From positions 6,496,001 to 6,560,000 of the forward strand of contig OY761556.1 in assembly GCA_963664705.1 (NCBI GenBank): 64,000 nucleotides of DNA, in the 5' to 3' direction. A program made the translations under genes and the position numbers. Positions 1 through 64,000 of the stretch are shown one piece after another. This stretch comes from Acidobacteriota bacterium. GTDB lineage: Bacteria > Acidobacteriota > UBA6911. The notes under the pieces were generated by a model. The model was not told the origin of the DNA. It did no database searches and worked only from the letters and a program-made list of their open reading frames with translations. The first letter of the stretch is position 1, and each line of letters begins with the position of its first letter.

Positions 1-952
1 TCGGAAGAATGATCCGGTGGAAATTGATGAAGAGCCGATGAGCGCCTTTGTAATTTACGACTTGAGACTGCCCTACAATTCGAGAACTGGCCGGAATCAC
101 CACATAGCCGGCGCTATGATCAAAAACATCCTTCGAGATCTGGCAAACAACCGGTGAAGGTTCAGTGTCGGCGATAATGCGGTTGACCAGGACTGCCTCC
201 AACATTTCCCCTTCATAGAGCGTAACCGGAGGGTAGTCCGTATAAATCAATTCAGTCTTTTTATCCTCAGAGTTGCTGGTGGATTCCGTTGCCCTTCGAG
301 AATTGTCTGCGAAGTTTGCTTTTGTTGGGATTGCCTCACCTATGCCGGTGTTATTGCCGGTGGGATCCTGTTTTTTGGCGGAATCGTAATAGGCCGCCCC
401 GCTAAAACTTCGCGAATAGACAAACATCGGAACCTGTTTTCCGTTTGGGCTGGGCTTTTGAGATCCTGCTTCATACTGGACGGCTCTTGCTGGGGCGGCA
501 TAACCAGGCTCCTGCTTTTTGCCAGAAGGTGGCGATTTTTGCAGAACGTGCTGAATGGCCTCTTCTTCAGCAACATTCTGAGCTTGGGCTGGAACAGGGA
601 GCCCTGAATCCCGGCCTTTTTCAAAATCCATGTCCTTATACAATGAATTGAATTGGGCCTGGTTGTCGTCTCCCTTGCGGATCAGAAATGACTGGTCGCG
701 GATCTGATCGGCCTTTTGCTGTTCTCTTTTGCTCTCATCCGAATCAAGCTTCTGCTGTTCTAGCTCTTCGGTTGTGGGTTTGTAGGCCGCCGGCTGCGGC
801 TTTCGAAAGGCAAATATTATCGCGGCGGCAACAATTATGAGTAGGACCGCCCCGATGCCGATGAACAGACCAGACTGACGACTTTTCTTCTTTGGAACGG
901 CTTCCTGTTCCTCGATAATTTCAGTTCCTGCTGATTTGTTATTCGGATCCAT
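1..952 (-). CDS. virB10: VirB10/TrbI-family T4SS core protein (C-terminus runs off the window)
   Basis: Not in the ORF track; translated by hand from ATG at 952: MDPNNKSAGTEIIEE...LFIGIGAVLLIIVAAAIIFAFRK (single TM) ... TLYEGEMLEAVLVNRIIADTEPSPVVCQISKDVFD...VIPASSRIVG...RLFINFHRIILP, the typical TrbI beta-barrel start. It follows virB9. Confidence 0.85.
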   Translation of the reverse strand, partial: MDPNNKSAGTEIIEEQEAVPKKKSRQSGLFIGIGAVLLIIVAAAIIFAFRKPQPAAYKPTTEELEQQKLDSDESKREQQKADQIRDQSFLIRKGDDNQAQFNSLYKDMDFEKGRDSGLPVPAQAQNVAEEEAIQHVLQKSPPSGKKQEPGYAAPARAVQYEAGSQKPSPNGKQVPMFVYSRSFSGAAYYDSAKKQDPTGNNTGIGEAIPTKANFADNSRRATESTSNSEDKKTELIYTDYPPVTLYEGEMLEAVLVNRIIADTEPSPVVCQISKDVFDHSAGYVVIPASSRIVGQSQVVNYKGAHRLFINFHRIILP

Positions 953-995
953 TTTTGCTCCTCACTTATGCGTGGTTTTGGCGCGTGCCGCCTTG

Positions 996-1745
996 TCAGT
1001 TTAAACGGCTGATTTCGCTCACGGTATTGCCGAGCTTCAGAAAAAAACGCTTGTCGCCTCTCGGTAAGACTTTGTGGACAACGTAGTACTCGCCCTCATC
1101 CGTGTATTTCACCGGCTCTAGATGTTTCTGATCATTCTTCTCACTGATGTAGACGATCGGGCGCTCCTGGGATTTTGGAAGGCGGATATAGGTAAAGATT
1201 CCGTCGTCTACGACCTTGTCGATAGAGAACGCGCGATCCGTGATTTGGTAATTGCTGTTGACCGTAAACAGCATTTGCTGCGTTTTCTGTTCTATTGTGG
1301 CATTGCAGCGCTGTTCCGCGTCCTGGGCCACCCGCATGGCTTCGGTTTTAACTCTGTTCTTAAACAGCTGGAGATTGTTGCATTTGATAATGACGAGCTG
1401 ATCGGCAACCGGAGTGTTCCCGCTATTGATGTTGAAGACGAAGAGCTTGTCTGTATCGGTAAAGATGCTGATCGAGGTGCTCTTGTTCGGTTGTAGTGCG
1501 GTGACGATACCGATAGTGCCATTGGATTCGGCATGGAAGGATTCGGTATCTGTAACGACGAAATCGGTGATTTTCCATCCTTCAGGAAGACGGAAGGTGG
1601 TCCCCACTTTGGGGACTGTCGTGATGGCATAGACTTTGTCTGCATTATCGCCATTGAAATCGCAAATCAGCGTGCGGCCTTCAATGCCCGCGAATGTGTG
1701 AAGTGAACAGGAAAATAGTGCTATTGCTAAGCAGATGACTCTCAT
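996..1745 (-). CDS. virB9: VirB9/TrbG-family T4SS outer-membrane core protein
   Basis: Signal peptide; C-terminal 'IDKVVDDGIFTYIRLPKSQERPIVY...VKY...YYVVHKV' matches the VirB9/CagX C-domain pattern; operon position. Confidence 0.8.
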   Translation of the reverse strand: MRVICLAIALFSCSLHTFAGIEGRTLICDFNGDNADKVYAITTVPKVGTTFRLPEGWKITDFVVTDTESFHAESNGTIGIVTALQPNKSTSISIFTDTDKLFVFNINSGNTPVADQLVIIKCNNLQLFKNRVKTEAMRVAQDAEQRCNATIEQKTQQMLFTVNSNYQITDRAFSIDKVVDDGIFTYIRLPKSQERPIVYISEKNDQKHLEPVKYTDEGEYYVVHKVLPRGDKRFFLKLGNTVSEISRLN

Positions 1746-2392
1746 TTGACCTCCGGTTTGTTTTGAAATGGACTCTGCCGGTAATCGATAACGATTAAGC
1801 CGTGCGGGTTCCGGGTCGAACGTTTGACAGGCTTGATGACAAATGCTCCCAAAGAACTGTCTTCTTCCATAATTTCATCCATTTGAGACAGAACCTTGGT
1901 TTTGAAGTAGAGTTGGACCTTCAGAAGCGGCTTAGATTCCGTAATCATGAAGCTGGTGACTTCGGCCAAGCCCTGGACATTTCTTCCAAGAAGCTCTGAG
2001 CGATGTGCCAGCTTTAATGCTTCCCTGACCTGATGAAGCGCTTCAGGTGATGTCGAGCGGGATAATGACTCCAATTTTGTTTTGGCCGTATATTTGTTGT
2101 AAGTGTATGCGTCGGCCAGGAAGTCTTCACAGAACTTCCGCACTTCGAATGGCGACCTTTCCTCGCCGGCGGCATCCACTACGCGGTAATCGACGGCAAT
2201 CGCGTCGCCGGTCCCTTCGTTTATCACGATCGGAACAATGTGTTCCGCTCTGCTGTCGATGATCTTGACAAGGAGCGCTCCACCGAGCACCAGGCAGACA
2301 AGCAGTAAGACCAGAGAAATCAGCTTTAGCCAGGTGTTCACATACGACAAGTTCCCGTGAACACGAATGAAATCATCGGTTGCATTAGACAC
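1742..2392 (-). CDS. virB8: VirB8/TrbF-family T4SS inner-membrane protein
   Basis: N-terminal TM followed by 'VPIVINEGTGDA'; C-terminal 'RNPHGLIVIDY' is the VirB8 NPxG motif. Confidence 0.85.
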   Translation of the reverse strand: MSNATDDFIRVHGNLSYVNTWLKLISLVLLLVCLVLGGALLVKIIDSRAEHIVPIVINEGTGDAIAVDYRVVDAAGEERSPFEVRKFCEDFLADAYTYNKYTAKTKLESLSRSTSPEALHQVREALKLAHRSELLGRNVQGLAEVTSFMITESKPLLKVQLYFKTKVLSQMDEIMEEDSSLGAFVIKPVKRSTRNPHGLIVIDYRQSPFQNKPEVK

Positions 2393-2405
2393 GGATCCTC
2401 CTCAA

Positions 2406-3389
2406 TTATTTTCGAAAGCTTTTAACTGCAGCCGTTGCGGTGGAACTGAGCCGCGAAGTAACGGATTTTGTTGCGCTGGAAGCTGCCTTAACTGCAGCGC
2501 CACCAGCTGCCCCTGTAGCGCGGATCACAGATCCGCCGGGGATCAGAGTGAGAGCGGTGCCTGCAATTCCCAAAGTGATCTGCCCCAGTCCGGCCCCGGC
2601 AGCTCCACCCACAAGTGCATTGATTATTTTGTTGGTGCTCAAAACGATGCCTAGCGACAGAATCGGCCCTAGCAGCTGGGCGGCCACTTGTCCGCTTGTT
2701 GCGGTTCCGAAAGGATTGGCTGCAGCTACGGCAAGAATGGCCACGCCGATTGCTAGCGCAGCCCCGTAAAGAGGAATCAGCATGAAATAGGACAGCACTG
2801 CCATAAACCACCTCAGCGCATGCGGCCGGAATTCACGGTCGAACGCCATCGCGAAAAACACGGGGCCGAGAACAAGATTCATCGCCAAAATGCATAGCGA
2901 GCCCCCCATGCAGACCAGGATGATCCCGTAGCAGATGAACAAAACAATTGCTCCGATCCCGAACAGGAGGCTTCCAATTGTCATGTTGTAGAGTGTTCCG
3001 AGAATTGTGCTGACCAGTCCCTGCGAATTGTTGCTGGAGTTCATCGCTTGATCCATTGATACGGTCTGATCCATGAAGGACGTGGTCAGCGATTGAAGAG
3101 AAGGGTAGAAATTCGTTGCAAGTATTTTTACCGCATTGAATATCTGATCGGATGCCATCGGCCAGACTGCAAACAGAGCAGCAATAAACAGATATTTTAT
3201 GAGAATCCGATGCAACTCGGTGCGGCTGCCGGATGCGACCTGGATTCCTTCCTGAAGGAATGCCTTGAACAGGAGAAAAGCCCAGAGAATAGCGCCGAGT
3301 GTTGTATAGACCACCACATAATCCCACCCGCCATTTAAGCGTCCGCGCAAGGCATTCCAGATAACATCCATCAATTGAGCCAGATTCAT
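2406..3389 (-). CDS. virB6: VirB6/TrbL-family polytopic membrane protein
   Basis: Several TM helices, 'LVLGPVFFAMAF', Ala/Gly-rich C-terminal tail; sits between virB5-like and virB8. Confidence 0.8.
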   Translation of the reverse strand: MNLAQLMDVIWNALRGRLNGGWDYVVVYTTLGAILWAFLLFKAFLQEGIQVASGSRTELHRILIKYLFIAALFAVWPMASDQIFNAVKILATNFYPSLQSLTTSFMDQTVSMDQAMNSSNNSQGLVSTILGTLYNMTIGSLLFGIGAIVLFICYGIILVCMGGSLCILAMNLVLGPVFFAMAFDREFRPHALRWFMAVLSYFMLIPLYGAALAIGVAILAVAAANPFGTATSGQVAAQLLGPILSLGIVLSTNKIINALVGGAAGAGLGQITLGIAGTALTLIPGGSVIRATGAAGGAAVKAASSATKSVTSRLSSTATAAVKSFRK

Positions 3390-3415
3390 ATCAGCCCTCT
3401 TTCGCGTTTGCCTGT

Positions 3416-4183
3416 TTACGGCAGCCGCAGCATGTTCTTTATGGTTTCCTGATTCCGGCTGTCGCCCTGCTGTGCCTCTGTTTCCAGCTGCTTCATTCGG
3501 GTGATCAGATTCCGTTGTTCCTTTTGATCTGTCAGAAGCCGTTGCTCGACAACTTTTGTTTCAGCCTGTATCTGTGCGCTTTCGATGAGAATGGCATTCG
3601 TTAGTGCTGTTAGTTGAGGGAGATATACTTCGTTTCCAGGCCCTGATGGACCCGTAATCAAAGCTTGGTTTTGAGTTTTATAGCGCTCCAAAGCTTCCTT
3701 GTGTTCCTTATCCTGTTTTTCGAGATCGATGAGGTGAGCCTCTTCTTGCTTCAAGCGATCAACCTGTTCTTCCGATAGGCTGATAAGGCTGTCTGCATAC
3801 GCGCGATAATCGGGATTTCTCTGATATTGCTGAGTAGTCCGTAAGCCTAAGATCTGCCCTTGCCATGCGCCTTCATCGAAAGTGCGCCAGATCCTGATAA
3901 AGTGATCGCTAAGCCGAGCCCATTCGGTTGGGACGTAGTATCGCCAATCAGCTTGATTAAGCCGGCGATAGACTGTCTGGAATGTTGAAAAGTAGCTGTC
4001 AAACTGGCTTTTGTATTTATTGAACTCACTCAGATAGTTTGTCATTTGCATGATTTGTTGCACCTGATTCGCAATCTGAGTGATCCGCTGAGCAGCGGCA
4101 ACAGGATCGCTGAAAATAAATGCATCTGCTCGATGAGGGACAACTAGAAACATCAGAGCCGCAATCAATATTCCCTTCTTCAT
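3416..4183 (-). CDS. VirB5/TrbJ-like exported helical protein
   Basis: Start reassigned to ATG 4183 (MKKGILIAALMF..., overlaps the virB4 stop). Signal peptide, 'FSDPVAAAQRITQIANQVQQIMQM', Gln-rich coiled coils. Confidence 0.7.
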   Translation of the reverse strand: MKKGILIAALMFLVVPHRADAFIFSDPVAAAQRITQIANQVQQIMQMTNYLSEFNKYKSQFDSYFSTFQTVYRRLNQADWRYYVPTEWARLSDHFIRIWRTFDEGAWQGQILGLRTTQQYQRNPDYRAYADSLISLSEEQVDRLKQEEAHLIDLEKQDKEHKEALERYKTQNQALITGPSGPGNEVYLPQLTALTNAILIESAQIQAETKVVEQRLLTDQKEQRNLITRMKQLETEAQQGDSRNQETIKNMLRLP

Positions 4184-6696
4184 ACTTCTCTCTCCTGCAG
4201 TTTGGATTGTTGAATGAGATAGGGTTCGAGAATCGCCAGGCGCTCTTCCGTATTCCGGCAATGGCCTGTCAACCGCACTAATTCGTCGATCGCCTGGCGC
4301 ACATTTCCGCTATAACGCTCTTTCATTTTCTTTTTGATGGTTCGTTCGCGGGCGTCCGTGCTGGCAAGCCAGTAGGTGTGGGGATCGGCCACGGTCCGCA
4401 GAATTCTCCGCAGACCAGCGGCCGACCAGTAGAGGACTTCGTATCGCGAAGGATCGAGCTGTTTGTACTGCTCGATATGATATTCGGTGAGATTTAAGGC
4501 GCGGAAGGAATCTTCGACTTTCTTTTGTCCGCCGAAGAAGAAGGCCTGCATAAGATTTGTAATGATCGCCTTTGACCAGGGCTGTTCCGGACTGTCGAGG
4601 TCAGCGAGCGATTGAGTGATCAGATCCAGCATGATGTTCCAATGCCGGCCAGTTCGGGCAAGCAGCGTAATCCAGTAGGAGAATGCGGGATCGGTGATGT
4701 AGCGATGCGCTTCATCCAGGACGAAACGCTTCTCAACGCTTCGCAGGTTTTCATCCGCAATGTCGCGGTAGACCTTTGAGAAGATTACGTAGACGATGGC
4801 CGTCATGAGTTCCGGCTCACCATCCAAATCTCGTAAATCAAAGTAGCAATATCGGGCGCTTTGAAGCGTGTCTCTGCCTGTATTGAAAAGTTCTCCACGG
4901 CGGCCTACGGTCCAAAGACTGAAAGCGCTAGCCAGGTCCTTATTCTGAACCTCCATCTCCATAATATTTGCGAGCAACGTTATCGGAGGTATCGGCTTGC
5001 GGTCGCCATGCTCCGATTGATTGCGAAGTAGGATACGGTAGGAGTTGAAGAATTCCGTCAGCCCCTTGCGCATTGCCATCTCGTTGGGCGGATTTACCAG
5101 CGCCGGGCCTGCCATTAATTTCACCATCCCCATGCAGAATTCAAATTGCTCATCCGTGACCGGCAGTGTGGGATCTGAAATTTGAAAGGGATTGAACTGG
5201 AAATTACTTTCTCGTTTGGAAACACGCATGATTGCCGTCTGGGAAGGCAGTTCTTCCCGCAGCAGCTCGAACAAATCCAAATAGGAGGCGGATAGATCCA
5301 CAACCCAAATCATGGGATTGACCACCAGGTGGGAGAGAAGGTCTTTGATGACGAAAAAGCTCTTTCCGCCCGAGGTAGGTCCACAAATTGCGCGATGATG
5401 TGCTTTTAGTTGACTTGTAAAGGGATTGTAGGAATAGACGCCCTGGAGCCGATCCTGGAGATAATCGACCGGATCCTTGTCACCCTGATACAGCACGTAT
5501 GCGCTAAGCAGATCGCCAACATTGGCGGTCCCAAGCAACGATTTACGAAGGTAGAACCGGTCATGCCCAGGCAGCATTGAAAAAAAAGCTGCTTTGAGAT
5601 TGCGCTTTTCGGTAATCCCAAAGGAACCGATTTCTTTGAGCAATGAAATCACTTCTGCACGCCGATTGCGCAGCGTCTCTTTATCCTCTGCACGGACCGC
5701 AACTGAGAAATGCCACCAGACCGGGAGCTCTTTTTCGTTGTCGATTCGGGTTCGGAATGATTGGACTTCTTCCACATATTTGAGATTTTTGGGATCCATC
5801 GTCGAGAGCGCAGTCGCGATCGGCAGATTGAAATCCTGCTCTTTAAATAGCTGTTGTTTGTTTGCAAACCCGATCGACTGCCGAAGGATCAGAGGAAATC
5901 CCAGCTCATAAAAACGACGGAGATACATGGCGACCGAACTTGGCGGAGGGTATTTCATGCCGATGATCGAAATGTATTGGCTGTTATTAATGACCAGGTG
6001 TTCTTCGGTTGGCCGAAAAACGTAGCTGCTTTGTGCAAGCTGGGCATTAAGGGAAAGATCGGGGCGATATGCCGGAGCCGGCGAGAAATTGATAAGCTCA
6101 TAGAGAGCTTCAAATGATTGCTCCCGATCAAGGATGCGGAATCCAAAACGGCCCAAACCACTGGAAAGCGAAAAGACGCCCTGTTCAATTTGTTTGATGC
6201 ACTCTTTGAGCTGATCGCGGTAAAAGCGGAGAATCTTGGCTTCCTGAATGAGCATTCCCCAATTGGGATCTTTCTTCTTTGGAGGAAAATAGCGCAAACC
6301 GCAGAGAATCCGATTCCCGAAGCTTTTTGAGATCAGATCATCCCAGAAGTCCTGCTTTTTTGATTGAACGAACTGGATAAGCGGCGGCGCATTGGGATTC
6401 TTTTTAAGCGGCAACGGGTGAGGCGTGTCCCGTATCAGGAGGTTCGATAGCATGAAGCCCGCTCCTTCTTCCGGCAGTTGCTCCATTGCCGAGCGGGCAA
6501 AATGTGAAAATTGTTCCTTCACATCCTCTGCCAGCCCTTCATAATCAAGGCCCAAGAGCTGGAATAGGACGAGCAGTGAACCATCCTTCATCAAAATGAT
6601 AGGCAGCTCATTGTTAAGAAAATCAACGTAGAGCAGAGCGTTTTCGAGCTTCTGCTCCTGCCGGTTCACGTTTCGCAGCAGATCGCGATACCGCAT
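4180..6696 (-). CDS. virB4: VirB4/TrbE-family conjugation ATPase
   Basis: 838 aa; Walker A GPTSGGKS, Walker B FVLDEAH, 'RTGRHWN...ITQS'; N-terminal 'MKDGSLLVLFQLLGLDYE'. Confidence 0.92.
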   Translation of the reverse strand: MRYRDLLRNVNRQEQKLENALLYVDFLNNELPIILMKDGSLLVLFQLLGLDYEGLAEDVKEQFSHFARSAMEQLPEEGAGFMLSNLLIRDTPHPLPLKKNPNAPPLIQFVQSKKQDFWDDLISKSFGNRILCGLRYFPPKKKDPNWGMLIQEAKILRFYRDQLKECIKQIEQGVFSLSSGLGRFGFRILDREQSFEALYELINFSPAPAYRPDLSLNAQLAQSSYVFRPTEEHLVINNSQYISIIGMKYPPPSSVAMYLRRFYELGFPLILRQSIGFANKQQLFKEQDFNLPIATALSTMDPKNLKYVEEVQSFRTRIDNEKELPVWWHFSVAVRAEDKETLRNRRAEVISLLKEIGSFGITEKRNLKAAFFSMLPGHDRFYLRKSLLGTANVGDLLSAYVLYQGDKDPVDYLQDRLQGVYSYNPFTSQLKAHHRAICGPTSGGKSFFVIKDLLSHLVVNPMIWVVDLSASYLDLFELLREELPSQTAIMRVSKRESNFQFNPFQISDPTLPVTDEQFEFCMGMVKLMAGPALVNPPNEMAMRKGLTEFFNSYRILLRNQSEHGDRKPIPPITLLANIMEMEVQNKDLASAFSLWTVGRRGELFNTGRDTLQSARYCYFDLRDLDGEPELMTAIVYVIFSKVYRDIADENLRSVEKRFVLDEAHRYITDPAFSYWITLLARTGRHWNIMLDLITQSLADLDSPEQPWSKAIITNLMQAFFFGGQKKVEDSFRALNLTEYHIEQYKQLDPSRYEVLYWSAAGLRRILRTVADPHTYWLASTDARERTIKKKMKERYSGNVRQAIDELVRLTGHCRNTEERLAILEPYLIQQSKLQEREV

Positions 6697-7018
6697 TGAC
6701 AGCCTCCTGGTTTAAAAACTGAATGCGCTGGAGAGAAAGCGATTGAGAGTTCAGGTTCGCCTTTAGGAAGCAGGCGGAATCCTTTTCAAGATGGTCTGTG
6801 TTATCAAGCCAGAAGCAGATTGCGAATATTACTCCGGTGACCGTGATGCCCAACCCGATCACCATCACCTTCACAACCGTGTTGGCTCCTGAAGTGAGTG
6901 AGAAGCCCACTGTGGTGAAAAGCAACCCGGCACCCAGCGTGGCGAACAGCTTGACATAGGTAATTCCCCACACTTTGGGGATATGCTGAATGTTCCGGAA
7001 AATGTCTCTTTCTTTCAT
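6623..7018 (-). CDS. virB3: VirB3/TrbD-like membrane protein
   Basis: Small two-TM protein with 'PKVWGI', between the pilin and virB4. Confidence 0.7.
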   Translation of the reverse strand: MKERDIFRNIQHIPKVWGITYVKLFATLGAGLLFTTVGFSLTSGANTVVKVMVIGLGITVTGVIFAICFWLDNTDHLEKDSACFLKANLNSQSLSLQRIQFLNQEAVNAVSRSAAKREPAGAEARKRSALR

Positions 7019-7039
7019 GGTCTTTACCGATAAATTGCA

Positions 7040-7062
7040 GGCGCTCAGCCAGGCTGAGCGCC
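7040..7062. other. Perfect 11-bp GC-rich inverted repeat between pilin and virB3 (mRNA hairpin)
   Basis: GGCGCTCAGCC-A-GGCTGAGCGCC. Confidence 0.65.
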
Positions 7063-7075
7063 ATGGCAGGAATTC

Positions 7076-7390
7076 TCAAACGATGAACGTGTTTGCCAAA
7101 AAGCCGAGGACTATCCCGACGATTGCAAAGATGAGCGATGTCATAGAGTCGTTATCACCCTGGCTGAGTTTGTAGGCAGTGCGGCCCAGTCCCACGAGGC
7201 CGACCAAACCGGCAACCAATGTACCGGCGGCAATTGCGATCGTGCGGATATCGGTAACCGCTCCCTGGAATGTGGGAGCAACCGACTGCTGGGCGTGAAG
7301 CAGGCAGGGCTGACCAGCCAACCAACCTGCGATGATTACAAACGAGGCTTTTAGGATCTTTCGTAGTCGCGATATTCTTAGTTGCTTCAT
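7076..7390 (-). CDS. virB2: VirB2/TrbC-like conjugative pilin
   Basis: Long signal peptide ending LHA-QQ, then two hydrophobic helices separated by 'KLSQGD'; first recognisable virB gene; AGGAG RBS. Confidence 0.8.
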   Translation of the reverse strand: MKQLRISRLRKILKASFVIIAGWLAGQPCLLHAQQSVAPTFQGAVTDIRTIAIAAGTLVAGLVGLVGLGRTAYKLSQGDNDSMTSLIFAIVGIVLGFLANTFIV

Positions 7391-7433
7391 TTATTGAGCT
7401 CCTTTTTTGCTCGGAAAGGTCATGGATGACCGC

Positions 7434-7541
7434 CTATTGACTGTTTTCTTTCCGTTTCTTGAAAAACCAGAATCCGATTCCGCCGGCTGCTACAATCAGC
7501 GCAACAAAGAACCAGTTCATTGCTTGCTGAAACGTTTCCAT
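7434..7541 (-). CDS. 35-aa single-TM membrane peptide at the head of the conjugation operon
   Basis: METFQQAMNWFFVALIVAAGGIGFWFFKKRKENSQ, preceded by AGGAG-N7-ATG; TM helix plus basic tail. Confidence 0.6.
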   Translation of the reverse strand: METFQQAMNWFFVALIVAAGGIGFWFFKKRKENSQ

Positions 7542-7621
7542 TTGATATCTCCTATTAAGGTTTGAGTCGATCCGGGCAAAGTTTTTCCTCCTACATTGCC
7601 CGTGGTAAGAGCGATGCAAAA

Positions 7622-7630
7622 TGCTATAAT
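7622..7630 (+). promoter_or_regulatory. Extended -10 promoter element upstream of the sigma gene
   Basis: TGCTATAAT (TGnTATAAT) ~100 bp before the ATG, which has a GGAGG RBS. Confidence 0.45.
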
Positions 7631-7731
7631 TCACCCTGCAACTAGAAGAGTCACGAAACGCCAAAAAACTTATAAACTTTTTTCATTTTTTTGCTTTTTT
7701 TGCCAAAGGCTCCCCAAAATGGAGGGTTCAT

Positions 7732-8580
7732 ATGAGGGCCAGCGAAAAGGAATGCGCGTCGGCGGGAAACGATTTTGATGAACAAATCAGTGAGCTGATG
7801 GAAGAGCTAAAGCCTTTACTGGTCGAACATGGCGTGGATTTGGCAGCGTTGTCGGATGCAGGCAAAGAAGCTCTGCTCGAAATAGATAGAAATAATATAG
7901 GGAACTCTTCAGAACAGCTTCGCTCGTATTTTTTAGAACTGGTCTTATGGAACCTCTTTGCCAGTGGAAGCTCGCTTTGGATCAATTCCAGAACCACGGC
8001 TGGAAACATGGTCCCGTTGGAAATAATGACAATGGCATACGTGCTGTGGAAAGATGGCGTGTACCTGGCCGAGCATTACGGTGTGGATTCGGCAGTTGCA
8101 GCGGAAATCATGGCGCTGGTTACACACAAAGCAGCGGACAGGGTAATCAATTATGATGACGATCCTGAAAACGAACCTGTTCGAGACATCAAAAAATATG
8201 TTTTTACAGCATTCAGGTATGCCATTTACATGGTTGCCAAAAAACAGTCCTTACCTGCAAAGGATTTTCTTGAAATGAATAGTTTGAGCACGAATTGGGA
8301 GTCGGGGCTAAGCGGAGTAGAGAAACAGATATTCTGCGAAGAGCTGGTGAAAGCCATGCCTCCGAAGGCTCAAAAGATTTTCATGTCCTATCATGTTTCT
8401 CAATATAGTTGGAAAGAGACGGCTAAGGGATTGAGCCTGACAGTTGGTGCCGCCCAGAGAATTCTTAGCGATGCGATGATAAAGACATTTGGGATCCGGA
8501 TGCAGGAATTGCGAAGGATAGGCTTTCAACAGGTGACCGAAATTGAGAACTACCTGAAGAAAAAGCAGCGGATTCATTAA
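7732..8580 (+). CDS. Divergent ECF-like sigma-70 factor with N-terminal extension
   Basis: C-terminal region-4 HTH 'MPPKAQKIFMSYHVSQYSWKETAKGLSLTVGAAQRILSDA'; region-2-like 'DIKKYVFTAFR'; directly upstream of a zinc-binding anti-sigma. Confidence 0.7.
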   Translation: MRASEKECASAGNDFDEQISELMEELKPLLVEHGVDLAALSDAGKEALLEIDRNNIGNSSEQLRSYFLELVLWNLFASGSSLWINSRTTAGNMVPLEIMTMAYVLWKDGVYLAEHYGVDSAVAAEIMALVTHKAADRVINYDDDPENEPVRDIKKYVFTAFRYAIYMVAKKQSLPAKDFLEMNSLSTNWESGLSGVEKQIFCEELVKAMPPKAQKIFMSYHVSQYSWKETAKGLSLTVGAAQRILSDAMIKTFGIRMQELRRIGFQQVTEIENYLKKKQRIH

Positions 8581-8599
8581 TACAGAAGTAGAGATTTTC

Positions 8600-9355
8600 A
8601 TGACGAAGAGCGAAGAAGAACTGCGGGTTGAAATCCTGAAAAAAGCCTATATGACGGTCAATCCAAATCCGGAGCGCAAGGGTTGTCCCGAGCCCAAAGT
8701 GCTTCGAGATGTCGCCTATCACCGAAACATCGGCACACCGGAGCAGTTTGAAGCGATCATGGATCACCTCACAAAATGCTCTGCCTGCGTGCGTGATCAC
8801 ATGGCATTTGTTGAAGAGTACCAGGAAAAGAAAAAGCGAAATCAGCAAATGAAGCGATCTTTGCTGGGACTCGTGGCAGTACTGGTGATTTCGCTGGCAA
8901 TTTGGGCTGTCTGGCGCATTCGACCAAGACAAGAGATTGCCGTCAATCCTCCGAAACCACAGCATCAGGAATCCGGGAATCCAGTTTCACCCGATACTGG
9001 CAATCATAAAAACAATCCTCCCCAAATCGCCCAGCTGGAATCCGTCACGATTGAGATCCCCGCAAAACTGAGAGGCTCAGCCGAAACTGGGAATCCCATT
9101 GTCCTCAGCAGAGGGAAGCTGAATGCCGAATTCCGAATGCCAATCGGCAGCCCTGAAGGAAAATATAAGCTGCGGATTTCGGACATTTCCGGCAAAGCGC
9201 TTTGGACTGTGGAGAGAACTGCCTCAAAGGTGAATGGAATTACTGGCTTCAGATCGCCTTTGGATACTTCAAATTTACCATTTGGTGATTACAAACTCAG
9301 CATCCAAGAGCCTGGTTTTGCGGAATGGACGGATTATCCGCTCATAATAAAATAG
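8600..9355 (+). CDS. Zinc-binding (zf-HC2/ZAS) membrane anti-sigma factor with extracytoplasmic beta domain
   Basis: 'PNPERKGCP...HLTKCSAC' (HxxxCxxC), one TM helix, Pro-rich linker, C-terminal Ig-like domain ('LDTSNLPFGDYKLSI'). Confidence 0.75.
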   Translation: MTKSEEELRVEILKKAYMTVNPNPERKGCPEPKVLRDVAYHRNIGTPEQFEAIMDHLTKCSACVRDHMAFVEEYQEKKKRNQQMKRSLLGLVAVLVISLAIWAVWRIRPRQEIAVNPPKPQHQESGNPVSPDTGNHKNNPPQIAQLESVTIEIPAKLRGSAETGNPIVLSRGKLNAEFRMPIGSPEGKYKLRISDISGKALWTVERTASKVNGITGFRSPLDTSNLPFGDYKLSIQEPGFAEWTDYPLIIK

Positions 9356-9602
9356 ATTCCACTCACTGTTTTTAAGCCGCAGAATTTCACTTTAGAGTTT
9401 TACAGGCTATTCTGTAATTACGGGCTCCTGCCCAATTACCTGATAAGAATCCGCAATATCGAAGCTGCTGTAAATGGCCTTCGTGTCCATCGTTGTGATT
9501 CAAGGCTCAATAGCTGCGTTCAAATATCAACCTCTCAAGCTGCAGATTGTGAGGAACAAGGTTCCCATAGGCCTAGCTGTCTCAAATATTTGCACTTTTC
9601 GC

Positions 9603-9654
9603 TTGACAAACGTCTCATATATGTCGATTATCATCTCATGTATAGCGATAATCG
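9603..9654 (+). promoter_or_regulatory. Promoter and palindromic operator of the AAA/S8 operon
   Basis: TTGACA (9603) -17 nt- GATTAT; inverted repeat CGATTATC (9625-9632) / GATAATCG (9647-9654) overlapping the -10 and the start. Confidence 0.5.
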
Positions 9655-10798
9655 TTTCATGAATGAGTTATTTCGTATCGTAAAAGGCGCTCTTCGTCTC
9701 GATATTGAGAAAGTAAGGAATTACACCGCATTTTTGGCAGACAAGCTAGAAAAAGCAGGCGACGCATCTTCGGCAGGCAGACTGCGAAAGCTTCTCCAGG
9801 AAGAAGACCATCAACTCAGGCCAGCTGAAACGGCTTTCGCTGTTGCTCTCCCAGTCGATTCTGAGAGTCGATTCCCACTTCTTGAGCGAGTCGACCTCAA
9901 AGCTCTCCACGAACCCCCTGTGGTTTTGACGGAAGACCAGTGGGCTACTGCGTACGAGTTTCTCAGCATTGCCAAGAGTCACGCCCAGCTTGATGCCCAG
10001 GGCGTCACTGCCACTGTGAATCTACTGATGTATGGGCCTCCAGGATGCGGGAAGAGTCGCCTTGCACGTTTCTTTGCCCAAGAGCTTGGGCTCAGTCTCT
10101 ATATGGCCCGTCTGGATGGGCTGATTTCGTCATATCTTGGAAGCACAGCAAAAAACATTCGTGCCATATTCGATTTTGCTTCCAAAAATCCATGCGTTCT
10201 ATTTCTCGATGAGTTCGATGCTATTGCCAAGCTTCGTGCTGACTCTCAGGAACTTGGTGAACTTAAGCGTGTCGTTAACAGCTTCATACAGAACTTAGAT
10301 GCCCTCGGAGCACAATCAATAATTATTGCTGCCACAAATCATGAGTCACTTCTCGATTCTGCCGTGTGGCGGCGCTTTAGCTACCGCCTGCACCTTACCT
10401 ATCCCACGCCAGATCTGCGAGAGAAGATGTGGATTCAATTTCTCGCTCCACTCGAATTTCCACCACACGATATTGAACTTCTTGTGGATCTCTCAGAGGG
10501 TTTTTCGGGATCTGATATCCAGGAGATTTCCTTAAGGCTTCACCGGCGGCACATAACCACCAAAACTCATCCAGAGCTTAAAGACGCATTTCAGGTTCTA
10601 AAAAACATTGCCATCGGAGAAGGGGAGGACCGCAGGTTCGTCTCTCGTCTCAAAGATATGGATCCCCGTATAGTCGCTTCTGCTTTACGCGAGCGTAACC
10701 CCAAGCTCTATAGCCATTCATCGCTTGCCCATTTGTTTGGCGTTTCCAAAGCAACTGCCCATCGATGGGCGTTGAAAGGAGTGACTGACCATGCCTGA
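9638..10798 (+). CDS. AAA+ ATPase (IetA-like) with C-terminal HTH
   Basis: Walker A GPPGCGKS, Walker B LFLDEFD, 'SSYLGST', 'GELKRVVN', second region of homology 'LDSAVWRRF'. Start uncertain (ATG 9638, possibly leaderless, or ATG 9659). Confidence 0.88.
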   Translation: MYSDNRFMNELFRIVKGALRLDIEKVRNYTAFLADKLEKAGDASSAGRLRKLLQEEDHQLRPAETAFAVALPVDSESRFPLLERVDLKALHEPPVVLTEDQWATAYEFLSIAKSHAQLDAQGVTATVNLLMYGPPGCGKSRLARFFAQELGLSLYMARLDGLISSYLGSTAKNIRAIFDFASKNPCVLFLDEFDAIAKLRADSQELGELKRVVNSFIQNLDALGAQSIIIAATNHESLLDSAVWRRFSYRLHLTYPTPDLREKMWIQFLAPLEFPPHDIELLVDLSEGFSGSDIQEISLRLHRRHITTKTHPELKDAFQVLKNIAIGEGEDRRFVSRLKDMDPRIVASALRERNPKLYSHSSLAHLFGVSKATAHRWALKGVTDHA

Positions 10799-13142
10799 CA
10801 ATTCCGAACGAAAGGATATCTTTCGATCCCGTGATCGACTTCCTATCAAGTTGATTTTGCCTAAACAGGGGCGGGAACGAAAAGTTCCTGGGGGCGGGGG
10901 GCCTGCCAAGCCCTTTCGTTCGGTGGACACTGCGTACAGAAGACGACTCCATAGCCAGGTTACGGCCATTCGGGATGCTATCCTGCCGCAGGCTTCCAAA
11001 ATAGGCAGCATCCCGATCCGCGTTAGGCTTCTCTCAAAAGCCGTGGCCAAGAGCCACCGTCCTGAACACCTTTTTTCGCGCGACTCTTGCCCCATAATCG
11101 GCTCTGGCCATCTTGGCGAGCTATTTCTCAAGGCCTCACCAGATGGACTGGAAAAGCTTGCTTCCACCATTCACCGCAATCAAACCGATCAAACAATAAA
11201 GGAACTCTCCAGCATCGAATCGATAGAGCCCATTACTCCAGTTTTTCGGCGTCACGGGGTTCAATCCATCGACATCCTAAAAAAGAGCCCACGCAGCGAA
11301 AAGGGATTTTTCACCAGAGTCAGATTGTTTGATTTCGGCCCTGATGATGACCAAGCAAAGCTCGTTGATGACTTCCACGCCGCATGTCGACGGCAACACC
11401 TTTCCATTAGCCAGGAAGGGTACGAACCGAGCAGCCAAATATATCAGGTGGAATGCCGCTCGGAAGCGGATGTTGAACAGCTTTCCGGTATTATCGGTAT
11501 CCGCTCGATAACTCAGATGCCACTTATTCGCATGATTCGCCCACGCGTTTTGAATGCACGCCCTCTGCCTACAAGGCTTCCCATCGCCGGCGATGTGGAC
11601 GGAGATTTTCCCGTTGTTGTTGTTGTCGACAGTGGTGTTACGGATAAAAATTCCGAGCTTCAAACATGGATTGTCGGCCGCAAATCCGACGTTTCTCCGC
11701 AATATCGGAACACGGATCACGGTACCTTCGTCGCTGGTCTTATCTGTTGGGGCTCGCAGCTCAATCCTGACCTGGCCGGAATTGATTCCAATCCCTGCGG
11801 CGTTTTTGACCTTCAGGTAATTCCAAACGGCGACCCAAGCCGGGGCGATACTGACGACCTAATTGAAAGCGAATTTCTCCAGTCCCTTGAGTCTGCACTA
11901 AAACAATATGCCAACAAATATCGTGTTTGGAACCTCTCTTTAGGCTCCGATCAAGTTTGCTCGCTAGACGAATTTTCCCCTCTCGCCGAGCAACTTGATC
12001 ATCTTCAGGAAAAGTATCGAGTCTCCTTTGTCATAAGCGCCGGAAATTACGATACGCTTCCGCTCTTGGATTATCCACGAACGCTTCAGCAGCTTGACGT
12101 CGGTCGAATTACTTCTCCAGCCGACAGCGTCCTTGGAATTACAGTAGGCTCAGTCTCCCACATTGACTATAAAGCTCACGGACCCCGCCAGCATCATCCT
12201 TCTCCTTTTTCGCGGCATGGGGCAGGCCCAAATCACATAATTAAGCCTGACCTGATCCATTACGGAGGAACCTGCACTGTTGATGCCTCTCATACTTCCG
12301 GAATCCGCTCCGTTAACGCGAAAAGTTCTGCTGAGGATCTCGGTACTAGCTTTGCAGCTCCACTAATTTCCCGCACGCTTGCTCAGATCTATCATCAGGT
12401 CACTCCGACTCCATCACCCGTACTTGCCCGCGCACTTCTTACGCATCACGCCCGCGACCCCCGAACTGGAGACCGCGTGCCCGATGGAGACGAGAACTTT
12501 TTCGGCTTTGGCCTTCCGGCTACAGTTCCATACTGCCTTGAGTGCAGTCCGCACTCCTCTACGCTAATCTTTGAAGATACCTTGAGGCCTGGCTACTACC
12601 TAGAATGGGATGATTTCCCGTATCCCGCCGCTCTCCATCGTGAAGGACGCTACTACGGCCAGGTTTGGATGACTGTAGCCCTTGCTCCATCACGGGGGGG
12701 CCGTTGGGGGACTGAGTATTGTGAGACGCATATCGATGCGCACTTCGGCGTCTACGCTTCCAAGACGTCTCGACAGACGGGCGATGTGTCCGTACAATTC
12801 AACGGCCTGGTTCCCCCAGAGCATAAAAATCCAGGACTACTTTATGAATCATATCAGGTTGAGAAGTTGCGAAAGTGGGCACCAGTGCGTACATATTTTG
12901 GTGATCTAGGCGAACGTGGAAAACGCGGACTTCGCTGGCGTCTCAAGGTTCAGCTTCTCACACGTCACGGAATTGAAGATCAGGAAGCTTTTAAGCCACA
13001 GCCGTTTTCTCTCATTCTGACGATTGCAGACCCGCTGAAAAAGGCACCGGTCTATGATCAGATGGCGCAAACCGTTCACAACCGGTTCCAAGCTCAAAAC
13101 ATCGTAGTGCGTGCTGCATCTCGGATACGTACGCGTACTTAG
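10791..13142 (+). CDS. S8 subtilisin-like serine protease (IetS/Y4bN-like)
   Basis: Intact triad VVVVDSG / DHGTFVAG / GTSFAAP and oxyanion ISAGN; no signal peptide; overlaps the ATPase stop. Confidence 0.9.
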   Translation: MPDNSERKDIFRSRDRLPIKLILPKQGRERKVPGGGGPAKPFRSVDTAYRRRLHSQVTAIRDAILPQASKIGSIPIRVRLLSKAVAKSHRPEHLFSRDSCPIIGSGHLGELFLKASPDGLEKLASTIHRNQTDQTIKELSSIESIEPITPVFRRHGVQSIDILKKSPRSEKGFFTRVRLFDFGPDDDQAKLVDDFHAACRRQHLSISQEGYEPSSQIYQVECRSEADVEQLSGIIGIRSITQMPLIRMIRPRVLNARPLPTRLPIAGDVDGDFPVVVVVDSGVTDKNSELQTWIVGRKSDVSPQYRNTDHGTFVAGLICWGSQLNPDLAGIDSNPCGVFDLQVIPNGDPSRGDTDDLIESEFLQSLESALKQYANKYRVWNLSLGSDQVCSLDEFSPLAEQLDHLQEKYRVSFVISAGNYDTLPLLDYPRTLQQLDVGRITSPADSVLGITVGSVSHIDYKAHGPRQHHPSPFSRHGAGPNHIIKPDLIHYGGTCTVDASHTSGIRSVNAKSSAEDLGTSFAAPLISRTLAQIYHQVTPTPSPVLARALLTHHARDPRTGDRVPDGDENFFGFGLPATVPYCLECSPHSSTLIFEDTLRPGYYLEWDDFPYPAALHREGRYYGQVWMTVALAPSRGGRWGTEYCETHIDAHFGVYASKTSRQTGDVSVQFNGLVPPEHKNPGLLYESYQVEKLRKWAPVRTYFGDLGERGKRGLRWRLKVQLLTRHGIEDQEAFKPQPFSLILTIADPLKKAPVYDQMAQTVHNRFQAQNIVVRAASRIRTRT

Positions 13143-13274
13143 TAAGCAGCGAAATCATGAACCCTCGCTTCACATAATTGGTTTTTGTTTGATTAGAGTG
13201 TTGAGGCAACCAACAGCAGCCAAGTTCGAAGTTTTATACTTCTAAGCAAGCCCAGCAAAAGCCCCCGAGCAGTC

Positions 13275-14174
13275 TCATATGGAGACCATGATTGATTTCA
13301 ACTCACTTTCGGGGAATATGAGAGCGAACACCTGATAGGTGCTGTCAAAGGCCTCTAGGTATAAGGTCTCTGAGATCTCAGTGATGGGCGATTCAATTCG
13401 ACAGCGCTTCGTCAGCTTTTTATTGAATTGAGGAAGCCTGTTTCCTAGCGGATCTCGGCTATAGAACGCATCTGGCCATTTAACTATTCCGAAACGATCG
13501 AGGAATCTTTGGGATGCGACCACGCGGCGCAGTTCAAATCGATTTCCACGGCTAACTTCATGCACAGGCTCATCGAAGATTAGCACCGCACAGCAGCGGT
13601 GACTGGTCGAAACGAAGCGTCGCATGGCCGCATATACTGAAGATCCGTACCTTTTCGCAAGATCCATTGGAGTCTTAATCGCAAACGGGAGCACTTTTGC
13701 ATCTTTCTCAAACCGGTCAATCTGGAAGAGCACTTCAGATGCGAATACTCCCGCTTGTCGCTCAAACTCCTGTTTCACCTCTGGATCAAGTTCGGCCTCA
13801 CCATCCTCAACAAGCGCATATGCATCTCTTTGCCAGGGTAAGAATCCGTGCCCTGTTTCGTGGAGGGATACAAATCGTCGTTTTTGTTCTTTAACGCTTA
13901 GATCAAGGTAAATTATTTTATCCTGAGAATCGAATAATCCGAGAACTTTGTCCAATGCTTTTTTAATGGTTCCGGTAACAGCGCCGTAAGCCCTCTTCAG
14001 GAATCCTTCATCAAGAGAGGCCCCTGCAACAGAAAGTTCTGCCGCCGCGATGATTTTCTCTACGGGCGTTGGAAACTGGTCGCATGCACCCGCTTGCCTC
14101 AGCAAGCGGGCGGCATGTTTCCGAATCTCCGTATGCATTTCAGGGGGGACAGAACAGTCATCGGCTTTACTCAT
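13275..14174 (-). CDS. ImmA/IrrE-family zinc metallopeptidase (CapP-like)
   Basis: 'RRFVSLHETGH' (HExxH), 'FERQAGVFASEVLF', HTH linker 'LAKRYGSSVYAAMRRFV', C-terminal GAF-like region. Start reassigned to ATG 14174, coupled to the XRE stop. Confidence 0.88.
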   Translation of the reverse strand: MSKADDCSVPPEMHTEIRKHAARLLRQAGACDQFPTPVEKIIAAAELSVAGASLDEGFLKRAYGAVTGTIKKALDKVLGLFDSQDKIIYLDLSVKEQKRRFVSLHETGHGFLPWQRDAYALVEDGEAELDPEVKQEFERQAGVFASEVLFQIDRFEKDAKVLPFAIKTPMDLAKRYGSSVYAAMRRFVSTSHRCCAVLIFDEPVHEVSRGNRFELRRVVASQRFLDRFGIVKWPDAFYSRDPLGNRLPQFNKKLTKRCRIESPITEISETLYLEAFDSTYQVFALIFPESELKSIMVSI

Positions 14175-14568
14175 CTTTTCCTTTCCTTTGCTTAGAACGT
14201 AAGAAGGCAAGGTATTTCAGCAGTTCCTCTTCTTCTTCTCGGCTAAGAGGGCCGAGAGATGCCGGAACTACTGATCCCTTCAGCTGCAGCGAAGCTGCCC
14301 GCAATTTTGGCGATGCCTTTATGTATCCTGCCTTTTGCATCAGTACCTCATAGGGAACCTTATAGAATTCCGCTAACGCATGCAGGATGTGAGGCGACGG
14401 CTTGCTGATCTTATCGTTCTCCAATTGGCTTAGATATGCATTCGAGACCTCAGTGCCTTCCTCTACTTCCCGCAGTGTATGTTTTCGAGTTTGGCGTATG
14501 TTTCGAAGAAACTCACCGAGGCTTTGTCCAGCGCCTTCCGGCGATGCCAATTCATTTTTGCCGCTCAT
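14167..14568 (-). CDS. XRE-family HTH repressor (CapH/ImmR-like)
   Basis: 'LGEFLRNIRQTRKHTLREVEEGTEVSNAYLSQLENDKISKPS'; C-terminal oligomerisation helix 'LSREEEEELLKYLAFLRS'. Confidence 0.9.
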   Translation of the reverse strand: MSGKNELASPEGAGQSLGEFLRNIRQTRKHTLREVEEGTEVSNAYLSQLENDKISKPSPHILHALAEFYKVPYEVLMQKAGYIKASPKLRAASLQLKGSVVPASLGPLSREEEEELLKYLAFLRSKQRKGKDE

Positions 14569-14614
14569 TGCTTTCTCCTTTTTGGTTCTCCTTAGGGATT
14601 TATTTTAATAGCCT

Positions 14615-14677
14615 TTGCTAAAGTTAGCAAGCATTGCGTGCTGGTTGCTTGACATACTACGCAACGCGTAGTATATT
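14615..14677. promoter_or_regulatory. Divergent control region with consensus sigma70 promoter and two palindromic operators
   Basis: TTGACA (14649-14654) -17 nt- TATATT (14672-14677); ATACTACGC-AAC-GCGTAGTAT (14654-14674) fills the spacer; TTGCTAA-AG-TTAGCAA at 14615-14630. Confidence 0.75.
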
Positions 14678-14739
14678 TAGATTTGTGAAATATGGAAATG
14701 TTTATTTCCAAAACTCTTAACCTTTTTAAGGAGACAATT

Positions 14740-15732
14740 ATGTCTGTCCATTCTGTTGAAGAAACCTGGGTTGAGACTCTTGACGCGTCCCTCCCCGAAT
14801 CAATTCCATCCGCAAAAACCTTAGGTGCACTGCCTCCTGGACTAGCAAAGCTCAAGATACGCCTGGCGATTCAGCGTTGGCCCAATGGCGAAGAAAGCCA
14901 TTTCAGGGCAGAACTCTCCGATAGTCTCGTCGAGATACTTCGTCACGGAGCCGAGGCTCTTGGAACGCCCGCTCTTCCTCCTCATCCCGCGGAGCCACTG
15001 GATACCCTTTTATGCCGGCGACATGGACACGAATGGGAATCCTTGGCTGATCTCCAAACTCCGCTTTGGATTCTGCTTGCCGAAGGCTTTTCTCGCCATT
15101 TCGCGATCGATTTTAAGACGATAATTCAAATCAATGCGCGGTGGGGAACCGCCTCCAATTCCAGCATGAGCCCCCGGGAACTCCTAACTTCATTTGGTTT
15201 TGACCCGGCTCAATTTAGCTTGTACTACGCCACGAGTTCGGATCTTCTCCCACCAGACACTCCGCTGAACATTCAGCGAGGCGACCGTTTCGAAGCACAA
15301 AAGGACGGGCGATACGGCTTTGTGTCGTCCCGTCCCCCACGGGGGACTCAAACCATCGAAGAGGAAATTGAAGAGCTTCAGAAGCAAGGACTCGATATCA
15401 AACTCACGAGCCAAAATAGTCAGCGTTATGTTGAACTCTTGGGATTAGAGATTCCCTCTCCTCCCTGGTCAACTTCACGAGCAGACATTCTTATTGCGGT
15501 TCCGGGCATATACCCGCAAGGAGGCCTCGATGCGTTTTATTTGCACACTACTGTTTCTCATACAAATGGGCAAATTCCCTATCAGCAATCCATTGCCGAG
15601 ATTGCAGGCATGTCGTGGGCTTTGATTTCATGGCACTACTCTCAGAGCCGTCCTTGGAATCCAGTTTTGGATGACCTTGCATCTCATATAGTCCATTGTC
15701 GTGGATTCTTTCTACAGCGAGGCATCCGATGA
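14740..15732 (+). CDS. Ubiquitin-like domain(s) fused to prokaryotic E2 family E domain (Bub-like Ubl-Ubl-E2)
   Basis: AAGGAG RBS before ATG 14740. Multi-ubiquitin-like unit 'IQINARW...SPRELL...FSLY...TPLNIQRGDRFEAQKDGRYG', then E2-E motifs 'ILIAVPGIYPQGGLDAFY' and 'WALISWHY...WNPVLDDLASH'. Confidence 0.78.
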   Translation: MSVHSVEETWVETLDASLPESIPSAKTLGALPPGLAKLKIRLAIQRWPNGEESHFRAELSDSLVEILRHGAEALGTPALPPHPAEPLDTLLCRRHGHEWESLADLQTPLWILLAEGFSRHFAIDFKTIIQINARWGTASNSSMSPRELLTSFGFDPAQFSLYYATSSDLLPPDTPLNIQRGDRFEAQKDGRYGFVSSRPPRGTQTIEEEIEELQKQGLDIKLTSQNSQRYVELLGLEIPSPPWSTSRADILIAVPGIYPQGGLDAFYLHTTVSHTNGQIPYQQSIAEIAGMSWALISWHYSQSRPWNPVLDDLASHIVHCRGFFLQRGIR

Positions 15733-17129
15733 ACCTGAGAATATCCGAATCGCATTGGCGAGACGTACAACGAGCTACCATGTCCAGCTTCTCAAAAGCT
15801 CTTGGGCGGCCTGCCGAAACCGGCTGCATTTTGCTTTGTGGACACAACGCACACTCAGTCCGTCCGAGTCTTTTGGTTGCCGATGTTCTAATTCCCAGTG
15901 ACCAGGACCTTAAAGATCAGGAGTATGGTGGTTTAACGTTTTCTAGTAGTTACCTTCGGCGTGCCCTCCTTACTGTACGGCAACGCGGACTAAAGGGGTT
16001 TTTGACCCTGCATACTCACCCACTAGCAGATAGATACGTCGGCTTTTCCAACTACGACAATGAAAATGATCCTCAGTTAATGCAAAACTTATATGAGATG
16101 CAACAAGATGGATTATTTGGAAGCATTGTCATAGGCAAGAACTCTGCTGCCGCCAGGATCTGGGATTGTTCAAGGTTCCTGCCTTTAAGGAATTTGGTAA
16201 TCGTGGGCGAACAGCTATGTTTTATCCCGTTGAACGGAGACTCCTCAACGATAGCAGTCCCGGAAGCATCTGAAATCTTTGATCGCAGTTTGGCGCTAAC
16301 CGGGCAAGGAGCGCTTTCTATTCTATCTCAGCTCCGCATTGCAGTAATCGGGGCTAGTGGCACAGGATCTCTCATCGTGGAACTTCTGGCTCGCGCAGGG
16401 GCTGGAGAGATCGTCCTTTTCGATTTCGATACAGCAGATCACACTAATCTAAATCGCGTGCTCTACCTGCGAACGAGAGACACTGATGTAAAGAGGATTA
16501 AAGCTGAACGTCTCGCTGAAGCCATCAAAGAAAGCGGCCTCCCGTCACGTATCACCATAGTCAAAGATGGTGATATTCGGAAACCCGAGGTAGCCAGCGA
16601 ACTGCGTGGTTGTGATCTCCTAATCGGGTGCGTAGACCGCGATTGGCCGCGTCTCATTCTCTCCGAGGTTTCGTATCAATATCTATTGCCCTATCTGGAT
16701 CTCGGAACCGAAATTGGAATTTCTGACGATTGCATTCAAAGTATCGACTCCAGAACATCATATGTCTGTCCCGGACGTCCATGTTTGCTTTGCAGTAAGG
16801 TTGTCTCCCAAGAACGTCTGCGTCTCGAAACGCTTGAAAGTGATGAACAAGACCGCGTTATAAAAATGGGTTATTCTGCGGATATTCGCCTTAAAGCACC
16901 TGCTGTTATGGAACTCAACATGCGCTCTGCTTCCTTAGCCATGTTCCTTCTCCGCAATCTCCTTCAGCCCTTCCTGGCTGCTCCTGTACCACACACAATT
17001 AAGGAAGCGCTTACAAACTACTCAACTCGCCAGCTTTTTTACTCCGTCATGCCCAAATGCCCGTGTTGTGATTCAGAGCGCCTCGGCGCGGGTGGTTCAT
17101 CGCGTCTAAGCACTAGACCGCAGGCTTAA
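15729..17129 (+). CDS. JAB/JAMM peptidase - ThiF/E1 fusion
   Basis: ATGA overlap with the upstream stop. JAMM motif 'ETG...HTHP...FSNYD'; E1 motifs 'IGASGTGS', 'DFD...NLNR', 'GCVD', zinc pairs 'CLLC' and 'CPCC'. Confidence 0.88.
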   Translation: MNLRISESHWRDVQRATMSSFSKALGRPAETGCILLCGHNAHSVRPSLLVADVLIPSDQDLKDQEYGGLTFSSSYLRRALLTVRQRGLKGFLTLHTHPLADRYVGFSNYDNENDPQLMQNLYEMQQDGLFGSIVIGKNSAAARIWDCSRFLPLRNLVIVGEQLCFIPLNGDSSTIAVPEASEIFDRSLALTGQGALSILSQLRIAVIGASGTGSLIVELLARAGAGEIVLFDFDTADHTNLNRVLYLRTRDTDVKRIKAERLAEAIKESGLPSRITIVKDGDIRKPEVASELRGCDLLIGCVDRDWPRLILSEVSYQYLLPYLDLGTEIGISDDCIQSIDSRTSYVCPGRPCLLCSKVVSQERLRLETLESDEQDRVIKMGYSADIRLKAPAVMELNMRSASLAMFLLRNLLQPFLAAPVPHTIKEALTNYSTRQLFYSVMPKCPCCDSERLGAGGSSRLSTRPQA

Positions 17130-17266
17130 CAGACCCGAATTATTGAAAGCAGATCGCGGGTTAAAGTCATCGGAAGCCATGGATTCCATAATCCGGGAAT
17201 TTCCTTCCATCGAAAGATCCGGATTCAAGAAGGTGTTGTTGAACGACTGTCAATGCGCGGGTGAAC

Positions 17267-18334
17267 TCATCTCCTATATTCCGCCGTCAGCTGACGCTGG
17301 ATACGGCTATCCTGGTCACGAATCTGCAAATATGCCAGGGAAGATCCTCCACATGAATCGATATCAATCACACCAAAACTTTTTTCATAAAAGAGATTTG
17401 CAGCTCTGTGCTGATTCTTCTCTGGCGAGAAGAAAGCTCTTAAATGATAGAAGAAATCGACATGGTGGGTCAGGCCGCTGCTTGTGACATCATATAGAGA
17501 ATACGGCAATTGCGGATCATCTAATCTGGATATCTCCGCAAGGTGGCGATCGCCGCTTAGGATAACGGTGAGCCTTGGTTTTGCATCTGTGAGCAATTGC
17601 AGGATTCGTTTTCGTGATTTCGGATAATTGCCCCAATGCTCATAGGGATGCTCGCAGGAAAGCAATTGAATGCTGGATCCAAGCAGAACAATTTCATCTC
17701 TACTATCTCTCAGTTCTTTTTCAAGCCATTGCCATTGCTTCTCACCGAGGAGATCACTCTCCGGTCCCGGTACATCTGCGTTGTAGCGGAGATCCAGAAG
17801 GATGACTTTGATTCGCCCCGCAGGCTTGCCATATGTATAGGAAGCATAAACGCCGTCCTGCTTCCGGCGAGGGCTGTCTTGCGGTTCATCTATGAAATCA
17901 AGAAAAAGCTGTTGGCTCTCAGCCTTCTTCGAGTAATGCTTGTTACCATTTTTCATCCCATAATCATTGTCATCCCAGGTGCCAATGATGGGGCACTGCT
18001 TTCTCATCTCTGCGTATTCGGGATTCTGTTTCTGTTTTTCGTACTGGCTTCGCAGATATCCCACATCTTCAGTAGCGGCATCGACGCTGTCTCCGAGCCA
18101 GATCCAGAGGTCGGGCTTGCAGTTGACAATAGCTCGCCACATATAGTTTGGCTTCCATTGTTTGTTGCAGGAACCGAATGCAATTCGAAAAACGCCAGGC
18201 CCAGCCGGGTTGCGATCAATATGATCACCCATTGGCGCAACTGTTCGCGTGGAATAAAGCTGAGCAACCGGGATGGCAATCACAATGAGAGCCATCAGCA
18301 GCCCCAGGAATTTAAAAGCATGTCTAAGCTTCAT
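17267..18334 (-). CDS. PhoD-family phosphatase/phosphodiesterase with altered active-site motifs
   Basis: N-terminal signal/TM; 'IAFGSCN', 'WLGD', 'WDDND', 'LLDLRY', 'LGEKQWQWL', 'LSGDRH', 'DVTSSGL'. Confidence 0.85.
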   Translation of the reverse strand: MKLRHAFKFLGLLMALIVIAIPVAQLYSTRTVAPMGDHIDRNPAGPGVFRIAFGSCNKQWKPNYMWRAIVNCKPDLWIWLGDSVDAATEDVGYLRSQYEKQKQNPEYAEMRKQCPIIGTWDDNDYGMKNGNKHYSKKAESQQLFLDFIDEPQDSPRRKQDGVYASYTYGKPAGRIKVILLDLRYNADVPGPESDLLGEKQWQWLEKELRDSRDEIVLLGSSIQLLSCEHPYEHWGNYPKSRKRILQLLTDAKPRLTVILSGDRHLAEISRLDDPQLPYSLYDVTSSGLTHHVDFFYHLRAFFSPEKNQHRAANLFYEKSFGVIDIDSCGGSSLAYLQIRDQDSRIQRQLTAEYRR

Positions 18335-20991
18335 TGTAATTTCTCTCCTGTGTCAGCAGGCCGGGATTCGATAAAAAGAGAATCGGAACTATCGCCAATC
18401 ATCAGCATTCCCGCCCAGTGCTTTGGGAGTGCATTGTCCTTGTATTCTCCAATAAAATCCAACTTCGCCTGGCGCAGAGCAGATCCCTTGTCCATTCCAT
18501 GCGCCAAATATGAGTAGAAGCGAGTCATCAGCTCCGCCGTGGAAAGATCCTCTGTGGGCCAGATGCTTGCTACCACAGATCGCGCGCCGGCCATCAGAAA
18601 GGATTTAACCAAATTGGAGACTCCCTCCTGGTCCAATACTCTTCCCATTGCGGTATCGCATGCGGATAGAACGACCAAATCGGCTTTTAGTCGGAGCCGG
18701 CTGATTTCCCACGCCTGAAAGATGCCGTCATCGCGTTCATCAATCTGAGGTCCAAATAGAAGTGCTGACCTGGCTGGAAATCTCGGATCTGAAATGCCAT
18801 GAACTGCAAAATGGAGGATGTCGAAATTTTCCAGGCTAAGCGACTTAATTGCTGATTCGCTGACAGATTCTCCGAGCAAGGTAAAGCTATCAGTCGCGCC
18901 CTTCATCTCTTTAGCGATCGTTGATATTTCAGTAAGCGAACCCTCCAGTCTGGACGGTCGCGGCAGATTATTAAAGTAGATGAGTCCGGATTCGTCTGAA
19001 GCAGGGTATCGAACATCACCCACACCCAAAAACTTTCGTTTACCCGTTCGCATTACCGGGGTTTTCCTGAGAAGGTATGTAATTGTTGCCGATGGGCTGT
19101 AATCAATCATGTGCAGTTCCAGAAAAGGCCTCCCGGAGGGCACCGGAATTGCCTCGAAGGGAAGTAAGTGCAGCAATCCATCCGGCACAATTGTAATTCG
19201 TGGCTTATGATCGATATCTGGGAGCGGACGGATCAACAGGTCATAGAGTCTTTGGGCGAATTGGGTACTTTTTCGGTTTTGCAGAATATCATTGCGATAG
19301 TTTGAAACAGCCTCTTCAATCACATGCCTGGGAGCAAGCGTGATGCCCTGAACACCGGATCGACTGATTACCAAGCAGGTAGAGGAAGGCTCTCTCAATA
19401 CATATTCAAGAATGACTTCTGCTGAATATAGGCCTTTTTGAATTTCTGCTAACGGGATTGGAGAAAATGTCAGCGCCTCAATATTGTGCCGACCAGCTTC
19501 TCGGCTGGATCCAAGATGCTGTTCCAAATCGAAAATTTCGCTTTGAATTCGATGTTGTTCCAGCGGATCTTTCTTTTTCCAGAGCTCGGCTTGGAGGCGA
19601 GTGAGTGACCGTTCGTATTTCTCGAAAGGATTTTGATCCTTTTCTCCCACTGCCGGAGTGGGATCTAACCGTCGTCCTCTAAGAGAATCTGAAATGCTTC
19701 TGCCACGAGCCTGTTCCAGAATTAGGAAAGCTTTTGCCGGATCATTGAGTCGATGGAGCGAAAACGAAAAGTAGTCAGAGTAAAGGCTGCTCATTCTGGC
19801 AACGAGGAAAGCACGAGCATGGGCACTCGTAAATTTCCCCAGCAGACCGTTTAGGGTTTGCAGCGCTTCATTGTAGAGGAGATCGGCCTCAGCGATCCGG
19901 CCTTGGTCTGCCCGAATTGCTGCCCTGTTCCGAAGATGGAGAATGGTTTCTGTTGGATCTCCAGATTTCAAGCTCGAATGGAAACCCACTTCAGCACAAT
20001 CAAGCCCTTTCCACAATTCGTCTCGTGTGAGATGAATTTGTGAAAGGTCCAGAGATATTTTTGAAATTAGCCGATGATAACCAATTTCCAAGGAAATATT
20101 GAGGGCTTGTTTCAGCAAATCTGCGGCCTCCACAAGTCGGCCATTCTCGAAATGCACATGCCCCTGTAGATATAGCGCTTGGGCATTCTGAGCGGGAGCT
20201 CCGGTGAGTCGCGCCTGAGCTATGCAATGCTCAACCAAAGGCGTTGCATCCTGAAGTCGATTGGATGCGATGAGAATTATTGCCTTCTCAAAAAAGGCTG
20301 GGGAATAGGAGAACGCTTGTTCGCGTTCTATTAGGTCAATCGCGCGATCAAGATGGCCAAGGGCATCTTGATTCTTTCCTGCACTGCTATAAAGACAGGC
20401 GATGGCAGTCCTGAATCGCAGTTCATTCATCCCATCGCCGATCTCTGCTGCGTGCCAAAGGACTGCAGAGACTTCATCTGATCCAATTGGATCTCCATCC
20501 AACACCTTCAACAGGCCGAGCTCTCCCCGTGCGCGGTCCTCCAAATGCTTATCCCCAGCCTTTTGAGAGAGCATGAGGACTTCCTGCCAATCCCGCCGGC
20601 GCTGATAGGCATTAAAAACGAAGGCGCTTAGGGCATCAGTGTCAGACTCAACATCGGCTTTTAAAAACAGCGCTCTGAGACGAACCGTTGGATTGTTTTT
20701 TGCCGGCAAACGCCCAATCTCTCTTCTTAGAGCATCACAAATTTGCTGGAGAGAATATTCCTTAATAGAAGCTCGAATGCTTCCATGCCTGGCCATTGCT
20801 GCGCTTTCAATGTCACCTGCCACAAGAAGCTGCTTCTCTGCTTCCTGGTAAAGCGGCAGTGCTTTGCCCCATTGGTATCTCTCTGCATGCAGATCCGCCT
20901 GCCGGAGCATTTCATTGCCAGACTCCAAAGACCAAGCCGTCCGTGAACAGCAGATGGTTGCAACTAGTAGGAACCAATAGATTGCTTTCAT
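18331..20991 (-). CDS. Exported TPR-CHAT (caspase-like, HetF-family) protease
   Basis: Signal-peptide-like N-terminus, TPR helices, CHAT motifs 'EQARGR', 'IVPDGLLHLLPFEAI', catalytic 'HFAVHG' and 'VLSACDT', 'AGARSVVASIW', 'PKHWAG'. Confidence 0.92.
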   Translation of the reverse strand: MKAIYWFLLVATICCSRTAWSLESGNEMLRQADLHAERYQWGKALPLYQEAEKQLLVAGDIESAAMARHGSIRASIKEYSLQQICDALRREIGRLPAKNNPTVRLRALFLKADVESDTDALSAFVFNAYQRRRDWQEVLMLSQKAGDKHLEDRARGELGLLKVLDGDPIGSDEVSAVLWHAAEIGDGMNELRFRTAIACLYSSAGKNQDALGHLDRAIDLIEREQAFSYSPAFFEKAIILIASNRLQDATPLVEHCIAQARLTGAPAQNAQALYLQGHVHFENGRLVEAADLLKQALNISLEIGYHRLISKISLDLSQIHLTRDELWKGLDCAEVGFHSSLKSGDPTETILHLRNRAAIRADQGRIAEADLLYNEALQTLNGLLGKFTSAHARAFLVARMSSLYSDYFSFSLHRLNDPAKAFLILEQARGRSISDSLRGRRLDPTPAVGEKDQNPFEKYERSLTRLQAELWKKKDPLEQHRIQSEIFDLEQHLGSSREAGRHNIEALTFSPIPLAEIQKGLYSAEVILEYVLREPSSTCLVISRSGVQGITLAPRHVIEEAVSNYRNDILQNRKSTQFAQRLYDLLIRPLPDIDHKPRITIVPDGLLHLLPFEAIPVPSGRPFLELHMIDYSPSATITYLLRKTPVMRTGKRKFLGVGDVRYPASDESGLIYFNNLPRPSRLEGSLTEISTIAKEMKGATDSFTLLGESVSESAIKSLSLENFDILHFAVHGISDPRFPARSALLFGPQIDERDDGIFQAWEISRLRLKADLVVLSACDTAMGRVLDQEGVSNLVKSFLMAGARSVVASIWPTEDLSTAELMTRFYSYLAHGMDKGSALRQAKLDFIGEYKDNALPKHWAGMLMIGDSSDSLFIESRPADTGEKLQ

Positions 20992-21000
20992 ATCTGGCCG

Positions 21001-23976
21001 CTAAAACTGATATCTCAGAGCGAGCTGAAGCTGAAATGGCGCTCCGGCATAAAGACCGTTTGTGTTGAGAGATCCGTTTGGCAGGTATTTTGTCCGGAAG
21101 GTTGGCAGCGGATTCTGCCCTGGTCCCCACAAAGAGCCGATAGCACCGGAAGGTCCTTGCTCATTCGGATTAGCGGTGAATAAAAGGTTCTTGGCATTCC
21201 AAAGATTGAACAACTCAGCGCTCACATGCAATTTGCTAGTTTCTCCAATACTGAACATTTTTAGGACCCGAAGATCATGCTGGAAATGGTTTGGCTGGCG
21301 AAAAGAATTCCTGAGAAGTGGAATCCCATTGATGATCGGACGATCGGTAAGCTGGCCATCTCCATTGCTGTCCATGCCGGTAAAAGCGCTGAAGGGTGTC
21401 CCTGTGCGCCATTCTACGGTCGAGCTCGTCGTCAATCCCCAGGGAAGCTCCCATAAACTATTGAGAATCCAGCGATGGCGAATATCGTTCCGACTCCAGC
21501 GGTACTCGGATCCAAGATCAAATGCGTTTTCGTAGTTGATTCCGAGATAGTTGCGTTCGTTTGAGTCGTCATCTTTGTTATAGGAAAGGACATAATTTGT
21601 CCGAAATTGCATCCTGGAGAACCTGCGTTCAAGCCCCACTATGAGAGCATCATAATTTGAGCGAGCGTTGCTTTCCTGTTGACGAAGAATGCCGAACGCC
21701 GGGTTAGGTCTGGCGCTGAGATCGAAGTGCGGCCGCAGTACTGACGGGATTGAATTGTCAGGTTCAATCGTTGGCTGCGGCAGATTTACATCTCGGATTC
21801 TCTCCAGGTGGACAGTGTGGCTGTGAACAAAAGAAATATTCCCAACAAAGCTATTGGTTAGCCGTTGTTCAATGGAAATGCCGTATTGGAAGGCTCTCGG
21901 GTTCCGGAAGTCGGATGCGAAAAATGAAACGTCGGGCCTGACGTTAAGGCCCAGAGATGTGAAATACGAAGCATCTTGCGCATTCGCGGTTTCAGGAACG
22001 AACGGGAAAACGAATTCCGGCCGAGCTTTTTGGATCGCGCCTATTTGTGGAGCGACCAGATCGAATGTGACTCCGACCTCAGGATTGCCGTTGGAGTTGA
22101 ACGCCTGGTTGACCAGCAAATAGGGGGTCCGCGCATTAAAAAGGCCGGTTCCGAGACGGATAACCGTTCGGCTACCGGATCCGGGGCTCCAGGAAAGCCC
22201 CAGACGAGGCTGCCACATATTTAAGTCGCTGGGCACTTCGGAAGTGTTAGGCAGAAGTTGATTGGGCTTTGAAGGTTGAGGCATGAGCGCGGCTTCATAT
22301 CGAAGTCCGGCATAAAGGCTCAAATTGGAACTCAGCCGTATTGAGTCCTGCAGGTAACCGGCGAAATCCCAGAATCCGGCTTGAAATCGTCCATTGCCGA
22401 AATAGATTCTCATGAAATCGGCAGGATAGGGTTGCCCGGTTGCTGGATTGATTTGTCTTTCTGACGTGCGAATGTAGTTGTTAAGACTCGTGAATAGGTA
22501 GAGCCCCCGCCAGTTTCCGCGAAAGGTTTGAAAAACGGAGGTGCGGCTTACATCTAAGCCCAACTTCACATGATGTCTGCCTTTGATAAATGAAACGTTA
22601 TCCGCAAACTGCCAGCGTCCATCGTGCTGAATCGCGGGAAGCGTTGCTAATCCTCCAAATGCGCAGCAACCGACAATTCGAATTTCCGGCCCGGCGATAC
22701 TCCTGAAATCATTGCCCTCCAGATTGTTGGTTCGCGGCCGGGATTCATAGGAGTAATGAGCCCGGAATTCATTGAAAATGCCCGAACCGAAACTGCTGTT
22801 TAACGACATAACGACTGCATGTGTTGAGTCGCGTTCTGTTCCATTGTTTTCAAGAGAACTGTCCGTGACGCCAAAATTGGTAGCGTTTGCAGCCTTATTT
22901 GTGCTGAAACTGTACCGCATGCTGAGTTCGTTGCGTGATGACAGTCGATGATCGATCTTGGCCATATAGGTGGCCACATTATTGGTAGTTTTGAACGTGC
23001 CCTGCTTTCCCATGATCTCAGGGGGACCACTAGCCAGGTTGAAGCGGACTGTTAGCGGTTGCTGTTCGCGCTGGCCGTCGAAAACTGTGAAGAAAAATGT
23101 TTTGTCTTTAACCAATGGCCCGCCAAGGCTGGCACCAAATTGTTGCCGCGTTGGGGCGGTATCAAAACCAAAGATGTTTTTGGGAGAGAATTCACGGTGG
23201 CGCAGGTAATAGAAAGCGCTTCCGTGAAAATTGACCGATCCGGATTTGGTGACGACGTTTATCACTCCACCGGCACTTCTACCGAATTCAGCCGAGAAGT
23301 TGGAATGAACGATGCGAAATTCCTGAATGGCTTCCTGACTTAGGATATAGGCGAAATTTGAGCGCTCGCCGCCGCGTTGTCCACCAAAGAAAGGCTGATT
23401 AAAATCAGCTCCATCCACATTGACGGCACTGTTGATGCCTCTTGCGCCGGATAAACTTAGCTGCCCGCGCTCATGTTCCTGGTAGAGGCCTGGAGACAAT
23501 AGTGCGAGATCCAGGAATCGGCGGCCGTTGAGCGGAAACGCTCCGATCTCAGATTGGTCAATAACGCTGCTGATCTCAAATTGTGAGGGATTGGTGATTG
23601 ACGCTTTATCTTGAACTTCAATGAATTGCGAAATGGTCGCAGGCTGCATTGTCACTTCAATAGAGCGCATCTGGCCTATGTTAACGATAATGCCGGTGAT
23701 CCTAACCTCTGAGAAACTCGTCCGATGAGCTGTGATCTCATATTTGCCCACCGGGAGTTGAGTAATCGTGAAAAATCCTTCGGGGGAAGTGCGGTCAGTG
23801 CGCGTAATACCCATCTCAATATGTCTGGCCATGATGAGTGTATCGGGAAGAACACCTCCCGTTACATCACGGACAATGCCCTGAATCTCTCCGGAGCTGA
23901 TTTGGGAATGAGCAATATAGGGGAAGCAAAACCAGAAGATCACCGCGATAATCCTGCATAGCTTCATGACAGTCAT
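21001..23976 (-). CDS. TonB-dependent receptor, Oar-like, with N-terminal carboxypeptidase-regulatory-like domain
   Basis: Signal peptide, 'GEIQGIVRDVTGGVLP', 'PLNGRRFLDLALLSPG', 'FSAEFGRSAGGVINVVTKSG', terminal 'QLALRYQF'. Confidence 0.92.
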   Translation of the reverse strand: MTVMKLCRIIAVIFWFCFPYIAHSQISSGEIQGIVRDVTGGVLPDTLIMARHIEMGITRTDRTSPEGFFTITQLPVGKYEITAHRTSFSEVRITGIIVNIGQMRSIEVTMQPATISQFIEVQDKASITNPSQFEISSVIDQSEIGAFPLNGRRFLDLALLSPGLYQEHERGQLSLSGARGINSAVNVDGADFNQPFFGGQRGGERSNFAYILSQEAIQEFRIVHSNFSAEFGRSAGGVINVVTKSGSVNFHGSAFYYLRHREFSPKNIFGFDTAPTRQQFGASLGGPLVKDKTFFFTVFDGQREQQPLTVRFNLASGPPEIMGKQGTFKTTNNVATYMAKIDHRLSSRNELSMRYSFSTNKAANATNFGVTDSSLENNGTERDSTHAVVMSLNSSFGSGIFNEFRAHYSYESRPRTNNLEGNDFRSIAGPEIRIVGCCAFGGLATLPAIQHDGRWQFADNVSFIKGRHHVKLGLDVSRTSVFQTFRGNWRGLYLFTSLNNYIRTSERQINPATGQPYPADFMRIYFGNGRFQAGFWDFAGYLQDSIRLSSNLSLYAGLRYEAALMPQPSKPNQLLPNTSEVPSDLNMWQPRLGLSWSPGSGSRTVIRLGTGLFNARTPYLLVNQAFNSNGNPEVGVTFDLVAPQIGAIQKARPEFVFPFVPETANAQDASYFTSLGLNVRPDVSFFASDFRNPRAFQYGISIEQRLTNSFVGNISFVHSHTVHLERIRDVNLPQPTIEPDNSIPSVLRPHFDLSARPNPAFGILRQQESNARSNYDALIVGLERRFSRMQFRTNYVLSYNKDDDSNERNYLGINYENAFDLGSEYRWSRNDIRHRWILNSLWELPWGLTTSSTVEWRTGTPFSAFTGMDSNGDGQLTDRPIINGIPLLRNSFRQPNHFQHDLRVLKMFSIGETSKLHVSAELFNLWNAKNLLFTANPNEQGPSGAIGSLWGPGQNPLPTFRTKYLPNGSLNTNGLYAGAPFQLQLALRYQF

Positions 23977-24561
23977 TTCTCCTTTGAATGGTCATGCTGG
24001 AAACGGGATTACGAAATTCCTAAGCGGAGACTTTCAGAAGATTAGTTCGTCGAAAGCATCGTGAACGCGGGAAAATGCTGCGGACACATCAAACGCTATC
24101 CTCTTAGAATAAAAAACCAGCCGGTGCCTACCGCGATTAATTTCCATATTTTGAAAAATGTCGCAAACGCATAATGCCAAATTCTGTGATGCTAAATCAA
24201 ATTTGCTTTATTGGAACAGATTCCCCACATAGCAATTTTCTATCCACATCTCATCAATGGAAGCTAAATGAACATATTGCAGAAGTTAGGATGAATCGCA
24301 GAAATCGGCGAGCGGTCAGAAGTGAACGGAAATGAGGAATAATTTCCCTGAAAAGTGATCATTTGAGCACATTTTTTCCCGCACAATTTGGCAAAAATGA
24401 GTGGCGGTTTTGAGCAAACGAAACTCCTAATAGCAAAAAAATGCATTTTTCTAAAAATAATTTGTAAGTTTTTTGGCATTTCGTGACTCTTCGTGTTGAA
24501 AGAAAAGGAAGAAACAGGAAAGGCTAGGTGCAGTTCAGAAAAACAGAAGGTGAAATCGGCG

Positions 24562-24804
24562 ATGAAACAGCAAGCTTTGTGGAAAATCTCGGATGTTGCC
24601 CAGTATTTGGGCATTCCGTTGAAAAGCGTTTACAGCATGACTAGTCCTAAGGCCGTAATCCGGATACCTCATATAAAGATTGCCGGAAAGGTGAGGTTTC
24701 GGAAGGCGGACATCGACCTGTGGTTGGATCAGTGCACGGTGGTAACCGGCAATTTCCTCACAAATATTCCTGCAGAAATCGGCGGGAGGTTTAACCGGAA
24801 CTGA
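24562..24804 (+). CDS. Excisionase-like helix-turn-helix (HTH_17) protein
   Basis: 'LWKISDVAQYLGIPLKSVY...IPHIKIAGKVRFRKADIDLWL'; start reassigned to ATG 24562. Confidence 0.8.
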   Translation: MKQQALWKISDVAQYLGIPLKSVYSMTSPKAVIRIPHIKIAGKVRFRKADIDLWLDQCTVVTGNFLTNIPAEIGGRFNRN

Positions 24805-24878
24805 TTCCATCCACAATTGGATAAGCCAATTTCATTATTTCGGGCCAAGTTGATTGGCCAGATTGGAGAGTTGCGAAT

Positions 24879-25193
24879 TTGAATAAGGAGAAAATTGTTT
24901 TTCCTGATCCAGGAACGATTGCGCCGGAAAATATTGCGTCGGTTATGGCGCAGATGGCAGCAATCCAGATGAGCCTGGCAACACGTCTCGTTTCTGAAAA
25001 CACAGAACGCCCGCAGCCGGATGTAGATAACCTGCTAACGGTGGAGGAGGCGGCAGTCAGGCTGAAATGCTCTGAAGACTGGCTCTACAAAAGGGCTAGT
25101 CAATTGCCGTTCACAGTCCGGGTTGGCCGAAATCTGCGTTTCAGTGAGCAGGGGATTGAGGCGGCCATTCGCTCCGGCAGGAGGTTCGCTTGA
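24879..25193 (+). CDS. Second excisionase-like HTH_17 protein
   Basis: 'LLTVEEAAVRLKCSEDWLY...LPFTVRVGRNLRFS'; stop overlaps the integrase start. Confidence 0.8.
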   Translation: MNKEKIVFPDPGTIAPENIASVMAQMAAIQMSLATRLVSENTERPQPDVDNLLTVEEAAVRLKCSEDWLYKRASQLPFTVRVGRNLRFSEQGIEAAIRSGRRFA

Positions 25194-26473
25194 ATAGCGG
25201 CAATAAGGACCTAAACAGTCCTCACCAAGTACATGCCGACCTAAAAGACCGTATGTACGGTGACGGAACACTTTACCGAAAGCCTCGAAGTCCTTTTTGG
25301 CATATGCAGTATTATCTTCGGGGTAAACGTTTCAGAGAATCTACAAAAGAGCGGAGCCATGAAAAAGCTCTCAAGGTATTGCGCCGCAGATTGAAAGAGG
25401 TTGGCGCGGATCAGATTGGAGCTAAAAAATTTGTCGGGCCGCGAGGCGAGCGGGTCACGGTGAGCGAAATTCTTGATGCTCTCGTGACCGATCTTGAGGT
25501 TCGGGAAAAGCTGTCTCCGCAAGCTAAATCGAAGTTGGCTCCTGTCCGCGAAGTGCTCGGTCGAATGCCTGCGATGCAGGTCGATGATGATTTGATTCGT
25601 AGTTATATTCGAGTTCGATTGCTGGGGGCATCAAATGTAGCAGCTGAAAAAACCAAGGGCATTCAGTATCAGATCGCGCTTGCACTGATACGCGCAAAAC
25701 GATTGCGTCCGGTCTCAAATGCAACGGTTAACCGAGAAATGGGATATCTCAGTCAAGCCTACAATCTAAAAACAAAGATGGTTGGCCAATCGCCAACAAT
25801 TCCGAAACTTGATGAACGCATTCGTGAGGGATTTTATGAACGTGCTGAGTTTGAACTCATTCTGCAACATCTTCCCGAAGATCTCCGGGATTTCGCTCGT
25901 TGGGGATACTTGACGGGATGGCGCAAAGGGGAAATCTCCTCGCTACGTTGGAATGAGCTTAATATGGAAACACGGCAGCTTCGGCTGCGAGCTCAATTTT
26001 CCAAGAATGGAGAATCCCGCATTGTCCCACTGATGGGAGAGTTGTGGGAAATCATACAGCGGCGCTCGGCAGCCAGATGCTTCGAAGGGGAGAGCAAAGA
26101 GATAATTATTTCGCCTTTGGTTTTCTTTCGTCTAAAAAGCCGTGGAGTACCCGAATCAGGAGCGCCGGTTAAAGAGTTTAGAAAAACCTGGAAAGTTGCC
26201 TGTGATGCAGCGGAGAAGCCGGATGCCCTGTTTCACGATTTTCGCAGGACCGCAGTTCGAAATATGATTCGGGCTGGAGTTGATCGCAAAGTCGCGATGA
26301 TGATCTCCGGACACAAAACCGAGTCTGTCTTCAATCGCTATAACATTACTGATGAGCGCGATCTTGAGGAGGCAATCCGCAAGACCGACGCATATGTTTC
26401 GCAACTTCCAAAGGAACGCGAAAACCTGACTAAAAATGGACAGAAATCCAAGAAAGGAAAGCGTTCCAAATGA
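25190..26473 (+). CDS. int: Tyrosine recombinase / integrase
   Basis: Catalytic set R (TGWRKGE), K (SKN), HxxR (FHDFRR), H (SGH), Y (FNRY); N-terminal arm-binding domain; AGGAGG RBS before TTG. Confidence 0.95.
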   Translation: MNSGNKDLNSPHQVHADLKDRMYGDGTLYRKPRSPFWHMQYYLRGKRFRESTKERSHEKALKVLRRRLKEVGADQIGAKKFVGPRGERVTVSEILDALVTDLEVREKLSPQAKSKLAPVREVLGRMPAMQVDDDLIRSYIRVRLLGASNVAAEKTKGIQYQIALALIRAKRLRPVSNATVNREMGYLSQAYNLKTKMVGQSPTIPKLDERIREGFYERAEFELILQHLPEDLRDFARWGYLTGWRKGEISSLRWNELNMETRQLRLRAQFSKNGESRIVPLMGELWEIIQRRSAARCFEGESKEIIISPLVFFRLKSRGVPESGAPVKEFRKTWKVACDAAEKPDALFHDFRRTAVRNMIRAGVDRKVAMMISGHKTESVFNRYNITDERDLEEAIRKTDAYVSQLPKERENLTKNGQKSKKGKRSK

Positions 26474-26485
26474 TGTTTTTCGCAA

Positions 26486-26507
26486 AACCGCCACACAACC
26501 GCCCCAC
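26486..26507 (+). repeat. Tandem 11-bp repeat, candidate integrase arm-type sites
   Basis: AACCGCCACAC-AACCGCCCCAC between the int stop and the tRNA. Confidence 0.5.
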
Positions 26508-26610
26508 TAAGGGATTTTTGGCACATTTTTGCGTAAAAACGTTGCTTCTAAGATGTACAGTTGATCAGGGTTTAATTCTTAAGAATCTGGGGTTTATAGG
26601 TGAGTATGTT

Positions 26611-26687
26611 TGGTAGCGACGGGTGGAATCGAACCACCGACCTTGGGGTTATGAATCCCACGCTCTAACCGTCTGAGCTACGTCGCC
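26611..26687 (-). tRNA. tRNA-Met (CAT), elongator type; probable ICE integration site
   Basis: GGCGACGTAGCTCAGACGGTTAGAGCGTGGGATTCATAACCCCAAGGTCGGTGGTTCGATTCCACCCGTCGCTACCA: cloverleaf, CAT anticodon, encoded CCA. A TTGAAA-17-CAAAAT promoter lies upstream (26722-26750). Confidence 0.95.
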
Positions 26688-26889
26688 CCATCTGCGGTAA
26701 GTCAAAAACAACAGGCCCATCATTTTGCTGACTTCGCCGCCGCTTTTCAAGCACAAATCACCAGATATTCAAAACTCCCGCCCCTCCCGCCAAACTCCAT
26801 CAACCCACCATCCCCAAAGCCGTCGCCCCGCCACACTTGCCACGGAACCCTTTTACTAGCTCATTCGTATTAGGCGCGGAGGAAAAACT

Positions 26890-29316
26890 ATGGCAGATCA
26901 GCCCTGGCAATGGCCCGTGCCCGAGTCCAGCGCCACTATTCAGAAGACCATGAGCCGCCAGGACGGCCACGACCGCGTCTCCGGACACGCGGCCTATACG
27001 CGCGATATCGCTTTCCCGGGGATGCTGCACGCAAAAATCCTCACCTCTCCCCACGCTCACGCAAAAATCGTCAAAATGGATACCAGCCGCGCCGAAGCGC
27101 TCGTCGGCGTGCGCGATATCCTGCGCTATGACGATCCCGCCATCGCCAAAGACGGCGGCGCCGGAACCGATACCGCCATGTATTACAGCATCCTGACTCT
27201 GCCCGGTACGAGCGACTTCTTCCAGCACCCGATGGGCGTCGCCGTCGTCGCCGACAGCGAGGAAATCTGCGACCGCGCCCTGCGCCTGATCCGGATAGAA
27301 TGGGAAGAGCAGCCGTTCATTCTCGATATGGAAACTTCCGCCAAGGCCGATGCGCCCAAAATCATGCCCGAAGTAAAGCGCATGACTTTCGGTCCCTCAA
27401 AAACCACCGGCAATGTCGTGATGACCGAAAAAAGGGAAATCGGCAGCGTGGAAAAAGGGTTCGCCGAGGCCGACAAGGTCCTCGAATACACCATCCAACG
27501 CGCCATGAACTCGCCGGCCGGCGTGGAACCGATGGCCTGCGTCGCCCAGTGGCGCAACGACTTCCTCGACCTGTGGGTCCACCACCAGGCCAATCCGCAA
27601 AGCAACCTCAGCGCGCAGCCGATGGCCATGTTCCCCGCCGGCTTCGGCATGAACAGCTCCGCGCCTCCCTTCACCCACTGGTCCAAGATCACCGTCCGCT
27701 TTCCCTACCAGGGATCCTGGTTCGGAGGCCTCGCCTGGCTCGCCTACTCCACCCTCTTCGTCCGCCTGGCCGTGATCCTCGCGAAGCGCGCCGACGGGAA
27801 ACCGGTGAAGGTCTATTACGACGAAAGCAGTTTCTACTGCGGCGGCGATGAAGCAGGGAAGTACACCTGCAAAGTAGGCGCCAGGAAAGACGGCACCATC
27901 ACCGCCTACCACTGGCATATGTCCGGCGCGCGCAACCCCGCCGTCGACAAGACCTACGAATGCACGCGCATCCCCAACATACTCGGAACCCAGGAATGGG
28001 CGTTCACCAACAGAGGCCACCAGGCCTGCTTCCGGCACGGCGCCGCCGCCTGCGTCCCGCACAACGTCATGTTCGACCGCGTGGCCGCCGAGTTCGGCCT
28101 CGATCCGACCGAAGTCGCGCTGAAGAACGACGGATGCCAGGGACATGACTGGGATTTCATCACACAGTACCAGAAAGAAAACGGCTTTCCGCAGCGGCAC
28201 AGCCTGAAGGAAGTCATCGCGATGGGCCGGAAGGCGATCGACTGGGATAGGAAATGGCATAAGCCCGGCACACGCAAACTGGACAACGGCAGATTCCACG
28301 GCCTCGGTTTCACCTCGATCAATGAATGGCACTGGGGCGCCGGCATGATGTCCTTCCCCTCCTACGCCTGCCTGATGTTCTGCGAAGGGAAAGTCACGAT
28401 CATCGGCACCCGCTGCGATATGGGCATCGATACCGAGTCCGGGTATCGACACTGCGTCGCCGCAGAGCTCGGCATGAAGTACGAAGACGTCCTCGTCCAG
28501 GAACAGCAGTCCGATAACAGCGCTTACAGCCTGGCCCAGCCCGCCGGCTCCGGCGGAACCGTCAACGCCGCGCAGCAGTTGGTCATCGCCGCCCGCGAAC
28601 TGAAACGTAAACTCCTCGAACGCGCCGCCATGCCCATGATGGGGTTTCCTATGATGGGCGGAGCTTCCAGTCAGCCTTCGAAAAAGCCGGAAGACTTCGA
28701 GATCAAAGACAGCATGGTGTTCGAAAAAGCCAATCCTGAGAAGCAACGGCCGTTGGCCCAGGTGGTCGGAGGCTTTGGAGGGTTCGGCGGCAACGCCATC
28801 ATCGTTCACCCCGAAGCCAATGGTTCCATGGGCATGTTTTCATTCGGATCCATGGGGCAACGACAGTATGTCATGAGCCGGCAAGCCCACTTCATCGAGG
28901 TCGAAGTCGACGCCGAGACCGGGCTGGTGCTCGTAACTAATATCGTTTGCGTCAACGATGTCGGCCACCTCTTCAACCGGCGCGGCGCCGAAGGACAACA
29001 GTATGGCGGCGCCATCATGGGAATCGGAAAGAGTGCCACGGAAGAAAAAATCTATTGCCCGAAAACCGGCGTCGGGTTGAACCTGGATCACATTCACTAT
29101 CACATCGGGACGATGAATGATTATCCTGCGGTCGAATGCCTCCTGAATGAAAGCCATCTCGGGTACGGGGTCTATGGATCCAACGGGATCGGTGAAAATA
29201 TCGGGGCCAGCATGGCGGCGATTACGTCTTCGGCTGTCTATAATGCGATAGGAAAGTGGATCGAGGAATATCCCATTACACCCGATAAGGTTCTGCGCGC
29301 CATGGGTACGATATAG
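26890..29316 (+). CDS. Xanthine dehydrogenase/aldehyde oxidoreductase-family molybdopterin-binding subunit
   Basis: 'RQDGHDRVSGHAAYTRDI..PGMLHAKILTSPHAHAKI', 'EVEVDAETG', 'NDVGH', 'GIGE', 'PITPDKVL'. Confidence 0.92.
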   Translation: MADQPWQWPVPESSATIQKTMSRQDGHDRVSGHAAYTRDIAFPGMLHAKILTSPHAHAKIVKMDTSRAEALVGVRDILRYDDPAIAKDGGAGTDTAMYYSILTLPGTSDFFQHPMGVAVVADSEEICDRALRLIRIEWEEQPFILDMETSAKADAPKIMPEVKRMTFGPSKTTGNVVMTEKREIGSVEKGFAEADKVLEYTIQRAMNSPAGVEPMACVAQWRNDFLDLWVHHQANPQSNLSAQPMAMFPAGFGMNSSAPPFTHWSKITVRFPYQGSWFGGLAWLAYSTLFVRLAVILAKRADGKPVKVYYDESSFYCGGDEAGKYTCKVGARKDGTITAYHWHMSGARNPAVDKTYECTRIPNILGTQEWAFTNRGHQACFRHGAAACVPHNVMFDRVAAEFGLDPTEVALKNDGCQGHDWDFITQYQKENGFPQRHSLKEVIAMGRKAIDWDRKWHKPGTRKLDNGRFHGLGFTSINEWHWGAGMMSFPSYACLMFCEGKVTIIGTRCDMGIDTESGYRHCVAAELGMKYEDVLVQEQQSDNSAYSLAQPAGSGGTVNAAQQLVIAARELKRKLLERAAMPMMGFPMMGGASSQPSKKPEDFEIKDSMVFEKANPEKQRPLAQVVGGFGGFGGNAIIVHPEANGSMGMFSFGSMGQRQYVMSRQAHFIEVEVDAETGLVLVTNIVCVNDVGHLFNRRGAEGQQYGGAIMGIGKSATEEKIYCPKTGVGLNLDHIHYHIGTMNDYPAVECLLNESHLGYGVYGSNGIGENIGASMAAITSSAVYNAIGKWIEEYPITPDKVLRAMGTI

Positions 29317-29329
29317 ATACCAGGACCTC

Positions 29330-29855
29330 ATGGTTCGTGGAATTCGTGGAATTTGTGGCAGATTTGCAGCTGATTTTTTTGCCACGAATCTCACGAATTG
29401 CACGAAAGCTTCCCGTTTAGCCCTGCGAGATGGGAAGACGTATCGTAAACGTGGTTCCTTTCGCCGAGCTTGCAACCTCGATCTTTCCACCGGCACGCGC
29501 CACGATGGTTCGTGGAATTCGTGGAATTTGAGGCGGATTTGCAGCTGATTTTTTTTGCCACGAATTTCACGAATTGCACGAAACTTCCCGCTTAACCCTG
29601 CGAGATGGGAAGACGTATCGTAAAGGTGGTTCCTTTCGTCGAGCTCGCGACCTCGATCTTTCCGCCGGCACGCGCCACGATAGTTCGTGGAATTCGTGGA
29701 ATTTGTGGCGGATTTGCAGCTGATTTTTTTGCCACGAATTTCACGAATTGCACGAAGCTTCCCGTTTAGCTCTGCGAGATGGGAAGACGTATCGTAAAGG
29801 TGGTTCCTTTCGTCGAGCTTGCGACCTCGATCTTTCCGCCGGCACGCGCCACGAT
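29330..29855. repeat. Three ~175-bp tandem units, each a 9-mer inverted-repeat element plus the last 30 codons (incl. stop) of the histidine kinase gene
   Basis: Units start at 29330, 29505 and 29680; gene-end copies at 29417-29506, 29592-29681 and 29766-29855 (the last is the real gene end). Confidence 0.95.
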
Positions 29856-31742
29856 GCCATGAACAATCGACAGCCCCAGCCCCGTCCCTTTCCCGACCTT
29901 CTTGGTCGTGAAGAAAGGTTCGAAGATGAGCGGCAGGATGTCGTCCGGAATCCCTTTCCCTGTGTCGCTGATTCCAATCAGAATCTCCGAGGTCTTCTCG
30001 ACCCGGGACGTCTCGATCGTGAGAACTCCGCTCTCCTCCATCGCGTCGGCCGCATTAATAAAGATATTGATGACGACCTGCTGCAGCTGTCCCGCGTCGA
30101 TCAGCACGGGTGGCAGGCTGGGCGCGAAGCGCCGCACCGTCCGGATATTCTGAAAACTTGCCTGGTTTTCCAACAGCAGCAGCGTTTTGTCGATCACCGA
30201 ATTCACTTCGGTCAGCGATGGCGCTGAATTGGTTTGCCGCGCAAAATCGAGCAGCCCTTTCACGGTTTCGCGGCAGCGCAGCGTCTGTTTAACGATGACC
30301 TCCAGGCTCTGCTTCATCGGGTGGTCCGCATCGCAATCCTCGAGCGCGAGCATGCTGAACGTCAGGATCCCTCCGAGCGGATTGTTGATCTCGTGCGCGA
30401 CTCCCGCGGCCAGGCGGCCGATGGAGGCCAGCTTCTCCGACTGCGCCATCTGCGTTTGGACGGCGACGAGTTCCTCGGTGCGCTTGTTCACCTTTTCCTC
30501 GAGCGTGCGCCCCCACTCCTCGAGTTCCAGCTTCATGGTTTTGATGCTGGCTAGCATCTTGTTGAACGAGTTGGCGAGAATCCCGATCTCATCCCTGGAT
30601 GAAACGCTGACCGACTGGTCCAGGTCTCCGGCCGCAATCCGGTTGCTGGCCCGGGCAATCTCTTCGAGCGGCAGGATCATGCTGCGCGTGATGAAGAAGG
30701 TAATCCCCAGCACCACCAGGACACCCGCGCCGGCGACCAGCAGGAAGGTCACCATCATGGAGGTTCGGACGGCCAGGAATGGACTCTCCGGTACCCCGAC
30801 GTACAGGATGCCGACAATCCGGTTCGCATGGTTGCGAATCGGCTCATAGGCCGTGAGGTGCCAGCTGCCTCCGATGTTTCCGCGGCTGAAAAACCGGCTC
30901 CCCTGCGCGAGAACCGCATCCGGGATTTCCGACGGCACACGCGTTCCAAGTTCGTGACCCGAAGCGCCGGTCGCGCTCGTGGCAATCCGCACCTCTCCCA
31001 TGAAAATGGAAACGGTCTCCGTCGAGCTGCTGTCATTTTCCTTGGCCCCGAAAACGAACTCATTGATCTGGTTGACCAGGTCGTCGTTCCGGTTCAGCAG
31101 AATCCCGCCATAGAGGACGCCGGCGATCCCTCGATCCGTACGCACAGGGGCTGACGCCACCAGTACCATGCCCTGGTCTACCAGGGCTTGAGATCTGCCC
31201 GCCCCGGGCACCGGCGCCAGCTTGATCTGCGCTTTCTCGGCCAGCACTGGATCCTCCTGGAGCAGCGCTTCCCGGCTGAACAGCTCGGTGCCCGCCAGGA
31301 CCCTGCCGGATTCGGCCTCGTTGATGTAGTCCGCCATGGGAATGGCCGCTTTGCCTGCCTGTTCCAGTTGCGGACGCGAGGCGCGCGCAACCGTCCCATC
31401 CCGCGACTCGATGAAGGTCAGGAAATGGAGGTTGTTGTTGTCGCGAACGCGCGCGAGAACCGACGGAAAGCTGTCCCTCTGGTTTGCGCGCAGCGCAATG
31501 GCCAGTTGTTCCGTCTCGGCCGCGCTCACAATCGATTTGCGGATTGTTTCCAGCCGGTTGTCGTAGACCATGTCCGCCGCCTGCAGGCCGCGGTGGATCT
31601 GCTTGAGCGCTTCATTGAGCATCGCCCGCGTGATGATCTTCGAGCCCAGGAAGGTGGAGATGGCGGTCCCGCAGATCACAATCATGACAAAGCTGACCGT
31701 GACCTTGGTGCGAAGCGAAAAGTCTCGAAGGAAGCTGAACAT
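29766..31742 (-). CDS. Membrane sensor histidine kinase (Cache-HAMP-HisKA-HATPase, NtrB-like)
   Basis: Two TMs, HAMP 'DEIGILANSFNKM', H-box 'AGVAHEINNPL', G-boxes 'DTGKGI' and 'GKGTGLGL'. Confidence 0.95.
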   Translation of the reverse strand: MFSFLRDFSLRTKVTVSFVMIVICGTAISTFLGSKIITRAMLNEALKQIHRGLQAADMVYDNRLETIRKSIVSAAETEQLAIALRANQRDSFPSVLARVRDNNNLHFLTFIESRDGTVARASRPQLEQAGKAAIPMADYINEAESGRVLAGTELFSREALLQEDPVLAEKAQIKLAPVPGAGRSQALVDQGMVLVASAPVRTDRGIAGVLYGGILLNRNDDLVNQINEFVFGAKENDSSSTETVSIFMGEVRIATSATGASGHELGTRVPSEIPDAVLAQGSRFFSRGNIGGSWHLTAYEPIRNHANRIVGILYVGVPESPFLAVRTSMMVTFLLVAGAGVLVVLGITFFITRSMILPLEEIARASNRIAAGDLDQSVSVSSRDEIGILANSFNKMLASIKTMKLELEEWGRTLEEKVNKRTEELVAVQTQMAQSEKLASIGRLAAGVAHEINNPLGGILTFSMLALEDCDADHPMKQSLEVIVKQTLRCRETVKGLLDFARQTNSAPSLTEVNSVIDKTLLLLENQASFQNIRTVRRFAPSLPPVLIDAGQLQQVVINIFINAADAMEESGVLTIETSRVEKTSEILIGISDTGKGIPDDILPLIFEPFFTTKKVGKGTGLGLSIVHGIVARAGGKIEVASSTKGTTFTIRLPISQS

Positions 31743-31809
31743 GCGTTCCCAGGTTCAGGTTGCAATGCGGGTTAAAGGTTTGCGGTTTCAGGCTTGCGCC
31801 TGGAACCGC

Positions 31810-32922
31810 TCAAGCTTTGGTTGCCGCAATCGGCAGTTTCACGGTGAAGACCGTCGATTCGCCTTCGGTGCTTTCGACCGTGATCGACCCGCCCAGTTCA
31901 TCCGTGATTTTCCTGCAGATGACCAGGCCGAGGCCGGTGCCCGGAATGTCTTCCGTCGCCGGAGACTTGATGCGATAAAACTCTTCAAACAGGTTTGGCC
32001 GGAGATGCGCCGGGATGCCAATCCCCGTGTCCTTCACTTCCACGATAACCCAGGGATTATCAACCCTGGCGCTGACCTCGACCTTGCCCCCCGGCTTGTT
32101 GTATTTGACGGCATTGCTGACCAGGTTCCCGATCAGCATCCCCAGGGTCGTCGCATCTCCGCGGACGGGCGGCAGCCCGGCGGCAATGTCGGTCAGGAAC
32201 TGCACCTGCGCAGACGGGAGCGTGCGATGCTCCTGCACAATGCCGTCCACAATGCGCCGGAGGTCGGCGGATTCGCCGCGATTGCAGAGCGCACCCCGCT
32301 CCAGCTTCGCCAGCGTCAGCCAGTCCTGGATCAGCGCGATCATTTCGCCGGTCCGGGTCTGCGAGCGGGTGATCCATTCCAGCGCCTCTGCCGGCAATTG
32401 ATCGCGGGAGGAATAGAGGAGCACATCCAGGTATTGCTTGACTGCGCCCAGGGGTCCCTTCAACTGGTGCGACACCAGGGTGACGAACCGCCGCTCCGCC
32501 TCTTCTTTCTGCCGGCGCAGCAGCTTGGTTTCCTGCGCCAGGCGCCAGCGTTCGCAGCCGCGGTCGATGATCAGGCGGAGTTCATTCGGGGTAAAGGGCT
32601 TGGGAAGGAAATCGTAAGCCCCCATCTTCATGGCATCGACGGCCGTCTCAATCGTGGCGTACCCGGTGATGACCACGATCACAACCTCCGGATCGATCTT
32701 GCGGACGATCTTGATGACCTCGAACCCGTCCAGCTCCGGCATTTTGATGTCGACCACGAGCAGGGGCGGCCGGATCTGCTTCAGGCGCTCGATCCCTTCG
32801 TGCCCGTTGGCAAAGGTTTCGACCTTATACCCGGATTTCTGCAGGATCTGTTCGCACGAGAGGCGGATTATCTCGTCATCATCGATGACAATGATCACGT
32901 TGTCTTGGGCGGAATTCGACAT
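31810..32922 (-). CDS. Hybrid response regulator (REC) - histidine kinase
   Basis: REC 'VIDDD...DIKMP...ITGY...KPF'; H-box 'VSHQLKGPL'; 'NAVKY', 'GTGLGL'. Confidence 0.93.
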   Translation of the reverse strand: MSNSAQDNVIIVIDDDEIIRLSCEQILQKSGYKVETFANGHEGIERLKQIRPPLLVVDIKMPELDGFEVIKIVRKIDPEVVIVVITGYATIETAVDAMKMGAYDFLPKPFTPNELRLIIDRGCERWRLAQETKLLRRQKEEAERRFVTLVSHQLKGPLGAVKQYLDVLLYSSRDQLPAEALEWITRSQTRTGEMIALIQDWLTLAKLERGALCNRGESADLRRIVDGIVQEHRTLPSAQVQFLTDIAAGLPPVRGDATTLGMLIGNLVSNAVKYNKPGGKVEVSARVDNPWVIVEVKDTGIGIPAHLRPNLFEEFYRIKSPATEDIPGTGLGLVICRKITDELGGSITVESTEGESTVFTVKLPIAATKA

Positions 32923-33114
32923 AGTCCCACCAGGGTGGTCCCGGGAATTAATCCAAATAATTGCGTTTCATGAAGATTGCTTGATCCCCGCTTTCCGCGG
33001 CACGGTATCAATAAAACGCAAAACCCCTGTCGAGTCAAGTTTTCCTTGGGCAGCAAAAATGGATTGCAGCGGCGGGCACCTTTCCTGCTATCCTGTCGAC
33101 AGCGAGGTATGGAA

Positions 33115-33423
33115 ATGGCTCAGAAGAAAAGCAGCAACATTATAATAGAGTGCCCCTGTTGCGGGGCGAACCTCACCATCGATTCGACGCTGGGCAAGGT
33201 GGTGAGCCATGAAGCGCCTCCGCCGAAACGCAGCGGCCTGGATTTGGACCATGCCGCGGCGCTTTTGAGAGAGCAGGCTGCGAAGCGCGAGGCGATTTTC
33301 AACCAGAGCAGCGCGGATGTGAAGATCCAGTCCCAGCTCCTCGAACGCAAGTTCGAAGAAGCCCTGGAAAAGAGCAAGAACACTCCCATCAGCAAACCGA
33401 CCCGCGACATCGACCTGGATTAG
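33115..33423 (+). CDS. Hypothetical protein with N-terminal Cys motif and coiled coil
   Basis: GAGG RBS; 'IECPCCGANLTID...' ending 'PTRDIDLD'. Confidence 0.7.
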   Translation: MAQKKSSNIIIECPCCGANLTIDSTLGKVVSHEAPPPKRSGLDLDHAAALLREQAAKREAIFNQSSADVKIQSQLLERKFEEALEKSKNTPISKPTRDIDLD

Positions 33424-33491
33424 CCGAATTCCTGGAATTTGTGGCAGAAGCATAGCTCCTTTTTCTGCCACTAATTCCACGGATTGTACGG
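33424..33491. repeat. 9-mer-type inverted-repeat element (same family as 29330 and 48518)
   Basis: ...GAATTCCTGGAATTTGTGGCAGAA...TTCTGCCACTAATTCCACGGATTGTACGG immediately after the stop codon. Confidence 0.7.
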
Positions 33492-33582
33492 CCCGCCTGC
33501 CTCTCCCGGTACTTGCCTCTCTAGTAAAAATTGATTAGAGTAATGGTTTTCATTAACAGCTGAATGCTCTGGAGGGGAGATC

Positions 33583-33819
33583 GTGGGAGATACTGACCGC
33601 GGCGATGTGGAAATCGCCAGCCATTTATGCAAGGGATGCGGCTTGTGTATCGCGGCATGTCCTGCCGGAGTTCTGATCCAAGGCACTGCTTTGAACCGCC
33701 AGGGGTATTACGCAGTTACCTATAAAGGGTCGGGATGCACCGGCTGCGGCATCTGCTTTTATGTTTGCCCGGAGCCCGGTGCCATTGCGGTCCGCGTGCG
33801 CAAAGTGAAAAAAGGATAA
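33583..33819 (+). CDS. 2x[4Fe-4S] ferredoxin subunit of 2-oxoacid:ferredoxin oxidoreductase
   Basis: [12 protein letters not shown] and [12 protein letters not shown]. Confidence 0.92.
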
Positions 33820-33834
33820 GTTGGGAGGCAGTGG

Positions 33835-34899
33835 ATGCGTCATTTGCTTAAAGGAAACGATGCGGTTGTCCGGGGGGCCATTGCGGCCGGGTGTAAAGCC
33901 TATTTCGGCTATCCGATTACCCCTGCCAGTGAAATCGCGGAACAGGCATCGGTTTTACTTCCGGACTCCGGGGGCGTGTTTATCCCGGCCGAAAGTGAAA
34001 TCGGCGCTATTCAAATGATGTTCGGTGCTGCTTCTGCCGGTGTCCGGTCCATGACGGCGTCTTCCGGGCCCGGAATCAGCCTGATGCAGGAAGGTGTTTC
34101 CTACATGGCCGGGGCCTCGCTTCCCGGTGTCATCGTGGACGTTACGCGCGCGGGTCCCGGCCTGGGAAACCTCGGCGTGGAGCAGTCCGATTACCTGCAG
34201 CTGGTCAAAGGCGGCGGACACGGCAGCTATCATACGCCGGTCTTTGCCCCCAACAGCGTTCAGGAAATGTGCGATCTGACGATCCATGCGTTCGATGTGG
34301 CCGATCGCTACCGCACACCGGTTTACGTTCTTGCCGACGGCGCCCTCGGGCAGATGATGGAGCCGATCGAAATTCCTGACAGCGCGCCGGCAGAGCCGGA
34401 GAAGCCCTGGGCCGTGGTGGGGAATGCCGAAACCCGGAAGAACCTGATCACTTCCATCTACCTGGAGCATGCACGCCAGGAAATCCTCATCACCGAGCTG
34501 GAAGAGCGGTATGCGGAAATGGAAAAGAAGGAAGTCCTGTCGCAGGAGTACGCGACGGAAGATGCCCAGGTGCTGATAGTCGCCTATGGAATCAGCAGCC
34601 GGATTGCGCATGCCGCCGTTGAAATTGCCCGGGAAAGCGGATCCAAGGTCGGGCTGCTTCGGCCCATCAGCCTGTATCCATTCCCATCGACCCGGCTGCG
34701 TCAACTGGCAGGAAAAGCTTTTTCAATTCTCGTATTGGAACTCAGCAGCGGACAGCTGATTGAAGATGTCAAACTGCACGTCGGAGGAATCACTCCGGTG
34801 CAACTGCTCCGACGCACCGGCGGGATGATGCCGACGGCTGAGGATGTAGTGCAGGCGATCAAAAAAATGGAGAAAGAGTGTGTGGGAAATATCGCATAG
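33835..34899 (+). CDS. vorB: 2-oxoacid:ferredoxin oxidoreductase alpha subunit (VorB-like)
   Basis: 'GYPITPASE', 'AESEI', 'TASSGPGISL', 'RAGPGLGNL', 'GGGHG'. Confidence 0.88.
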   Translation: MRHLLKGNDAVVRGAIAAGCKAYFGYPITPASEIAEQASVLLPDSGGVFIPAESEIGAIQMMFGAASAGVRSMTASSGPGISLMQEGVSYMAGASLPGVIVDVTRAGPGLGNLGVEQSDYLQLVKGGGHGSYHTPVFAPNSVQEMCDLTIHAFDVADRYRTPVYVLADGALGQMMEPIEIPDSAPAEPEKPWAVVGNAETRKNLITSIYLEHARQEILITELEERYAEMEKKEVLSQEYATEDAQVLIVAYGISSRIAHAAVEIARESGSKVGLLRPISLYPFPSTRLRQLAGKAFSILVLELSSGQLIEDVKLHVGGITPVQLLRRTGGMMPTAEDVVQAIKKMEKECVGNIA

Positions 34900-36298
34900 A
34901 AGACCTGCTACATTTTATGACCGGTTCGAGCGCAAGGGCGGCGATACGGAAATAACGCACTACTGCCCCGGGTGCGGACACGGCGTTCTGCATAAGATGA
35001 TCGCCGAAACCATTGAAGAATTCGGAATTCAGGATCGATCGATCCTGGTCAACCCGGTGGGATGTGCCGTGTTCATGTACTACTACATGGACGTCGGCAA
35101 TATCCAGGCGTCTCATGGCAGGGCCCCGGCCGTTGCCACGGGCGTCAAACGGGTGCGACCCGATGCCATCGTCTTTGCCTACCAGGGGGATGGCGACCTG
35201 GCGGCGATCGGCGGCAATGAAATTCTGCACGCTGCGAACCGCGGGGAACCGATCACCGTCTTTTTCGTGAACAATGGCATTTACGGGATGACCGGCGGAC
35301 AGATGGCGCCGACGACTCCTCTGGGGGAAAGAACGACCACCTCGCCCCGGGGCCGATCCTTTGGAGTTGAAGGCCCGCCCATGCGCATGTGCGAGCTGCT
35401 GGCGACCCTGGATGGCCCGGCCTACATTGAACGCGTGGCGCTGACCGATCCCAAGAACCATATGAAGGCGCGGAAGGCCGTCCGCAAGGCTTTCCAAAAT
35501 CAGATCGAAGGACGCGGGTTTTCCTTTGTTGAAGTGCTGGCCGCGTGCCCGAGCGGATGGAAGTGCTCGCCCGTGGAAGCTATTCACTGGGTGGAAAAGC
35601 ATATGTACCCGACGTTCCCGGTCAACGTATTCCGGGATATCGACCACAAGGCCGACTTCAGCGCGCAGCCGCATAGGAAATTGCCGGTCACCAAACAGGC
35701 CGGTGCCGTAGAAGAGCCGCCGGCTCCGCCGATACTCGGCGCGGTTGCCGGGGGAAAGCTGAAGGATGTTTCCTTGACGTTGAGCGGGTTCGGCGGGCAG
35801 GGCGTGCTGTTTACCGGGCTGGCCCTGGCCGAAGGCGCCGTGAGAGAAGGGCTCGAAGTGACCTGGATCCCGTCCTACGGACCGGAGATGCGGGGCGGTA
35901 CGGCCCATTGCCACGTGCGTCTGTCGAAGCATTCCATCGCCTCGCCCTGGATCAGCCGTCCCTCCAGCCTGATGGCATTCAATCAGCCGTCCATCGAGAA
36001 GTTTGCGCACGAGCTTCTTCCCGGCGGGCTGCTGTTCGTGAATTCGTCCATGGTCCAGGATCTTCCCGATCGCTCCGACATCCGTGTCCTTCGCATTCCT
36101 GCTACGGAAGCGGCCTCGGAAATGGGCAATACCAAGGCCGCCAACATGATCATGCTGGGGGCATACCTGGAAGTGACGCGCGCCGTGGAGCAGGAGTCGA
36201 TTCTGGCCGCGTTCGCCGAGCATGGCATCAAACCGAACATGCTGCAAAGCAACCGCGACGCGATCGAGCGCGGCCGAAAGCTTGCAAGCCAGTCGTAA
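34880..36298 (+). CDS. 2-oxoacid:ferredoxin oxidoreductase fused beta (TPP-binding) + gamma subunit
   Basis: 'HYCPGCGHG', 'PVGC', 'QGDGDLAAIG...NN', followed by gamma domain 'GFGGQG...PSYGPEMRGG'. Confidence 0.9.
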   Translation: MWEISHRRPATFYDRFERKGGDTEITHYCPGCGHGVLHKMIAETIEEFGIQDRSILVNPVGCAVFMYYYMDVGNIQASHGRAPAVATGVKRVRPDAIVFAYQGDGDLAAIGGNEILHAANRGEPITVFFVNNGIYGMTGGQMAPTTPLGERTTTSPRGRSFGVEGPPMRMCELLATLDGPAYIERVALTDPKNHMKARKAVRKAFQNQIEGRGFSFVEVLAACPSGWKCSPVEAIHWVEKHMYPTFPVNVFRDIDHKADFSAQPHRKLPVTKQAGAVEEPPAPPILGAVAGGKLKDVSLTLSGFGGQGVLFTGLALAEGAVREGLEVTWIPSYGPEMRGGTAHCHVRLSKHSIASPWISRPSSLMAFNQPSIEKFAHELLPGGLLFVNSSMVQDLPDRSDIRVLRIPATEAASEMGNTKAANMIMLGAYLEVTRAVEQESILAAFAEHGIKPNMLQSNRDAIERGRKLASQS

Positions 36299-36569
36299 CC
36301 GTTGAGGGTTCGGAGGGGCGGCTGAAAGCCGATCTTTCACCCCTGCCGGGGCTCATTCTCGCGCTTATCTCTACCAGGGGTTCGCTGCGCTCACCCCTGG
36401 CTATTTTCTGACCGCCCCTGCCGGGGCTGATATGATTGCGATTCCAGGTTCCCTGGGCAAATAGTATGCCCTTCCGGGGCTGATTTGATTGCGAAATAGT
36501 ATGTAGCATCAACCGAAATAGCGGTGCTTCCAGTGCGCACTGCCAAAAAAAGGTCGTAACCGTTGAGGG
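36292..36569. repeat. REP-type element bracketed by 17-bp direct repeats that contain the upstream stop codon
   Basis: GTCGTAACCGTTGAGGG at 36292 and 36553; internal CCAGGGGTTCGCTGCGCTCACCCCTGG and CCCCTGCCGGGGC hairpins shared with the elements at 55159 and 60938. Confidence 0.8.
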
Positions 36570-36744
36570 GTGCGGGTGAAATCATCCTCCGCACCCCGGA
36601 ATCCCAACTAAAGTGTTAATACCCTCTCCCGTTCCGCACCGCAGAAATCGCTGGCCTGGACCTGCCAATTGCTCTAAAATGAGGGGTACTTCACACACAA
36701 ACGAGTGTCTGAAATATCTGGGGATTTTTCTACAAGGTGAAAGC

Positions 36745-39700
36745 ATGAATAGACAGATGGTTACCATCGATGGTAACGAGGCCGCAGCCTATGTGGCCTA
36801 CAACACCAACGAAGTTATCGCGATTTATCCGATTACTCCATCCTCCGCAATGGGAGAATGGGCGGATGCCTGGGCCGCCGAAGGCCGCAAAAATATCTGG
36901 GGCATGATTCCTTCGGTGACTGAAATGCAGAGTGAAGGAGGCGCCGCCGGTGCTGTTCATGGGGCTTTGCAGACGGGAGCCATGACGACAACGTTCACGG
37001 CGTCGCAGGGCTTGTTGCTGATGATCCCCAACATGTACAAGATTGCGGGCGAATTGACGCCCACAGTCTTCAATGTTTCGGCACGCGCCATTGCAGCTCA
37101 CGCATTGTCTATTTTTGGCGATCATAGCGATATCATGGCGGTCCGGTCTACGGGCTGGGCTCTGCTTGCGGCGAATTCGGTTCAAGAGATCATGGACCTT
37201 GGGCTGATCGCGCAGGCCGCGACTCTCGAGGCCAGGGTGCCCTTTATCCATTTCTTCGATGGCTTCCGCAGTTCGCACGAAGTCATGAAGATCGAACAGC
37301 TGACGATGGATGATCTCCGCGCCATGATCGATGACGACCTGGTTCGCGCGCATCGCATGCGCCGACTGTCCCCGGAACATCCGGTGATCCGAGGGACCGC
37401 GCAGAATCCCGATGTCTTCTTCCAGGCGCGCGAAGCCTGCAACGCGTACTACCTGGCTACGCCTGCTATCGTGCAGAAGGCGATGGATAAATTCGCCTCG
37501 ATCGTCGGACGGCAGTACCACCTGTTCGATTACGAAGGATCCCCGGACGCGGAACGCGTGATCGTCATCATGGGGTCCGGTGCCGAATCCACGCAGGAAA
37601 CCGCGGAGTTCCTGAACGCCCGCGGCGAAAATGTCGGACTCCTGAAGGTGCGCCTGTTCCGCCCCTTCTCCGGCATGGATTTGATCCGGGCGCTTCCGGT
37701 CAGCACGCGCACGATCGCCGTTCTCGATCGCAGCAAGGAGCCGGGCGCTTCCGGCGAACCGCTCTATAAAGATGTGGTCACCGCGGTGGCCGAGGCCTTC
37801 GCGGCCGGAAACCTGCCTCTGAAGAAATTCCCCAAGATCATCGGCGGCCGCTACGGACTCTCGTCCAAGGAATTTACGCCTGCGATGATCAAGGGCGTCT
37901 ACGACGAGATGCAGAAGGAAAATCCGAAGAACTATTTCAGTGTCGGGATCAAGGACGACGTTACCAATAACTCGATCGACTACGATCCGGGTTTTGAAAC
38001 CGAAGCCGATTTCTCCCGGTGCCTTTTCTATGGCCTGGGTGCGGACGGAACGGTCGGCGCCAACAAGAATTCGATCAAGATCATCGGTGAAGACACCCCG
38101 AATTACGCGCAAGGCTATTTCCATTACGATTCCCGCAAGTCCGGCACGATGACGGTCTCGCACCTCCGCTTCGGCGCCAAGCCGATCCACTCGATCTATC
38201 TTGTCGACAAAGCAAATTTCGTAGCCTGCCACCAGTTCGTCTTTCTCGAACGGTACGACATGCTGCGGGACGCAATTCCCGGAGCCACGTTCCTTCTGAA
38301 CAGCCCCTATGGGCCGGAAGAAGTATGGGACAACCTCCCGCGCAGCGTGCAGAAGCAGATTATCGACAAGAACATCAAGTTCTATGTGATTGACGGCTAC
38401 AAGGTCGCCAAGGCAACCGGGATGGGCGCTCGCGTGAATACGATCATGCAGACCTGCTTCTTCGCCATCTCCGGTGTGCTGCCGCGCGATGAGGCGATTG
38501 AGTCCATCAAGTACTCGATCAAGAAGACGTACGGATCCAAAGGCGAAGAGGTCGTTAAGAAAAACTTCAAGGCGGTCGAAGAGACCCTCGCAAATCTGTT
38601 TGAAGTAAAGGTTCCCAGGGATGTGACCAGCAAGATTGAGCGGCCGCCGGCCGTGCCTCCGCAGGCGCCTGAATTCGTGCAAACCTTTACAGCACGGATT
38701 ATTGCCGGGGAGGGAGATCTGCTGCCGGTGAGCGCGTTCCCCGCGGATGGAACATTCCCCACCGGAACCGCGCAGTGGGAGAAGCGCAACATCGCGCTCG
38801 AAATCCCTTCGTGGAATCCCGACATCTGTATCCAGTGCGGCAAATGCTCGCTCTCGTGCCCGCATGCAGCCATCCGGATCAAAGCCTACGATGAAAAGTA
38901 CCTGGCCAATGCCCCGGCGACTTTCAAATCCATGAAAGCCAAAGGCATGGATTTCGGCGCCAACATGAATTACACCATCCAGGTTGCGCCGGAAGACTGC
39001 ACCGGCTGCGGAGTCTGCGTGGAAATGTGCCCCGCGCGGAACAAAAAAGAAGTGCGGCTCAAGGCCATCAATATGGTGCCGCAGAGTCCCGTCCGGATGC
39101 AGGAAAGAGAGAATTTCGAATTCTTCCTCAACCTTCCCGAATATGACCGGCGCCTGGTTCGCCTGAGCAGCGTGAAGACGAACCAGCTTCTACAGCCTCT
39201 CTTTGAGTTTTCGGGCGCCTGCTCGGGCTGCGGCGAGACGCCGTATCTCAAGCTCATGACGCAGCTCTTCGGCGACCGCATGCTGATCGCCAACGCGACC
39301 GGATGCTCCTCCATTTACGGCGGCAACCTTCCGACGACGCCCTATACGTATAATAAGGAAGGGAGAGGACCGGCCTGGGCCAATTCGCTGTTTGAGGATA
39401 ATGCCGAGTTCGGTCTTGGTTTCCGCCTGACTGTCGACCAGCACACCAGCGTTGCCAAGGATCTGCTGCAGAAACTCGCTCCCGAAATCGGCGATACCCT
39501 GGTTACGGAATTGCTGAATGCGAAACAAACGGATGAAGCCGGCATCTATGAGCAGAGAGATCGCGTTAAAGCCCTGGTCGATCGACTGAACAGCATCGGG
39601 TCGTCGGATGCCAAGAGCCTCGTATCTCTTGCCGATTACCTGGTCAAGAAAAGCGTCTGGATCGTGGGCGGAGACGGCTGGGCCTACGATATCGGCTATG

Positions 39701-40311
39701 GCGGGCTGGATCACGTGCTTGCTTCAGGGCGGAATGTGAATATCCTGGTGCTGGATTCCGAGGTCTACTCGAATACCGGCGGCCAGATGTCGAAATCGAC
39801 GCCGCGCGCCGCGGTGGCCAAATTTGCCGCGGGCGGCAAACCGGTTTCCAAGAAGGATCTCGGGTTGCACGCCATGAATTACGGAAGCGTATATGTCGCG
39901 ACGGTCGCGATGGGCGCCAACGATGCCCAGACCATCCGCGCCTTCCTCGATGCGGAGGCTTACGATGGGCCTTCGATGATCATTGCGTACAGCCACTGCA
40001 TCGCGCACGGGATCGACATGACGAAAGGGAATCAGCAGCAGAAGGCGGCCGTGAATAGCGGACACTGGCTATTGTACCGCTATGATCCGCGCCTCGCGCA
40101 GCAGGGGAAGAATCCCCTGGTCCTGGATTCCAAGGCTCCTTCCATCCCGATGAAGGATTATGCCTACGCCGAAACACGCTACAAGATGCTTACGCTCAGC
40201 CAGCCCGAAGAGGCGAAACGCCTCCTGCAGATGGCGCAGGATGACATTGCCACGAGATACCAGTTCTATCAGCAGATGGCCGGCTTGAATTATGAGAACG
40301 GAAACGATTAG
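36745..40311 (+). CDS. nifJ: Pyruvate:ferredoxin (flavodoxin) oxidoreductase, homodimeric
   Basis: Start reassigned to MNRQMVTIDGNEAAA; 'IYPITPSS', 'QSEGGAAG', two ferredoxin motifs, 'FEFSGACSGCGETPY', 'GGDGWAYDIG'. Confidence 0.97.
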   Translation: MNRQMVTIDGNEAAAYVAYNTNEVIAIYPITPSSAMGEWADAWAAEGRKNIWGMIPSVTEMQSEGGAAGAVHGALQTGAMTTTFTASQGLLLMIPNMYKIAGELTPTVFNVSARAIAAHALSIFGDHSDIMAVRSTGWALLAANSVQEIMDLGLIAQAATLEARVPFIHFFDGFRSSHEVMKIEQLTMDDLRAMIDDDLVRAHRMRRLSPEHPVIRGTAQNPDVFFQAREACNAYYLATPAIVQKAMDKFASIVGRQYHLFDYEGSPDAERVIVIMGSGAESTQETAEFLNARGENVGLLKVRLFRPFSGMDLIRALPVSTRTIAVLDRSKEPGASGEPLYKDVVTAVAEAFAAGNLPLKKFPKIIGGRYGLSSKEFTPAMIKGVYDEMQKENPKNYFSVGIKDDVTNNSIDYDPGFETEADFSRCLFYGLGADGTVGANKNSIKIIGEDTPNYAQGYFHYDSRKSGTMTVSHLRFGAKPIHSIYLVDKANFVACHQFVFLERYDMLRDAIPGATFLLNSPYGPEEVWDNLPRSVQKQIIDKNIKFYVIDGYKVAKATGMGARVNTIMQTCFFAISGVLPRDEAIESIKYSIKKTYGSKGEEVVKKNFKAVEETLANLFEVKVPRDVTSKIERPPAVPPQAPEFVQTFTARIIAGEGDLLPVSAFPADGTFPTGTAQWEKRNIALEIPSWNPDICIQCGKCSLSCPHAAIRIKAYDEKYLANAPATFKSMKAKGMDFGANMNYTIQVAPEDCTGCGVCVEMCPARNKKEVRLKAINMVPQSPVRMQERENFEFFLNLPEYDRRLVRLSSVKTNQLLQPLFEFSGACSGCGETPYLKLMTQLFGDRMLIANATGCSSIYGGNLPTTPYTYNKEGRGPAWANSLFEDNAEFGLGFRLTVDQHTSVAKDLLQKLAPEIGDTLVTELLNAKQTDEAGIYEQRDRVKALVDRLNSIGSSDAKSLVSLADYLVKKSVWIVGGDGWAYDIGYGGLDHVLASGRNVNILVLDSEVYSNTGGQMSKSTPRAAVAKFAAGGKPVSKKDLGLHAMNYGSVYVATVAMGANDAQTIRAFLDAEAYDGPSMIIAYSHCIAHGIDMTKGNQQQKAAVNSGHWLLYRYDPRLAQQGKNPLVLDSKAPSIPMKDYAYAETRYKMLTLSQPEEAKRLLQMAQDDIATRYQFYQQMAGLNYENGND

Positions 40312-40375
40312 CAGATCAGAGACGGGGCGAAAAAGGCCGCCCCGTCCGTTTTATCACGAGTGACTGAGGAGGTTT

Positions 40376-40744
40376 ATGCAGAAGCGGTTTCCCATGATCG
40401 TTGTAACAGTGGTAGCAGTGGTGATTTGTGTTGGCCTCGCCCTGGCGGCGCAGGCACCAAAATCGACGAAGATCGGAAAAGATCAGTGCCTGGGTTGCCA
40501 CGGGCCTTTCGAAAAGATTGCCAAGGCAACGGAGAATTTCAAGACCCCCGCGGGCGATACGTCCACGCCCCACCGGTATGTGCCGCATGACAGCCAGGAT
40601 GTTCCGGAATGCACCGAGTGCCATATCCAGCACCCGATTCCGCCGAAGGACAAGTCAGAGGTGGAGAAACCGAAAGATGTGCAGTTCTGCTATGACGGTT
40701 GCCATCATATGAAGAATTTGCAGTCCTGCAAAACCTGCCACTAG
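40376..40744 (+). CDS. Small periplasmic multiheme cytochrome c (3 CxxCH + 1 CxxxCH)
   Basis: Signal peptide; CLGCH, CTECH, CYDGCH, CKTCH. Confidence 0.88.
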   Translation: MQKRFPMIVVTVVAVVICVGLALAAQAPKSTKIGKDQCLGCHGPFEKIAKATENFKTPAGDTSTPHRYVPHDSQDVPECTECHIQHPIPPKDKSEVEKPKDVQFCYDGCHHMKNLQSCKTCH

Positions 40745-40746
40745 AA

Positions 40747-40837
40747 ATTGACGATTTACGATTGACGATTGACGATTTGAAAAGCGCGATTTGGTTTTTC
40801 AATCGTCAATCGTCAATCGTAAATCTAAAATCGTAAA
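40747..40837. repeat. Inverted heptamer arrays (ATTGACG)n ... (CGTCAAT)n between convergent genes
   Basis: Directly visible; can fold into a long hairpin. Confidence 0.85.
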
Positions 40838-40841
40838 CAGA

Positions 40842-42047
40842 TTACTTATTCTCCAGCTTGACTAATTCAGCAATGTGCCGGCCAATCGCAATGGACGCTG
40901 TGGCCGCAGGCGAAGGCGCGTTCAGGACATGAACGGCATTCGGCGCCTCCTCAATCAGGAAATCATCCACCAGTGAGCCTGCCGACGTAACGATTTGCGC
41001 GCGCACACCCGCTCCTCCGGGGTTGAGATCTTCGTCTTTGAGTTCGGGGACAAGCCGCTGCAGTGCTTTCAGGAAGGCGCTCCGGCTCAGGGACCGGTAA
41101 AGTTCGTAGACTTCCGTGCGCCAGTACTTCCATCCCATGATCCAGAATCCTTTGAAGGCCAGCATGGACGCCATGTCTTTCAGGCTGACATTGTGGAATT
41201 TGTAGCCTTCGCGGGCGAAGGCCAGAACCGCATTCGGACCCGCTTCATAGTCGCCGGCAATCCGTTTGGTAAAATGAACGCCGAGAAACGGGAACTGCGG
41301 ATCGGGAACGGGGTAGATCAGGCCCTTGACCATGCGGCATTCGGGCCGCAGCGAGTAGTATTCCCCGCGGAAGGGGATGATGAGCGCGTCGGGATTCAAG
41401 CCCATCATGCGCGCCACCGCGTCCGAATGAAGCCCCGCGCAGTTGACGAGATTTCTGCAGCGGAAAGTGGCACCGGTGGTCTCGAGCGTGAAAGTTCCTT
41501 CTGATCGCGTGATTCCCAGGACGCGGGTCGAGCAGAAGATATTTCCTCCCGCCGCTTTGATGCGGGCTCCCATGGCATTGGAGACCTTGGTATAGTCGGT
41601 GATGGCTGTGATGGGGGAATAGAGCGCGCGCACGGCTTTGGCATGAGGCTCGATTTCCCGCGTTCGTTCCGGGCCAATGAGTTCGAGCCCCTGGATCCCG
41701 TTTGCTGTCCCTCTTTCATAGAGATTCTGGAGCCGGGGTAATTCGTCTTCCGTTGTGGCTACGATCAGCTTGCCGCAGCGGTCGTAAGGGACGCTGTTTT
41801 CTTCGCAGAACTGGATCATGAGGCGGCCGCCTTCAACGCAGAGCTTTGCTTTGTAGGATCCCGGCTTGTAGTAGATCCCGGCATGAATCACGCCGCTGTT
41901 GTGCCCGGTCTGGTGATCCGCCAGCACAGGTTCTTTTTCCAGGATTGCGAGCGAGGCTTTCGGGAACTTTGCCTGCAGGGCCATGGCTGTTGCCAGTCCG
42001 ACAATACCGCCTCCGATGATTGCAATGTCGTATTTTTGAGTCTCCAT
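40842..42047 (-). CDS. lhgO: L-2-hydroxyglutarate oxidase
   Basis: 'IIGGGIVGLA', 'HQTGHNSGVIHAGIYYKPGS.KA', 'YPVPDP.FPFLGVHFT', 'NAPSPAATAS'. Confidence 0.93.
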   Translation of the reverse strand: METQKYDIAIIGGGIVGLATAMALQAKFPKASLAILEKEPVLADHQTGHNSGVIHAGIYYKPGSYKAKLCVEGGRLMIQFCEENSVPYDRCGKLIVATTEDELPRLQNLYERGTANGIQGLELIGPERTREIEPHAKAVRALYSPITAITDYTKVSNAMGARIKAAGGNIFCSTRVLGITRSEGTFTLETTGATFRCRNLVNCAGLHSDAVARMMGLNPDALIIPFRGEYYSLRPECRMVKGLIYPVPDPQFPFLGVHFTKRIAGDYEAGPNAVLAFAREGYKFHNVSLKDMASMLAFKGFWIMGWKYWRTEVYELYRSLSRSAFLKALQRLVPELKDEDLNPGGAGVRAQIVTSAGSLVDDFLIEEAPNAVHVLNAPSPAATASIAIGRHIAELVKLENK

Positions 42048-42067
42048 CGCGGTTCTCCCCCCGGATA

Positions 42068-42128
42068 AAATTTCAAATTTCCGGCATCTGGAATTTGAAA
42101 TCTGAAATCCGAAATCTGGAATCCAAAA
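42068..42128. repeat. Degenerate heptamer array (GAAATCT)n
   Basis: GGAATTTGAAATCTGAAATCCGAAATCTGGAATCC directly after the transporter stop. Confidence 0.75.
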
Positions 42129-43328
42129 TCACAGCAGCACAACTCCTACGATAATTGTAATCACGGTCAGCGGTAAGCCAACCCTGAAATATTCCCAAAA
42201 ACTGATCGGCGCTTCCCGCCTCGATCTCTGGATGACGATCAGGTTCGCGACGGATCCGAGGACAGTCAGGTTTCCCGCCAGAGTGGAAGCCATGGCAAGA
42301 ATGAGCCAGGCTTTTTTCGGATCCGCGAGGTGAGGCACGAGCGGTTTGAAGATCAGAACTGCCGGCACATTGCTGACGAGATTCGAGAGAACAGCCGCTG
42401 CGGCGCTGAGCACGGCGGGCCGATCGAGCCCATACCCGGAGACGAAGGCCAGGGCATCGGCGGTGAGCGGTGTTTTCTCGATGCCGGCGATGACGATAAA
42501 AAGCCCCGTGAACAGGACGAGCAGGGAAAAGTCGATTTCGTGATAGATCTTTTCCGGTTTGACGCGCCGCGTGATCAGCAGCAGGGCTCCCGTGATCAGC
42601 GCTACCTTGGCAATCGGCCAGCCGACAAAGAAAAACAGGAGCATCAGGGCGGAGGCGATCAGCGATTTCCACATGAGGACCCGGTTGACGCGGATCGGAT
42701 GCCGGGTCAGGACGACTTTGTCCGATTGGTGGAATTCGCGGCGATAGAGCAGGGCGATGACCGCGAAGGTGAGGAGGAGGCTGATGGCGGCGACCGGGGC
42801 CAGCTTCGCGGCAAATTCCCGGTACGGAATGCCTGAAAAGATGCCGATCATCATGTTTTGGGGATTGCCGGTTATGGTGGCGACGCTGCCGACGTTGGAA
42901 GCCATGGCTACCGCCAGCAGGTAAGGGATCGGGTTTCGCTTCAGCGCGAGGATGATTTCCAGCACCAGCGGCGTCAGCACCAGGCACATGGTGTCGTTGA
43001 CGAAGAAGGCGGAAAAAGCTCCGGAAACAAGAATGATGGCGGCCAGGAGGGTCAGCGGATGATGCGCATGCTCGACGACCCATTCGCTCACGGCGGCGAA
43101 GAAGCCGGACAGGCGCAGGTTGGCCACGACTATCATCATTCCGAACAGGAGGATGATGGTATTGTAGTCAATCGAGGCGTAGGCTTCCTGGAGGCTCAGA
43201 ATGTTGAAGGCAACCATCAGGCTGGCGCCGATAATGGCTGCACCCGTGCGATCCACGCGAAAGCCGGGCAGTCGTCCGAGTGCAAGTACGAGATAGGTTC
43301 CGAGAAAGATAAGGGTGGCAGTAATCAC
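42129..43328 (-). CDS. ArsB/NhaD/CitMHS-superfamily anion permease
   Basis: Polytopic; 'SAFFVND', 'SNVGSVATITGNPQN', 'SNLVSNVPA', 'STLAGNLT..GSVAN'. Confidence 0.9.
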   Translation of the reverse strand: MITATLIFLGTYLVLALGRLPGFRVDRTGAAIIGASLMVAFNILSLQEAYASIDYNTIILLFGMMIVVANLRLSGFFAAVSEWVVEHAHHPLTLLAAIILVSGAFSAFFVNDTMCLVLTPLVLEIILALKRNPIPYLLAVAMASNVGSVATITGNPQNMMIGIFSGIPYREFAAKLAPVAAISLLLTFAVIALLYRREFHQSDKVVLTRHPIRVNRVLMWKSLIASALMLLFFFVGWPIAKVALITGALLLITRRVKPEKIYHEIDFSLLVLFTGLFIVIAGIEKTPLTADALAFVSGYGLDRPAVLSAAAAVLSNLVSNVPAVLIFKPLVPHLADPKKAWLILAMASTLAGNLTVLGSVANLIVIQRSRREAPISFWEYFRVGLPLTVITIIVGVVLL

Positions 43329-43334
43329 AATATA

Positions 43335-43513
43335 AGATTCCAGATGATCTAAGATTCCAGATTAGGCTTTGAAATGTCCATTGGTATACCCTTTTGGATT
43401 CCAGATTTCAGATTTCAGATTCCAGATTAGGCTTTGAATGTCCATTGGTATACCCTAAATATACGGCATAATTCTTTTGAAATCCGGAATCTGAAATCTG
43501 AAATCTGAAATCG
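43335..43513. repeat. Inverted heptamer arrays (GATTTCA)n/(TGAAATC)n with a ~40-bp direct duplication
   Basis: AGATTCCAGATTAGGCTTTGAA(A)TGTCCATTGGTATACCC at 43352-43391 and 43417-43455. Confidence 0.85.
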
Positions 43514-43532
43514 TCGACATGGGAGGGTGCGC

Positions 43533-44618
43533 ATGAAACGAATTCTGCTGCTGGGCGCGGGAAAGGTCGGATCTCTCATTGCATGTCTGTTGACGGAAAC
43601 CGGTGATTACCAGTTGTATGTCGGCGACACCAGTGAGGACGTGGTGCGCCGGATTGAAGCATTGGGGTGCCGAAACCTGTCCGCCCATGCGGTGGATGCA
43701 AACAGCAGGGAAGCGCTGGAGCTTTTTCTGAAATCGCATCCGGTAGACGCGGTCATTTCGAGCCTGCCCTATTTCTGCAACTTTACGGTTGCGGAATTGG
43801 CCCTGCAATTCGGGCTGCATTATTTTGATCTCACGGAAGACGTCGCGGTATCCCGGCACATTGCGCGGATCAGTCCCAAATCGGGTACGGCGTTTGTGCC
43901 GCAATGCGGACTTGCCCCCGGGTTCATCAGCATTATCGCCAATGAGCTGATGAGCCACTTTGAAACGCTCGACACGGTGAAGCTGCGCGTCGGTGCGCTC
44001 CCGGTCAATCCCAGCAATGCGCTCAAGTACTCGCTGACCTGGTCGACCGATGGCCTCATCAATGAATATGCGAACCTCTGCCAGGGGGTGGAAGACGGCA
44101 AAGAAGCGGTGCTGCTGCCGTTGGAGGGGTACGAAACCATCGAGGTCGACGGCCTCCTGTATGAGTGCTTCAATACCTCGGGCGGAATTGGTACGTTGTC
44201 CGAAACCTATCGCGGCAAAGTGCAGACGATGAATTACAAAACGCTGCGGTATCCTGGGCATTGCGAAAAGATCCAGTTCCTGATGCAGGATCTCAAGCTG
44301 AGCCAGGATCGAGGGACGCTGAAGCGGATTCTGGAGAATGCCATTCCGCAGACGCTGCAGGATGTCGTGTTGATTTATGTCTCGGTAACGGGCCGGCAGA
44401 ACGGTCAGCTTTTCGAAGAGAACTATGTGAAGAAGTTTTATCCAAAGAATGTGGTCAACCGTTTGTGGTCTGCCATCCAGGTGACGACCGCCAGCGGATT
44501 GTGCGCTGTTTTTGATCTTGTGATGCAATCGCAGTCACCTCCCAGGGGATTCATGACGCAGGAGAGCATCAGGTTTGCGGACTTCATCGAAAATCGATTT
44601 GGCCGTTATTACCAATAA
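43533..44618 (+). CDS. Saccharopine dehydrogenase / lysine 6-dehydrogenase family protein
   Basis: 'LLGAGKVG', 'YFDLTEDV', 'PQCGLAPG', '[11 protein letters not shown]', 'YKTLRYPGH'. Confidence 0.9.
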
Positions 44619-44637
44619 ATCATTTCGAGGAGGCGGA

Positions 44638-44850
44638 ATGTCGAATCCGAAAGATTGCATACAGAAGAATAAGAAGAACTGCAATTGCAGTTTTGAGCCG
44701 TGTTCGAAAAAAGGAGCCTGTTGCGATTGCCTCCGCTATCATCTCGAAAGCCGGGAACTGCCGGCCTGCTGCTTCCCGAATGATGCGGAGCAGACGTACG
44801 ATCGTTCGTTCGAGCATTTCGCCCGGCTGGTTTACGAACGGCGAATCTAG
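44638..44850 (+). CDS. Small Cys-rich protein (DUF6485-like)
   Basis: GGAGG RBS; '[21 protein letters not shown]...[15 protein letters not shown]'. Confidence 0.75.
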
Positions 44851-44869
44851 GCGAAAGCGACGGAGGCAA

Positions 44870-45580
44870 TTAGGGCTGGCCAGGTTGTGAGCCAGGTTCC
44901 TGGGCTTCCTTCAGGATGTCCCGAGCGATCACGGCATACTGATTGGCAAACCGATGGCCGGCATGCGGCAGGAGCACGCGCCGGACGTTGACCGGCATAT
45001 CCCTGCACGAGGATTCGCCATCCAAGGCTCCGCAGTAAGCGATAATCTTAAAGCCGCTCAGCTTTTCCAATTCCGGCAGAACCGGTCGAGAGGTTTTCGG
45101 AGGAGTTTCCGAAAACCACTGCTTGACGTGGAATTCAAAGTCGACGGTTCGAGTGGGCGCCAGCAGCGCCAGCATTGCCACCTGTTCCTGCAGGGGCCTG
45201 GAGGCTCTGGTGAGCAGGAAGGGCAGGATATTGGCGCCAAAGGAATATCCGATGGCGATGACGCGCCGTTTTTTCCATGCAGCCTGGTAGTGAGTGACGA
45301 TCCGCGCAAAATCTACCGCCGCTTTTTCGGGAGTGCGCCGGGTCCAGAAGTATCGCAGGGTGTTCACCGCGATTACGGGAATGCCGTTTTCGGCCAGAAC
45401 CCTGGCGAGCCCCTTGTCGGCGGCCTGCCATCCTCCGTCTCCTGTATAGAGAATGGCCATGGTATCGCCGGCGGTGGAGCGGGATGGGACTTCTTCGAGG
45501 CCCGGGATGCCCAGCTGGCCGGGCAGCAACATTATCGATAGAACAATAAGCGCGATTCTCAACGCGGCCTCCCTCTTCAA
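44870..45580 (-). CDS. AcvB/VirJ-family alpha/beta hydrolase (lysyl-phosphatidylglycerol hydrolase-like)
   Basis: 'YTGDGGW', 'LRYFW..RTPE', nucleophile 'IGYSFGA', 'GHRF'. Confidence 0.88.
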   Translation of the reverse strand: MKREAALRIALIVLSIMLLPGQLGIPGLEEVPSRSTAGDTMAILYTGDGGWQAADKGLARVLAENGIPVIAVNTLRYFWTRRTPEKAAVDFARIVTHYQAAWKKRRVIAIGYSFGANILPFLLTRASRPLQEQVAMLALLAPTRTVDFEFHVKQWFSETPPKTSRPVLPELEKLSGFKIIAYCGALDGESSCRDMPVNVRRVLLPHAGHRFANQYAVIARDILKEAQEPGSQPGQP

Positions 45581-45667
45581 AGATACTTGAGAAACCCTTC
45601 GACCTCAAAGGATCAATGGAGTCCCGATTTTCTTGACATTTCGGGCGGATCACGACACGCTTAGCGC

Positions 45668-47062
45668 ATGCTCGATGCTTTGATCATAGGTGGTGGAATC
45701 TCCGGGCTGGCTGCCGCGCACTGGTCGGGCCTGGCCAATCAGCCTGGAAAATGCGAACTGTGGGAGAGCACGGACCGCCTTGGTGGTACGGTCGGGACCG
45801 ATTGCGTCGATGGATATTCAGTGGATTGGGGCCCGAACGGCTTTCTGGACCGGGAGCCGTTGACCCTGCAATTTGTCGATGAGCTGGGATTGAGGGACTC
45901 GCTGGAGCCGGCCAATCCGAAAAGCGAGAATCGATTTATTCTGAAAAACGGCGTGCTGCATCCCGTCCCGTTTTCCCCGGTCAAGATGCTGTCGACCGGT
46001 CTGCTGAGTCCCTTCGAAAAGGCGCGCGTGTTTTGTGAGCCGTTCATTGCCGGTCGGCGCGACAACGGCGACGAATCGGTGTTTGACTTTGCCGCCCGGC
46101 GAATTGGGCGCGCGGCGGCCGAGACTTTTGTCGATCCGATGGTTTCGGGCGTGTACGGTGGCCTGGCGCGCGAACTGTCTCTGCCTGCCTGTTTCCCGAT
46201 CATGCGGGAAATGGAAATGCGCTACGGCGGCCTGGTGAAGGCTCTGATTGCCCGGCAAAGAGAGAAACGCAGGGCTGCAAAACAATCGGGTGCGCCGGCG
46301 AAGAAATCGGGCGGCCCGGCGGGACCGGGCGGACATCTCACTTCCTTCAAGACGGGGTTGTACCTCCTGATCCAGAGACTGGAGGAACGGCTCGCGCCCG
46401 TTATTCGAAAGAACCGGCATATCTCGCGGATCCGGCGTGTGGAGGAGGGGTGGGAGGTCACAGACCAGTCAGGTGTCGTGGTTTATGCCAGGAACGTCAT
46501 CATTGCCTGCCCTACCTATGCCGCCGCTCCGCTGTTTAAGGATTTTGATCCGGGGCTTTCGGAGGCATTCGGAACCATTCCCTATGCACCCATTATTGTG
46601 GTGGCCTCGGGCCACCGGCGCGAAGATATCCGGCATTCCGTGGATGGATTCGGCTTCCTCATTCCACGATCGCAGCGAATCCGGACGTTGGGCTCGATCT
46701 GGACTTCCTCCATTTTTGCGGAACGGGCGCCGGAAGGGTTTGTACTGTTTCGCTCCATGCTGGGAGGCGCGGGCGACCCGTCGGTGCTGGAGCTTTCGGA
46801 TGACCAGCTGTGGGCGACGATCCGGCGCGAGCTGGATCCGGTGATCGGCATCCGAAAGGATCCGTCTTTCCTGCGCGTCTACCGGTGGGATCGGGGCATT
46901 CCCCAGTTCAAGCTGGGACATCTGGAACGCCGCGCCGCGCTCGAGAAGCGGGTTTCCGCGCACCCGGGCCTCTTTGTGACCGGCAATGCCTATTATGGTG
47001 TGAGCTTGAACGATTGCGTCAAGCTGAGCCATCGCGTTGCCCGGCAAATTACCGCTCAATAA
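45668..47062 (+). CDS. hemY: HemY/HemG-type protoporphyrinogen/coproporphyrinogen oxidase
   Basis: 'IIGGGISGLAAA', 'GPNGFL', 'GFGFLIP', 'IPQF..GH', 'GVSLNDC'. Confidence 0.92.
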   Translation: MLDALIIGGGISGLAAAHWSGLANQPGKCELWESTDRLGGTVGTDCVDGYSVDWGPNGFLDREPLTLQFVDELGLRDSLEPANPKSENRFILKNGVLHPVPFSPVKMLSTGLLSPFEKARVFCEPFIAGRRDNGDESVFDFAARRIGRAAAETFVDPMVSGVYGGLARELSLPACFPIMREMEMRYGGLVKALIARQREKRRAAKQSGAPAKKSGGPAGPGGHLTSFKTGLYLLIQRLEERLAPVIRKNRHISRIRRVEEGWEVTDQSGVVVYARNVIIACPTYAAAPLFKDFDPGLSEAFGTIPYAPIIVVASGHRREDIRHSVDGFGFLIPRSQRIRTLGSIWTSSIFAERAPEGFVLFRSMLGGAGDPSVLELSDDQLWATIRRELDPVIGIRKDPSFLRVYRWDRGIPQFKLGHLERRAALEKRVSAHPGLFVTGNAYYGVSLNDCVKLSHRVARQITAQ

Positions 47063-47196
47063 CCGCGAAGGCTTTAGCGGACCTGGAGCCTTCGTGTTTT
47101 TGGGCGCGGATAGTTTTTCTGCACCAAATGTCTTATAATCTTTCCGCACCAAAAGAGGATTTCAGGACTCCTTGAACAATTGCGAAAGGGCTTAAT

Positions 47197-48501
47197 ATGA
47201 AAAGGCCAAGCATTCTGTTGATGCTGATTGTCTCCGCTGCGGTGATTGGAATGATGCCGGCCGCGCATGCAGCGTCAGCTTGTGTGGATTGCCACAAGAA
47301 TATCACCCCGAACATAGTAACCGACTGGCAGCTGAGCAAGCATGGCCAGGCCGGATTTGATTGTGCGACATGCCACGGTGACGGCCATACCTCCGCCAAT
47401 GATGTGGCCAAGGTTCAGATCCCCACGCCGGAGACCTGTGCCACCTGTCACCCCGAGAAAGTGTCGCAATACAAAGCAGGAAAGCATGCCTTTGCATGGG
47501 CATCCATGAAGGCAATGCCGACATTGCATTATCAGCCGGCCATTCTCAGCGAAGGGATGAAGGGCTGCGGTGGCTGCCATAAAATTGGAGTCAAGTCTCC
47601 CGCGGAAATCAAAGACCTGAAGAAGAGCAGCCCGGGGTTTGGGACTGCTTCCTGCGATGCCTGCCATACGCGTCATCTCTTTTCGGTTGAAGAGGCCAGG
47701 CAGCCGCAGGCTTGCCAGACCTGCCATATGGGCTTTGATCACCCGCAATGGGAAATGTATTCCACCTCGAAACATGGGACCCGCGCGGCATTGAAGCAGA
47801 GCAAGATCCTCCCCGCTAACGTCGCGGCTCCGACCTGTCAGAGCTGCCACATGCAGGGCGGGCAGCACGAAGTACGAACGGCCTGGGGATTCCTGGCTGT
47901 GCGGCTGCCCTTGCCGGAGAACGTGGTGCAGAAGGAAGATCGCATCGCGATTCTGCAGGGACTGGGTGTTTTGGATCCGACCGGGAAACCGACCGGACGC
48001 CTGGAAGCGGTCAAAAGTGTCCAGCTGGCTCGACTGACGCAGGAAGATTGGCAAAAAGAGCGGGACAAGATGATCAAAACCTGTAATCAATGCCATTCCA
48101 TCAACTTTGTAAAAGATGAGATGTCCAAGGGGGATCAGCTCATTGCCGACGCCGATCACCTGGTGGCCGAAGCGATTCGCATTGTGGCTGGCCTCTATAA
48201 GGATGGAGTGCTTGAGAAACCCAAGAATTATGCCTATTCATTCCCGGATCTGCTGACTTTCCAGGATGCGCCGACGCCTATTGAACAGAGGCTGTTTGTG
48301 ATGTTCCTGGAGCACCGGAACAGGACGTTCCAGGGGATGTTCCATAACAATCCGGATTACACCTGGTGGTATGGATACAGCGAAATGCAGCAGGATCTGA
48401 CCAGCATCAAACACATGGCTCAGGAATTGCGAAAAGACGCCAAGGGTACGGCGAAAGTTGCCGCGCCGGCGCCGCCTGCTGCCAGGAAGCCCGCGAAGTA
48501 A
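47197..48501 (+). CDS. Octaheme hydroxylamine-oxidoreductase-family cytochrome c (probably reductive type)
   Basis: Signal peptide, eight CxxCH motifs, 'CHTRH.FS..EAR.P..C..CHMG.DHPQWE.Y..SKHG', C-terminal 'HNNPDYTWWYG'. Confidence 0.88.
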   Translation: MKRPSILLMLIVSAAVIGMMPAAHAASACVDCHKNITPNIVTDWQLSKHGQAGFDCATCHGDGHTSANDVAKVQIPTPETCATCHPEKVSQYKAGKHAFAWASMKAMPTLHYQPAILSEGMKGCGGCHKIGVKSPAEIKDLKKSSPGFGTASCDACHTRHLFSVEEARQPQACQTCHMGFDHPQWEMYSTSKHGTRAALKQSKILPANVAAPTCQSCHMQGGQHEVRTAWGFLAVRLPLPENVVQKEDRIAILQGLGVLDPTGKPTGRLEAVKSVQLARLTQEDWQKERDKMIKTCNQCHSINFVKDEMSKGDQLIADADHLVAEAIRIVAGLYKDGVLEKPKNYAYSFPDLLTFQDAPTPIEQRLFVMFLEHRNRTFQGMFHNNPDYTWWYGYSEMQQDLTSIKHMAQELRKDAKGTAKVAAPAPPAARKPAK

Positions 48502-48517
48502 ACCTTCCTTTATCTGA

Positions 48518-49194
48518 CCGTGAGATTCGTGGCGTCGGTATCTGCCACGAATTTCACGGATTTTGAAGTGCAATGGATATCAGCTCCTTCGGGCTTGGTG
48601 CTTCACTCGCGTTGCGGGGCCTACCATAAAAGCTGAAGAGCGGCGGCAAGCCACCCGACTTGACCGAAATAGAAACCCCGTTAACCGCGAAGACCGCGAA
48701 GACCGCGAAGGAAAATATTTTTGCAGGTTTTGCGGTTATCGTTCTCGCCGGATCCAGCAGCAAAATGAGCCAAAAAATCTTTGCGGTCTTCGAGGTCTTC
48801 GCGGTTCAAATATAAAAACTAATCAACGCCATTTATTAATGGAACCTGATTTCCGCCACGAATTTCACGGATTTTGGAGTGCAATGGATATCAGCCCCTT
48901 CGGGCTTGGTGCTTCACTCGCGTTGCGGGGCCTACCATAAAAGCTGAAGAGCGGCGGCAAGCCACCCGACTTGACCGAAATAGAAACCCCGTTAACCGCG
49001 AAGACCGCGAAGACCGCGAAGACCGCGAAGGAAAATATTTTTGCAGGTTTTGCGGTTATCGTTCTCGCCGGATCCAGCAGCAAAATGAGCCAAAAAATCT
49101 TTGCGGTCTTCGAGGTCTTCGCGGTTCAAAAATAAAAACTAATCAACGCCATTTATTAATGGAACCTGATTTCCGCCACGAATTTCACGGATTT
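48518..49194. repeat. Two near-identical 311/320-bp tandem units of a composite 9-mer/REP element
   Basis: GCCACGAATTTCACGGATTT at 48544, 48855 and 49175; internal (ACCGCGAAG)x3 versus x4 arrays with an inverted counterpart; inverted copy of the border motif at 48518-48533. Confidence 0.93.
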
Positions 49195-49202
49195 CCCCAG
49201 CC

Positions 49203-49796
49203 TTAACTCTTTGCCTTCAGGGGTGTCGTATAAAGAGAAAGCGTGTGGCTGGCGTTGTCTTCATTTGAGATCACCGTGACCGTCTTGTCGGCCACGATCC
49301 CTTCCAGATCGTAGTTGTGGCACACGATCCTGGAGCCTTTCTTTACCTTTTCAAACTGGGGCAGCAGCCTGCGGTTCATTTCCGGCAGCAGGTAAAGCGG
49401 AAACACGGTCGCTTTGCTCAGGTCGACGGTGAAGATGTCGGCCTGTTCGATCTTGACGAGATGCTCTACGTGATTCCGCGCCACATTTTCTCTCGCCTCG
49501 CCAACCCGTTCCGGATCGATATCGAAGCCTACCGCATGGCATCCATATTTCTGCGCGGCAAGAACCAGCATGCGACCGTCGCCGCAGCCGAGGTCGTAAA
49601 CGACGTCGTCCTTTTTGACTTCCGCCATCTGCAGCATTCTGGAAATCAGGTCATAGGCCGTCCCCACATAGACGACATCCGGGGTGCGCATCCATTTCGG
49701 TTTTTCATTCTTTTCGCCGGCCAGGGCGGCGCACACCCAGGGGAGCGCGAGGCCCGCTGGAATACCCTTCAGGAATTCTCTTCTGTCTTTCTTCAT
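49203..49796 (-). CDS. Class I SAM-dependent methyltransferase with twin-arginine-like leader
   Basis: Start reassigned to MKKDRREFLKG; motif I 'YDLGCGDGR', 'GFDID', 'DIF'. Confidence 0.85.
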   Translation of the reverse strand: MKKDRREFLKGIPAGLALPWVCAALAGEKNEKPKWMRTPDVVYVGTAYDLISRMLQMAEVKKDDVVYDLGCGDGRMLVLAAQKYGCHAVGFDIDPERVGEARENVARNHVEHLVKIEQADIFTVDLSKATVFPLYLLPEMNRRLLPQFEKVKKGSRIVCHNYDLEGIVADKTVTVISNEDNASHTLSLYTTPLKAKS

Positions 49797-49809
49797 GGTG
49801 CTCTCCAAA

Positions 49810-50574
49810 TCAGTGAAAAATCGCCAGCATGGGGAATCTGGAGACAATGGACTGAATGCCCATGTCGGTTACGCTGCATCCGGCGGCATAGACGATGCGG
49901 AGGTTTGGCGTGGTCAGGAAATGGCCGAGGTCCCCATCATTGATATTGCAGTTCATCAGGTTCAATTCGTTCAGACGGGGCATCCCCTCGAGTTTTTCGA
50001 TCCCATCGCCGCTGACCTGCGTGTCTGAGAGGGCCAGGACTTCCAGCGTCTTCAGGTCCGCGATGGCGGCCATGTCTTCGTTGGAGATCTTGTTGCCGCT
50101 CAGATTCAGGACCGCCAGGGCCGGACTTTTGATGTTTTTGAGGAACGCGCCGTTGATTTTTGTGCGCTGGAGAGACAGCGCTTCGAGATTTTTGAGACTG
50201 GCCAGCCATTCAAGGGAGTCTCCGTTCAGGTTGACATCATGGATATACAGACGGCGAATCGTTGGGCATTTTTTCAGGTTTGCCATTCCCGAACTCGTGA
50301 CGCTTCCGCCCGCGATTTCCAGCCATTCCAGTCCCGGCAGGGACGGAAGCTGTCCCATGGCTTCGTCATTCATTTCGCCGGACAACGCTTCAATCCAGCG
50401 AACCACTCCGCGCGCGTCGTGCTGCAGCGGGACCCCTATCCGGGTCAGGGCTGCGACGGCGTCTTTTTCAGCCTTCTGCGGGGACTCCTTCCCGTACTGG
50501 CCAAAGGAAGTGCCGAGCCCGAGGACAAGGAAAGCTATTGTCATTAATCGCTTACGCCAAAATAGCAAACCCAT
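49810..50574 (-). CDS. Exported leucine-rich-repeat protein
   Basis: Signal peptide; repeated LxxLxLxxtxi units (LEALSLQRTKIN, LEVLALSDTQVS, LNELNLMNCNIN). Confidence 0.85.
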   Translation of the reverse strand: MGLLFWRKRLMTIAFLVLGLGTSFGQYGKESPQKAEKDAVAALTRIGVPLQHDARGVVRWIEALSGEMNDEAMGQLPSLPGLEWLEIAGGSVTSSGMANLKKCPTIRRLYIHDVNLNGDSLEWLASLKNLEALSLQRTKINGAFLKNIKSPALAVLNLSGNKISNEDMAAIADLKTLEVLALSDTQVSGDGIEKLEGMPRLNELNLMNCNINDGDLGHFLTTPNLRIVYAAGCSVTDMGIQSIVSRFPMLAIFH

Positions 50575-50647
50575 CACCATCTCCTTTATTGAAAAATTCC
50601 CCAAATCTCACTGCCGGGAGTTTGACCCCGAAACTAATATTTGAGGC

Positions 50648-51805
50648 TTAGTCGAGCGTTTTTCGAAAGCGGAGGGCGCTCAATAATAAAATCGCCGTAC
50701 CGAAAATCGCCAGCGCCAACATGCTTTGCCAGAATGATTCTGCTCCCGTCCCCTTTAGAAACAGGTCTCTCACAATTTGCATGAAATACCTTAGCGGGTT
50801 CAAATAAGTTAAATACTGAACCGGCACCGGCATGTTTCGGATCGGGAATGCAAATCCGCTGAGCAGCATCGCCGGCATGAAAAAGAAAAACGACGACATC
50901 ATCGCCTGCTGTTGCGTATGGGAAATCGTGGAGATAAAAAGCCCGACTCCAAGGGTCGAGAGCAGAAACAGCAGCGCACAGCCGAAAAGCAGCGGGATGT
51001 TCCCCCGGATGGGGATGCGAAAGATCAGCAGCGCCGCGACGACCACCAGTGCCACTTCAATCACGCCCACCAGCGCGAAAGGCAGAAGCTTTCCCATAAT
51101 CAGCTCAAAGGGCCGCACGGGCGTTACCATCAATTGCTCCATGGTGCCGATTTCTTTTTCCCGGACGATGCTCATGGATGTCAGCATAATCGTGACCAGC
51201 GCGATGATATTGACAATCACGCCGGGGACAAAATAGACGCGGCTCTTCAGGTCCGGGTTGAACCACACGCGCGAATGGGATGTGAGCACCGGGATGACAA
51301 CGGGGACTGGCGCGCCCGTCCTGGCCGTTGGCGGATAGATGCGCATATTCTGTTGCGCAGCCTGGGCTTTAGCTGCGAACCCGGCGATGATCTGCGTTGC
51401 ATATCCGGAAACGATGGACGCCGTATTGGAATTCGTTCCATCCACAAGGATCTGGACCGAGGCGCTGCTGCCGCGTTTGACGTCCCTGGAAAATCCGGGC
51501 AGTATGCGGATCACTGTTTGTACTCTTCCGTGATCCATTGCTTCCTGAACTTCGCTATTGTTGCGTGGAATCTCTACAATCCTGAAGTAGGGGGAACCCG
51601 TGAATGCGGCCATCAGATCGCGGCTTTCGGGCGTTTGATCCATGTCCATCCAGGCGGTTCGTGCATTTTCGACATCCAGGTTTACGGCATAACCGAACAG
51701 GATGAGCTGAAGGATCGGAATTCCAAAGAGAATGGCCCGCGTGCGCGGATCGCGGAGGGTCTGGAAAAATTCTTTTTGAAAAATCTCGCGGATGCGGTTC
51801 CACAT
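50648..51805 (-). CDS. ABC-2 type exporter permease (YbhR-like)
   Basis: 'KEF.Q..RD', 'REKEIGTMEQL.VTP', 'LLSGFAFPI.NMP'. Confidence 0.92.
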   Translation of the reverse strand: MWNRIREIFQKEFFQTLRDPRTRAILFGIPILQLILFGYAVNLDVENARTAWMDMDQTPESRDLMAAFTGSPYFRIVEIPRNNSEVQEAMDHGRVQTVIRILPGFSRDVKRGSSASVQILVDGTNSNTASIVSGYATQIIAGFAAKAQAAQQNMRIYPPTARTGAPVPVVIPVLTSHSRVWFNPDLKSRVYFVPGVIVNIIALVTIMLTSMSIVREKEIGTMEQLMVTPVRPFELIMGKLLPFALVGVIEVALVVVAALLIFRIPIRGNIPLLFGCALLFLLSTLGVGLFISTISHTQQQAMMSSFFFFMPAMLLSGFAFPIRNMPVPVQYLTYLNPLRYFMQIVRDLFLKGTGAESFWQSMLALAIFGTAILLLSALRFRKTLD

Positions 51806-51809
51806 GGTT

Positions 51810-52946
51810 TCAGGCCACCTTCTGCCGCAATCTTTTCACGGCCACCACGAAAACAATAGCCGCGTATGCGGCAAGGAGAAGCACCTCTTTGTACAGCACA
51901 TCGATCCCAACGCCGCGCAGGAAGATCCCCTTCAATATCGTGACGTAATAGCGTGTCGGAAACAGATAGGTTACGGCCTGGACCGGGACCGGGGGCATGT
52001 TCTCAATCGCAAATACGAATCCCGACAACAAAAACGCGGGGAGAAAAGAAGTAAGCATTGCCACCTGGTATGCCAGCAACTGATTCTTCGAAATAGCCGA
52101 GATCAGGATGCCCCAGAAGAGCGCTCCAAAAAGAAAGAGGCACCCGGTCAGGACCAGGAAAATGTAGTTGCCGTGCTGCGGGACCTGGAAGACGCCCACG
52201 CCCACAAGGATAGTGACCAGCATGTCGATGATGCCGAGCGCGAAATAGGCGCTCATTTTTCCGAGCGCAATCTCCGCCGGCCGCAGCGGCGTGGACAGGA
52301 TTTGTTCCATGGTGCCTGCCTCCCATTCCCTGGCGAGGGTCAGGGAAGTGAGGAGAGCGCCAATGATCATGAGGATGAGCGCGATCAGTCCCGGGACGAT
52401 ATAGTTCTTTGATTTCAGCTGGCTGTTGTACCAGACGCGCAGCCTGGGTTCCACCGGGAATCCCGGCACATTCTGTCCCATGTGGTTCTGCGCTTCGCTG
52501 CGAATCCCGATGGAAGCGTTCTGGACGATCATGTTCGCGTAGCCAAGGGCGATGGACGCGGTATTGGAATCACTGCCGTCAAACAGCAACTGCAGCTGGG
52601 GCCTTCGGCCCAGGCGCAAATCCCTGGAATAGTCCTGCGGGATGACGATTCCGAGCATGCATTCATCTTTATCTATCTTGTCTTCAATGGTTCGATAGCT
52701 GGACACGGAACCCAGAATGTGAAAGTAGCGGGATCCCTGGAACCGTGCCACCAGCTCGCGGCTCTCGGGACTCTGATCGGAGTCATATACCAGCGAAGGA
52801 ATTCTGTCCACGTCCAGCGTGAGCGCATAGCCGAACAGCAGGATCATGAGCAGGGGCAGCGCCAGCGCCATTACCAGACTGCGAGGGTCCCGCAGTATAT
52901 GGAGAAATTCCTTCCGGGCAACCGCTTTGGTTCTCCTGAAATTCAT
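51810..52946 (-). CDS. ABC-2 type exporter permease (YbhS-like)
   Basis: Start reassigned to MNFRRTKAVARKEFLHILRDPRSL; 'AREWEAGTMEQ', 'LLSGFVFAIENMP'. Confidence 0.92.
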   Translation of the reverse strand: MNFRRTKAVARKEFLHILRDPRSLVMALALPLLMILLFGYALTLDVDRIPSLVYDSDQSPESRELVARFQGSRYFHILGSVSSYRTIEDKIDKDECMLGIVIPQDYSRDLRLGRRPQLQLLFDGSDSNTASIALGYANMIVQNASIGIRSEAQNHMGQNVPGFPVEPRLRVWYNSQLKSKNYIVPGLIALILMIIGALLTSLTLAREWEAGTMEQILSTPLRPAEIALGKMSAYFALGIIDMLVTILVGVGVFQVPQHGNYIFLVLTGCLFLFGALFWGILISAISKNQLLAYQVAMLTSFLPAFLLSGFVFAIENMPPVPVQAVTYLFPTRYYVTILKGIFLRGVGIDVLYKEVLLLAAYAAIVFVVAVKRLRQKVA

Positions 52947-53066
52947 AAGGCTATGCTTAATTCTTTCCTCAGCCCTGTCAATAGCAAACAGGATCCTATG
53001 TGTTCTTTCAGTCTTCGGGTTCACCCATGCCGCAGGCATGGTATGCTTTTGCCAATGGAGGGACCG

Positions 53067-54476
53067 ATGGATACTGCGAAAACTCAATCATTCGTTGCAA
53101 AGATGTGGAAAGAATCGATTGTTCCGGAATTGACAGAGTACATCCGGATTCCCAATAAATCGCCTCTTTATGAACCGAAGTGGCAGGAGCAGGGCCACAT
53201 GGATCAGGCGGTTGCCCTCATCGAGCGCTGGTGTCGCCGGCAGCCCATCCAGGGATTGACATTCGAGGTAGTGCGGGAAGAAGGGCGGACCCCGCTTCTT
53301 TTCATCGACATCCCGGGCGATTCGTCCGAATGCATCCTGCTTTACGGGCACCTCGACAAGCAGCCGGAAATGACGGGTTGGCGCGACGGCCTGGGACCCT
53401 GGACTCCCGTAATCGAGGGCGATAAGTTATACGGACGCGGCGGCGCGGATGACGGCTATGCCGTCTTCTCAGCGCTGACGGCGGTCCTGGCGCTCAAAGA
53501 CCAGAAAATCCCGCACGCCCGCTGCGTGGTTCTCATCGAAGCTTGTGAAGAGAGCGGCAGCTACGATCTTCCCTTTTACATCGAAAAACTCTACGGCCGC
53601 ATCGGTGTTCCAAGTCTCATTGTCTGTCTCGATTCGGGTTGTGGGAATTATGATCAGCTCTGGTGCACCAGTTCATTGCGCGGCCTGGTTGTCGGCGACC
53701 TCTCGGTGCAACTGCTGAAAGAAGGGGTCCACTCCGGGGATGGAAGCGGAGTGGTGTCTTCGAGTTTTCGAGTCATGCGGCAATTGCTGAGCCGCCTCGA
53801 GGATGAAAGAACCGGCGAAATAATCGTGCCTGATTTTCACGTCGAGCTTCAGGCTCAGACCCTCGATCAAGCCGATCAGACCGCGCAAATACTGGGAGAG
53901 GAGGTCTTCTCGAAATTTCCTCTGCTCCCGGGTGTTCAGCCGGTCATTACCAGGCCCGCCGAGCTGATACTGAACCGAACCTGGCGCCCGGCCCTGGCTA
54001 TCACTGGAGCTGCGGGGTTGCCGTCCTTAAAAGATGCGGGCAATGTTCTTCGCCCGATGACGGCGGTCCGGGTGTCGCTGCGAATTCCGCCCGGTTGCGA
54101 CCCGGCGAAAGCGAGCGAGCGACTGAAGCAGTTGTTCGAAACCGATCCGCCCTACGGCGCTCACGTAAAATTTGAATTGGGGCAGAGCGCCGCAGGCTGG
54201 AGCGCTCCCGCGATGAAGCCCTGGCTGGCGCAATCCGTGGACCGGTCATCGGAGAACTTCTTCGGCCGGAAAGCGGCATTCATGGGAGAAGGCGGGTCCA
54301 TTCCTTTCATGGATATGCTGGGGAAGAAATTTCCGGAGGCTCAGTTCCTGATCACAGGGCTTCTCGGCCCCAATTCGAATGCTCACGGACCGAACGAATT
54401 CCTGCACATACCAACGGGCGTCAAGCTTACCTGCTGCGTTGCCCATGTTCTTTCGGACCACTTTACGAGGAAGTAA
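53067..54476 (+). CDS. M20-family metallopeptidase
   Basis: Start reassigned to MDTAKTQ (GGAGG RBS); 'YGHLDKQP', 'GRGGADDG', 'EESGS', 'AHGPNE'. Confidence 0.92.
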   Translation: MDTAKTQSFVAKMWKESIVPELTEYIRIPNKSPLYEPKWQEQGHMDQAVALIERWCRRQPIQGLTFEVVREEGRTPLLFIDIPGDSSECILLYGHLDKQPEMTGWRDGLGPWTPVIEGDKLYGRGGADDGYAVFSALTAVLALKDQKIPHARCVVLIEACEESGSYDLPFYIEKLYGRIGVPSLIVCLDSGCGNYDQLWCTSSLRGLVVGDLSVQLLKEGVHSGDGSGVVSSSFRVMRQLLSRLEDERTGEIIVPDFHVELQAQTLDQADQTAQILGEEVFSKFPLLPGVQPVITRPAELILNRTWRPALAITGAAGLPSLKDAGNVLRPMTAVRVSLRIPPGCDPAKASERLKQLFETDPPYGAHVKFELGQSAAGWSAPAMKPWLAQSVDRSSENFFGRKAAFMGEGGSIPFMDMLGKKFPEAQFLITGLLGPNSNAHGPNEFLHIPTGVKLTCCVAHVLSDHFTRK

Positions 54477-54516
54477 TTCCTGACCTGGGAATACAACAGT
54501 TCAAGGGGAGATAGAT

Positions 54517-55122
54517 ATGAAGGTGCTGGGACTCTCATTCAGTCCGCGGGAATATGGAAATACCGAATTGCTTTTGGATAACGTTTTTACCGGCGCCGGG
54601 CAACTGGGGGCTGAAACGGAGTTGTTCAGAGTCGCAGATAAAAAAATTGCGCCCTGTACCGGCTGCGGATCCTGCTACAAAACAGGGGAATGCCGGATTC
54701 GAGACGATATGCAGGAGCTGTATGTCAAGATGCAGGCAGCGGACGGGATTGTCTTTGGAACGCCCGTTTACTATTACAACATGACCGCGCAGGGGAAGAC
54801 GGTTATTGATAGAACCTTGGCTTTGGGGCATTCCGGCAAAGGTTTGAGAAATAAGGTCGGTGGCGTTGTGGTTGTCGGCGGCAGCCTCGGCCTGGTGGAT
54901 GCCGTCAAGGATCTCTATTTTTTCATGGTGATCCACCAGATGATCCCGGCCAATTTCATCGCCGCCTATGCTTCCAACAAGGGGGATGTCGAGAAACTGA
55001 ATAAATGCATGCAGGCTGCGACTGACCTCGGTATGCAGATGGTTAAAATTGTCGAGAGTGGTTTCAGCTATCCGGAGGAGTTTCGCGCGAATCACATTGG
55101 CTATGGCACGCACACTTGGTGA
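54517..55122 (+). CDS. Iron-sulfur flavoprotein / flavodoxin-like NADPH-dependent FMN reductase
   Basis: 'SPR..GNT', CxxCxxCxxxxxC, 'GTPVYY'. Confidence 0.9.
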   Translation: MKVLGLSFSPREYGNTELLLDNVFTGAGQLGAETELFRVADKKIAPCTGCGSCYKTGECRIRDDMQELYVKMQAADGIVFGTPVYYYNMTAQGKTVIDRTLALGHSGKGLRNKVGGVVVVGGSLGLVDAVKDLYFFMVIHQMIPANFIAAYASNKGDVEKLNKCMQAATDLGMQMVKIVESGFSYPEEFRANHIGYGTHTW

Positions 55123-55469
55123 GGATTCCAGATTTCAGATTCCAGACTAAGCCGCTGGTAATGACATTTGCTTTGTTGCAATTGCCGTTCTCTCGCCCCT
55201 TCGGGGCTCCATTATTTTCACTGTTGTACCAGGGGTTCGCTCCGCTCACCCCTGGCTACTATCTTCCGCGCCTCCGGCGCTTAGTATATAGATGGAATAA
55301 AGACCCAGCGCGGGAGGCGCGAAAGATAGTAGCCCCGGGCGAGCTTGCGAGCCCGGGGTAATGTTTGGAGCCCAATGAGCTCTGAAGGGGCGAAAGAAAA
55401 GCGCCCGAAAAAAGAGTAGATGGCATTAATGGTACGAATGCCTGGTGAGGATTCCAGATTTCAGATTCC
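55117..55469. repeat. MITE/REP-doublet element (55159-55428) lying between 27-bp direct repeats that include the upstream stop codon
   Basis: Ends TAATGACA...TGGCATTA; two inverted REP-like halves; TGGTGAGGATTCCAGATTTCAGATTCC at 55117 and 55443. Confidence 0.82.
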
Positions 55470-55485
55470 GGATTACGGATTTGCG

Positions 55486-56268
55486 TTAGTCTGGAATTTC
55501 GAAATTACGCGGCAGGTCCGCAATGGAATTCAGTACCAGGTCCGGGACAACGGTTCCTTCCAAATCTGTCGGTCTGAATTTTCCTGTCCGGACGAGTGCT
55601 CCCTTCAGGCCGGCCTTCTGAGCCCCTTCCACGTCTGTTTCAATCCCGTCGCCTATCATGAGCACTTCGCCGGCCGGAAGCCCCAACTGTTCTACTGCCG
55701 CAAGAAAAAATGATTTATCCGGCTTGCCGCAGACGATGGCTTTGCGGCCCGTTGCGTGCTCCAGGGCGGCTACAAAGGGCGCCACATCCAGCCGCAGTCC
55801 ATCATGCGCATGCCAGAAAGGAGTCATGCCCAGGGCGATCAGCACGGCGCGGGGATTGGCGTGCAGGAGGCGAAAGGCCCGGTTCAGGATGCGGTAATTC
55901 CAGGCGTCTCCCAGGTCGCCGATAACGACGTAATCGGCCCCGGTTTCCGCCTCATCAGGCAACAGATCCAGGCCTTCGAACTCGCTCAAAGCTTTGGGTG
56001 CGACAAACAGGGCCGTCCTGCCGGCCGGCTGATGCCGCAGCCAGTCTGCGGCCGCGACGCATGGCGTGCGTATCCTGTCCCTGGAAGCGTGAATGCCGAA
56101 CCGGCTCAGTTTTTGCACAAGCACATCTCTTCCGCGCGATGTCGTGTTGGTGACGAAGAGGTGCGGTAGGGCCTGGCGCTGGACCCACGCGAGCGTTTCC
56201 GCGGCTCCTTCAATCGGTTCCTCCGAATTGTATAGCACCCCATCCATGTCGAACAAAATTCCGCGCAT
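55486..56268 (-). CDS. HAD-superfamily class IIA hydrolase (LHPP-like)
   Basis: Start reassigned to MRGILFDMDGVL; 'VTNTT', 'GKP', 'MIGD.IETDV.GA'. Confidence 0.9.
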   Translation of the reverse strand: MRGILFDMDGVLYNSEEPIEGAAETLAWVQRQALPHLFVTNTTSRGRDVLVQKLSRFGIHASRDRIRTPCVAAADWLRHQPAGRTALFVAPKALSEFEGLDLLPDEAETGADYVVIGDLGDAWNYRILNRAFRLLHANPRAVLIALGMTPFWHAHDGLRLDVAPFVAALEHATGRKAIVCGKPDKSFFLAAVEQLGLPAGEVLMIGDGIETDVEGAQKAGLKGALVRTGKFRPTDLEGTVVPDLVLNSIADLPRNFEIPD

Positions 56269-56343
56269 TGATTTCCCCTTTCCGGACGACCAAGTATATA
56301 ATAGTAGGTTCTGGCAAACACATGCGACTAAGGAGAGACTTGT

Positions 56344-57423
56344 ATGTCCAAAACAGATGCCATTGCCAAAATCAGGGAATTGCTGGGGGATCAGTCCGGC
56401 TATTTCCTCGACCATCAGAGCCATACTTTGAGCAAGGACCAGCTGCACCTGCCCGGTCCGGATTTTGTCGACAGAGTTTGGGTCAATAGCGATAGATCTG
56501 CCCTGGTTTTGCGCAATCTCCAGGCATTGTTTGATAATGGACGATTGCGGGGAACGGGCTATCTCTCGATTCTTCCGGTCGATCAGGGGATCGAGCATTC
56601 GGCCGGCGCTTCATTTGCTCCGAATCCGATTTACTTTGATGGCGAGAACATTGTGAAGCTTGCCATCGAGGGTGGATGCAACGCGGTAGCTTCGACACTG
56701 GGAGTTCTCGGGTCCGTATGCCGGAAGTATGCCCACAAGATTCCGTTCATTCTGAAGATCAATCACAACGAGTTCATTTCCTATCCGAACACCTACGACC
56801 AGATCCTCTTTTCCAATGTCCAGCAGGCTTTTGATATGGGTGCGGCCGCGGTTGGCGCAACCATTTATTTCGGATCCGAGGAATCGAAACGGCAGATCCA
56901 GGAAATCTCCGCCGCTTTTCATGAAGCGCATCAACTGGGGATGGCGACCATCCTATGGTGCTATCTGAGAAATTCCGCTTTCGACAAAACGAAGGAAGGC
57001 GGACCCGATTATCACGTTTCCGCGGATTTGTCCGGCCAGGCCAACCATCTCGGAGTTACGATCGAGGCCGATATCATCAAGCAGAAGTTGCCGGTGAATA
57101 ATGGCGGATACGAGGCCGTGAAATTTGGCAAGACTCATAAGAAGGTCTATTCGGAGCTCAGTTCGGAACACCCGATCGATCTGACCCGTTATCAGCTGAT
57201 CAACTGCTACCTTGGCCGCGCCGGCCTGATCAACAGCGGCGGGGCGAGTTCCGGCGCAGGCGACCTGGCAGAGGCTGTCAAAACCGCCGTCATCAACAAG
57301 CGCGCGGGCGGCATGGGTTTGATCTCCGGCCGAAAGGCTTTCCAGCGACCCATGAAAGAAGGTGTCGCCCTCCTGAACGCGATTCAGGATGTTTACCTCT
57401 GCAAGGATGTAACCATCGCCTGA
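56344..57423 (+). CDS. fbaB: Class I fructose-bisphosphate aldolase
   Basis: '[26 protein letters not shown]', Schiff-base 'ADIIKQKLP', '[10 protein letters not shown]'. Confidence 0.96.
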
Positions 57424-57524
57424 TCTTGAGCGCATCGTAATTTTTCGTGAGCTTCGCGGGCATTGTTTGCGTCCGCGAAGCTCACGGATTTTTTCGAATT
57501 ACCAATATCTTTTGCTGCCACATC

Positions 57525-58265
57525 ATGTCGAACGATACGAGGGTAAAGCTTTCGGTTGTCATTCCTGCCTATAACGAGGAATTTCGTCTTCCGGACACGC
57601 TGCGTCACTCGATCGCGTTTTTAAAAAGTCAGCCCTACAGTTCGGAAATCATAGTCGCAAACGACGGTTCCACCGACGGCACGGAAAGAGTTGTCCGCGA
57701 GCAGGCGGATTCCTTTGAACGGCTGACGCTGATCCATCATCCGGATCGCGGGAACCATGGGAAAGGTGCGGCGATACGGCTTGGAATGATGGCGGCCACG
57801 GGCGCCTATCGTCTGTTCATGGACGCCGATAATTCGACCACGCTGAATCAGATCGAAAACTTCTGGCCCTGGTTTGACCGCGGATATGATGTCGTCATCG
57901 GTTCCCGGGCCTTAAAGGAGTCGGTGATTGGGACGCGACAGAACCGGCTGAAGGAAATTGCAGGGCGGATGGGGAACTGGGTGATCCGGACCTTCGCCGT
58001 GCCGGGAGTACAGGATACCCAGGCCGGATTCAAAATGCTGACCGGCGATAAAGCCGCGGTCATTTTCCCCAGGTCCACCATTGACCGATGGGGCTATGAC
58101 ATCGAGATGCTGGTCATCGCGCGGGCGCATGGATGCCGGATAGCGGAGCTTCCGATCCGGTGGATCAATGCCGAAGGAAGCAAAGTCCGGATGAGTACCT
58201 ATTTCGAAGTTTTGGGCGAAGTTTTTAAAATCCGCAGAAACCTCCACGCCGGTCTCTATAAATAA
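57525..58265 (+). CDS. GT2 polyprenyl-phosphate glycosyltransferase (dolichyl-P glucosyltransferase-like)
   Basis: 'VVIPAYNEE.RL', 'NDGSTD', 'GKG.A', 'MDAD', 'DTQ.GFK'. Confidence 0.9.
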   Translation: MSNDTRVKLSVVIPAYNEEFRLPDTLRHSIAFLKSQPYSSEIIVANDGSTDGTERVVREQADSFERLTLIHHPDRGNHGKGAAIRLGMMAATGAYRLFMDADNSTTLNQIENFWPWFDRGYDVVIGSRALKESVIGTRQNRLKEIAGRMGNWVIRTFAVPGVQDTQAGFKMLTGDKAAVIFPRSTIDRWGYDIEMLVIARAHGCRIAELPIRWINAEGSKVRMSTYFEVLGEVFKIRRNLHAGLYK

Positions 58266-58280
58266 GCCGGGCTTCACCGT

Positions 58281-58344
58281 TTCAACGTCCCAACGTTCAA
58301 CGTCCCAACGTCTCAACGTCCAACGTCTCAACGTCCAACGTTCT
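58281..58344. repeat. Mixed 7/8-mer array built on CAACGT
   Basis: TTCAACGTCCCAACGTTCAACGTCCCAACGTCTCAACGTCCAACGTCTCAACGTCCAACGTTC between convergent genes. Confidence 0.85.
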
Positions 58345-58353
58345 TGTTGCCGA

Positions 58354-59193
58354 CTACTCCTTTTTCTTGCTGTTCAGCAGGGCACCCAGTTCGCGGGATC
58401 GTGCCGTGGCGGCTTCGACGGCATCCATGACGGTAGAGCGGAAATTGCCTTTTTCCAGCATCTTCAATCCGGCAAAGGTGGTGCCGCCCGGCGTGGCAAC
58501 GATGTCCTTCAATTCGCTTGGATGACGGCCGGTTTCCAGCAGCATCTTGGCCGCCCCGAAAACAGTCTGCGCGGCAAGAATCGAGGATTCCTTTCGCGAA
58601 ATTCCCAGTTGCACTCCGGCATCGCTGAGCGATTCGATCATGAGAAATACGAAAGCGGGGCCGCTGCCGGAGAGTCCGGTGACAATGTCCATCAGGGCTT
58701 CATTCTTGATCACCACGGCTTTTCCGACGCATTCGAAGATGGAGACGGCGCGCTGCAAATCATCCTGGGAAATGTTGCGTCCCGGGTATAGAGCCGCGAT
58801 GCCGGCAAGCACGGATGCGGGCGCGTTGGGCATGACTCGGATGATTCCCGATTGATGGTGCATTTTGGCAGCCAGTTTTTCGGTAGTGATCCCCGCGGCG
58901 ATTGAAATGAACAGGTGCCCTTCGTGGCTGGAATGGGTCAGTTCATCCAGCAGATCATCAATGTTCTGCGGCTTGACGGCCAGAATGATGATGGATGCGT
59001 TTGCGACCACTTCCACGTTCGAGGCAGTGGTGCGGATGCCGTAGGTGTTCGAGATATAGCTCAATCGATCCCGGCTTGCATCGCTGGCGATGATATCGGT
59101 TTTCTGCACTTTGCCTGATTGGATCAAGCCGCGGATCAGGACCTCGCCCATATTCCCGGCGCCAATAAATCCGACCACTTTCCCACCTAACAT
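58354..59193 (-). CDS. proC: Pyrroline-5-carboxylate reductase
   Basis: 'FIGAGNMG', 'LAVKPQ', 'RVMPN', 'SGSGPA', 'TPGGTT'. Confidence 0.96.
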   Translation of the reverse strand: MLGGKVVGFIGAGNMGEVLIRGLIQSGKVQKTDIIASDASRDRLSYISNTYGIRTTASNVEVVANASIIILAVKPQNIDDLLDELTHSSHEGHLFISIAAGITTEKLAAKMHHQSGIIRVMPNAPASVLAGIAALYPGRNISQDDLQRAVSIFECVGKAVVIKNEALMDIVTGLSGSGPAFVFLMIESLSDAGVQLGISRKESSILAAQTVFGAAKMLLETGRHPSELKDIVATPGGTTFAGLKMLEKGNFRSTVMDAVEAATARSRELGALLNSKKKE

Positions 59194-59268
59194 ATCTCTT
59201 CCTCCTGTTGTCAGGCTGTTCAATCGGGCCGATGGATTGAATCCCGATTGTTTCCGGCTGACGTGGAT

Positions 59269-60804
59269 CTATTTCTTCTTCCTGACAATTTTGCAGACTA
59301 CAGCCGTGATGTCATCGATCTGGGGAAGCCCATCCTGGTAGCTGCGGACTGTCTGGTAAAGGCCGACGACGATCTGCTGCGCGGATTCGTGGCGGTGTTG
59401 CCGAACAAACTCGATGGCTTTTTCTATGCCGAAGGAATCCTGATCGGGCCTCTCCGACTCCGTAATTCCATCGGTCAGCAGCGCGAGAATATCCCCTTCC
59501 TCCAGGTCCAGCGTATTCCGGCAGCCAAATGTATGCTTGGGAAGAAAGCCGAGCGGAATATCCGTGCTTTCGAGCATCTGCTTGACGGTGCCGGACGAAT
59601 TCAGGATGAACCCCGGAGGGTGGCCGGCGCTCGAGTAGACCACCGAGCGGGTCTCAGGCTGAAGGCGGCAAAAAATCAGAGTAGCATAGCGATCCTGCTC
59701 CAGGTCCGAAACGAGCGCATTGTTCGTCAGCGATAGAATTTCGCCGAGATCGGAACTCTTCTGCGCAAAAGCGCGGAGGTAGGCGCGCAATTCAACCATG
59801 AGCAAGGCGGATCCGATGCCGTGCCCGCAGACATCACCGATGGTAATGCCGATGGAATTCCCCGGGAGCTGAATGAAATCAAAATAGTCGCCGCCGGTCG
59901 CGTCTGCCGGGAACGCGGCTCCGGCGAAATCGAATCCGTCGATCTGCGGCGTGGGCATGCTGTAGAACTGCTGCTGCACGGCCCGCGCCAGGCTCATTTG
60001 AAGCTCCTGGTCTTGCAGCTTTCTGAGCTCGGTGACGTCCTTGATCACGGTCACGAAGTGGGTGATGCTCCCGGTGGGGCCCCACATAGGGGTGATCGTC
60101 TGCTCGGCATAAAAGATCTCGCCGGACTTCTTGCGATTGGCTATGGTTCCGCGAAAGACGTTGCCGTCCAGGATGGTCGCCCAGAGCTTTTCGTAAAAGG
60201 AGTCGTCGTGGACTCCGGATTTGAGGATTCGCGGCGTGATGCCGCGCAATTCTTCCTGCGTGTAGCCGGTGGTTGCCTCAAAGGCCGGGTTGACATATTC
60301 GATGACCCCGCCGCGATCGGTGATGATAATGCTGTCGGCAGTTTGCTCCACGGCATTGGTCAACGTGTTGATGCGTGCTTCCGCCTCTTTCCTGGTTGAG
60401 ACATCGTGAAATGTCACAATGCTGCCGTGGATTTCGCCGGCTTCATTGCGCAGAGGCGTAGCCTGGGCGGAGACCCAGAGTCCTGAAAGATGTCTTTCGT
60501 TTAGAATAAAAATTTCAGTTTCAGAAACGGTCTCTCCCCGCAGAGCCCGGGCTGCGGGCAATTCTTCCGTCACATAGGGAGTAACCCCGTCTGTTTTGTA
60601 GCAGCCGTTGACTTCGGTCCAGGAATGGGGGGTTAATTCCGGCCCGCCGCTGGAGAGGAAGAATTGGGCTTTTTTATTGCAAAACAAAAATTTGCCAGCT
60701 TTGTCGGCGACGATCACTCCTTCGGTAAGGTTGTAGATCGTTGAGCGGAGAGTTTCCACTTCATCGATGAGAGGCTGTGACCGATCTCCAAACGCTCGAG
60801 CCAT
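59269..60804 (-). CDS. PAS-PAS-SpoIIE (PP2C) phosphatase, RsbU-like
   Basis: Two PAS domains; 'GGDYFD', 'GDVCGHG', 'AGHPP', 'TDGITE', 'DDIT'. Confidence 0.93.
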   Translation of the reverse strand: MARAFGDRSQPLIDEVETLRSTIYNLTEGVIVADKAGKFLFCNKKAQFFLSSGGPELTPHSWTEVNGCYKTDGVTPYVTEELPAARALRGETVSETEIFILNERHLSGLWVSAQATPLRNEAGEIHGSIVTFHDVSTRKEAEARINTLTNAVEQTADSIIITDRGGVIEYVNPAFEATTGYTQEELRGITPRILKSGVHDDSFYEKLWATILDGNVFRGTIANRKKSGEIFYAEQTITPMWGPTGSITHFVTVIKDVTELRKLQDQELQMSLARAVQQQFYSMPTPQIDGFDFAGAAFPADATGGDYFDFIQLPGNSIGITIGDVCGHGIGSALLMVELRAYLRAFAQKSSDLGEILSLTNNALVSDLEQDRYATLIFCRLQPETRSVVYSSAGHPPGFILNSSGTVKQMLESTDIPLGFLPKHTFGCRNTLDLEEGDILALLTDGITESERPDQDSFGIEKAIEFVRQHRHESAQQIVVGLYQTVRSYQDGLPQIDDITAVVCKIVRKKK

Positions 60805-61139
60805 TGTACGGATCCTTCTATTACAAGGGATTCACTGTAGCATGGTAGTCCGCATTTCTCATTAGTAATCAGTTGCACAAAATTCTTGGAAAACTCTCAT
60901 GAAATAGGCGTTGGACTTGGGAGCGCCGACGCCTCCATAATGCCATTTACTTTTTTCAATTGCCGTTCTTTCGCCCCGCTGGGGCTCATTTTTGTGCTTA
61001 TCTCTACCAGGGGTTCGCTGCGCTCACCCCTGGCTGATATGGAGTGATCGGTCAAGTACAATCAATCCGTTCCTTGTTCGTTCATTTTGGTTTTCTTCGG
61101 TTCATAAATAAATCAGCCAGTAAAAAGAACAGGGGATCG

Positions 61140-61330
61140 AGTTGGCAACAGCGACGATAATCAATCTGATATTCGCGGGTCGATAAGCACGCATGACAAC
61201 TGATTCATCGGGAGCGGCCTCACTCTACTTCCGTGGATTCTGGTTTCCCATACCAACATAGCCAGGTCGAGGTTTCTCCTTTCGAAGCCTGGAACTCGAT
61301 CTCCTGTTCCGTTCACTGACCGAATGTTTC
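61140..61330 (-). ncRNA. Putative bridge RNA / seekRNA of the IS110-family element (boundaries approximate)
   Basis: Non-coding end downstream of the transposase with segments matching the target (CCTGGCTA at 61266-61259; GTAG at 61228-61225) and the donor junction (ATATCAGA at 61172-61165). Confidence 0.65.
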
Positions 61331-61381
61331 CGTTATTAATCCATTGAAGAACAAAATAGCTGCAAGAGCTGGTGCCTTATG

Positions 61382-62476
61382 TCATGCAACACGACCGATA
61401 GCCCAGATAAATCCTGCCAATTCTCGACTTACCGCAACCGCGATCTTTTGTCTTTCTTTCCCTCGGTTGAGCATGCGTCGGAATTTTTGGTTCAATCGCT
61501 TATCGCAACGTTGTGCAATCTCGATAACTTCTGCCGGTAAACACTCTCGTCGTTTCTTGAGAGTTTTGCCAGCTACTGAAGAATGACGGTAGTGCCAGGC
61601 GCTTTCGATCAGCACCCTACGTAGGTGACTGTTTCCCGTTTTGGTTATCCTTCCCCGTCTTTCAAGTTCACCTGAGCTGCTTTCCGAAGGCACCACCCCA
61701 ATAGCGGCCATAAACGAAGGCGCATCGACGAACCGTCTTAAATCGAGCGCTTCTGCGATAATCGTCATCGCCGTCAGAACCTGAACACCTTTTAGCGCCA
61801 TCAAATAGCTGACTCGCTTTTGATAGTTCGGCTGTTTTGCAACTTCCTCGATTTTTTCCTGGAATTTTTTCAACCGCTCCGTCTGTTGCTCAAGCGCCTG
61901 TCGATATTCCTCCAGTACTGTTTGATCCCCATCATCCTCAAACACAAGGCTCTTAATCCATTTTAGGTGCCCAAGCGACCAGTTCTTGCCCTGCGGATAT
62001 TTCAATCCACGTCGCATCAGAAACCGTGCTAATCGATGCCGTGCTCGCTGCTGGTCTTCCAATGCGTCTTCTCGCGCGCGCACTAGATCTCGCAGACTTT
62101 CCTGTTCTTTTTGCGGGATCACAATACATGTTAGTTCTCCCGCTCGGTACAATTTGCCCAGGGCTTTCGCATCCAGCTTATCCGTTTTTACTTTTTTCCC
62201 CGCTCGTCTCGGGGTCAACGAAGGGGCCGCAACCTCACAAGAAATCCCATGTTTGGCCAAATAGCGCTGCAAATAGTATCCATTAACGCCCGCTTCGTAG
62301 ACGCACCGTACATCATCTTCAAATGCCCTTAGCTTTTTCGCTAATCGCCCCAGCCCCGTACTGTCGTTTGATACAACAAGTTCTTCTCGTGGGTTACTTT
62401 CCTGCCCGCGAAAAACTGCGACGTTTATCTTTTTTGCTGAATCATCCATCCCTACCCAAGTGATACAATCTGCCAT
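61382..62476 (-). CDS. IS110-family DEDD recombinase/transposase
   Basis: 'VGMD', 'YEAG', 'KTDKLDA' (DEDD) and C-terminal 'VPSESSSG...GRITKTGN'; GAGGAG RBS before ATG 62476. Confidence 0.96.
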   Translation of the reverse strand: MADCITWVGMDDSAKKINVAVFRGQESNPREELVVSNDSTGLGRLAKKLRAFEDDVRCVYEAGVNGYYLQRYLAKHGISCEVAAPSLTPRRAGKKVKTDKLDAKALGKLYRAGELTCIVIPQKEQESLRDLVRAREDALEDQQRARHRLARFLMRRGLKYPQGKNWSLGHLKWIKSLVFEDDGDQTVLEEYRQALEQQTERLKKFQEKIEEVAKQPNYQKRVSYLMALKGVQVLTAMTIIAEALDLRRFVDAPSFMAAIGVVPSESSSGELERRGRITKTGNSHLRRVLIESAWHYRHSSVAGKTLKKRRECLPAEVIEIAQRCDKRLNQKFRRMLNRGKERQKIAVAVSRELAGFIWAIGRVA

Positions 62477-63013
62477 GATCGGTCTCCTCATGTTTTATGG
62501 CTCTGCAGCTTCGTCACCACGACTTCAGCTGTAACCCACGATATTACATGCTAGAGACCGATCACTCCATTATGTCTACAATCTGCCGCGCCTCCGGCGC
62601 TGACATGATTGCGATTCCAAGTACTCAGGGCAAATAGTGTGCAGCATCAGCCGGGATGGCGGCGTCCCCAGCATGTACTTCAAAAAAATTCCGCTGCACC
62701 TCGCTGTGCCAAGGCTGGATCCGCTAGTTAGCGCTGCAGCTGCATGATAATTGTTCTGAGCTCTGCGACGCGAGCGAAGCGCCAGGCCCGGAGGGCCGAA
62801 AGCAAGTAGCCAGCGCAGCGAACCCCTGGATTGGATTAAGCCTGTAACCAGCCCTGAAGGGGCGAAAGAAAACATCGGGAAAAATTAACTGGCATTAGCT
62901 ATCTTGCCGGCAAGGGGCGTGGCTGCTTGCATGGTGCTGACGCTGCGTTTGCGATTTTGTGTAATTTTGCGTTGGTGGTTGTAGGGATTCTGTTACAATC
63001 ACGGGAACGCTGC

Positions 63014-63112
63014 GGAGGTGAATCTGGCCTGGTGGCTGGCCTGGACTTCAAATCCAGTTGTGGTTTACCGGAAGGTAGGCTAGGTGGGTTCGATTCCCAT
63101 GCACCTCCGCCA
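63014..63112 (+). tRNA. selC: tRNA-Sec (TCA)
   Basis: Anticodon arm CTGGA-CTTCAAA-TCCAG, 6-bp D-stem with 4-nt loop, long variable arm, 5-bp T-stem, G discriminator + CCA. Confidence 0.93.
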
Positions 63113-63230
63113 CATTTGCTCCCGATCCCTGTTTGCTAAATCGCGCAAAATATACTTGTCCTGACTGCAAACATGCCTGGGTCGGGAATGAATGCCTGTC
63201 CGGCTTCGCAACAACTTTCGCGGCTGCAGC

Positions 63231-63416
63231 TTAATAAATCCACTCGGGTTCGCAGAGACTCCCTTCGCTGGCAGCGGTTCTTCCGCAACCTTTGCATACA
63301 AACCTGGAGTCCTTGATCAGAGTCTTCAGGTCCTGCAATCCTGAGTCGGACGAAATGTCTATTTCGCAAATCAACTTATCATCCGATTGGTCCCGGTAAT
63401 TTTTCTCTTCAGACAT
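63231..63416 (-). CDS. Small Cys-containing hypothetical protein
   Basis: GGAGG RBS; 'FVCKGCGRTAASEGSLCEP', likely metal-binding. Confidence 0.7.
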   Translation of the reverse strand: MSEEKNYRDQSDDKLICEIDISSDSGLQDLKTLIKDSRFVCKGCGRTAASEGSLCEPEWIY

Positions 63417-63620
63417 TGGGTACCTCCCTAAAAACGCCTCCACTCTCTGGCTGCAGGCTGCGCCAAAAACGTCATGTGAAACTAACTTTCATATAAAATA
63501 TAAAACTAACGTAGTCAATAAGTAATACTATGTAAACGCATTTCAGGTGGGCAGGCGATGGCGCTCTCTGTAAGCAGCGGGAGGTTGCTTCGTGGAAGCG
63601 GCTTAGCCTTTGTCCGCAGT

Positions 63621-63920
63621 CTAATCCAGTGAATCGCCAAAATATGCGCGGTGAGCAGGGCAACGGCATTTTTTGTCCCACGGCTCAGCACATTGCCGGA
63701 TCAGCCGCACTTTTTCTTCTCCCGCTGATTTGGCTAACGGCCCCCTGAGGCTGGACTCCGCCTCTCCGAGGAAACGGTCGTAGTAAACCTCCACCGTATA
63801 GGCGCCGCAGTCGGGGCAGAAAAAATAGGAATCAATGATTTCATCGCCCAGGATGCCGCCGGAAATCGAGGCCAGCGGCTTTCCGCTCAGCGCTTTCCCG
63901 CATTGAAGGCAAGCGATCAT
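63621..63920 (-). CDS. Small zinc-binding hypothetical protein
   Basis: CLQC...CPDC and C-terminal C...CRCPAH; GAGG RBS. Confidence 0.72.
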   Translation of the reverse strand: MIACLQCGKALSGKPLASISGGILGDEIIDSYFFCPDCGAYTVEVYYDRFLGEAESSLRGPLAKSAGEEKVRLIRQCAEPWDKKCRCPAHRAYFGDSLD

Positions 63921-63948
63921 ACTTCCTCTTCCTTCCGGAAAAAGTTGT

Positions 63949-64000
63949 TTAGCGCTTTTCCAGCTTGAACCAGGTCATGGCGTCATAGGGTACCTTGCCC
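63949..64000 (-). CDS. 3' end of a gene entering from outside the window
   Basis: Open frame ...GKVPYDAMTWFKLEKR-stop, just upstream of the 63920 gene. Confidence 0.4.
   Translation of the reverse strand, partial: GKVPYDAMTWFKLEKR

What the first reader, a model, noticed from the sequence alone, without database searches (positions are those of the whole stretch)
7732..23976. ICE-borne sigma / anti-sigma / exported caspase-like CHAT protease / TonB receptor module placed head-to-head with the conjugation operon
Seen: an ECF-like sigma and a membrane HxxxCxxC anti-sigma with an extracytoplasmic domain (7732-9355) are transcribed divergently from virB2. Converging on them is a tightly coupled operon of Oar-type receptor, TPR-CHAT (signal-peptide-like leader, intact His-Gly/Ala-Cys dyad) and PhoD-like protein (17267-23976). 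Only the ~8-kb defence block separates the two halves. Known: in type III-E CRISPR (Craspase) a TPR-CHAT protease cleaves a sigma-binding protein, and TonB receptor/anti-sigma/ECF cascades are standard cell-surface signalling. Inference: this is a CRISPR-independent trans-envelope cascade in which a ligand-activated periplasmic caspase-like protease clips the anti-sigma and the released sigma switches on transfer or cargo genes. I do not know of a characterised example controlling conjugation.
Basis: partly seen in the sequence, partly recalled or inferred. Interest (0 to 1): 0.8.

Follow-up and report, generated by a model that had tools for sequence, protein, structure and literature searches.

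The report
Protease-gated sigma switch for conjugative transfer
A mobile DNA element of an acidobacterium carries its own sigma factor, a membrane anti-sigma partner and a caspase-like protease predicted to be exported, and one promoter-like sequence sits in front of all three of its excision and transfer operons, so a signal outside the cytoplasm likely decides when the element leaves the cell.

Summary
New here: a 28-bp ECF-type promoter motif (7645-7672) has three near-exact copies in the 6.9-Mb genome (next best 8 mismatches). They precede virB2-virB10, xis-int and virB11-relaxase-VirD4. Relatives keep it at the same operons; a distant clade uses a changed -10. Sigma, anti-sigma and this TPR-CHAT clade travel together in Acidobacteriota: 9 of 10 sampled genomes with the CHAT clade have the anti-sigma within 10 kb. 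The anti-sigma keeps a loop Arg158 in 99% of 129 homologues; a CHAT/anti-sigma complex prediction gave weak support. Best reading: CHAT clips the anti-sigma and the freed sigma turns on excision and transfer. The TonB receptor and PhoD are lineage add-ons (an S41 peptidase usually follows CHAT elsewhere), and two close elements lack this CHAT. It works like a split DdvA/DdvS with an output like Tn916 Sig7-8; I found the combination in no searched paper. The scan had noted the three-gene unit on other DNA (e1-9520283); that listing does not mention the transfer regulon.

The parts
996..7390 (-). virB2-virB9 part of the mating-pair operon (continues to virB10 left of the window)
   Evidence: Pfam CagX, VirB8, TrbL, T4SS, CagE_TrbE_VirB; virB10 in genome; virB2/virB3 by position
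7434..7541 (-). conserved 35-aa single-helix membrane peptide, first gene of the virB operon in this lineage; role unknown
   Evidence: found before virB2 in every close element with enough sequence
7645..7672 (-). 28-bp promoter-like motif, copy 1 (TAAGTT, 17 nt, CTCTT), 103 nt before the small ORF and 60 nt behind the sigma start on the other strand
7732..8580 (+). ECF-type sigma factor with ~80-aa N-terminal extension
8600..9355 (+). anti-sigma: zinc-binding-type N-terminal domain (C29, H56, C60, C63), one TM helix (87-105), disordered stalk, Ig-like beta-sandwich
9071..9073 (+). codon of Arg158 in the loop between the first two strands of the outer domain; candidate cleavage site (inferred)
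   Evidence: 99% of 129 aligned homologues at 22% mean column identity; loop in model
9590..17129 (.). variable cargo in the hot spot between the halves: IetA/IetS, CapP/CapH-like pair, E2-E and JAB-ThiF genes
   Evidence: different cargo at this place in relatives
17267..18334 (-). PhoD-like phosphatase, lineage-specific accessory
   Evidence: in close relatives only
18331..20991 (-). TPR-CHAT caspase-like protease, hydrophobic leader, catalytic H731 (18799-18801) and C778 (18658-18660)
   Evidence: Pfam CHAT E 2e-59; H731 and C778 invariant in 36 clade members; PDB relatives DdvA and Csx29
21001..23976 (-). Oar-type TonB-dependent receptor, lineage-specific accessory
   Evidence: Pfam CarboxypepD_reg + OMP_b-brl_4
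24465..24492 (+). promoter-like motif, copy 2 (1 mismatch), 69 nt before the HTH-xis-int operon
24562..26473 (+). HTH_17 gene (24562-24804), excisionase-like gene (24879-25193), tyrosine integrase (25190-26473)
26609..26659 (.). right att core overlapping tRNA-Met (26611-26687, -); matching left core at genome position 6401473

Best explanation
This ICE encodes an ECF-type sigma factor, a single-pass zinc-type anti-sigma and a TPR-CHAT protease predicted to be exported, and one 28-bp motif precedes its three excision and transfer operons; the sigma likely reads that motif as a promoter, and CHAT would release the sigma by clipping the anti-sigma. Shown: genes, motifs, gene order, co-occurrence, three motif copies and their positions. 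Inferred step 1 (about 0.75): the motif is this sigma's promoter, so it is the master activator of xis-int, virB2-virB10 and virB11-relaxase-VirD4. Inferred step 2 (about 0.85): the adjacent protein holds the sigma at the membrane. Inferred step 3 (about 0.55): a ligand on the TPR region activates CHAT, which cuts the outer domain, most simply after Arg158; a host RseP-type protease and, in most lineages, the co-encoded S41 peptidase without a leader would finish the job. The signal is unknown; a peptide or contact cue is my guess because the TPR region resembles peptide-binding Rap/LGN repeats. The receptor and PhoD would be optional, lineage-specific input parts.
For: Motif: copies at 0, 1 and 2 mismatches, next best 8, in 6.9 Mb; blastn E 7.6e-6 and 0.002; all three inside the ICE, in sense orientation, 60-103 nt before an operon. 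In 40 close loci, 20 of 21 intergenic hits lie at virB2, virB11, xis or primase operon heads or just behind the sigma start (hits inside ORFs were not printed; two pairs are duplicates). Of 6 matches in G112/G103 whose context I had not seen, 4 precede xis-int, an integrase or virB11. A distant clade has GTAAGGTT..GCGTTC: 10 matches against 0 for the reversed pattern in 5 genomes; 3 were design sites, and of the 7 others one is the virB2 promoter position of G347 and two precede the same backbone gene, which in G256 leads a DUF932-ParB-serine recombinase run. The motif persists in elements where no LexA-like gene was found in the fetched DNA. Its -35 shares GTAA with DdvS promoters (PMC6061681, passages). 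Sigma sits head-to-head with this VirB4 lineage in 7 of 9 loci; the other 2 contigs end too early. Co-occurrence: of 401 phylum genomes, 10 hold the CHAT clade (>770 bits, next 433) and 9 of them have the anti-sigma within 10 kb. Of 80 kept loci (316 found), sigma directly upstream in 69 of 74, clade CHAT within 10 kb downstream in 29 of 56 with enough flank, 35 of 38 CHATs converging, gap 8 bp to 8.8 kb. Metagenome locus L060 has one gene between anti-sigma and PhoD. The second ICE of this genome lacks anti-sigma and CHAT together. Dyad invariant and N-terminal hydrophobic segment in all 25 full-length clade CHATs printed. Complex prediction CHAT(22-872) + anti-sigma(128-251): weak support, score 0.48, best of 3 controls 0.00, runs agree in at least 88% of contacts, partner pLDDT at least 77; the mark was reached by 116 of 157 solved and 2 of 215 mismatched pairs, but at 0.60 or under by only 18 solved pairs and both mismatches. 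DdvA carries anti-sigma and periplasmic TPR-CHAT in one chain, and its truncated forms are unstable, which the paper traces to RseP (PMC11506125, abstract, introduction and passages).
Against: G103 (100% complete, 10 contigs) and G090 (97%) have sigma, anti-sigma, motif and virB but no CHAT of this clade (best E 7e-26 and 8e-38); both carry a different zf/TM anti-sigma + peptidase + CHAT cassette 24-35 kb away. 27 of 56 distant loci show no clade CHAT within 10 kb. Within 10-kb flanks virB is no more frequent with CHAT/S41 (11 of 25) than without (10 of 21). In many distant loci the divergent gene is a LysR, HTH or second sigma gene, and in one the motif leads to a receptor, so the output is not always conjugation. 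Arg158 is kept with or without nearby CHAT/S41 (40 of 40 versus 25 of 27), so it may be structural. Some anti-sigmas are 76-90-aa soluble stubs. The close-clade pattern's raw count (15) is not above its reversed control (13): only position is evidence. The close-clade matrix finds distant sites weakly (away strand better in 26 of 36, 7 of 36 at p<0.05; loci are kin). The motif is partly palindromic (TAAG..CTTA in relatives). Six CHATs of the 10 genomes were in the search profile, and only 2 candidates per genome were scored. DdvA's own CHAT activity has not been shown. The S1 residue that would explain Arg specificity was not established.
Confidence: 0.5

Rival explanations
1. Sigma and anti-sigma control excision and transfer through the motif, but this CHAT is not the site-1 protease: it binds and shields the anti-sigma, or acts on another substrate, and host proteases or other signals free the sigma.
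For: G103 and G090 lack the clade CHAT; Arg158 kept regardless; soluble anti-sigma stubs exist; DdvA dyad mutants behaved like wild type at rest and no autoproteolysis was seen on infection (PMC11506125 passages).
Against: H731 and C778 invariant in 36 of 36; 9 of 10 genomes with the clade have the anti-sigma within 10 kb; converging layout kept across families; joint absence in the second ICE.
Confidence: 0.27
2. The three-gene cascade is real, but its output is cargo or defence genes (as for DdvS) or a downstream regulator; the 28-bp motif is an operator of another element-encoded regulator or is read on the other strand.
For: Motif is partly palindromic; copies 1 and 2 have the sigma operon and the receptor-CHAT operon on their far side; defence cargo often sits between the halves; 29 of 55 distant loci have no virB within 10 kb upstream.
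Against: No motif copy near the cargo; copy 3 and L071 have no matching divergent operon; in relatives a ribosome-binding site and start codon follow the CTCTT box at 20-35 nt; the two boxes and 17-nt spacer fit ECF promoters; the -10 changes with the sigma clade; the one other candidate regulator I checked, LexA-like, was found in 2 of 9 close stretches.
Confidence: 0.13
3. One reading: the Oar-type receptor imports or relays the ligand, PhoD helps make or process it, and the four proteins form one obligatory cell-surface signalling chain.
For: Receptor, CHAT and PhoD are coupled here and in close relatives; in two genomes of another family a receptor lies directly upstream of the sigma; in G372 the motif leads to a receptor.
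Against: PhoD in 0 and a related receptor in 2 of 80 distant loci, never directly 5' of CHAT; receptor truncated in G112:C28; no STN or FecR domain found.
Confidence: 0.07
4. The neighbourhood is a chance mosaic of ICE backbone and unrelated cargo.
For: The region between the halves is a cargo hot spot, and CHAT proteins in general are common (135 of 401 genomes at E 1e-60).
Against: Clade-specific linkage and the triple motif.
Confidence: 0.03

Closest known systems
DdvS/DdvA of Myxococcus xanthus (PMC11506125: abstract, introduction, passages; PMC6061681: passages)
   Same: ECF sigma, zinc-type anti-sigma with one TM helix, extracytoplasmic TPR-CHAT with His-Cys dyad proposed as site-1 protease; -35 contains GTAA; DdvA is the best PDB hit of the CHAT domain (E 4e-5).
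   Different: Here anti-sigma and TPR-CHAT are separate, converging genes; the anti-sigma ends in an Ig-like domain and its profile does not hit DdvA; -10 is CTCTT rather than CGT at 16 nt; predicted output is excision and conjugation, not CBASS/CRISPR; it lies on an ICE.
Tn916 Sig7-8 (bioRxiv 10.64898/2026.10.01.756105: abstract and one Discussion section; term search)
   Same: ICE-encoded sigma factor that activates xis/int and is required for excision and transfer.
   Different: Sig7-8 is a two-subunit sigma switched on by a stochastic positive loop; 'anti-sigma' and 'ECF' do not occur in its main text. Here one-chain ECF, membrane anti-sigma, protease, three separate promoters, and no motif facing the sigma gene itself.
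SetCD regulon of SXT/R391 ICEs (PMC4344509: abstract and outline)
   Same: One element-specific DNA motif in front of excision and transfer operons, also used by unrelated islands; two integrase islands here carry the motif on other contigs.
   Different: SetCD is a class II activator binding near -35, not a sigma factor; no anti-sigma or protease.
SigM/anti-SigM and ESX-4 of Mycobacterium smegmatis (seen as a passage in the supplement of PMC7826278; PMC13491425 as search listing only)
   Same: ECF released from a membrane anti-sigma in a conjugation context.
   Different: Chromosomal, recipient-side, type VII secretion, no CHAT reported in what I read.
Type III-E Craspase Csx29/Csx30/RpoE (PMC9729208: passages)
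   Same: TPR-CHAT cuts a sigma-binding protein; Csx29 is the second PDB hit (E 1e-3).
   Different: Cytoplasmic, activated by Cas7-11 and RNA; no cas gene among the 46 window ORFs scanned; CHAT here has a hydrophobic leader.
ECF54 of Actinobacteria (supplement of PMC7826278, passages)
   Same: ECF genes next to CHAT/TPR and carboxypeptidase-regulatory-like domains.
   Different: No anti-sigma, subtilase neighbours, other phylum, other promoter (GTATCAG/CTCC), untested.

Membership tests
ECF (group 4) sigma factor | sigma2 and sigma4 domains without sigma3 | tested here: met
   family profile aligns to SigL over both domains, E 1.5e-7; Foldseek top rows are ECF sigmas, best E 2.5e-3
ECF (group 4) sigma factor | binds core RNA polymerase and directs transcription from a -35/-10 promoter | not testable with these tools
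   candidate promoter only
Zinc-binding (ZAS) transmembrane anti-sigma | Cys/His + HxxxCxxC ligands, single TM helix, gene directly after the sigma | tested here: met
   C29 99%, H56/C60/C63 100% of 129; TM 87-105; 19-bp gap; Atlas neighbour carries zf-HC2. Pfam zf-HC2 itself does not hit this protein
Zinc-binding (ZAS) transmembrane anti-sigma | binds zinc and sequesters the sigma | not tested
TPR-CHAT (clan CD) protease | TPR array + CHAT domain with His-Cys dyad | tested here: met
TPR-CHAT (clan CD) protease | extracytoplasmic location | tested here: inconclusive
   basic/hydrophobic N-terminus in window and all printed clade members; no predictor available; signal peptide, lipoprotein or anchor not distinguished
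DdvA/DdvS | anti-sigma and TPR-CHAT in one polypeptide | tested here: not met
   separate genes 9 kb apart; a fused DdvA-like gene lies elsewhere in the genome
DdvA/DdvS | GTAA-n16-CGT promoter driving CBASS/CRISPR genes | tested here: not met
   GTAA shared, but -10 and targets differ
Type III-E Craspase | association with cas7-11, csx30, CRISPR array | tested here: not met
   no cas family among 46 window ORFs; Csx29 model far below cut-off, 29 vs 300 bits; whole genome not scanned for cas
FecA/FecR/FecI cell-surface signalling | receptor with N-terminal signalling (STN) domain and FecR-type anti-sigma | tested here: not met
   receptor has CarboxypepD_reg + OMP_b-brl_4, no STN; no FecR hit on the anti-sigma
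Integrative and conjugative element | integrase with att repeats, relaxase, coupling protein, VirB4 T4SS | tested here: met
   integrase and att; MobF relaxase 185 bits over cut-off 100, TraD-type coupling protein, VirB11; VirB4
Integrative and conjugative element | excises and transfers | tested here: inconclusive
   assembled contigs of the source sample showed no readable excision joint; the raw-read run had 0 reads on the stretch
Tn916 Sig7-8 | two-subunit sigma with autoactivated promoter | tested here: not met
   single chain with both domains; motif faces away from the sigma gene

The most novel reading that the evidence does not exclude
A phylum-wide family of Acidobacteriota conjugative elements times its own excision and transfer by sensing an extracytoplasmic cue (a peptide, or contact with a recipient) with an exported caspase-like protease that cuts a dedicated anti-sigma at one conserved Arg. 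The freed ECF sigma then fires all mobility operons at once and also mobilises satellite islands carrying the same promoter.
Probability: 0.4. Interest if true: 0.88.

Novelty: new variant of a known kind. Interest (0 to 1): 0.75.

Why it matters
It would be a new way for a mobile element to decide when to transfer: proteolytic signalling across the envelope rather than a repressor, SOS, quorum-sensing activator or stochastic sigma loop. It also offers a simpler handle on an open question from the DdvA work, whether and how periplasmic TPR-CHAT proteins cut anti-sigmas: enzyme and substrate are separate small proteins, with a named candidate site (Arg158), a named catalytic Cys (C778) and a 28-bp promoter for a reporter. 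Acidobacteriota are abundant soil and sediment bacteria whose gene transfer is barely studied (own knowledge), and the anti-sigma family has 1,294 clusters at 50% identity.

Tried and rejected
Plasmid database tblastn with the anti-sigma: no match. Viral contigs: 10 pattern matches, none confirmed. Anti-sigma profile against PDB sequences: nothing significant, including DdvA; fold searches give only generic Ig-like matches, best Z 8.1, rmsd 3.5, 99 aligned. Looking for a repeated motif inside the 20-kb distant loci printed nothing at up to 5 mismatches in 28; flanks are shorter than the 17-26-kb spacing seen here, so it is uninformative; in 14 longer stretches only the close G112 stretch showed a clear repeat. 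De novo Gibbs search gave a fuzzy two-box pattern with equal scores on both strands. A third-clade pattern matched only its two design sites in G292 and nothing in 4 other genomes. Mirror-tree test: anti-sigma/CHAT Pearson 0.89-0.90 versus anti-sigma/VirB4 0.65-0.75, but Spearman on the common 13 loci reversed the order (0.65 vs 0.80); not used as support. The genome-wide matrix scan included the window's own sites and is circular; not used. Sigma-70 promoter scans: 2 and 1 sites, at shuffle level. No RNA holder listed. Separase-like Arg pocket: PMC9729208 names D2151 and its Csx29 counterpart, 41 and 43 residues after the catalytic Cys; the nearest invariant acid here is D815 (+37), equivalence not established; the separase structure paper was not held. 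S41 of the neighbouring clade: not found in this genome, best 59 bits versus >480. Second ICE: only the -10 half of the motif seen by eye, no informative repeat. Literature: 9 searches found no paper joining CHAT, anti-sigma and conjugative elements; Acidobacteri + CHAT domain + sigma factor + conjugat gave 0. The library lacks most subscription papers; the ECF supplement was cut when stored, DdvA supplements were not read and the preprint's supplements were not seen, so homologue lists there could bear on novelty.

Full report
Setting. The window is G000:C1:6496001-6560000 of a 6.89-Mb single-contig genome; homologue names and record titles place its relatives in Acidobacteriota. Bases 1-26,600 have about 49% GC against 55-60% beyond. 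A 51-bp core at 26609-26659 overlaps tRNA-Met and recurs at genome positions 6401473, 6362632 and 6316669, so the finding lies at the right end of a ~121-kb island. The island has a tyrosine integrase, two excisionase-like genes, VirB4 and partners, VirB11, a MobF relaxase and a TraD-type coupling protein: an ICE by gene content.

Observation. The sigma is divergent, but a 67-sequence family profile matches ECF SigL across sigma2 and sigma4 (E 1.5e-7) and the predicted structure's top Foldseek rows are ECF sigmas, though none reaches E 0.001. The anti-sigma model (pLDDT 89) shows helices with the zinc-type motif, a long helix through the membrane segment, a disordered stalk and a beta-sandwich at 147-250. 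Among 129 homologues at 22% mean column identity, H56, C60, C63 are invariant and R158, in the loop between the first two outer strands, is 99% conserved. CHAT has H731 and C778 invariant in 36 clade members and a hydrophobic N-terminus in all 25 full-length distant members printed and 8 close ones.

Do the halves belong together? In the class (137 genomes) this VirB4 lineage gave 9 loci in 7 genomes; 7 have the sigma head-to-head and 2 contigs end too early. Six of the 7 have the anti-sigma next. The exception, a second ICE in this genome, lacks anti-sigma and CHAT together. G112:C28 has the window's layout with other cargo, and L060 has a single gene between anti-sigma and PhoD. A scan of species genomes found 316 anti-sigma loci and kept the best 80: sigma directly upstream in 69 of 74 with enough flank; clade CHAT within 10 kb downstream in 29 of 56, converging in 35 of 38 overall; an S41 peptidase without a leader in 24 of 56; virB genes divergent upstream in 26 of 55, all on the opposite strand. 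In an even sample of 401 phylum genomes, 13 have a strong anti-sigma match and 10 have the CHAT clade (over 770 bits; next 433); 9 have both, within 10 kb. The tenth has CHAT-S41 on a 9-kb contig of a 280-contig assembly. Six of these CHATs were in the profile; the four others next to an anti-sigma were not. The two sets overlap and kin are not independent. G158 (unpublished) counts only in the denominator. Against an obligatory link: G103 and G090 have sigma, anti-sigma and virB without this CHAT, though each carries another anti-sigma/peptidase/CHAT cassette at the far end of the cargo; and within 10-kb flanks virB is as frequent without CHAT/S41 (10 of 21) as with (11 of 25). The receptor and PhoD are local: PhoD in 0 and a related receptor in 2 of 80 distant loci, neither directly 5' of CHAT.

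What does the sigma switch on? Aligning the sigma-virB2 intervals showed a conserved 35-aa membrane peptide gene and a conserved box pair. The window's 28-mer at 7672-7645 has copies with 1 and 2 mismatches at window 24465 and genome 6477364; nothing else in 6.9 Mb comes closer than 8. They lie 103, 69 and 60 nt before the small-ORF/virB2 operon, the HTH-xis-int operon and the virB11-relaxase-coupling protein operon, each in sense orientation. An independent assembly of the source sample shows the same three copies. In 40 close loci, 20 of 21 intergenic hits of TAAGTT-n16-18-CTCTT (one mismatch allowed) sit at such operon heads or directly behind the sigma start; hits inside ORFs were not printed, and two pairs of loci are duplicates. 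A whole-genome pattern search of 5 genomes gave 15 matches against 13 for the reversed pattern, so the count is no evidence; but 13 of 15 are at element operon heads, including 4 of the 6 I had not seen. A distant clade has the same -35 with a GCGTTC -10: 10 matches against 0 in 5 genomes, 3 of them design sites; of the other 7, one is G347's virB2 position, two precede the same backbone gene (leading DUF932, ParB and a serine recombinase in G256), one is intergenic 42 kb from the anti-sigma with unclear target, and three lie in unrelated ORFs. Across 36 non-redundant distant intervals the close-clade matrix scored the away strand higher in 26 and beat shuffles at p<0.05 in 7: a drifted signal. 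Two boxes 17 nt apart match ECF promoter geometry (own knowledge), DdvS promoters also begin GTAA, and the motif persists where no LexA-like gene was found (2 of 9 stretches have one). No copy faces the sigma, the cargo or the receptor-CHAT operon. In many distant loci the divergent gene is a LysR, HTH or second sigma gene, and in one G372 locus the motif leads to a receptor, so the output varies by lineage.

Does CHAT act on the anti-sigma? A complex prediction of CHAT(22-872) with anti-sigma(128-251) gave weak support: 0.48 against 0.00 for the best of 3 controls, at least 88% contact agreement, partner pLDDT at least 77; 116 of 157 solved and 2 of 215 mismatched pairs reach the mark, but at 0.60 or under only 18 solved pairs and both mismatches; no interface was given. 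DdvA joins the two functions in one chain, its CHAT site faces the juxtamembrane linker and its truncated forms are unstable, but its CHAT activity has not been demonstrated. R158 is a natural candidate site, yet it is kept with or without nearby CHAT (40 of 40, 25 of 27), and I could not establish an Arg-binding pocket. The TPR region's nearest solved relatives are LGN/Pins and Rap phosphatases, which bind peptides (own knowledge); that is the only hint at the signal.

Mechanism. Resting: the anti-sigma holds the sigma at the membrane and the ICE stays integrated. Induced: a ligand on the TPRs activates CHAT, the Ig-like cap is cut off, intramembrane and cytoplasmic proteolysis follow, and the sigma fires excision, mating-pair and DNA-processing operons together. 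Steps after gene content and motif position are inferred; overall confidence 0.5, with 0.27 for the same output without CHAT cleavage.

Comparison and novelty. It works like a split DdvA/DdvS but is not a member (separate genes, other anti-sigma outer domain, other -10 and targets). An ICE-encoded activating sigma is known from Tn916, a one-motif transfer regulon from SetCD, an ECF with membrane anti-sigma in conjugation from mycobacterial SigM and ECF-CHAT neighbourhoods from ECF54. Nine searches found no paper with the combination. Verdict: new variant of a known kind, interest 0.75.

Noticed in passing
genome G000:C1 6316669, 6362632, 6401473 and window 26609: Four copies of the tRNA-Met att core mark tandem islands; the 121-kb element also carries what look like cobalamin-synthesis and TonB-receptor genes (read from sequence) and defence genes.
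   Followed up: partly
L001/L002 (G000:C1:5637484-5663076): Second ICE with the same backbone and a sigma 35% identical, followed by radC; no anti-sigma, CHAT or -35 box. Possibly a derivative that lost the control module.
   Followed up: partly
L005:8653-12743: Chromosomal DdvA-like fusion (zinc-type motif, TM, TPR, CHAT; 1136 aa) behind an ECF sigma; its His motif reads H-S rather than H-G.
   Followed up: partly
L214:6160 and L218:8795: Integrase islands on other contigs of G112 and G103 carry the same promoter motif with no virB in the fetched DNA: candidates for satellites activated in trans.
   Followed up: partly
window 7434-7541: 35-aa single-helix peptide with a basic tail heads the virB operon in all close elements; not found by pattern in distant clades. 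Some relatives have a further ~100-118-aa ORF of no Pfam family between motif and peptide.
   Followed up: partly
L174:10717-11949 and many loci L113-L238: S41 peptidase (Tricorn C1/PDZ/S41) without a leader is coupled behind CHAT in most distant elements; absent from this genome's element.
   Followed up: partly
L059:815-8750 and L023:13375-19998: G103 and G090 carry another cassette (zinc-type TM anti-sigma, ~680-aa peptidase-like protein, CHAT) near radC at the far end of the cargo.
   Followed up: partly
L083:2204-2467, L085:3369-3632, L119:16374-16646, L131:10829-11059: Short soluble anti-sigma forms of 76-90 aa without membrane helix or outer domain.
   Followed up: no
   Followed up: no
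L003:17703-18371: LexA-like repressor gene at the end of the virB2-virB10 operon in this element and G112:C28 only.
   Followed up: partly
L002:11041-11507: Four copies of a 26-nt unit at 147-nt spacing inside the gene before the relaxase of the second ICE (repeated protein domain).
   Followed up: no
window 63014-63112 and 61382-62491: ARAGORN tRNA-SeC call (one of three in the genome) next to an IS110 transposase.
   Followed up: no

Follow-up and report, generated by a model that had tools for sequence, protein, structure and literature searches.

A probable Type I Bub-type operon without bubE in a conjugative element of an Acidobacteriota bacterium

Introduction

Type I Bub operons are defined by a Ubl–E2 fusion and a JAB–E1 fusion (Ye et al., bioRxiv 10.1101/2024.11.21.623953). 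The reference system (formerly 6E.1 / DUF6527) is that of Citrobacter sp. RHBSTW-00271, which comprises BubAB, BubCD and BubE (PDB 9EA4, 9EAE and 9EAV). Its JAB peptidase cleaves after Gly229, and conjugation is abolished by Y370F and by S333A/H335A (Ye et al.). [quoted passage not shown] JAB cleavage and ATP-dependent oxyester conjugation have been demonstrated only with Citrobacter and Escherichia coli proteins (Ye et al.). The published Bub set was chosen by DUF6527 (header of its Table S1), and 31% of it carries both CapH and CapP (Ye et al.). For the CapH/CapP regulator of CBASS, repressor cleavage activated by ssDNA and induction by DNA damage have been described for E. coli MS115-1 only (Lau et al., bioRxiv 10.1101/2022.04.27.489752).

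The window described here, meaning the whole stretch of DNA analysed (64,000 nucleotides of contig OY761556.1 from an Acidobacteriota bacterium, GCA_963664705.1), contains a two-gene operon. With a probability of about 0.7, it is read as a Type I Bub-type operon of a branch without bubE, which would tag targets via Tyr/Ser oxyesters after a likely DNA-damage signal. Comparisons were based on 177 BubAB homologues of similar length, of which the best 120 are 47–57% identical to the window protein (itself excepted), and on related loci recovered by alignment-based search of genome contigs, where a single-protein search found nothing.

The Ubl–E2 pre-protein and its cut site

The first gene, bubAB (14740..15732, forward strand), is preceded by AAGGAG at 14728–14733 and encodes a Ubl2–E2 pre-protein of 330 aa, as judged from Pfam, an AlphaFold model (pLDDT 90), structural matches and homologues; PADLOC and NCBIfam have no model for it. 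On the basis of the model, the alignment and shorter stand-alone Ubls, the protein begins with a helical extension (residues 1–37, 14740..14850) that is missing from several distant relatives. The initial annotation had proposed two beta-grasp-like units at the N-terminus, and the model bears this out. Domain 1 (residues 38–125, 14851..15114), delimited by modelled secondary structure and structural matches, resembles the USP15 UBL (residues 38–126, Z 8.6, rmsd 2.3, 80 aligned) and chain 6h77_Q (Z 8.0). Domain 2 (15115..15318) matches ubiquitin and the M. brachiatum multi-Ubl at Z 8.0–8.1 (residues 127–190 against ubiquitin: Z 8.0, rmsd 1.5, 61 aligned). Pfam did not match domain 1 in any of 47 members, and BLASTP found no similarity between the two domains. 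The remainder is a linker and a BubB-type E2 of the UBC fold (15319..15729), recognized by alignment, by Prok-E2_E (Pfam, residues 210–318, E 3e-12) and by its similarity to Citrobacter BubB (residues 205–329, Z 15.5, rmsd 2.2, 120 aligned).

The reading frame runs without a stop from the beta-grasp domains through QKDGRYG, whose last residue, G193 (15316–15318), is the predicted mature C-terminus of the Ubl, into the E2. The single Ubl-Ubl-E2 frame is genuine: of 97 related loci 69 have the fusion, 10 are split and 18 not scorable, and neither stop nor indel interrupts it in two assemblies made from one sample, which may be the window's source; an artefactual fusion is rejected. As to a separate E2 start, internal ATG codons are indeed absent, as first noted, but an in-frame GTG exists at 15322. 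Its use is unlikely, the corresponding Val being confined to 6 of the 120 sequences aligned.

JAB likely cuts BubAB after Gly193, a proposal already made for this locus that is well supported by homology to the Citrobacter work and by the boundary in split relatives, which end 1–12 residues past the same Gly. At nine split loci the Ubl ends 1–9 residues beyond DG[KR]YG, and of 39 cluster representatives that carry the motif, 31 consist of a stand-alone Ubl whose end lies 1–12 residues past it; in none of the 39 does the Ubl end on the Gly itself. As relatives with split genes show, the fusion can be dispensed with. The case for processing as an on-switch, with Ubl and E2 in 1:1 stoichiometry, is accordingly weak: nine related loci have separate genes for the two, and the Ubl stands alone in those 31 representatives; moreover, JAB is co-encoded, and the Citrobacter enzyme cut untriggered. 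Nor is the polyprotein itself new, since it is part of the published definition of Type I Bub.

The JAB–E1 protein

The second gene, bubCD (15729..17129, forward strand, 466 aa), starts within an ATGA shared with the bubAB stop. It encodes a JAB/JAMM peptidase fused to a ThiF-type E1, as the initial annotation had it, on the evidence of Pfam (Prok-JAB, E 8e-4, which falls under the curated cut-off; ThiF, E 2e-20), phmmer (E 1e-36 to 9ea4) and a model (pLDDT 91, pTM 0.91) that Foldseek aligned to Citrobacter BubCD at TM 0.79–0.80. PADLOC returned weak E1 matches only. Alignment and conservation place the JAB active site at E30, H95, H97 and D110 (15816..16058, forward strand; Citrobacter E28, H91, H93 and D104), and the E1 residues at Arg243 (adenylation), crossover-loop Tyr382 and C352/C355/C444/C447 (16455..17069, forward strand). 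The Tyr382 codon (16872–16874) aligns without gaps to Citrobacter Y370 in the 9ea4 loop. E30, H95, H97, D110, R243 and Y382 are invariant in 53 of 53 intact BubCD sequences. These loci are kin: clustering of 52 intact BubCD sequences at 90% identity leaves 43 groups, and at 70% identity 24.

The loop after CLLC lacks Cys and contains GY, as originally described: the translation shows no Cys at positions 356–443, and GY includes Y382. Among the relatives, 9 of 53 have Cys at position 383, next to Tyr382. C301 is invariant, and the C352/C355/C444/C447 set is also present. In the ThiF/MoeB family, such a set of four cysteines binds zinc, and by analogy a zinc site is predicted here.

This four-Cys pattern, together with scores to ThiF/MoeB models, could suggest a ThiS/ThiF-like sulfur carrier rather than a protein conjugation system, but this is hardly credible. 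All these scores lie far under their cut-offs (the TIGR02356 score is 58.8 bits, its cut-off 275), and the best structural match is BubCD at TM 0.8, against about 0.44 for ThiF. Besides, the E2 fused to the Ubl has a conserved Ser/His/Asp site, Tyr382 is invariant, a stress regulator lies upstream, and among the genes inspected no sulfur-metabolism neighbour is conserved.

The E2 site and the HxxHC motif

In the E2, the WALISWH motif places Ser (S297, codon at 15628) at the transfer site, as first read and now confirmed in the translation, with H299 at 15634 and D264 at 15529. S297, H299 and G193 are found in 120 of 120 aligned BubAB sequences, and D264 in 119 of 120. All catalytic residues tested by Ye et al. 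are present (E30/D110, R243/Y382 and S297/H299) and nearly invariant among relatives, so that Tyr/Ser transfer chemistry, as initially proposed, is well supported by homology to their biochemistry.

The transfer sites had also been called apparently cysteine-free, which is correct for Ser at the E2 site and Tyr in the E1 loop but not for the E2 as a whole, because a motif specific to this branch, H316-x-x-H319-C320 (15685–15699), includes an invariant Cys (H316 and C320 in 120 of 120, H319 in 118 of 120). In the E1-segment tree, which has 43 rows, 39 of them different (24 chosen related loci, the window and 18 others, with Citrobacter left out), a fused group of 20 rows has support of 95/99; the whole HxxHC group has only 76/30, and a single origin of that group is therefore not established.

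C320 looks structural. It is improbable that the motif binds a metal or forms a thioester as a second relay, which would make the branch a Ser/Cys hybrid, even though its near invariance and its retention in split relatives of about 35% identity would fit. The site is covered by 55 cluster representatives. At position 320, 37 of them have Cys and 18 have Val, Ala, Ile or Ser; at position 319, 24 have Phe and 22 His, a spread expected of buried helix positions. Citrobacter BubB works with Ala there, and the Ser-x-His/Asp site is wholly retained.

Absence of bubE

The initial annotation missed that bubE is absent, which is a real difference from published Bub operons. DUF6527 (Pfam) gave no match in the window operon, and the 97 related loci gave none with a profile built from 16 BubE sequences (best E 0.42), which did pick up BubE loci kept back as a control, L115 among them; the genomes of the relatives are incomplete MAGs, and both profiles could miss a strongly diverged BubE. 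No conserved gene follows in the 55 loci whose bubCD end is complete and which extend 500 nt or more past it. We found no description of a Bub operon without BubE in the literature searched, where coverage of subscription journals was partial. The apparently universal presence of bubE in Bub operons is a product of the DUF6527 selection behind the published list.

Very improbably, BubE is borrowed in trans from a second Bub locus of the same genome. The source genome does contain one DUF6527 gene (G000:C1:5595597-5595989), which belongs to another Bub operon at a distance of about 915 kb, and in the genome of one relative, G012, such a gene lies about 39 kb away from the operon copy. However, the other 17 of 18 relatives' genomes yielded no DUF6527 match, and the bubE genes in question belong to their own operons, behind different BubCD proteins and with a Ubl that ends in another sequence.

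Alternatively, bubE may be superfluous because JAB does both jobs, maturing the Ubl and stripping targets in the manner of BilC, which cleaves pre-Ubl as well as Ubl–target conjugates (Chambers et al., bioRxiv 10.1101/2023.09.26.559546). We regard this reversible scheme as a tentative alternative of some weight, short of an even chance: all 53 intact sequences retain a complete JAB site and bubE is missing throughout, but Citrobacter conjugates accumulated despite wild-type JAB, the authors of that work suggesting that it mainly acts on the pre-protein, and maturation already accounts for JAB conservation, since no relative's Ubl ends on Gly.

Upstream regulators and promoter

Upstream of bubAB and divergent from it (reverse strand) lie a CapH-like XRE HTH repressor (14167..14568; Pfam HTH_3/HTH_19, PADLOC capH E 5e-7) and a CapP/IrrE-like M78 metallopeptidase (13275..14210; Pfam Peptidase_M78, PADLOC capP E 2e-18). 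This is the CapH/CapP layout, and such regulators, named in the initial annotation as neighbours of Bub-type operons, are found here. Of 61 loci whose upstream DNA reaches far enough, 53 have a divergent M78-cluster gene (8 of the 9 tested were confirmed by Pfam), compared with 31% for CapH plus CapP in the published set; the count of 53 overstates independence because the loci are kin.

A sigma70-like promoter, TTGACA-17-TATATT (14649..14677, forward strand), agrees with 11 of 12 consensus positions; 18 of 22 HTH-type loci likewise carry TTGAC upstream of bubA. Inside its spacer is a perfect palindrome with 9-bp arms (14654–14674); arms of at least 9 arose in 15 of 2000 shuffles, and locus L084 has a near-identical palindrome. 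We can only guess that it is a candidate repressor site, since the CBASS CapH site, a 22-bp element, lies upstream of the -35 and outside the spacer (Lau et al.). The divergent pair and the palindrome suggest that the switch is more likely transcriptional than proteolytic. By analogy with CBASS, the CapH-like protein would likely repress this promoter until an ssDNA-activated CapP-like peptidase cleaves it.

Proposed mechanism and targets

Once expressed, the pre-protein would likely be cut by JAB, as in Citrobacter, into a two-domain Ubl and a free E2. E1 would then adenylate Gly193 and pass it through Tyr382 to Ser297 of the E2, aided by His299 and Asp264; the residues are observed and the chemistry follows the homologous system. 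Since neither an E3 nor a substrate gene is conserved, the E2 itself likely picks targets and forms a Ubl–lysine isopeptide. The earlier observation that the locus has no substrate gene is supported by neighbours that vary, none being conserved downstream. The tag may be long-lived, with control exerted at transcription, as BubE is absent and Citrobacter JAB left conjugates intact; this is the weakest step, because Bil JAB does remove conjugates.

Judging from context, the targeted proteins most likely belong to an invader, a phage or another mobile element. The operon is carried by a conjugative element (T4SS genes, integrase, tRNA-Met att repeats) that lies at tRNA-Met and measures at most about 121 kb; the operon adjoins IetAS (PADLOC), as do several related loci. 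No relatives occurred in viral contigs or in 50,697 phage records, and 72,556 plasmid records gave no match over most of the query and one partial haloarchaeal plasmid match. It is rather unlikely that the kit instead serves its own element, acting on conjugation or regulatory proteins in transfer control or exclusion, or a general stress response. Its location speaks for this, ImmA/ImmR-like pairs also regulate ICEs, and phage protection has been reported for no Bub operon in the literature searched. Nevertheless, neighbours vary widely, no mobility gene is conserved directly downstream, and both the IetAS loci and the plasmid records point away from it.

It is improbable that a soil/wetland Bub branch has shed its deconjugase for one-way tagging under tight DNA-damage control, with HxxHC (as metal site or second acyl relay) recognizing or attacking the target. 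If that were so, the two genes would make up the most compact ubiquitin-like conjugation system that is complete, and offer a good means of finding Bub targets. Given what BubE did in Citrobacter, a natural two-gene operon without it should build up conjugates, and target identification could become easier. Oxyester chemistry and polyprotein logic are already known, and in this respect the gain is incremental.

Comparison with known systems

The window and the Citrobacter operon share the order of a Ubl–E2 and then a JAB–E1 fusion, the junction Gly, the JAB E/H/H/D site, the E1 Arg and crossover Tyr, the E2 Ser-x-His and Asp, a CapH/CapP-like pair upstream and a mobile element at a tRNA gene. 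They differ in bubE, absent here, and in sequence (18–26% protein identity). The Ubl has two beta-grasp domains and a 37-residue N-terminal extension instead of three domains, the E2 has HxxHC where Citrobacter BubB has Ala at position 320, and the E1 has CxxC...CxxC, with TLSD in place of the first pair in Citrobacter. Against the preferred explanation it may be said that this identity is low and that the biochemistry comes from other branches. Ubl with family-E E2, JAB–E1, Tyr loop and E2 Ser/His/Asp are all found, and bubE is not; the published set being selected on DUF6527, its absence affects strict Type I membership, not mechanism.

Type II Bub, with an E2–E1 fusion (BubBD), a separate Ubl and typically no JAB, does not fit, as here the E2 is on the Ubl and the E1 on JAB. 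Bil of Type I or II was likewise rejected: the window protein has a single adenylation domain rather than IAD-AAD-CYS, a Tyr loop and a Ser E2. In BilABCD, JAB trims the Ubl after Gly, as predicted here; like the window, Bil lacks an E3 and a separate serine protease and has CapH/CapP upstream, and its Ubl tails after Gly are short, like those of the split relatives (Chambers et al.). It differs in its catalytic cysteines, four separate genes and multi-domain E1, against Tyr/Ser and fused genes here. The row 6e 'polyUbl' operons (Iyer, Burroughs and Aravind 2006, PMC1779556) have the polyUbl, the Cys-less E2/RWD-like domain and JAB–E1 in common with the window; the metal-binding protein of the 2006 table is absent from its operon, and in some species the E2/RWD-like domain is fused to polyUbl, as it is here.

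Structure of the operon

The first gene, bubAB (14740-15732), encodes a Ubl-E2 protein of 330 residues with no internal stop and is preceded by a good ribosome site. Pfam recognized only a Prok-E2_E domain at residues 210-318, as it did in all 47 of the 47 aligned members. The AlphaFold model (pLDDT 90, pTM 0.59) predicts a UBC fold preceded by two beta-grasp units. Structural alignment of the model placed residues 38-126 on UBL domains (Z 8.6), residues 126-190 on ubiquitin and bacterial multi-Ubl (Z 8.0-8.1) and residues 205-329 on Citrobacter BubB (Z 15.5, rmsd 2.2). Beta-grasp scores near 8 are modest alone, yet the match lists were full of ubiquitin-fold chains at those ranges. Thus, the reading frame and the modelled folds bear out the initial annotation, which had two beta-grasp units running without a stop into the E2.

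The second gene, bubCD (15729-17129), encodes a JAB-E1 fusion and its start overlaps bubAB via ATGA. The product resembles Citrobacter BubCD in sequence (E 1e-36) and fold (TM 0.79-0.80), and residues E30, D110, R243 and Y382 align with Citrobacter E28, D104, R227 and Y370, a pairing that allows a two-residue offset of chain numbering. Comparison of 53 intact BubCD sequences (52 from the 97 related loci plus the window) showed no variation at the JAB site, R243, Y382 or four cysteines. In three near-identical loci (L085, L087 and L092), bubCD is truncated after about residue 228, suggesting a decayed copy.

Relatives and the Ubl boundary

Protein search with the bubAB product retrieved 177 relatives of similar length. 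The 97 related loci comprise 79 from metagenome contigs and 18 from genomes, which by record title are mostly Acidobacteriota, with Planctomycetota, Omnitrophota, Chloroflexota and Alphaproteobacteria also present. Two unpublished genomes, G004 and G017 (loci L004 and L017), are within the 18-genome bubE count and the sets of 97, 55 and 61 loci used below; L017 is also one of nine split examples and one tree row, and no conclusion rests on these two genomes alone.

Ubl and E2 are fused in 69 of the 97 loci and split in 10; the remaining 18 could not be scored by the motif. One split (L009) resembles a frameshift; in the other nine the stop lies 1-9 codons past the motif DG[KR]YG, and the E2 starts at or near that stop. 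The same motif occurs in 39 of 149 new cluster representatives, of which 31 stop 1-12 residues past the Gly and 8 continue further; among these 39, no Ubl has the Gly as its last residue. Split and stand-alone Ubls ending past the Gly therefore support Gly193 as the predicted mature end and show that trimming would always be needed in relatives, and they make the fusion dispensable. Maturation after the Gly, as first proposed, is well supported by homology; the 1:1 stoichiometry set by the fusion is dispensable as well. Two stand-alone Ubls (P0143 and P0167) carry about 170-190 extra N-terminal residues resembling two further repeats, possibly giving four beta-grasp domains against the 1-3 reported.

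In a tree of E1 segments, the fused group had support of 95/99 and the whole group bearing the E2 motif HxxHC 76/30; a single origin of the latter is not clearly supported.

The HxxHC motif of the E2

The window's branch shows almost no variation at H316, H319 and C320. The E2 is therefore not free of cysteine. Across 55 wider representatives, Cys occupies position 320 in 37, the other 18 having a small hydrophobic residue or Ser there, and Phe is as frequent as His at position 319; Citrobacter BubB differs in having Ala at the position equivalent to 320. In the UBC fold, we take position 320 to face the protein interior from the helix following the active-site loop. We read C320 as structural and H319 as a branch-specific residue.

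Absence of bubE

The gene 3' of bubCD, which lies on the opposite strand, encodes a PhoD-like phosphatase. The sole DUF6527 match above cut-off in the genome lies about 915 kb off and closes another Bub operon. Among the relatives' genomes, all incomplete assemblies, 17 of 18 gave no DUF6527 match, and the other has one about 39 kb away in a separate operon. A profile built on 16 BubE sequences found no match in the 97 related loci (best E 0.42); it recovered BubE loci outside the seed, as well as the genome's own bubE, a seed member. Fifty-five loci contain the bubCD end in full and extend 500 nt or more past it (2 kb or more in 39); the other 42 are truncated and were excluded. No downstream gene family was present in more than 5 of these 55. 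Five loci (L049, L050, L056, L064 and L067) have a metallophosphoesterase gene after bubCD, to which the window's PhoD-like phosphatase is unrelated.

According to its table header, the published operon set consists of DUF6527-containing operons from an earlier survey (Ye et al., bioRxiv 10.1101/2024.11.21.623953), so that BubE-less operons could not be counted there. Among the papers listed by our literature searches, none described BubE-less Bub operons.

Two more Bub operons, convergent, lie elsewhere in the genome (G000:C1:5592600-5599000; L019, L125 and L132), both with separate genes for a single-domain Ubl and an E2. The first has bubE as its last gene, with an HTH and peptidase-like pair upstream. 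In the second, the place of bubE is taken by a gene of 278 aa whose product is presumably TIR-like in its C-terminal part.

Regulation and genomic context

Two genes upstream of the operon, divergent from it, encode an XRE HTH protein and an M78 peptidase and score as capH and capP. Between the regulator genes and bubAB is a near-consensus promoter whose spacer holds a palindrome with 9-bp arms; an arm that long arose in 15 of 2000 simple shuffles. Promoter-like sites region-wide were not in excess (3 observed, 3.0 by chance), and the promoter case therefore depends on match quality, position and conservation: TTGAC is present in 18 of 22 HTH-type loci, and L084 has a nearly identical palindrome. 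A divergent M78-cluster gene was found in 53 of the 61 loci having at least 1.8 kb upstream (Pfam confirmed 8 of 9 tested); since the loci are kin, this is a lineage trait rather than 53 independent events. CapH and CapP occur together in 168 of 544 published operons (Ye et al., bioRxiv 10.1101/2024.11.21.623953), and CapP cleaves CapH on meeting single-stranded DNA (Lau et al., bioRxiv 10.1101/2022.04.27.489752).

In 29 of the 61 loci (L001:3914-5744, L008:807-5550 and 27 similar), two uncharacterised genes precede the M78 gene in place of the HTH gene, with no Pfam match in the 8 tested. In a subgroup of 14 loci, M78 forms the first domain of a long protein; both of the two tested were M78-UvrD-PD(D/E)XK fusions about 1,150 aa in length. 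The HTH-replacing genes with M78 are a possible new DNA-damage sensor module. In addition, one split operon is preceded by a STAS-like (DUF4325) gene (L010:4935-5903), possibly a CapK/CapS-type regulator. Gene pairs that we take to be DarT/DarG-like adjoin the regulator at L001:1885-3605, L004:2974-4769, L006:3237-4962 and in L057.

The operon lies within a low-GC stretch carrying T4SS genes, an integrase and tRNA-Met. About 121 kb away is the closest copy of the 3' half of this tRNA, which marks the limit of an integrative conjugative element. Together with window 26611-26687, three further copies of the tRNA-Met 3' part upstream (G000:C1:6316669, 6362611 and 6401473) point to several elements integrated in tandem at a single site. 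IetAS (AAA ATPase and S8 protease; window 9590-13142) adjoins the operon; in four related loci (L009, L023, L025 and L084) it is directly downstream of bubCD. Inside the element, the defence cluster is flanked (window 7732-9355 and 18331-23976) by genes for an ECF-like sigma factor and a membrane anti-sigma-like protein, a TPR-CHAT protease and a TonB-type outer-membrane barrel.

Proposed mechanism and comparison with known systems

Sequence and modelled structure document the domains and their order, the conserved residues, the Ubl boundary, the lack of bubE, the regulator and the island. By analogy with Citrobacter, JAB would cut the pre-protein, and adenylation of the Ubl would be followed by a Tyr oxyester, a Ser oxyester and conjugation to lysine. 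In Citrobacter, JAB cleaves after Gly229, and conjugation was lost with Y370F and with S333A/H335A (Ye et al., bioRxiv 10.1101/2024.11.21.623953). From the context, the operon may be induced by DNA damage and the target may be foreign, either phage or element; Ye et al. (bioRxiv 10.1101/2024.11.21.623953) found no phage protection by Bub, and a 2026 paper (PMC13373217) again states that none is shown.

The context would also fit long-lived tags. BubE is a serine protease that in cells nearly clears conjugates, and Citrobacter conjugates accumulated despite active JAB (Ye et al., bioRxiv 10.1101/2024.11.21.623953), whereas BilC takes conjugates off (Chambers et al., bioRxiv 10.1101/2023.09.26.559546). 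Tags of this operon may be long-lived, or JAB may remove them as BilC does.

Type I Bub is defined by a Ubl-E2 fusion, a JAB-E1 fusion and the DUF6527 protein BubE, and split Type I operons are also present in Table S1 (Ye et al., bioRxiv 10.1101/2024.11.21.623953). Two-domain Ubls account for 38 (7%) of Bub operons (Gong et al.), and a fusion of polyUbl with an inactive E2 was already listed for some species in 2006 (Iyer et al. 2006, PMC1779556). A polyprotein and cysteine-free transfer sites are therefore not new. The operon is real and intact and its headline features are ordinary; compared with Citrobacter Type I Bub it is without bubE, and its novelty lies in this and in the E2 motif.
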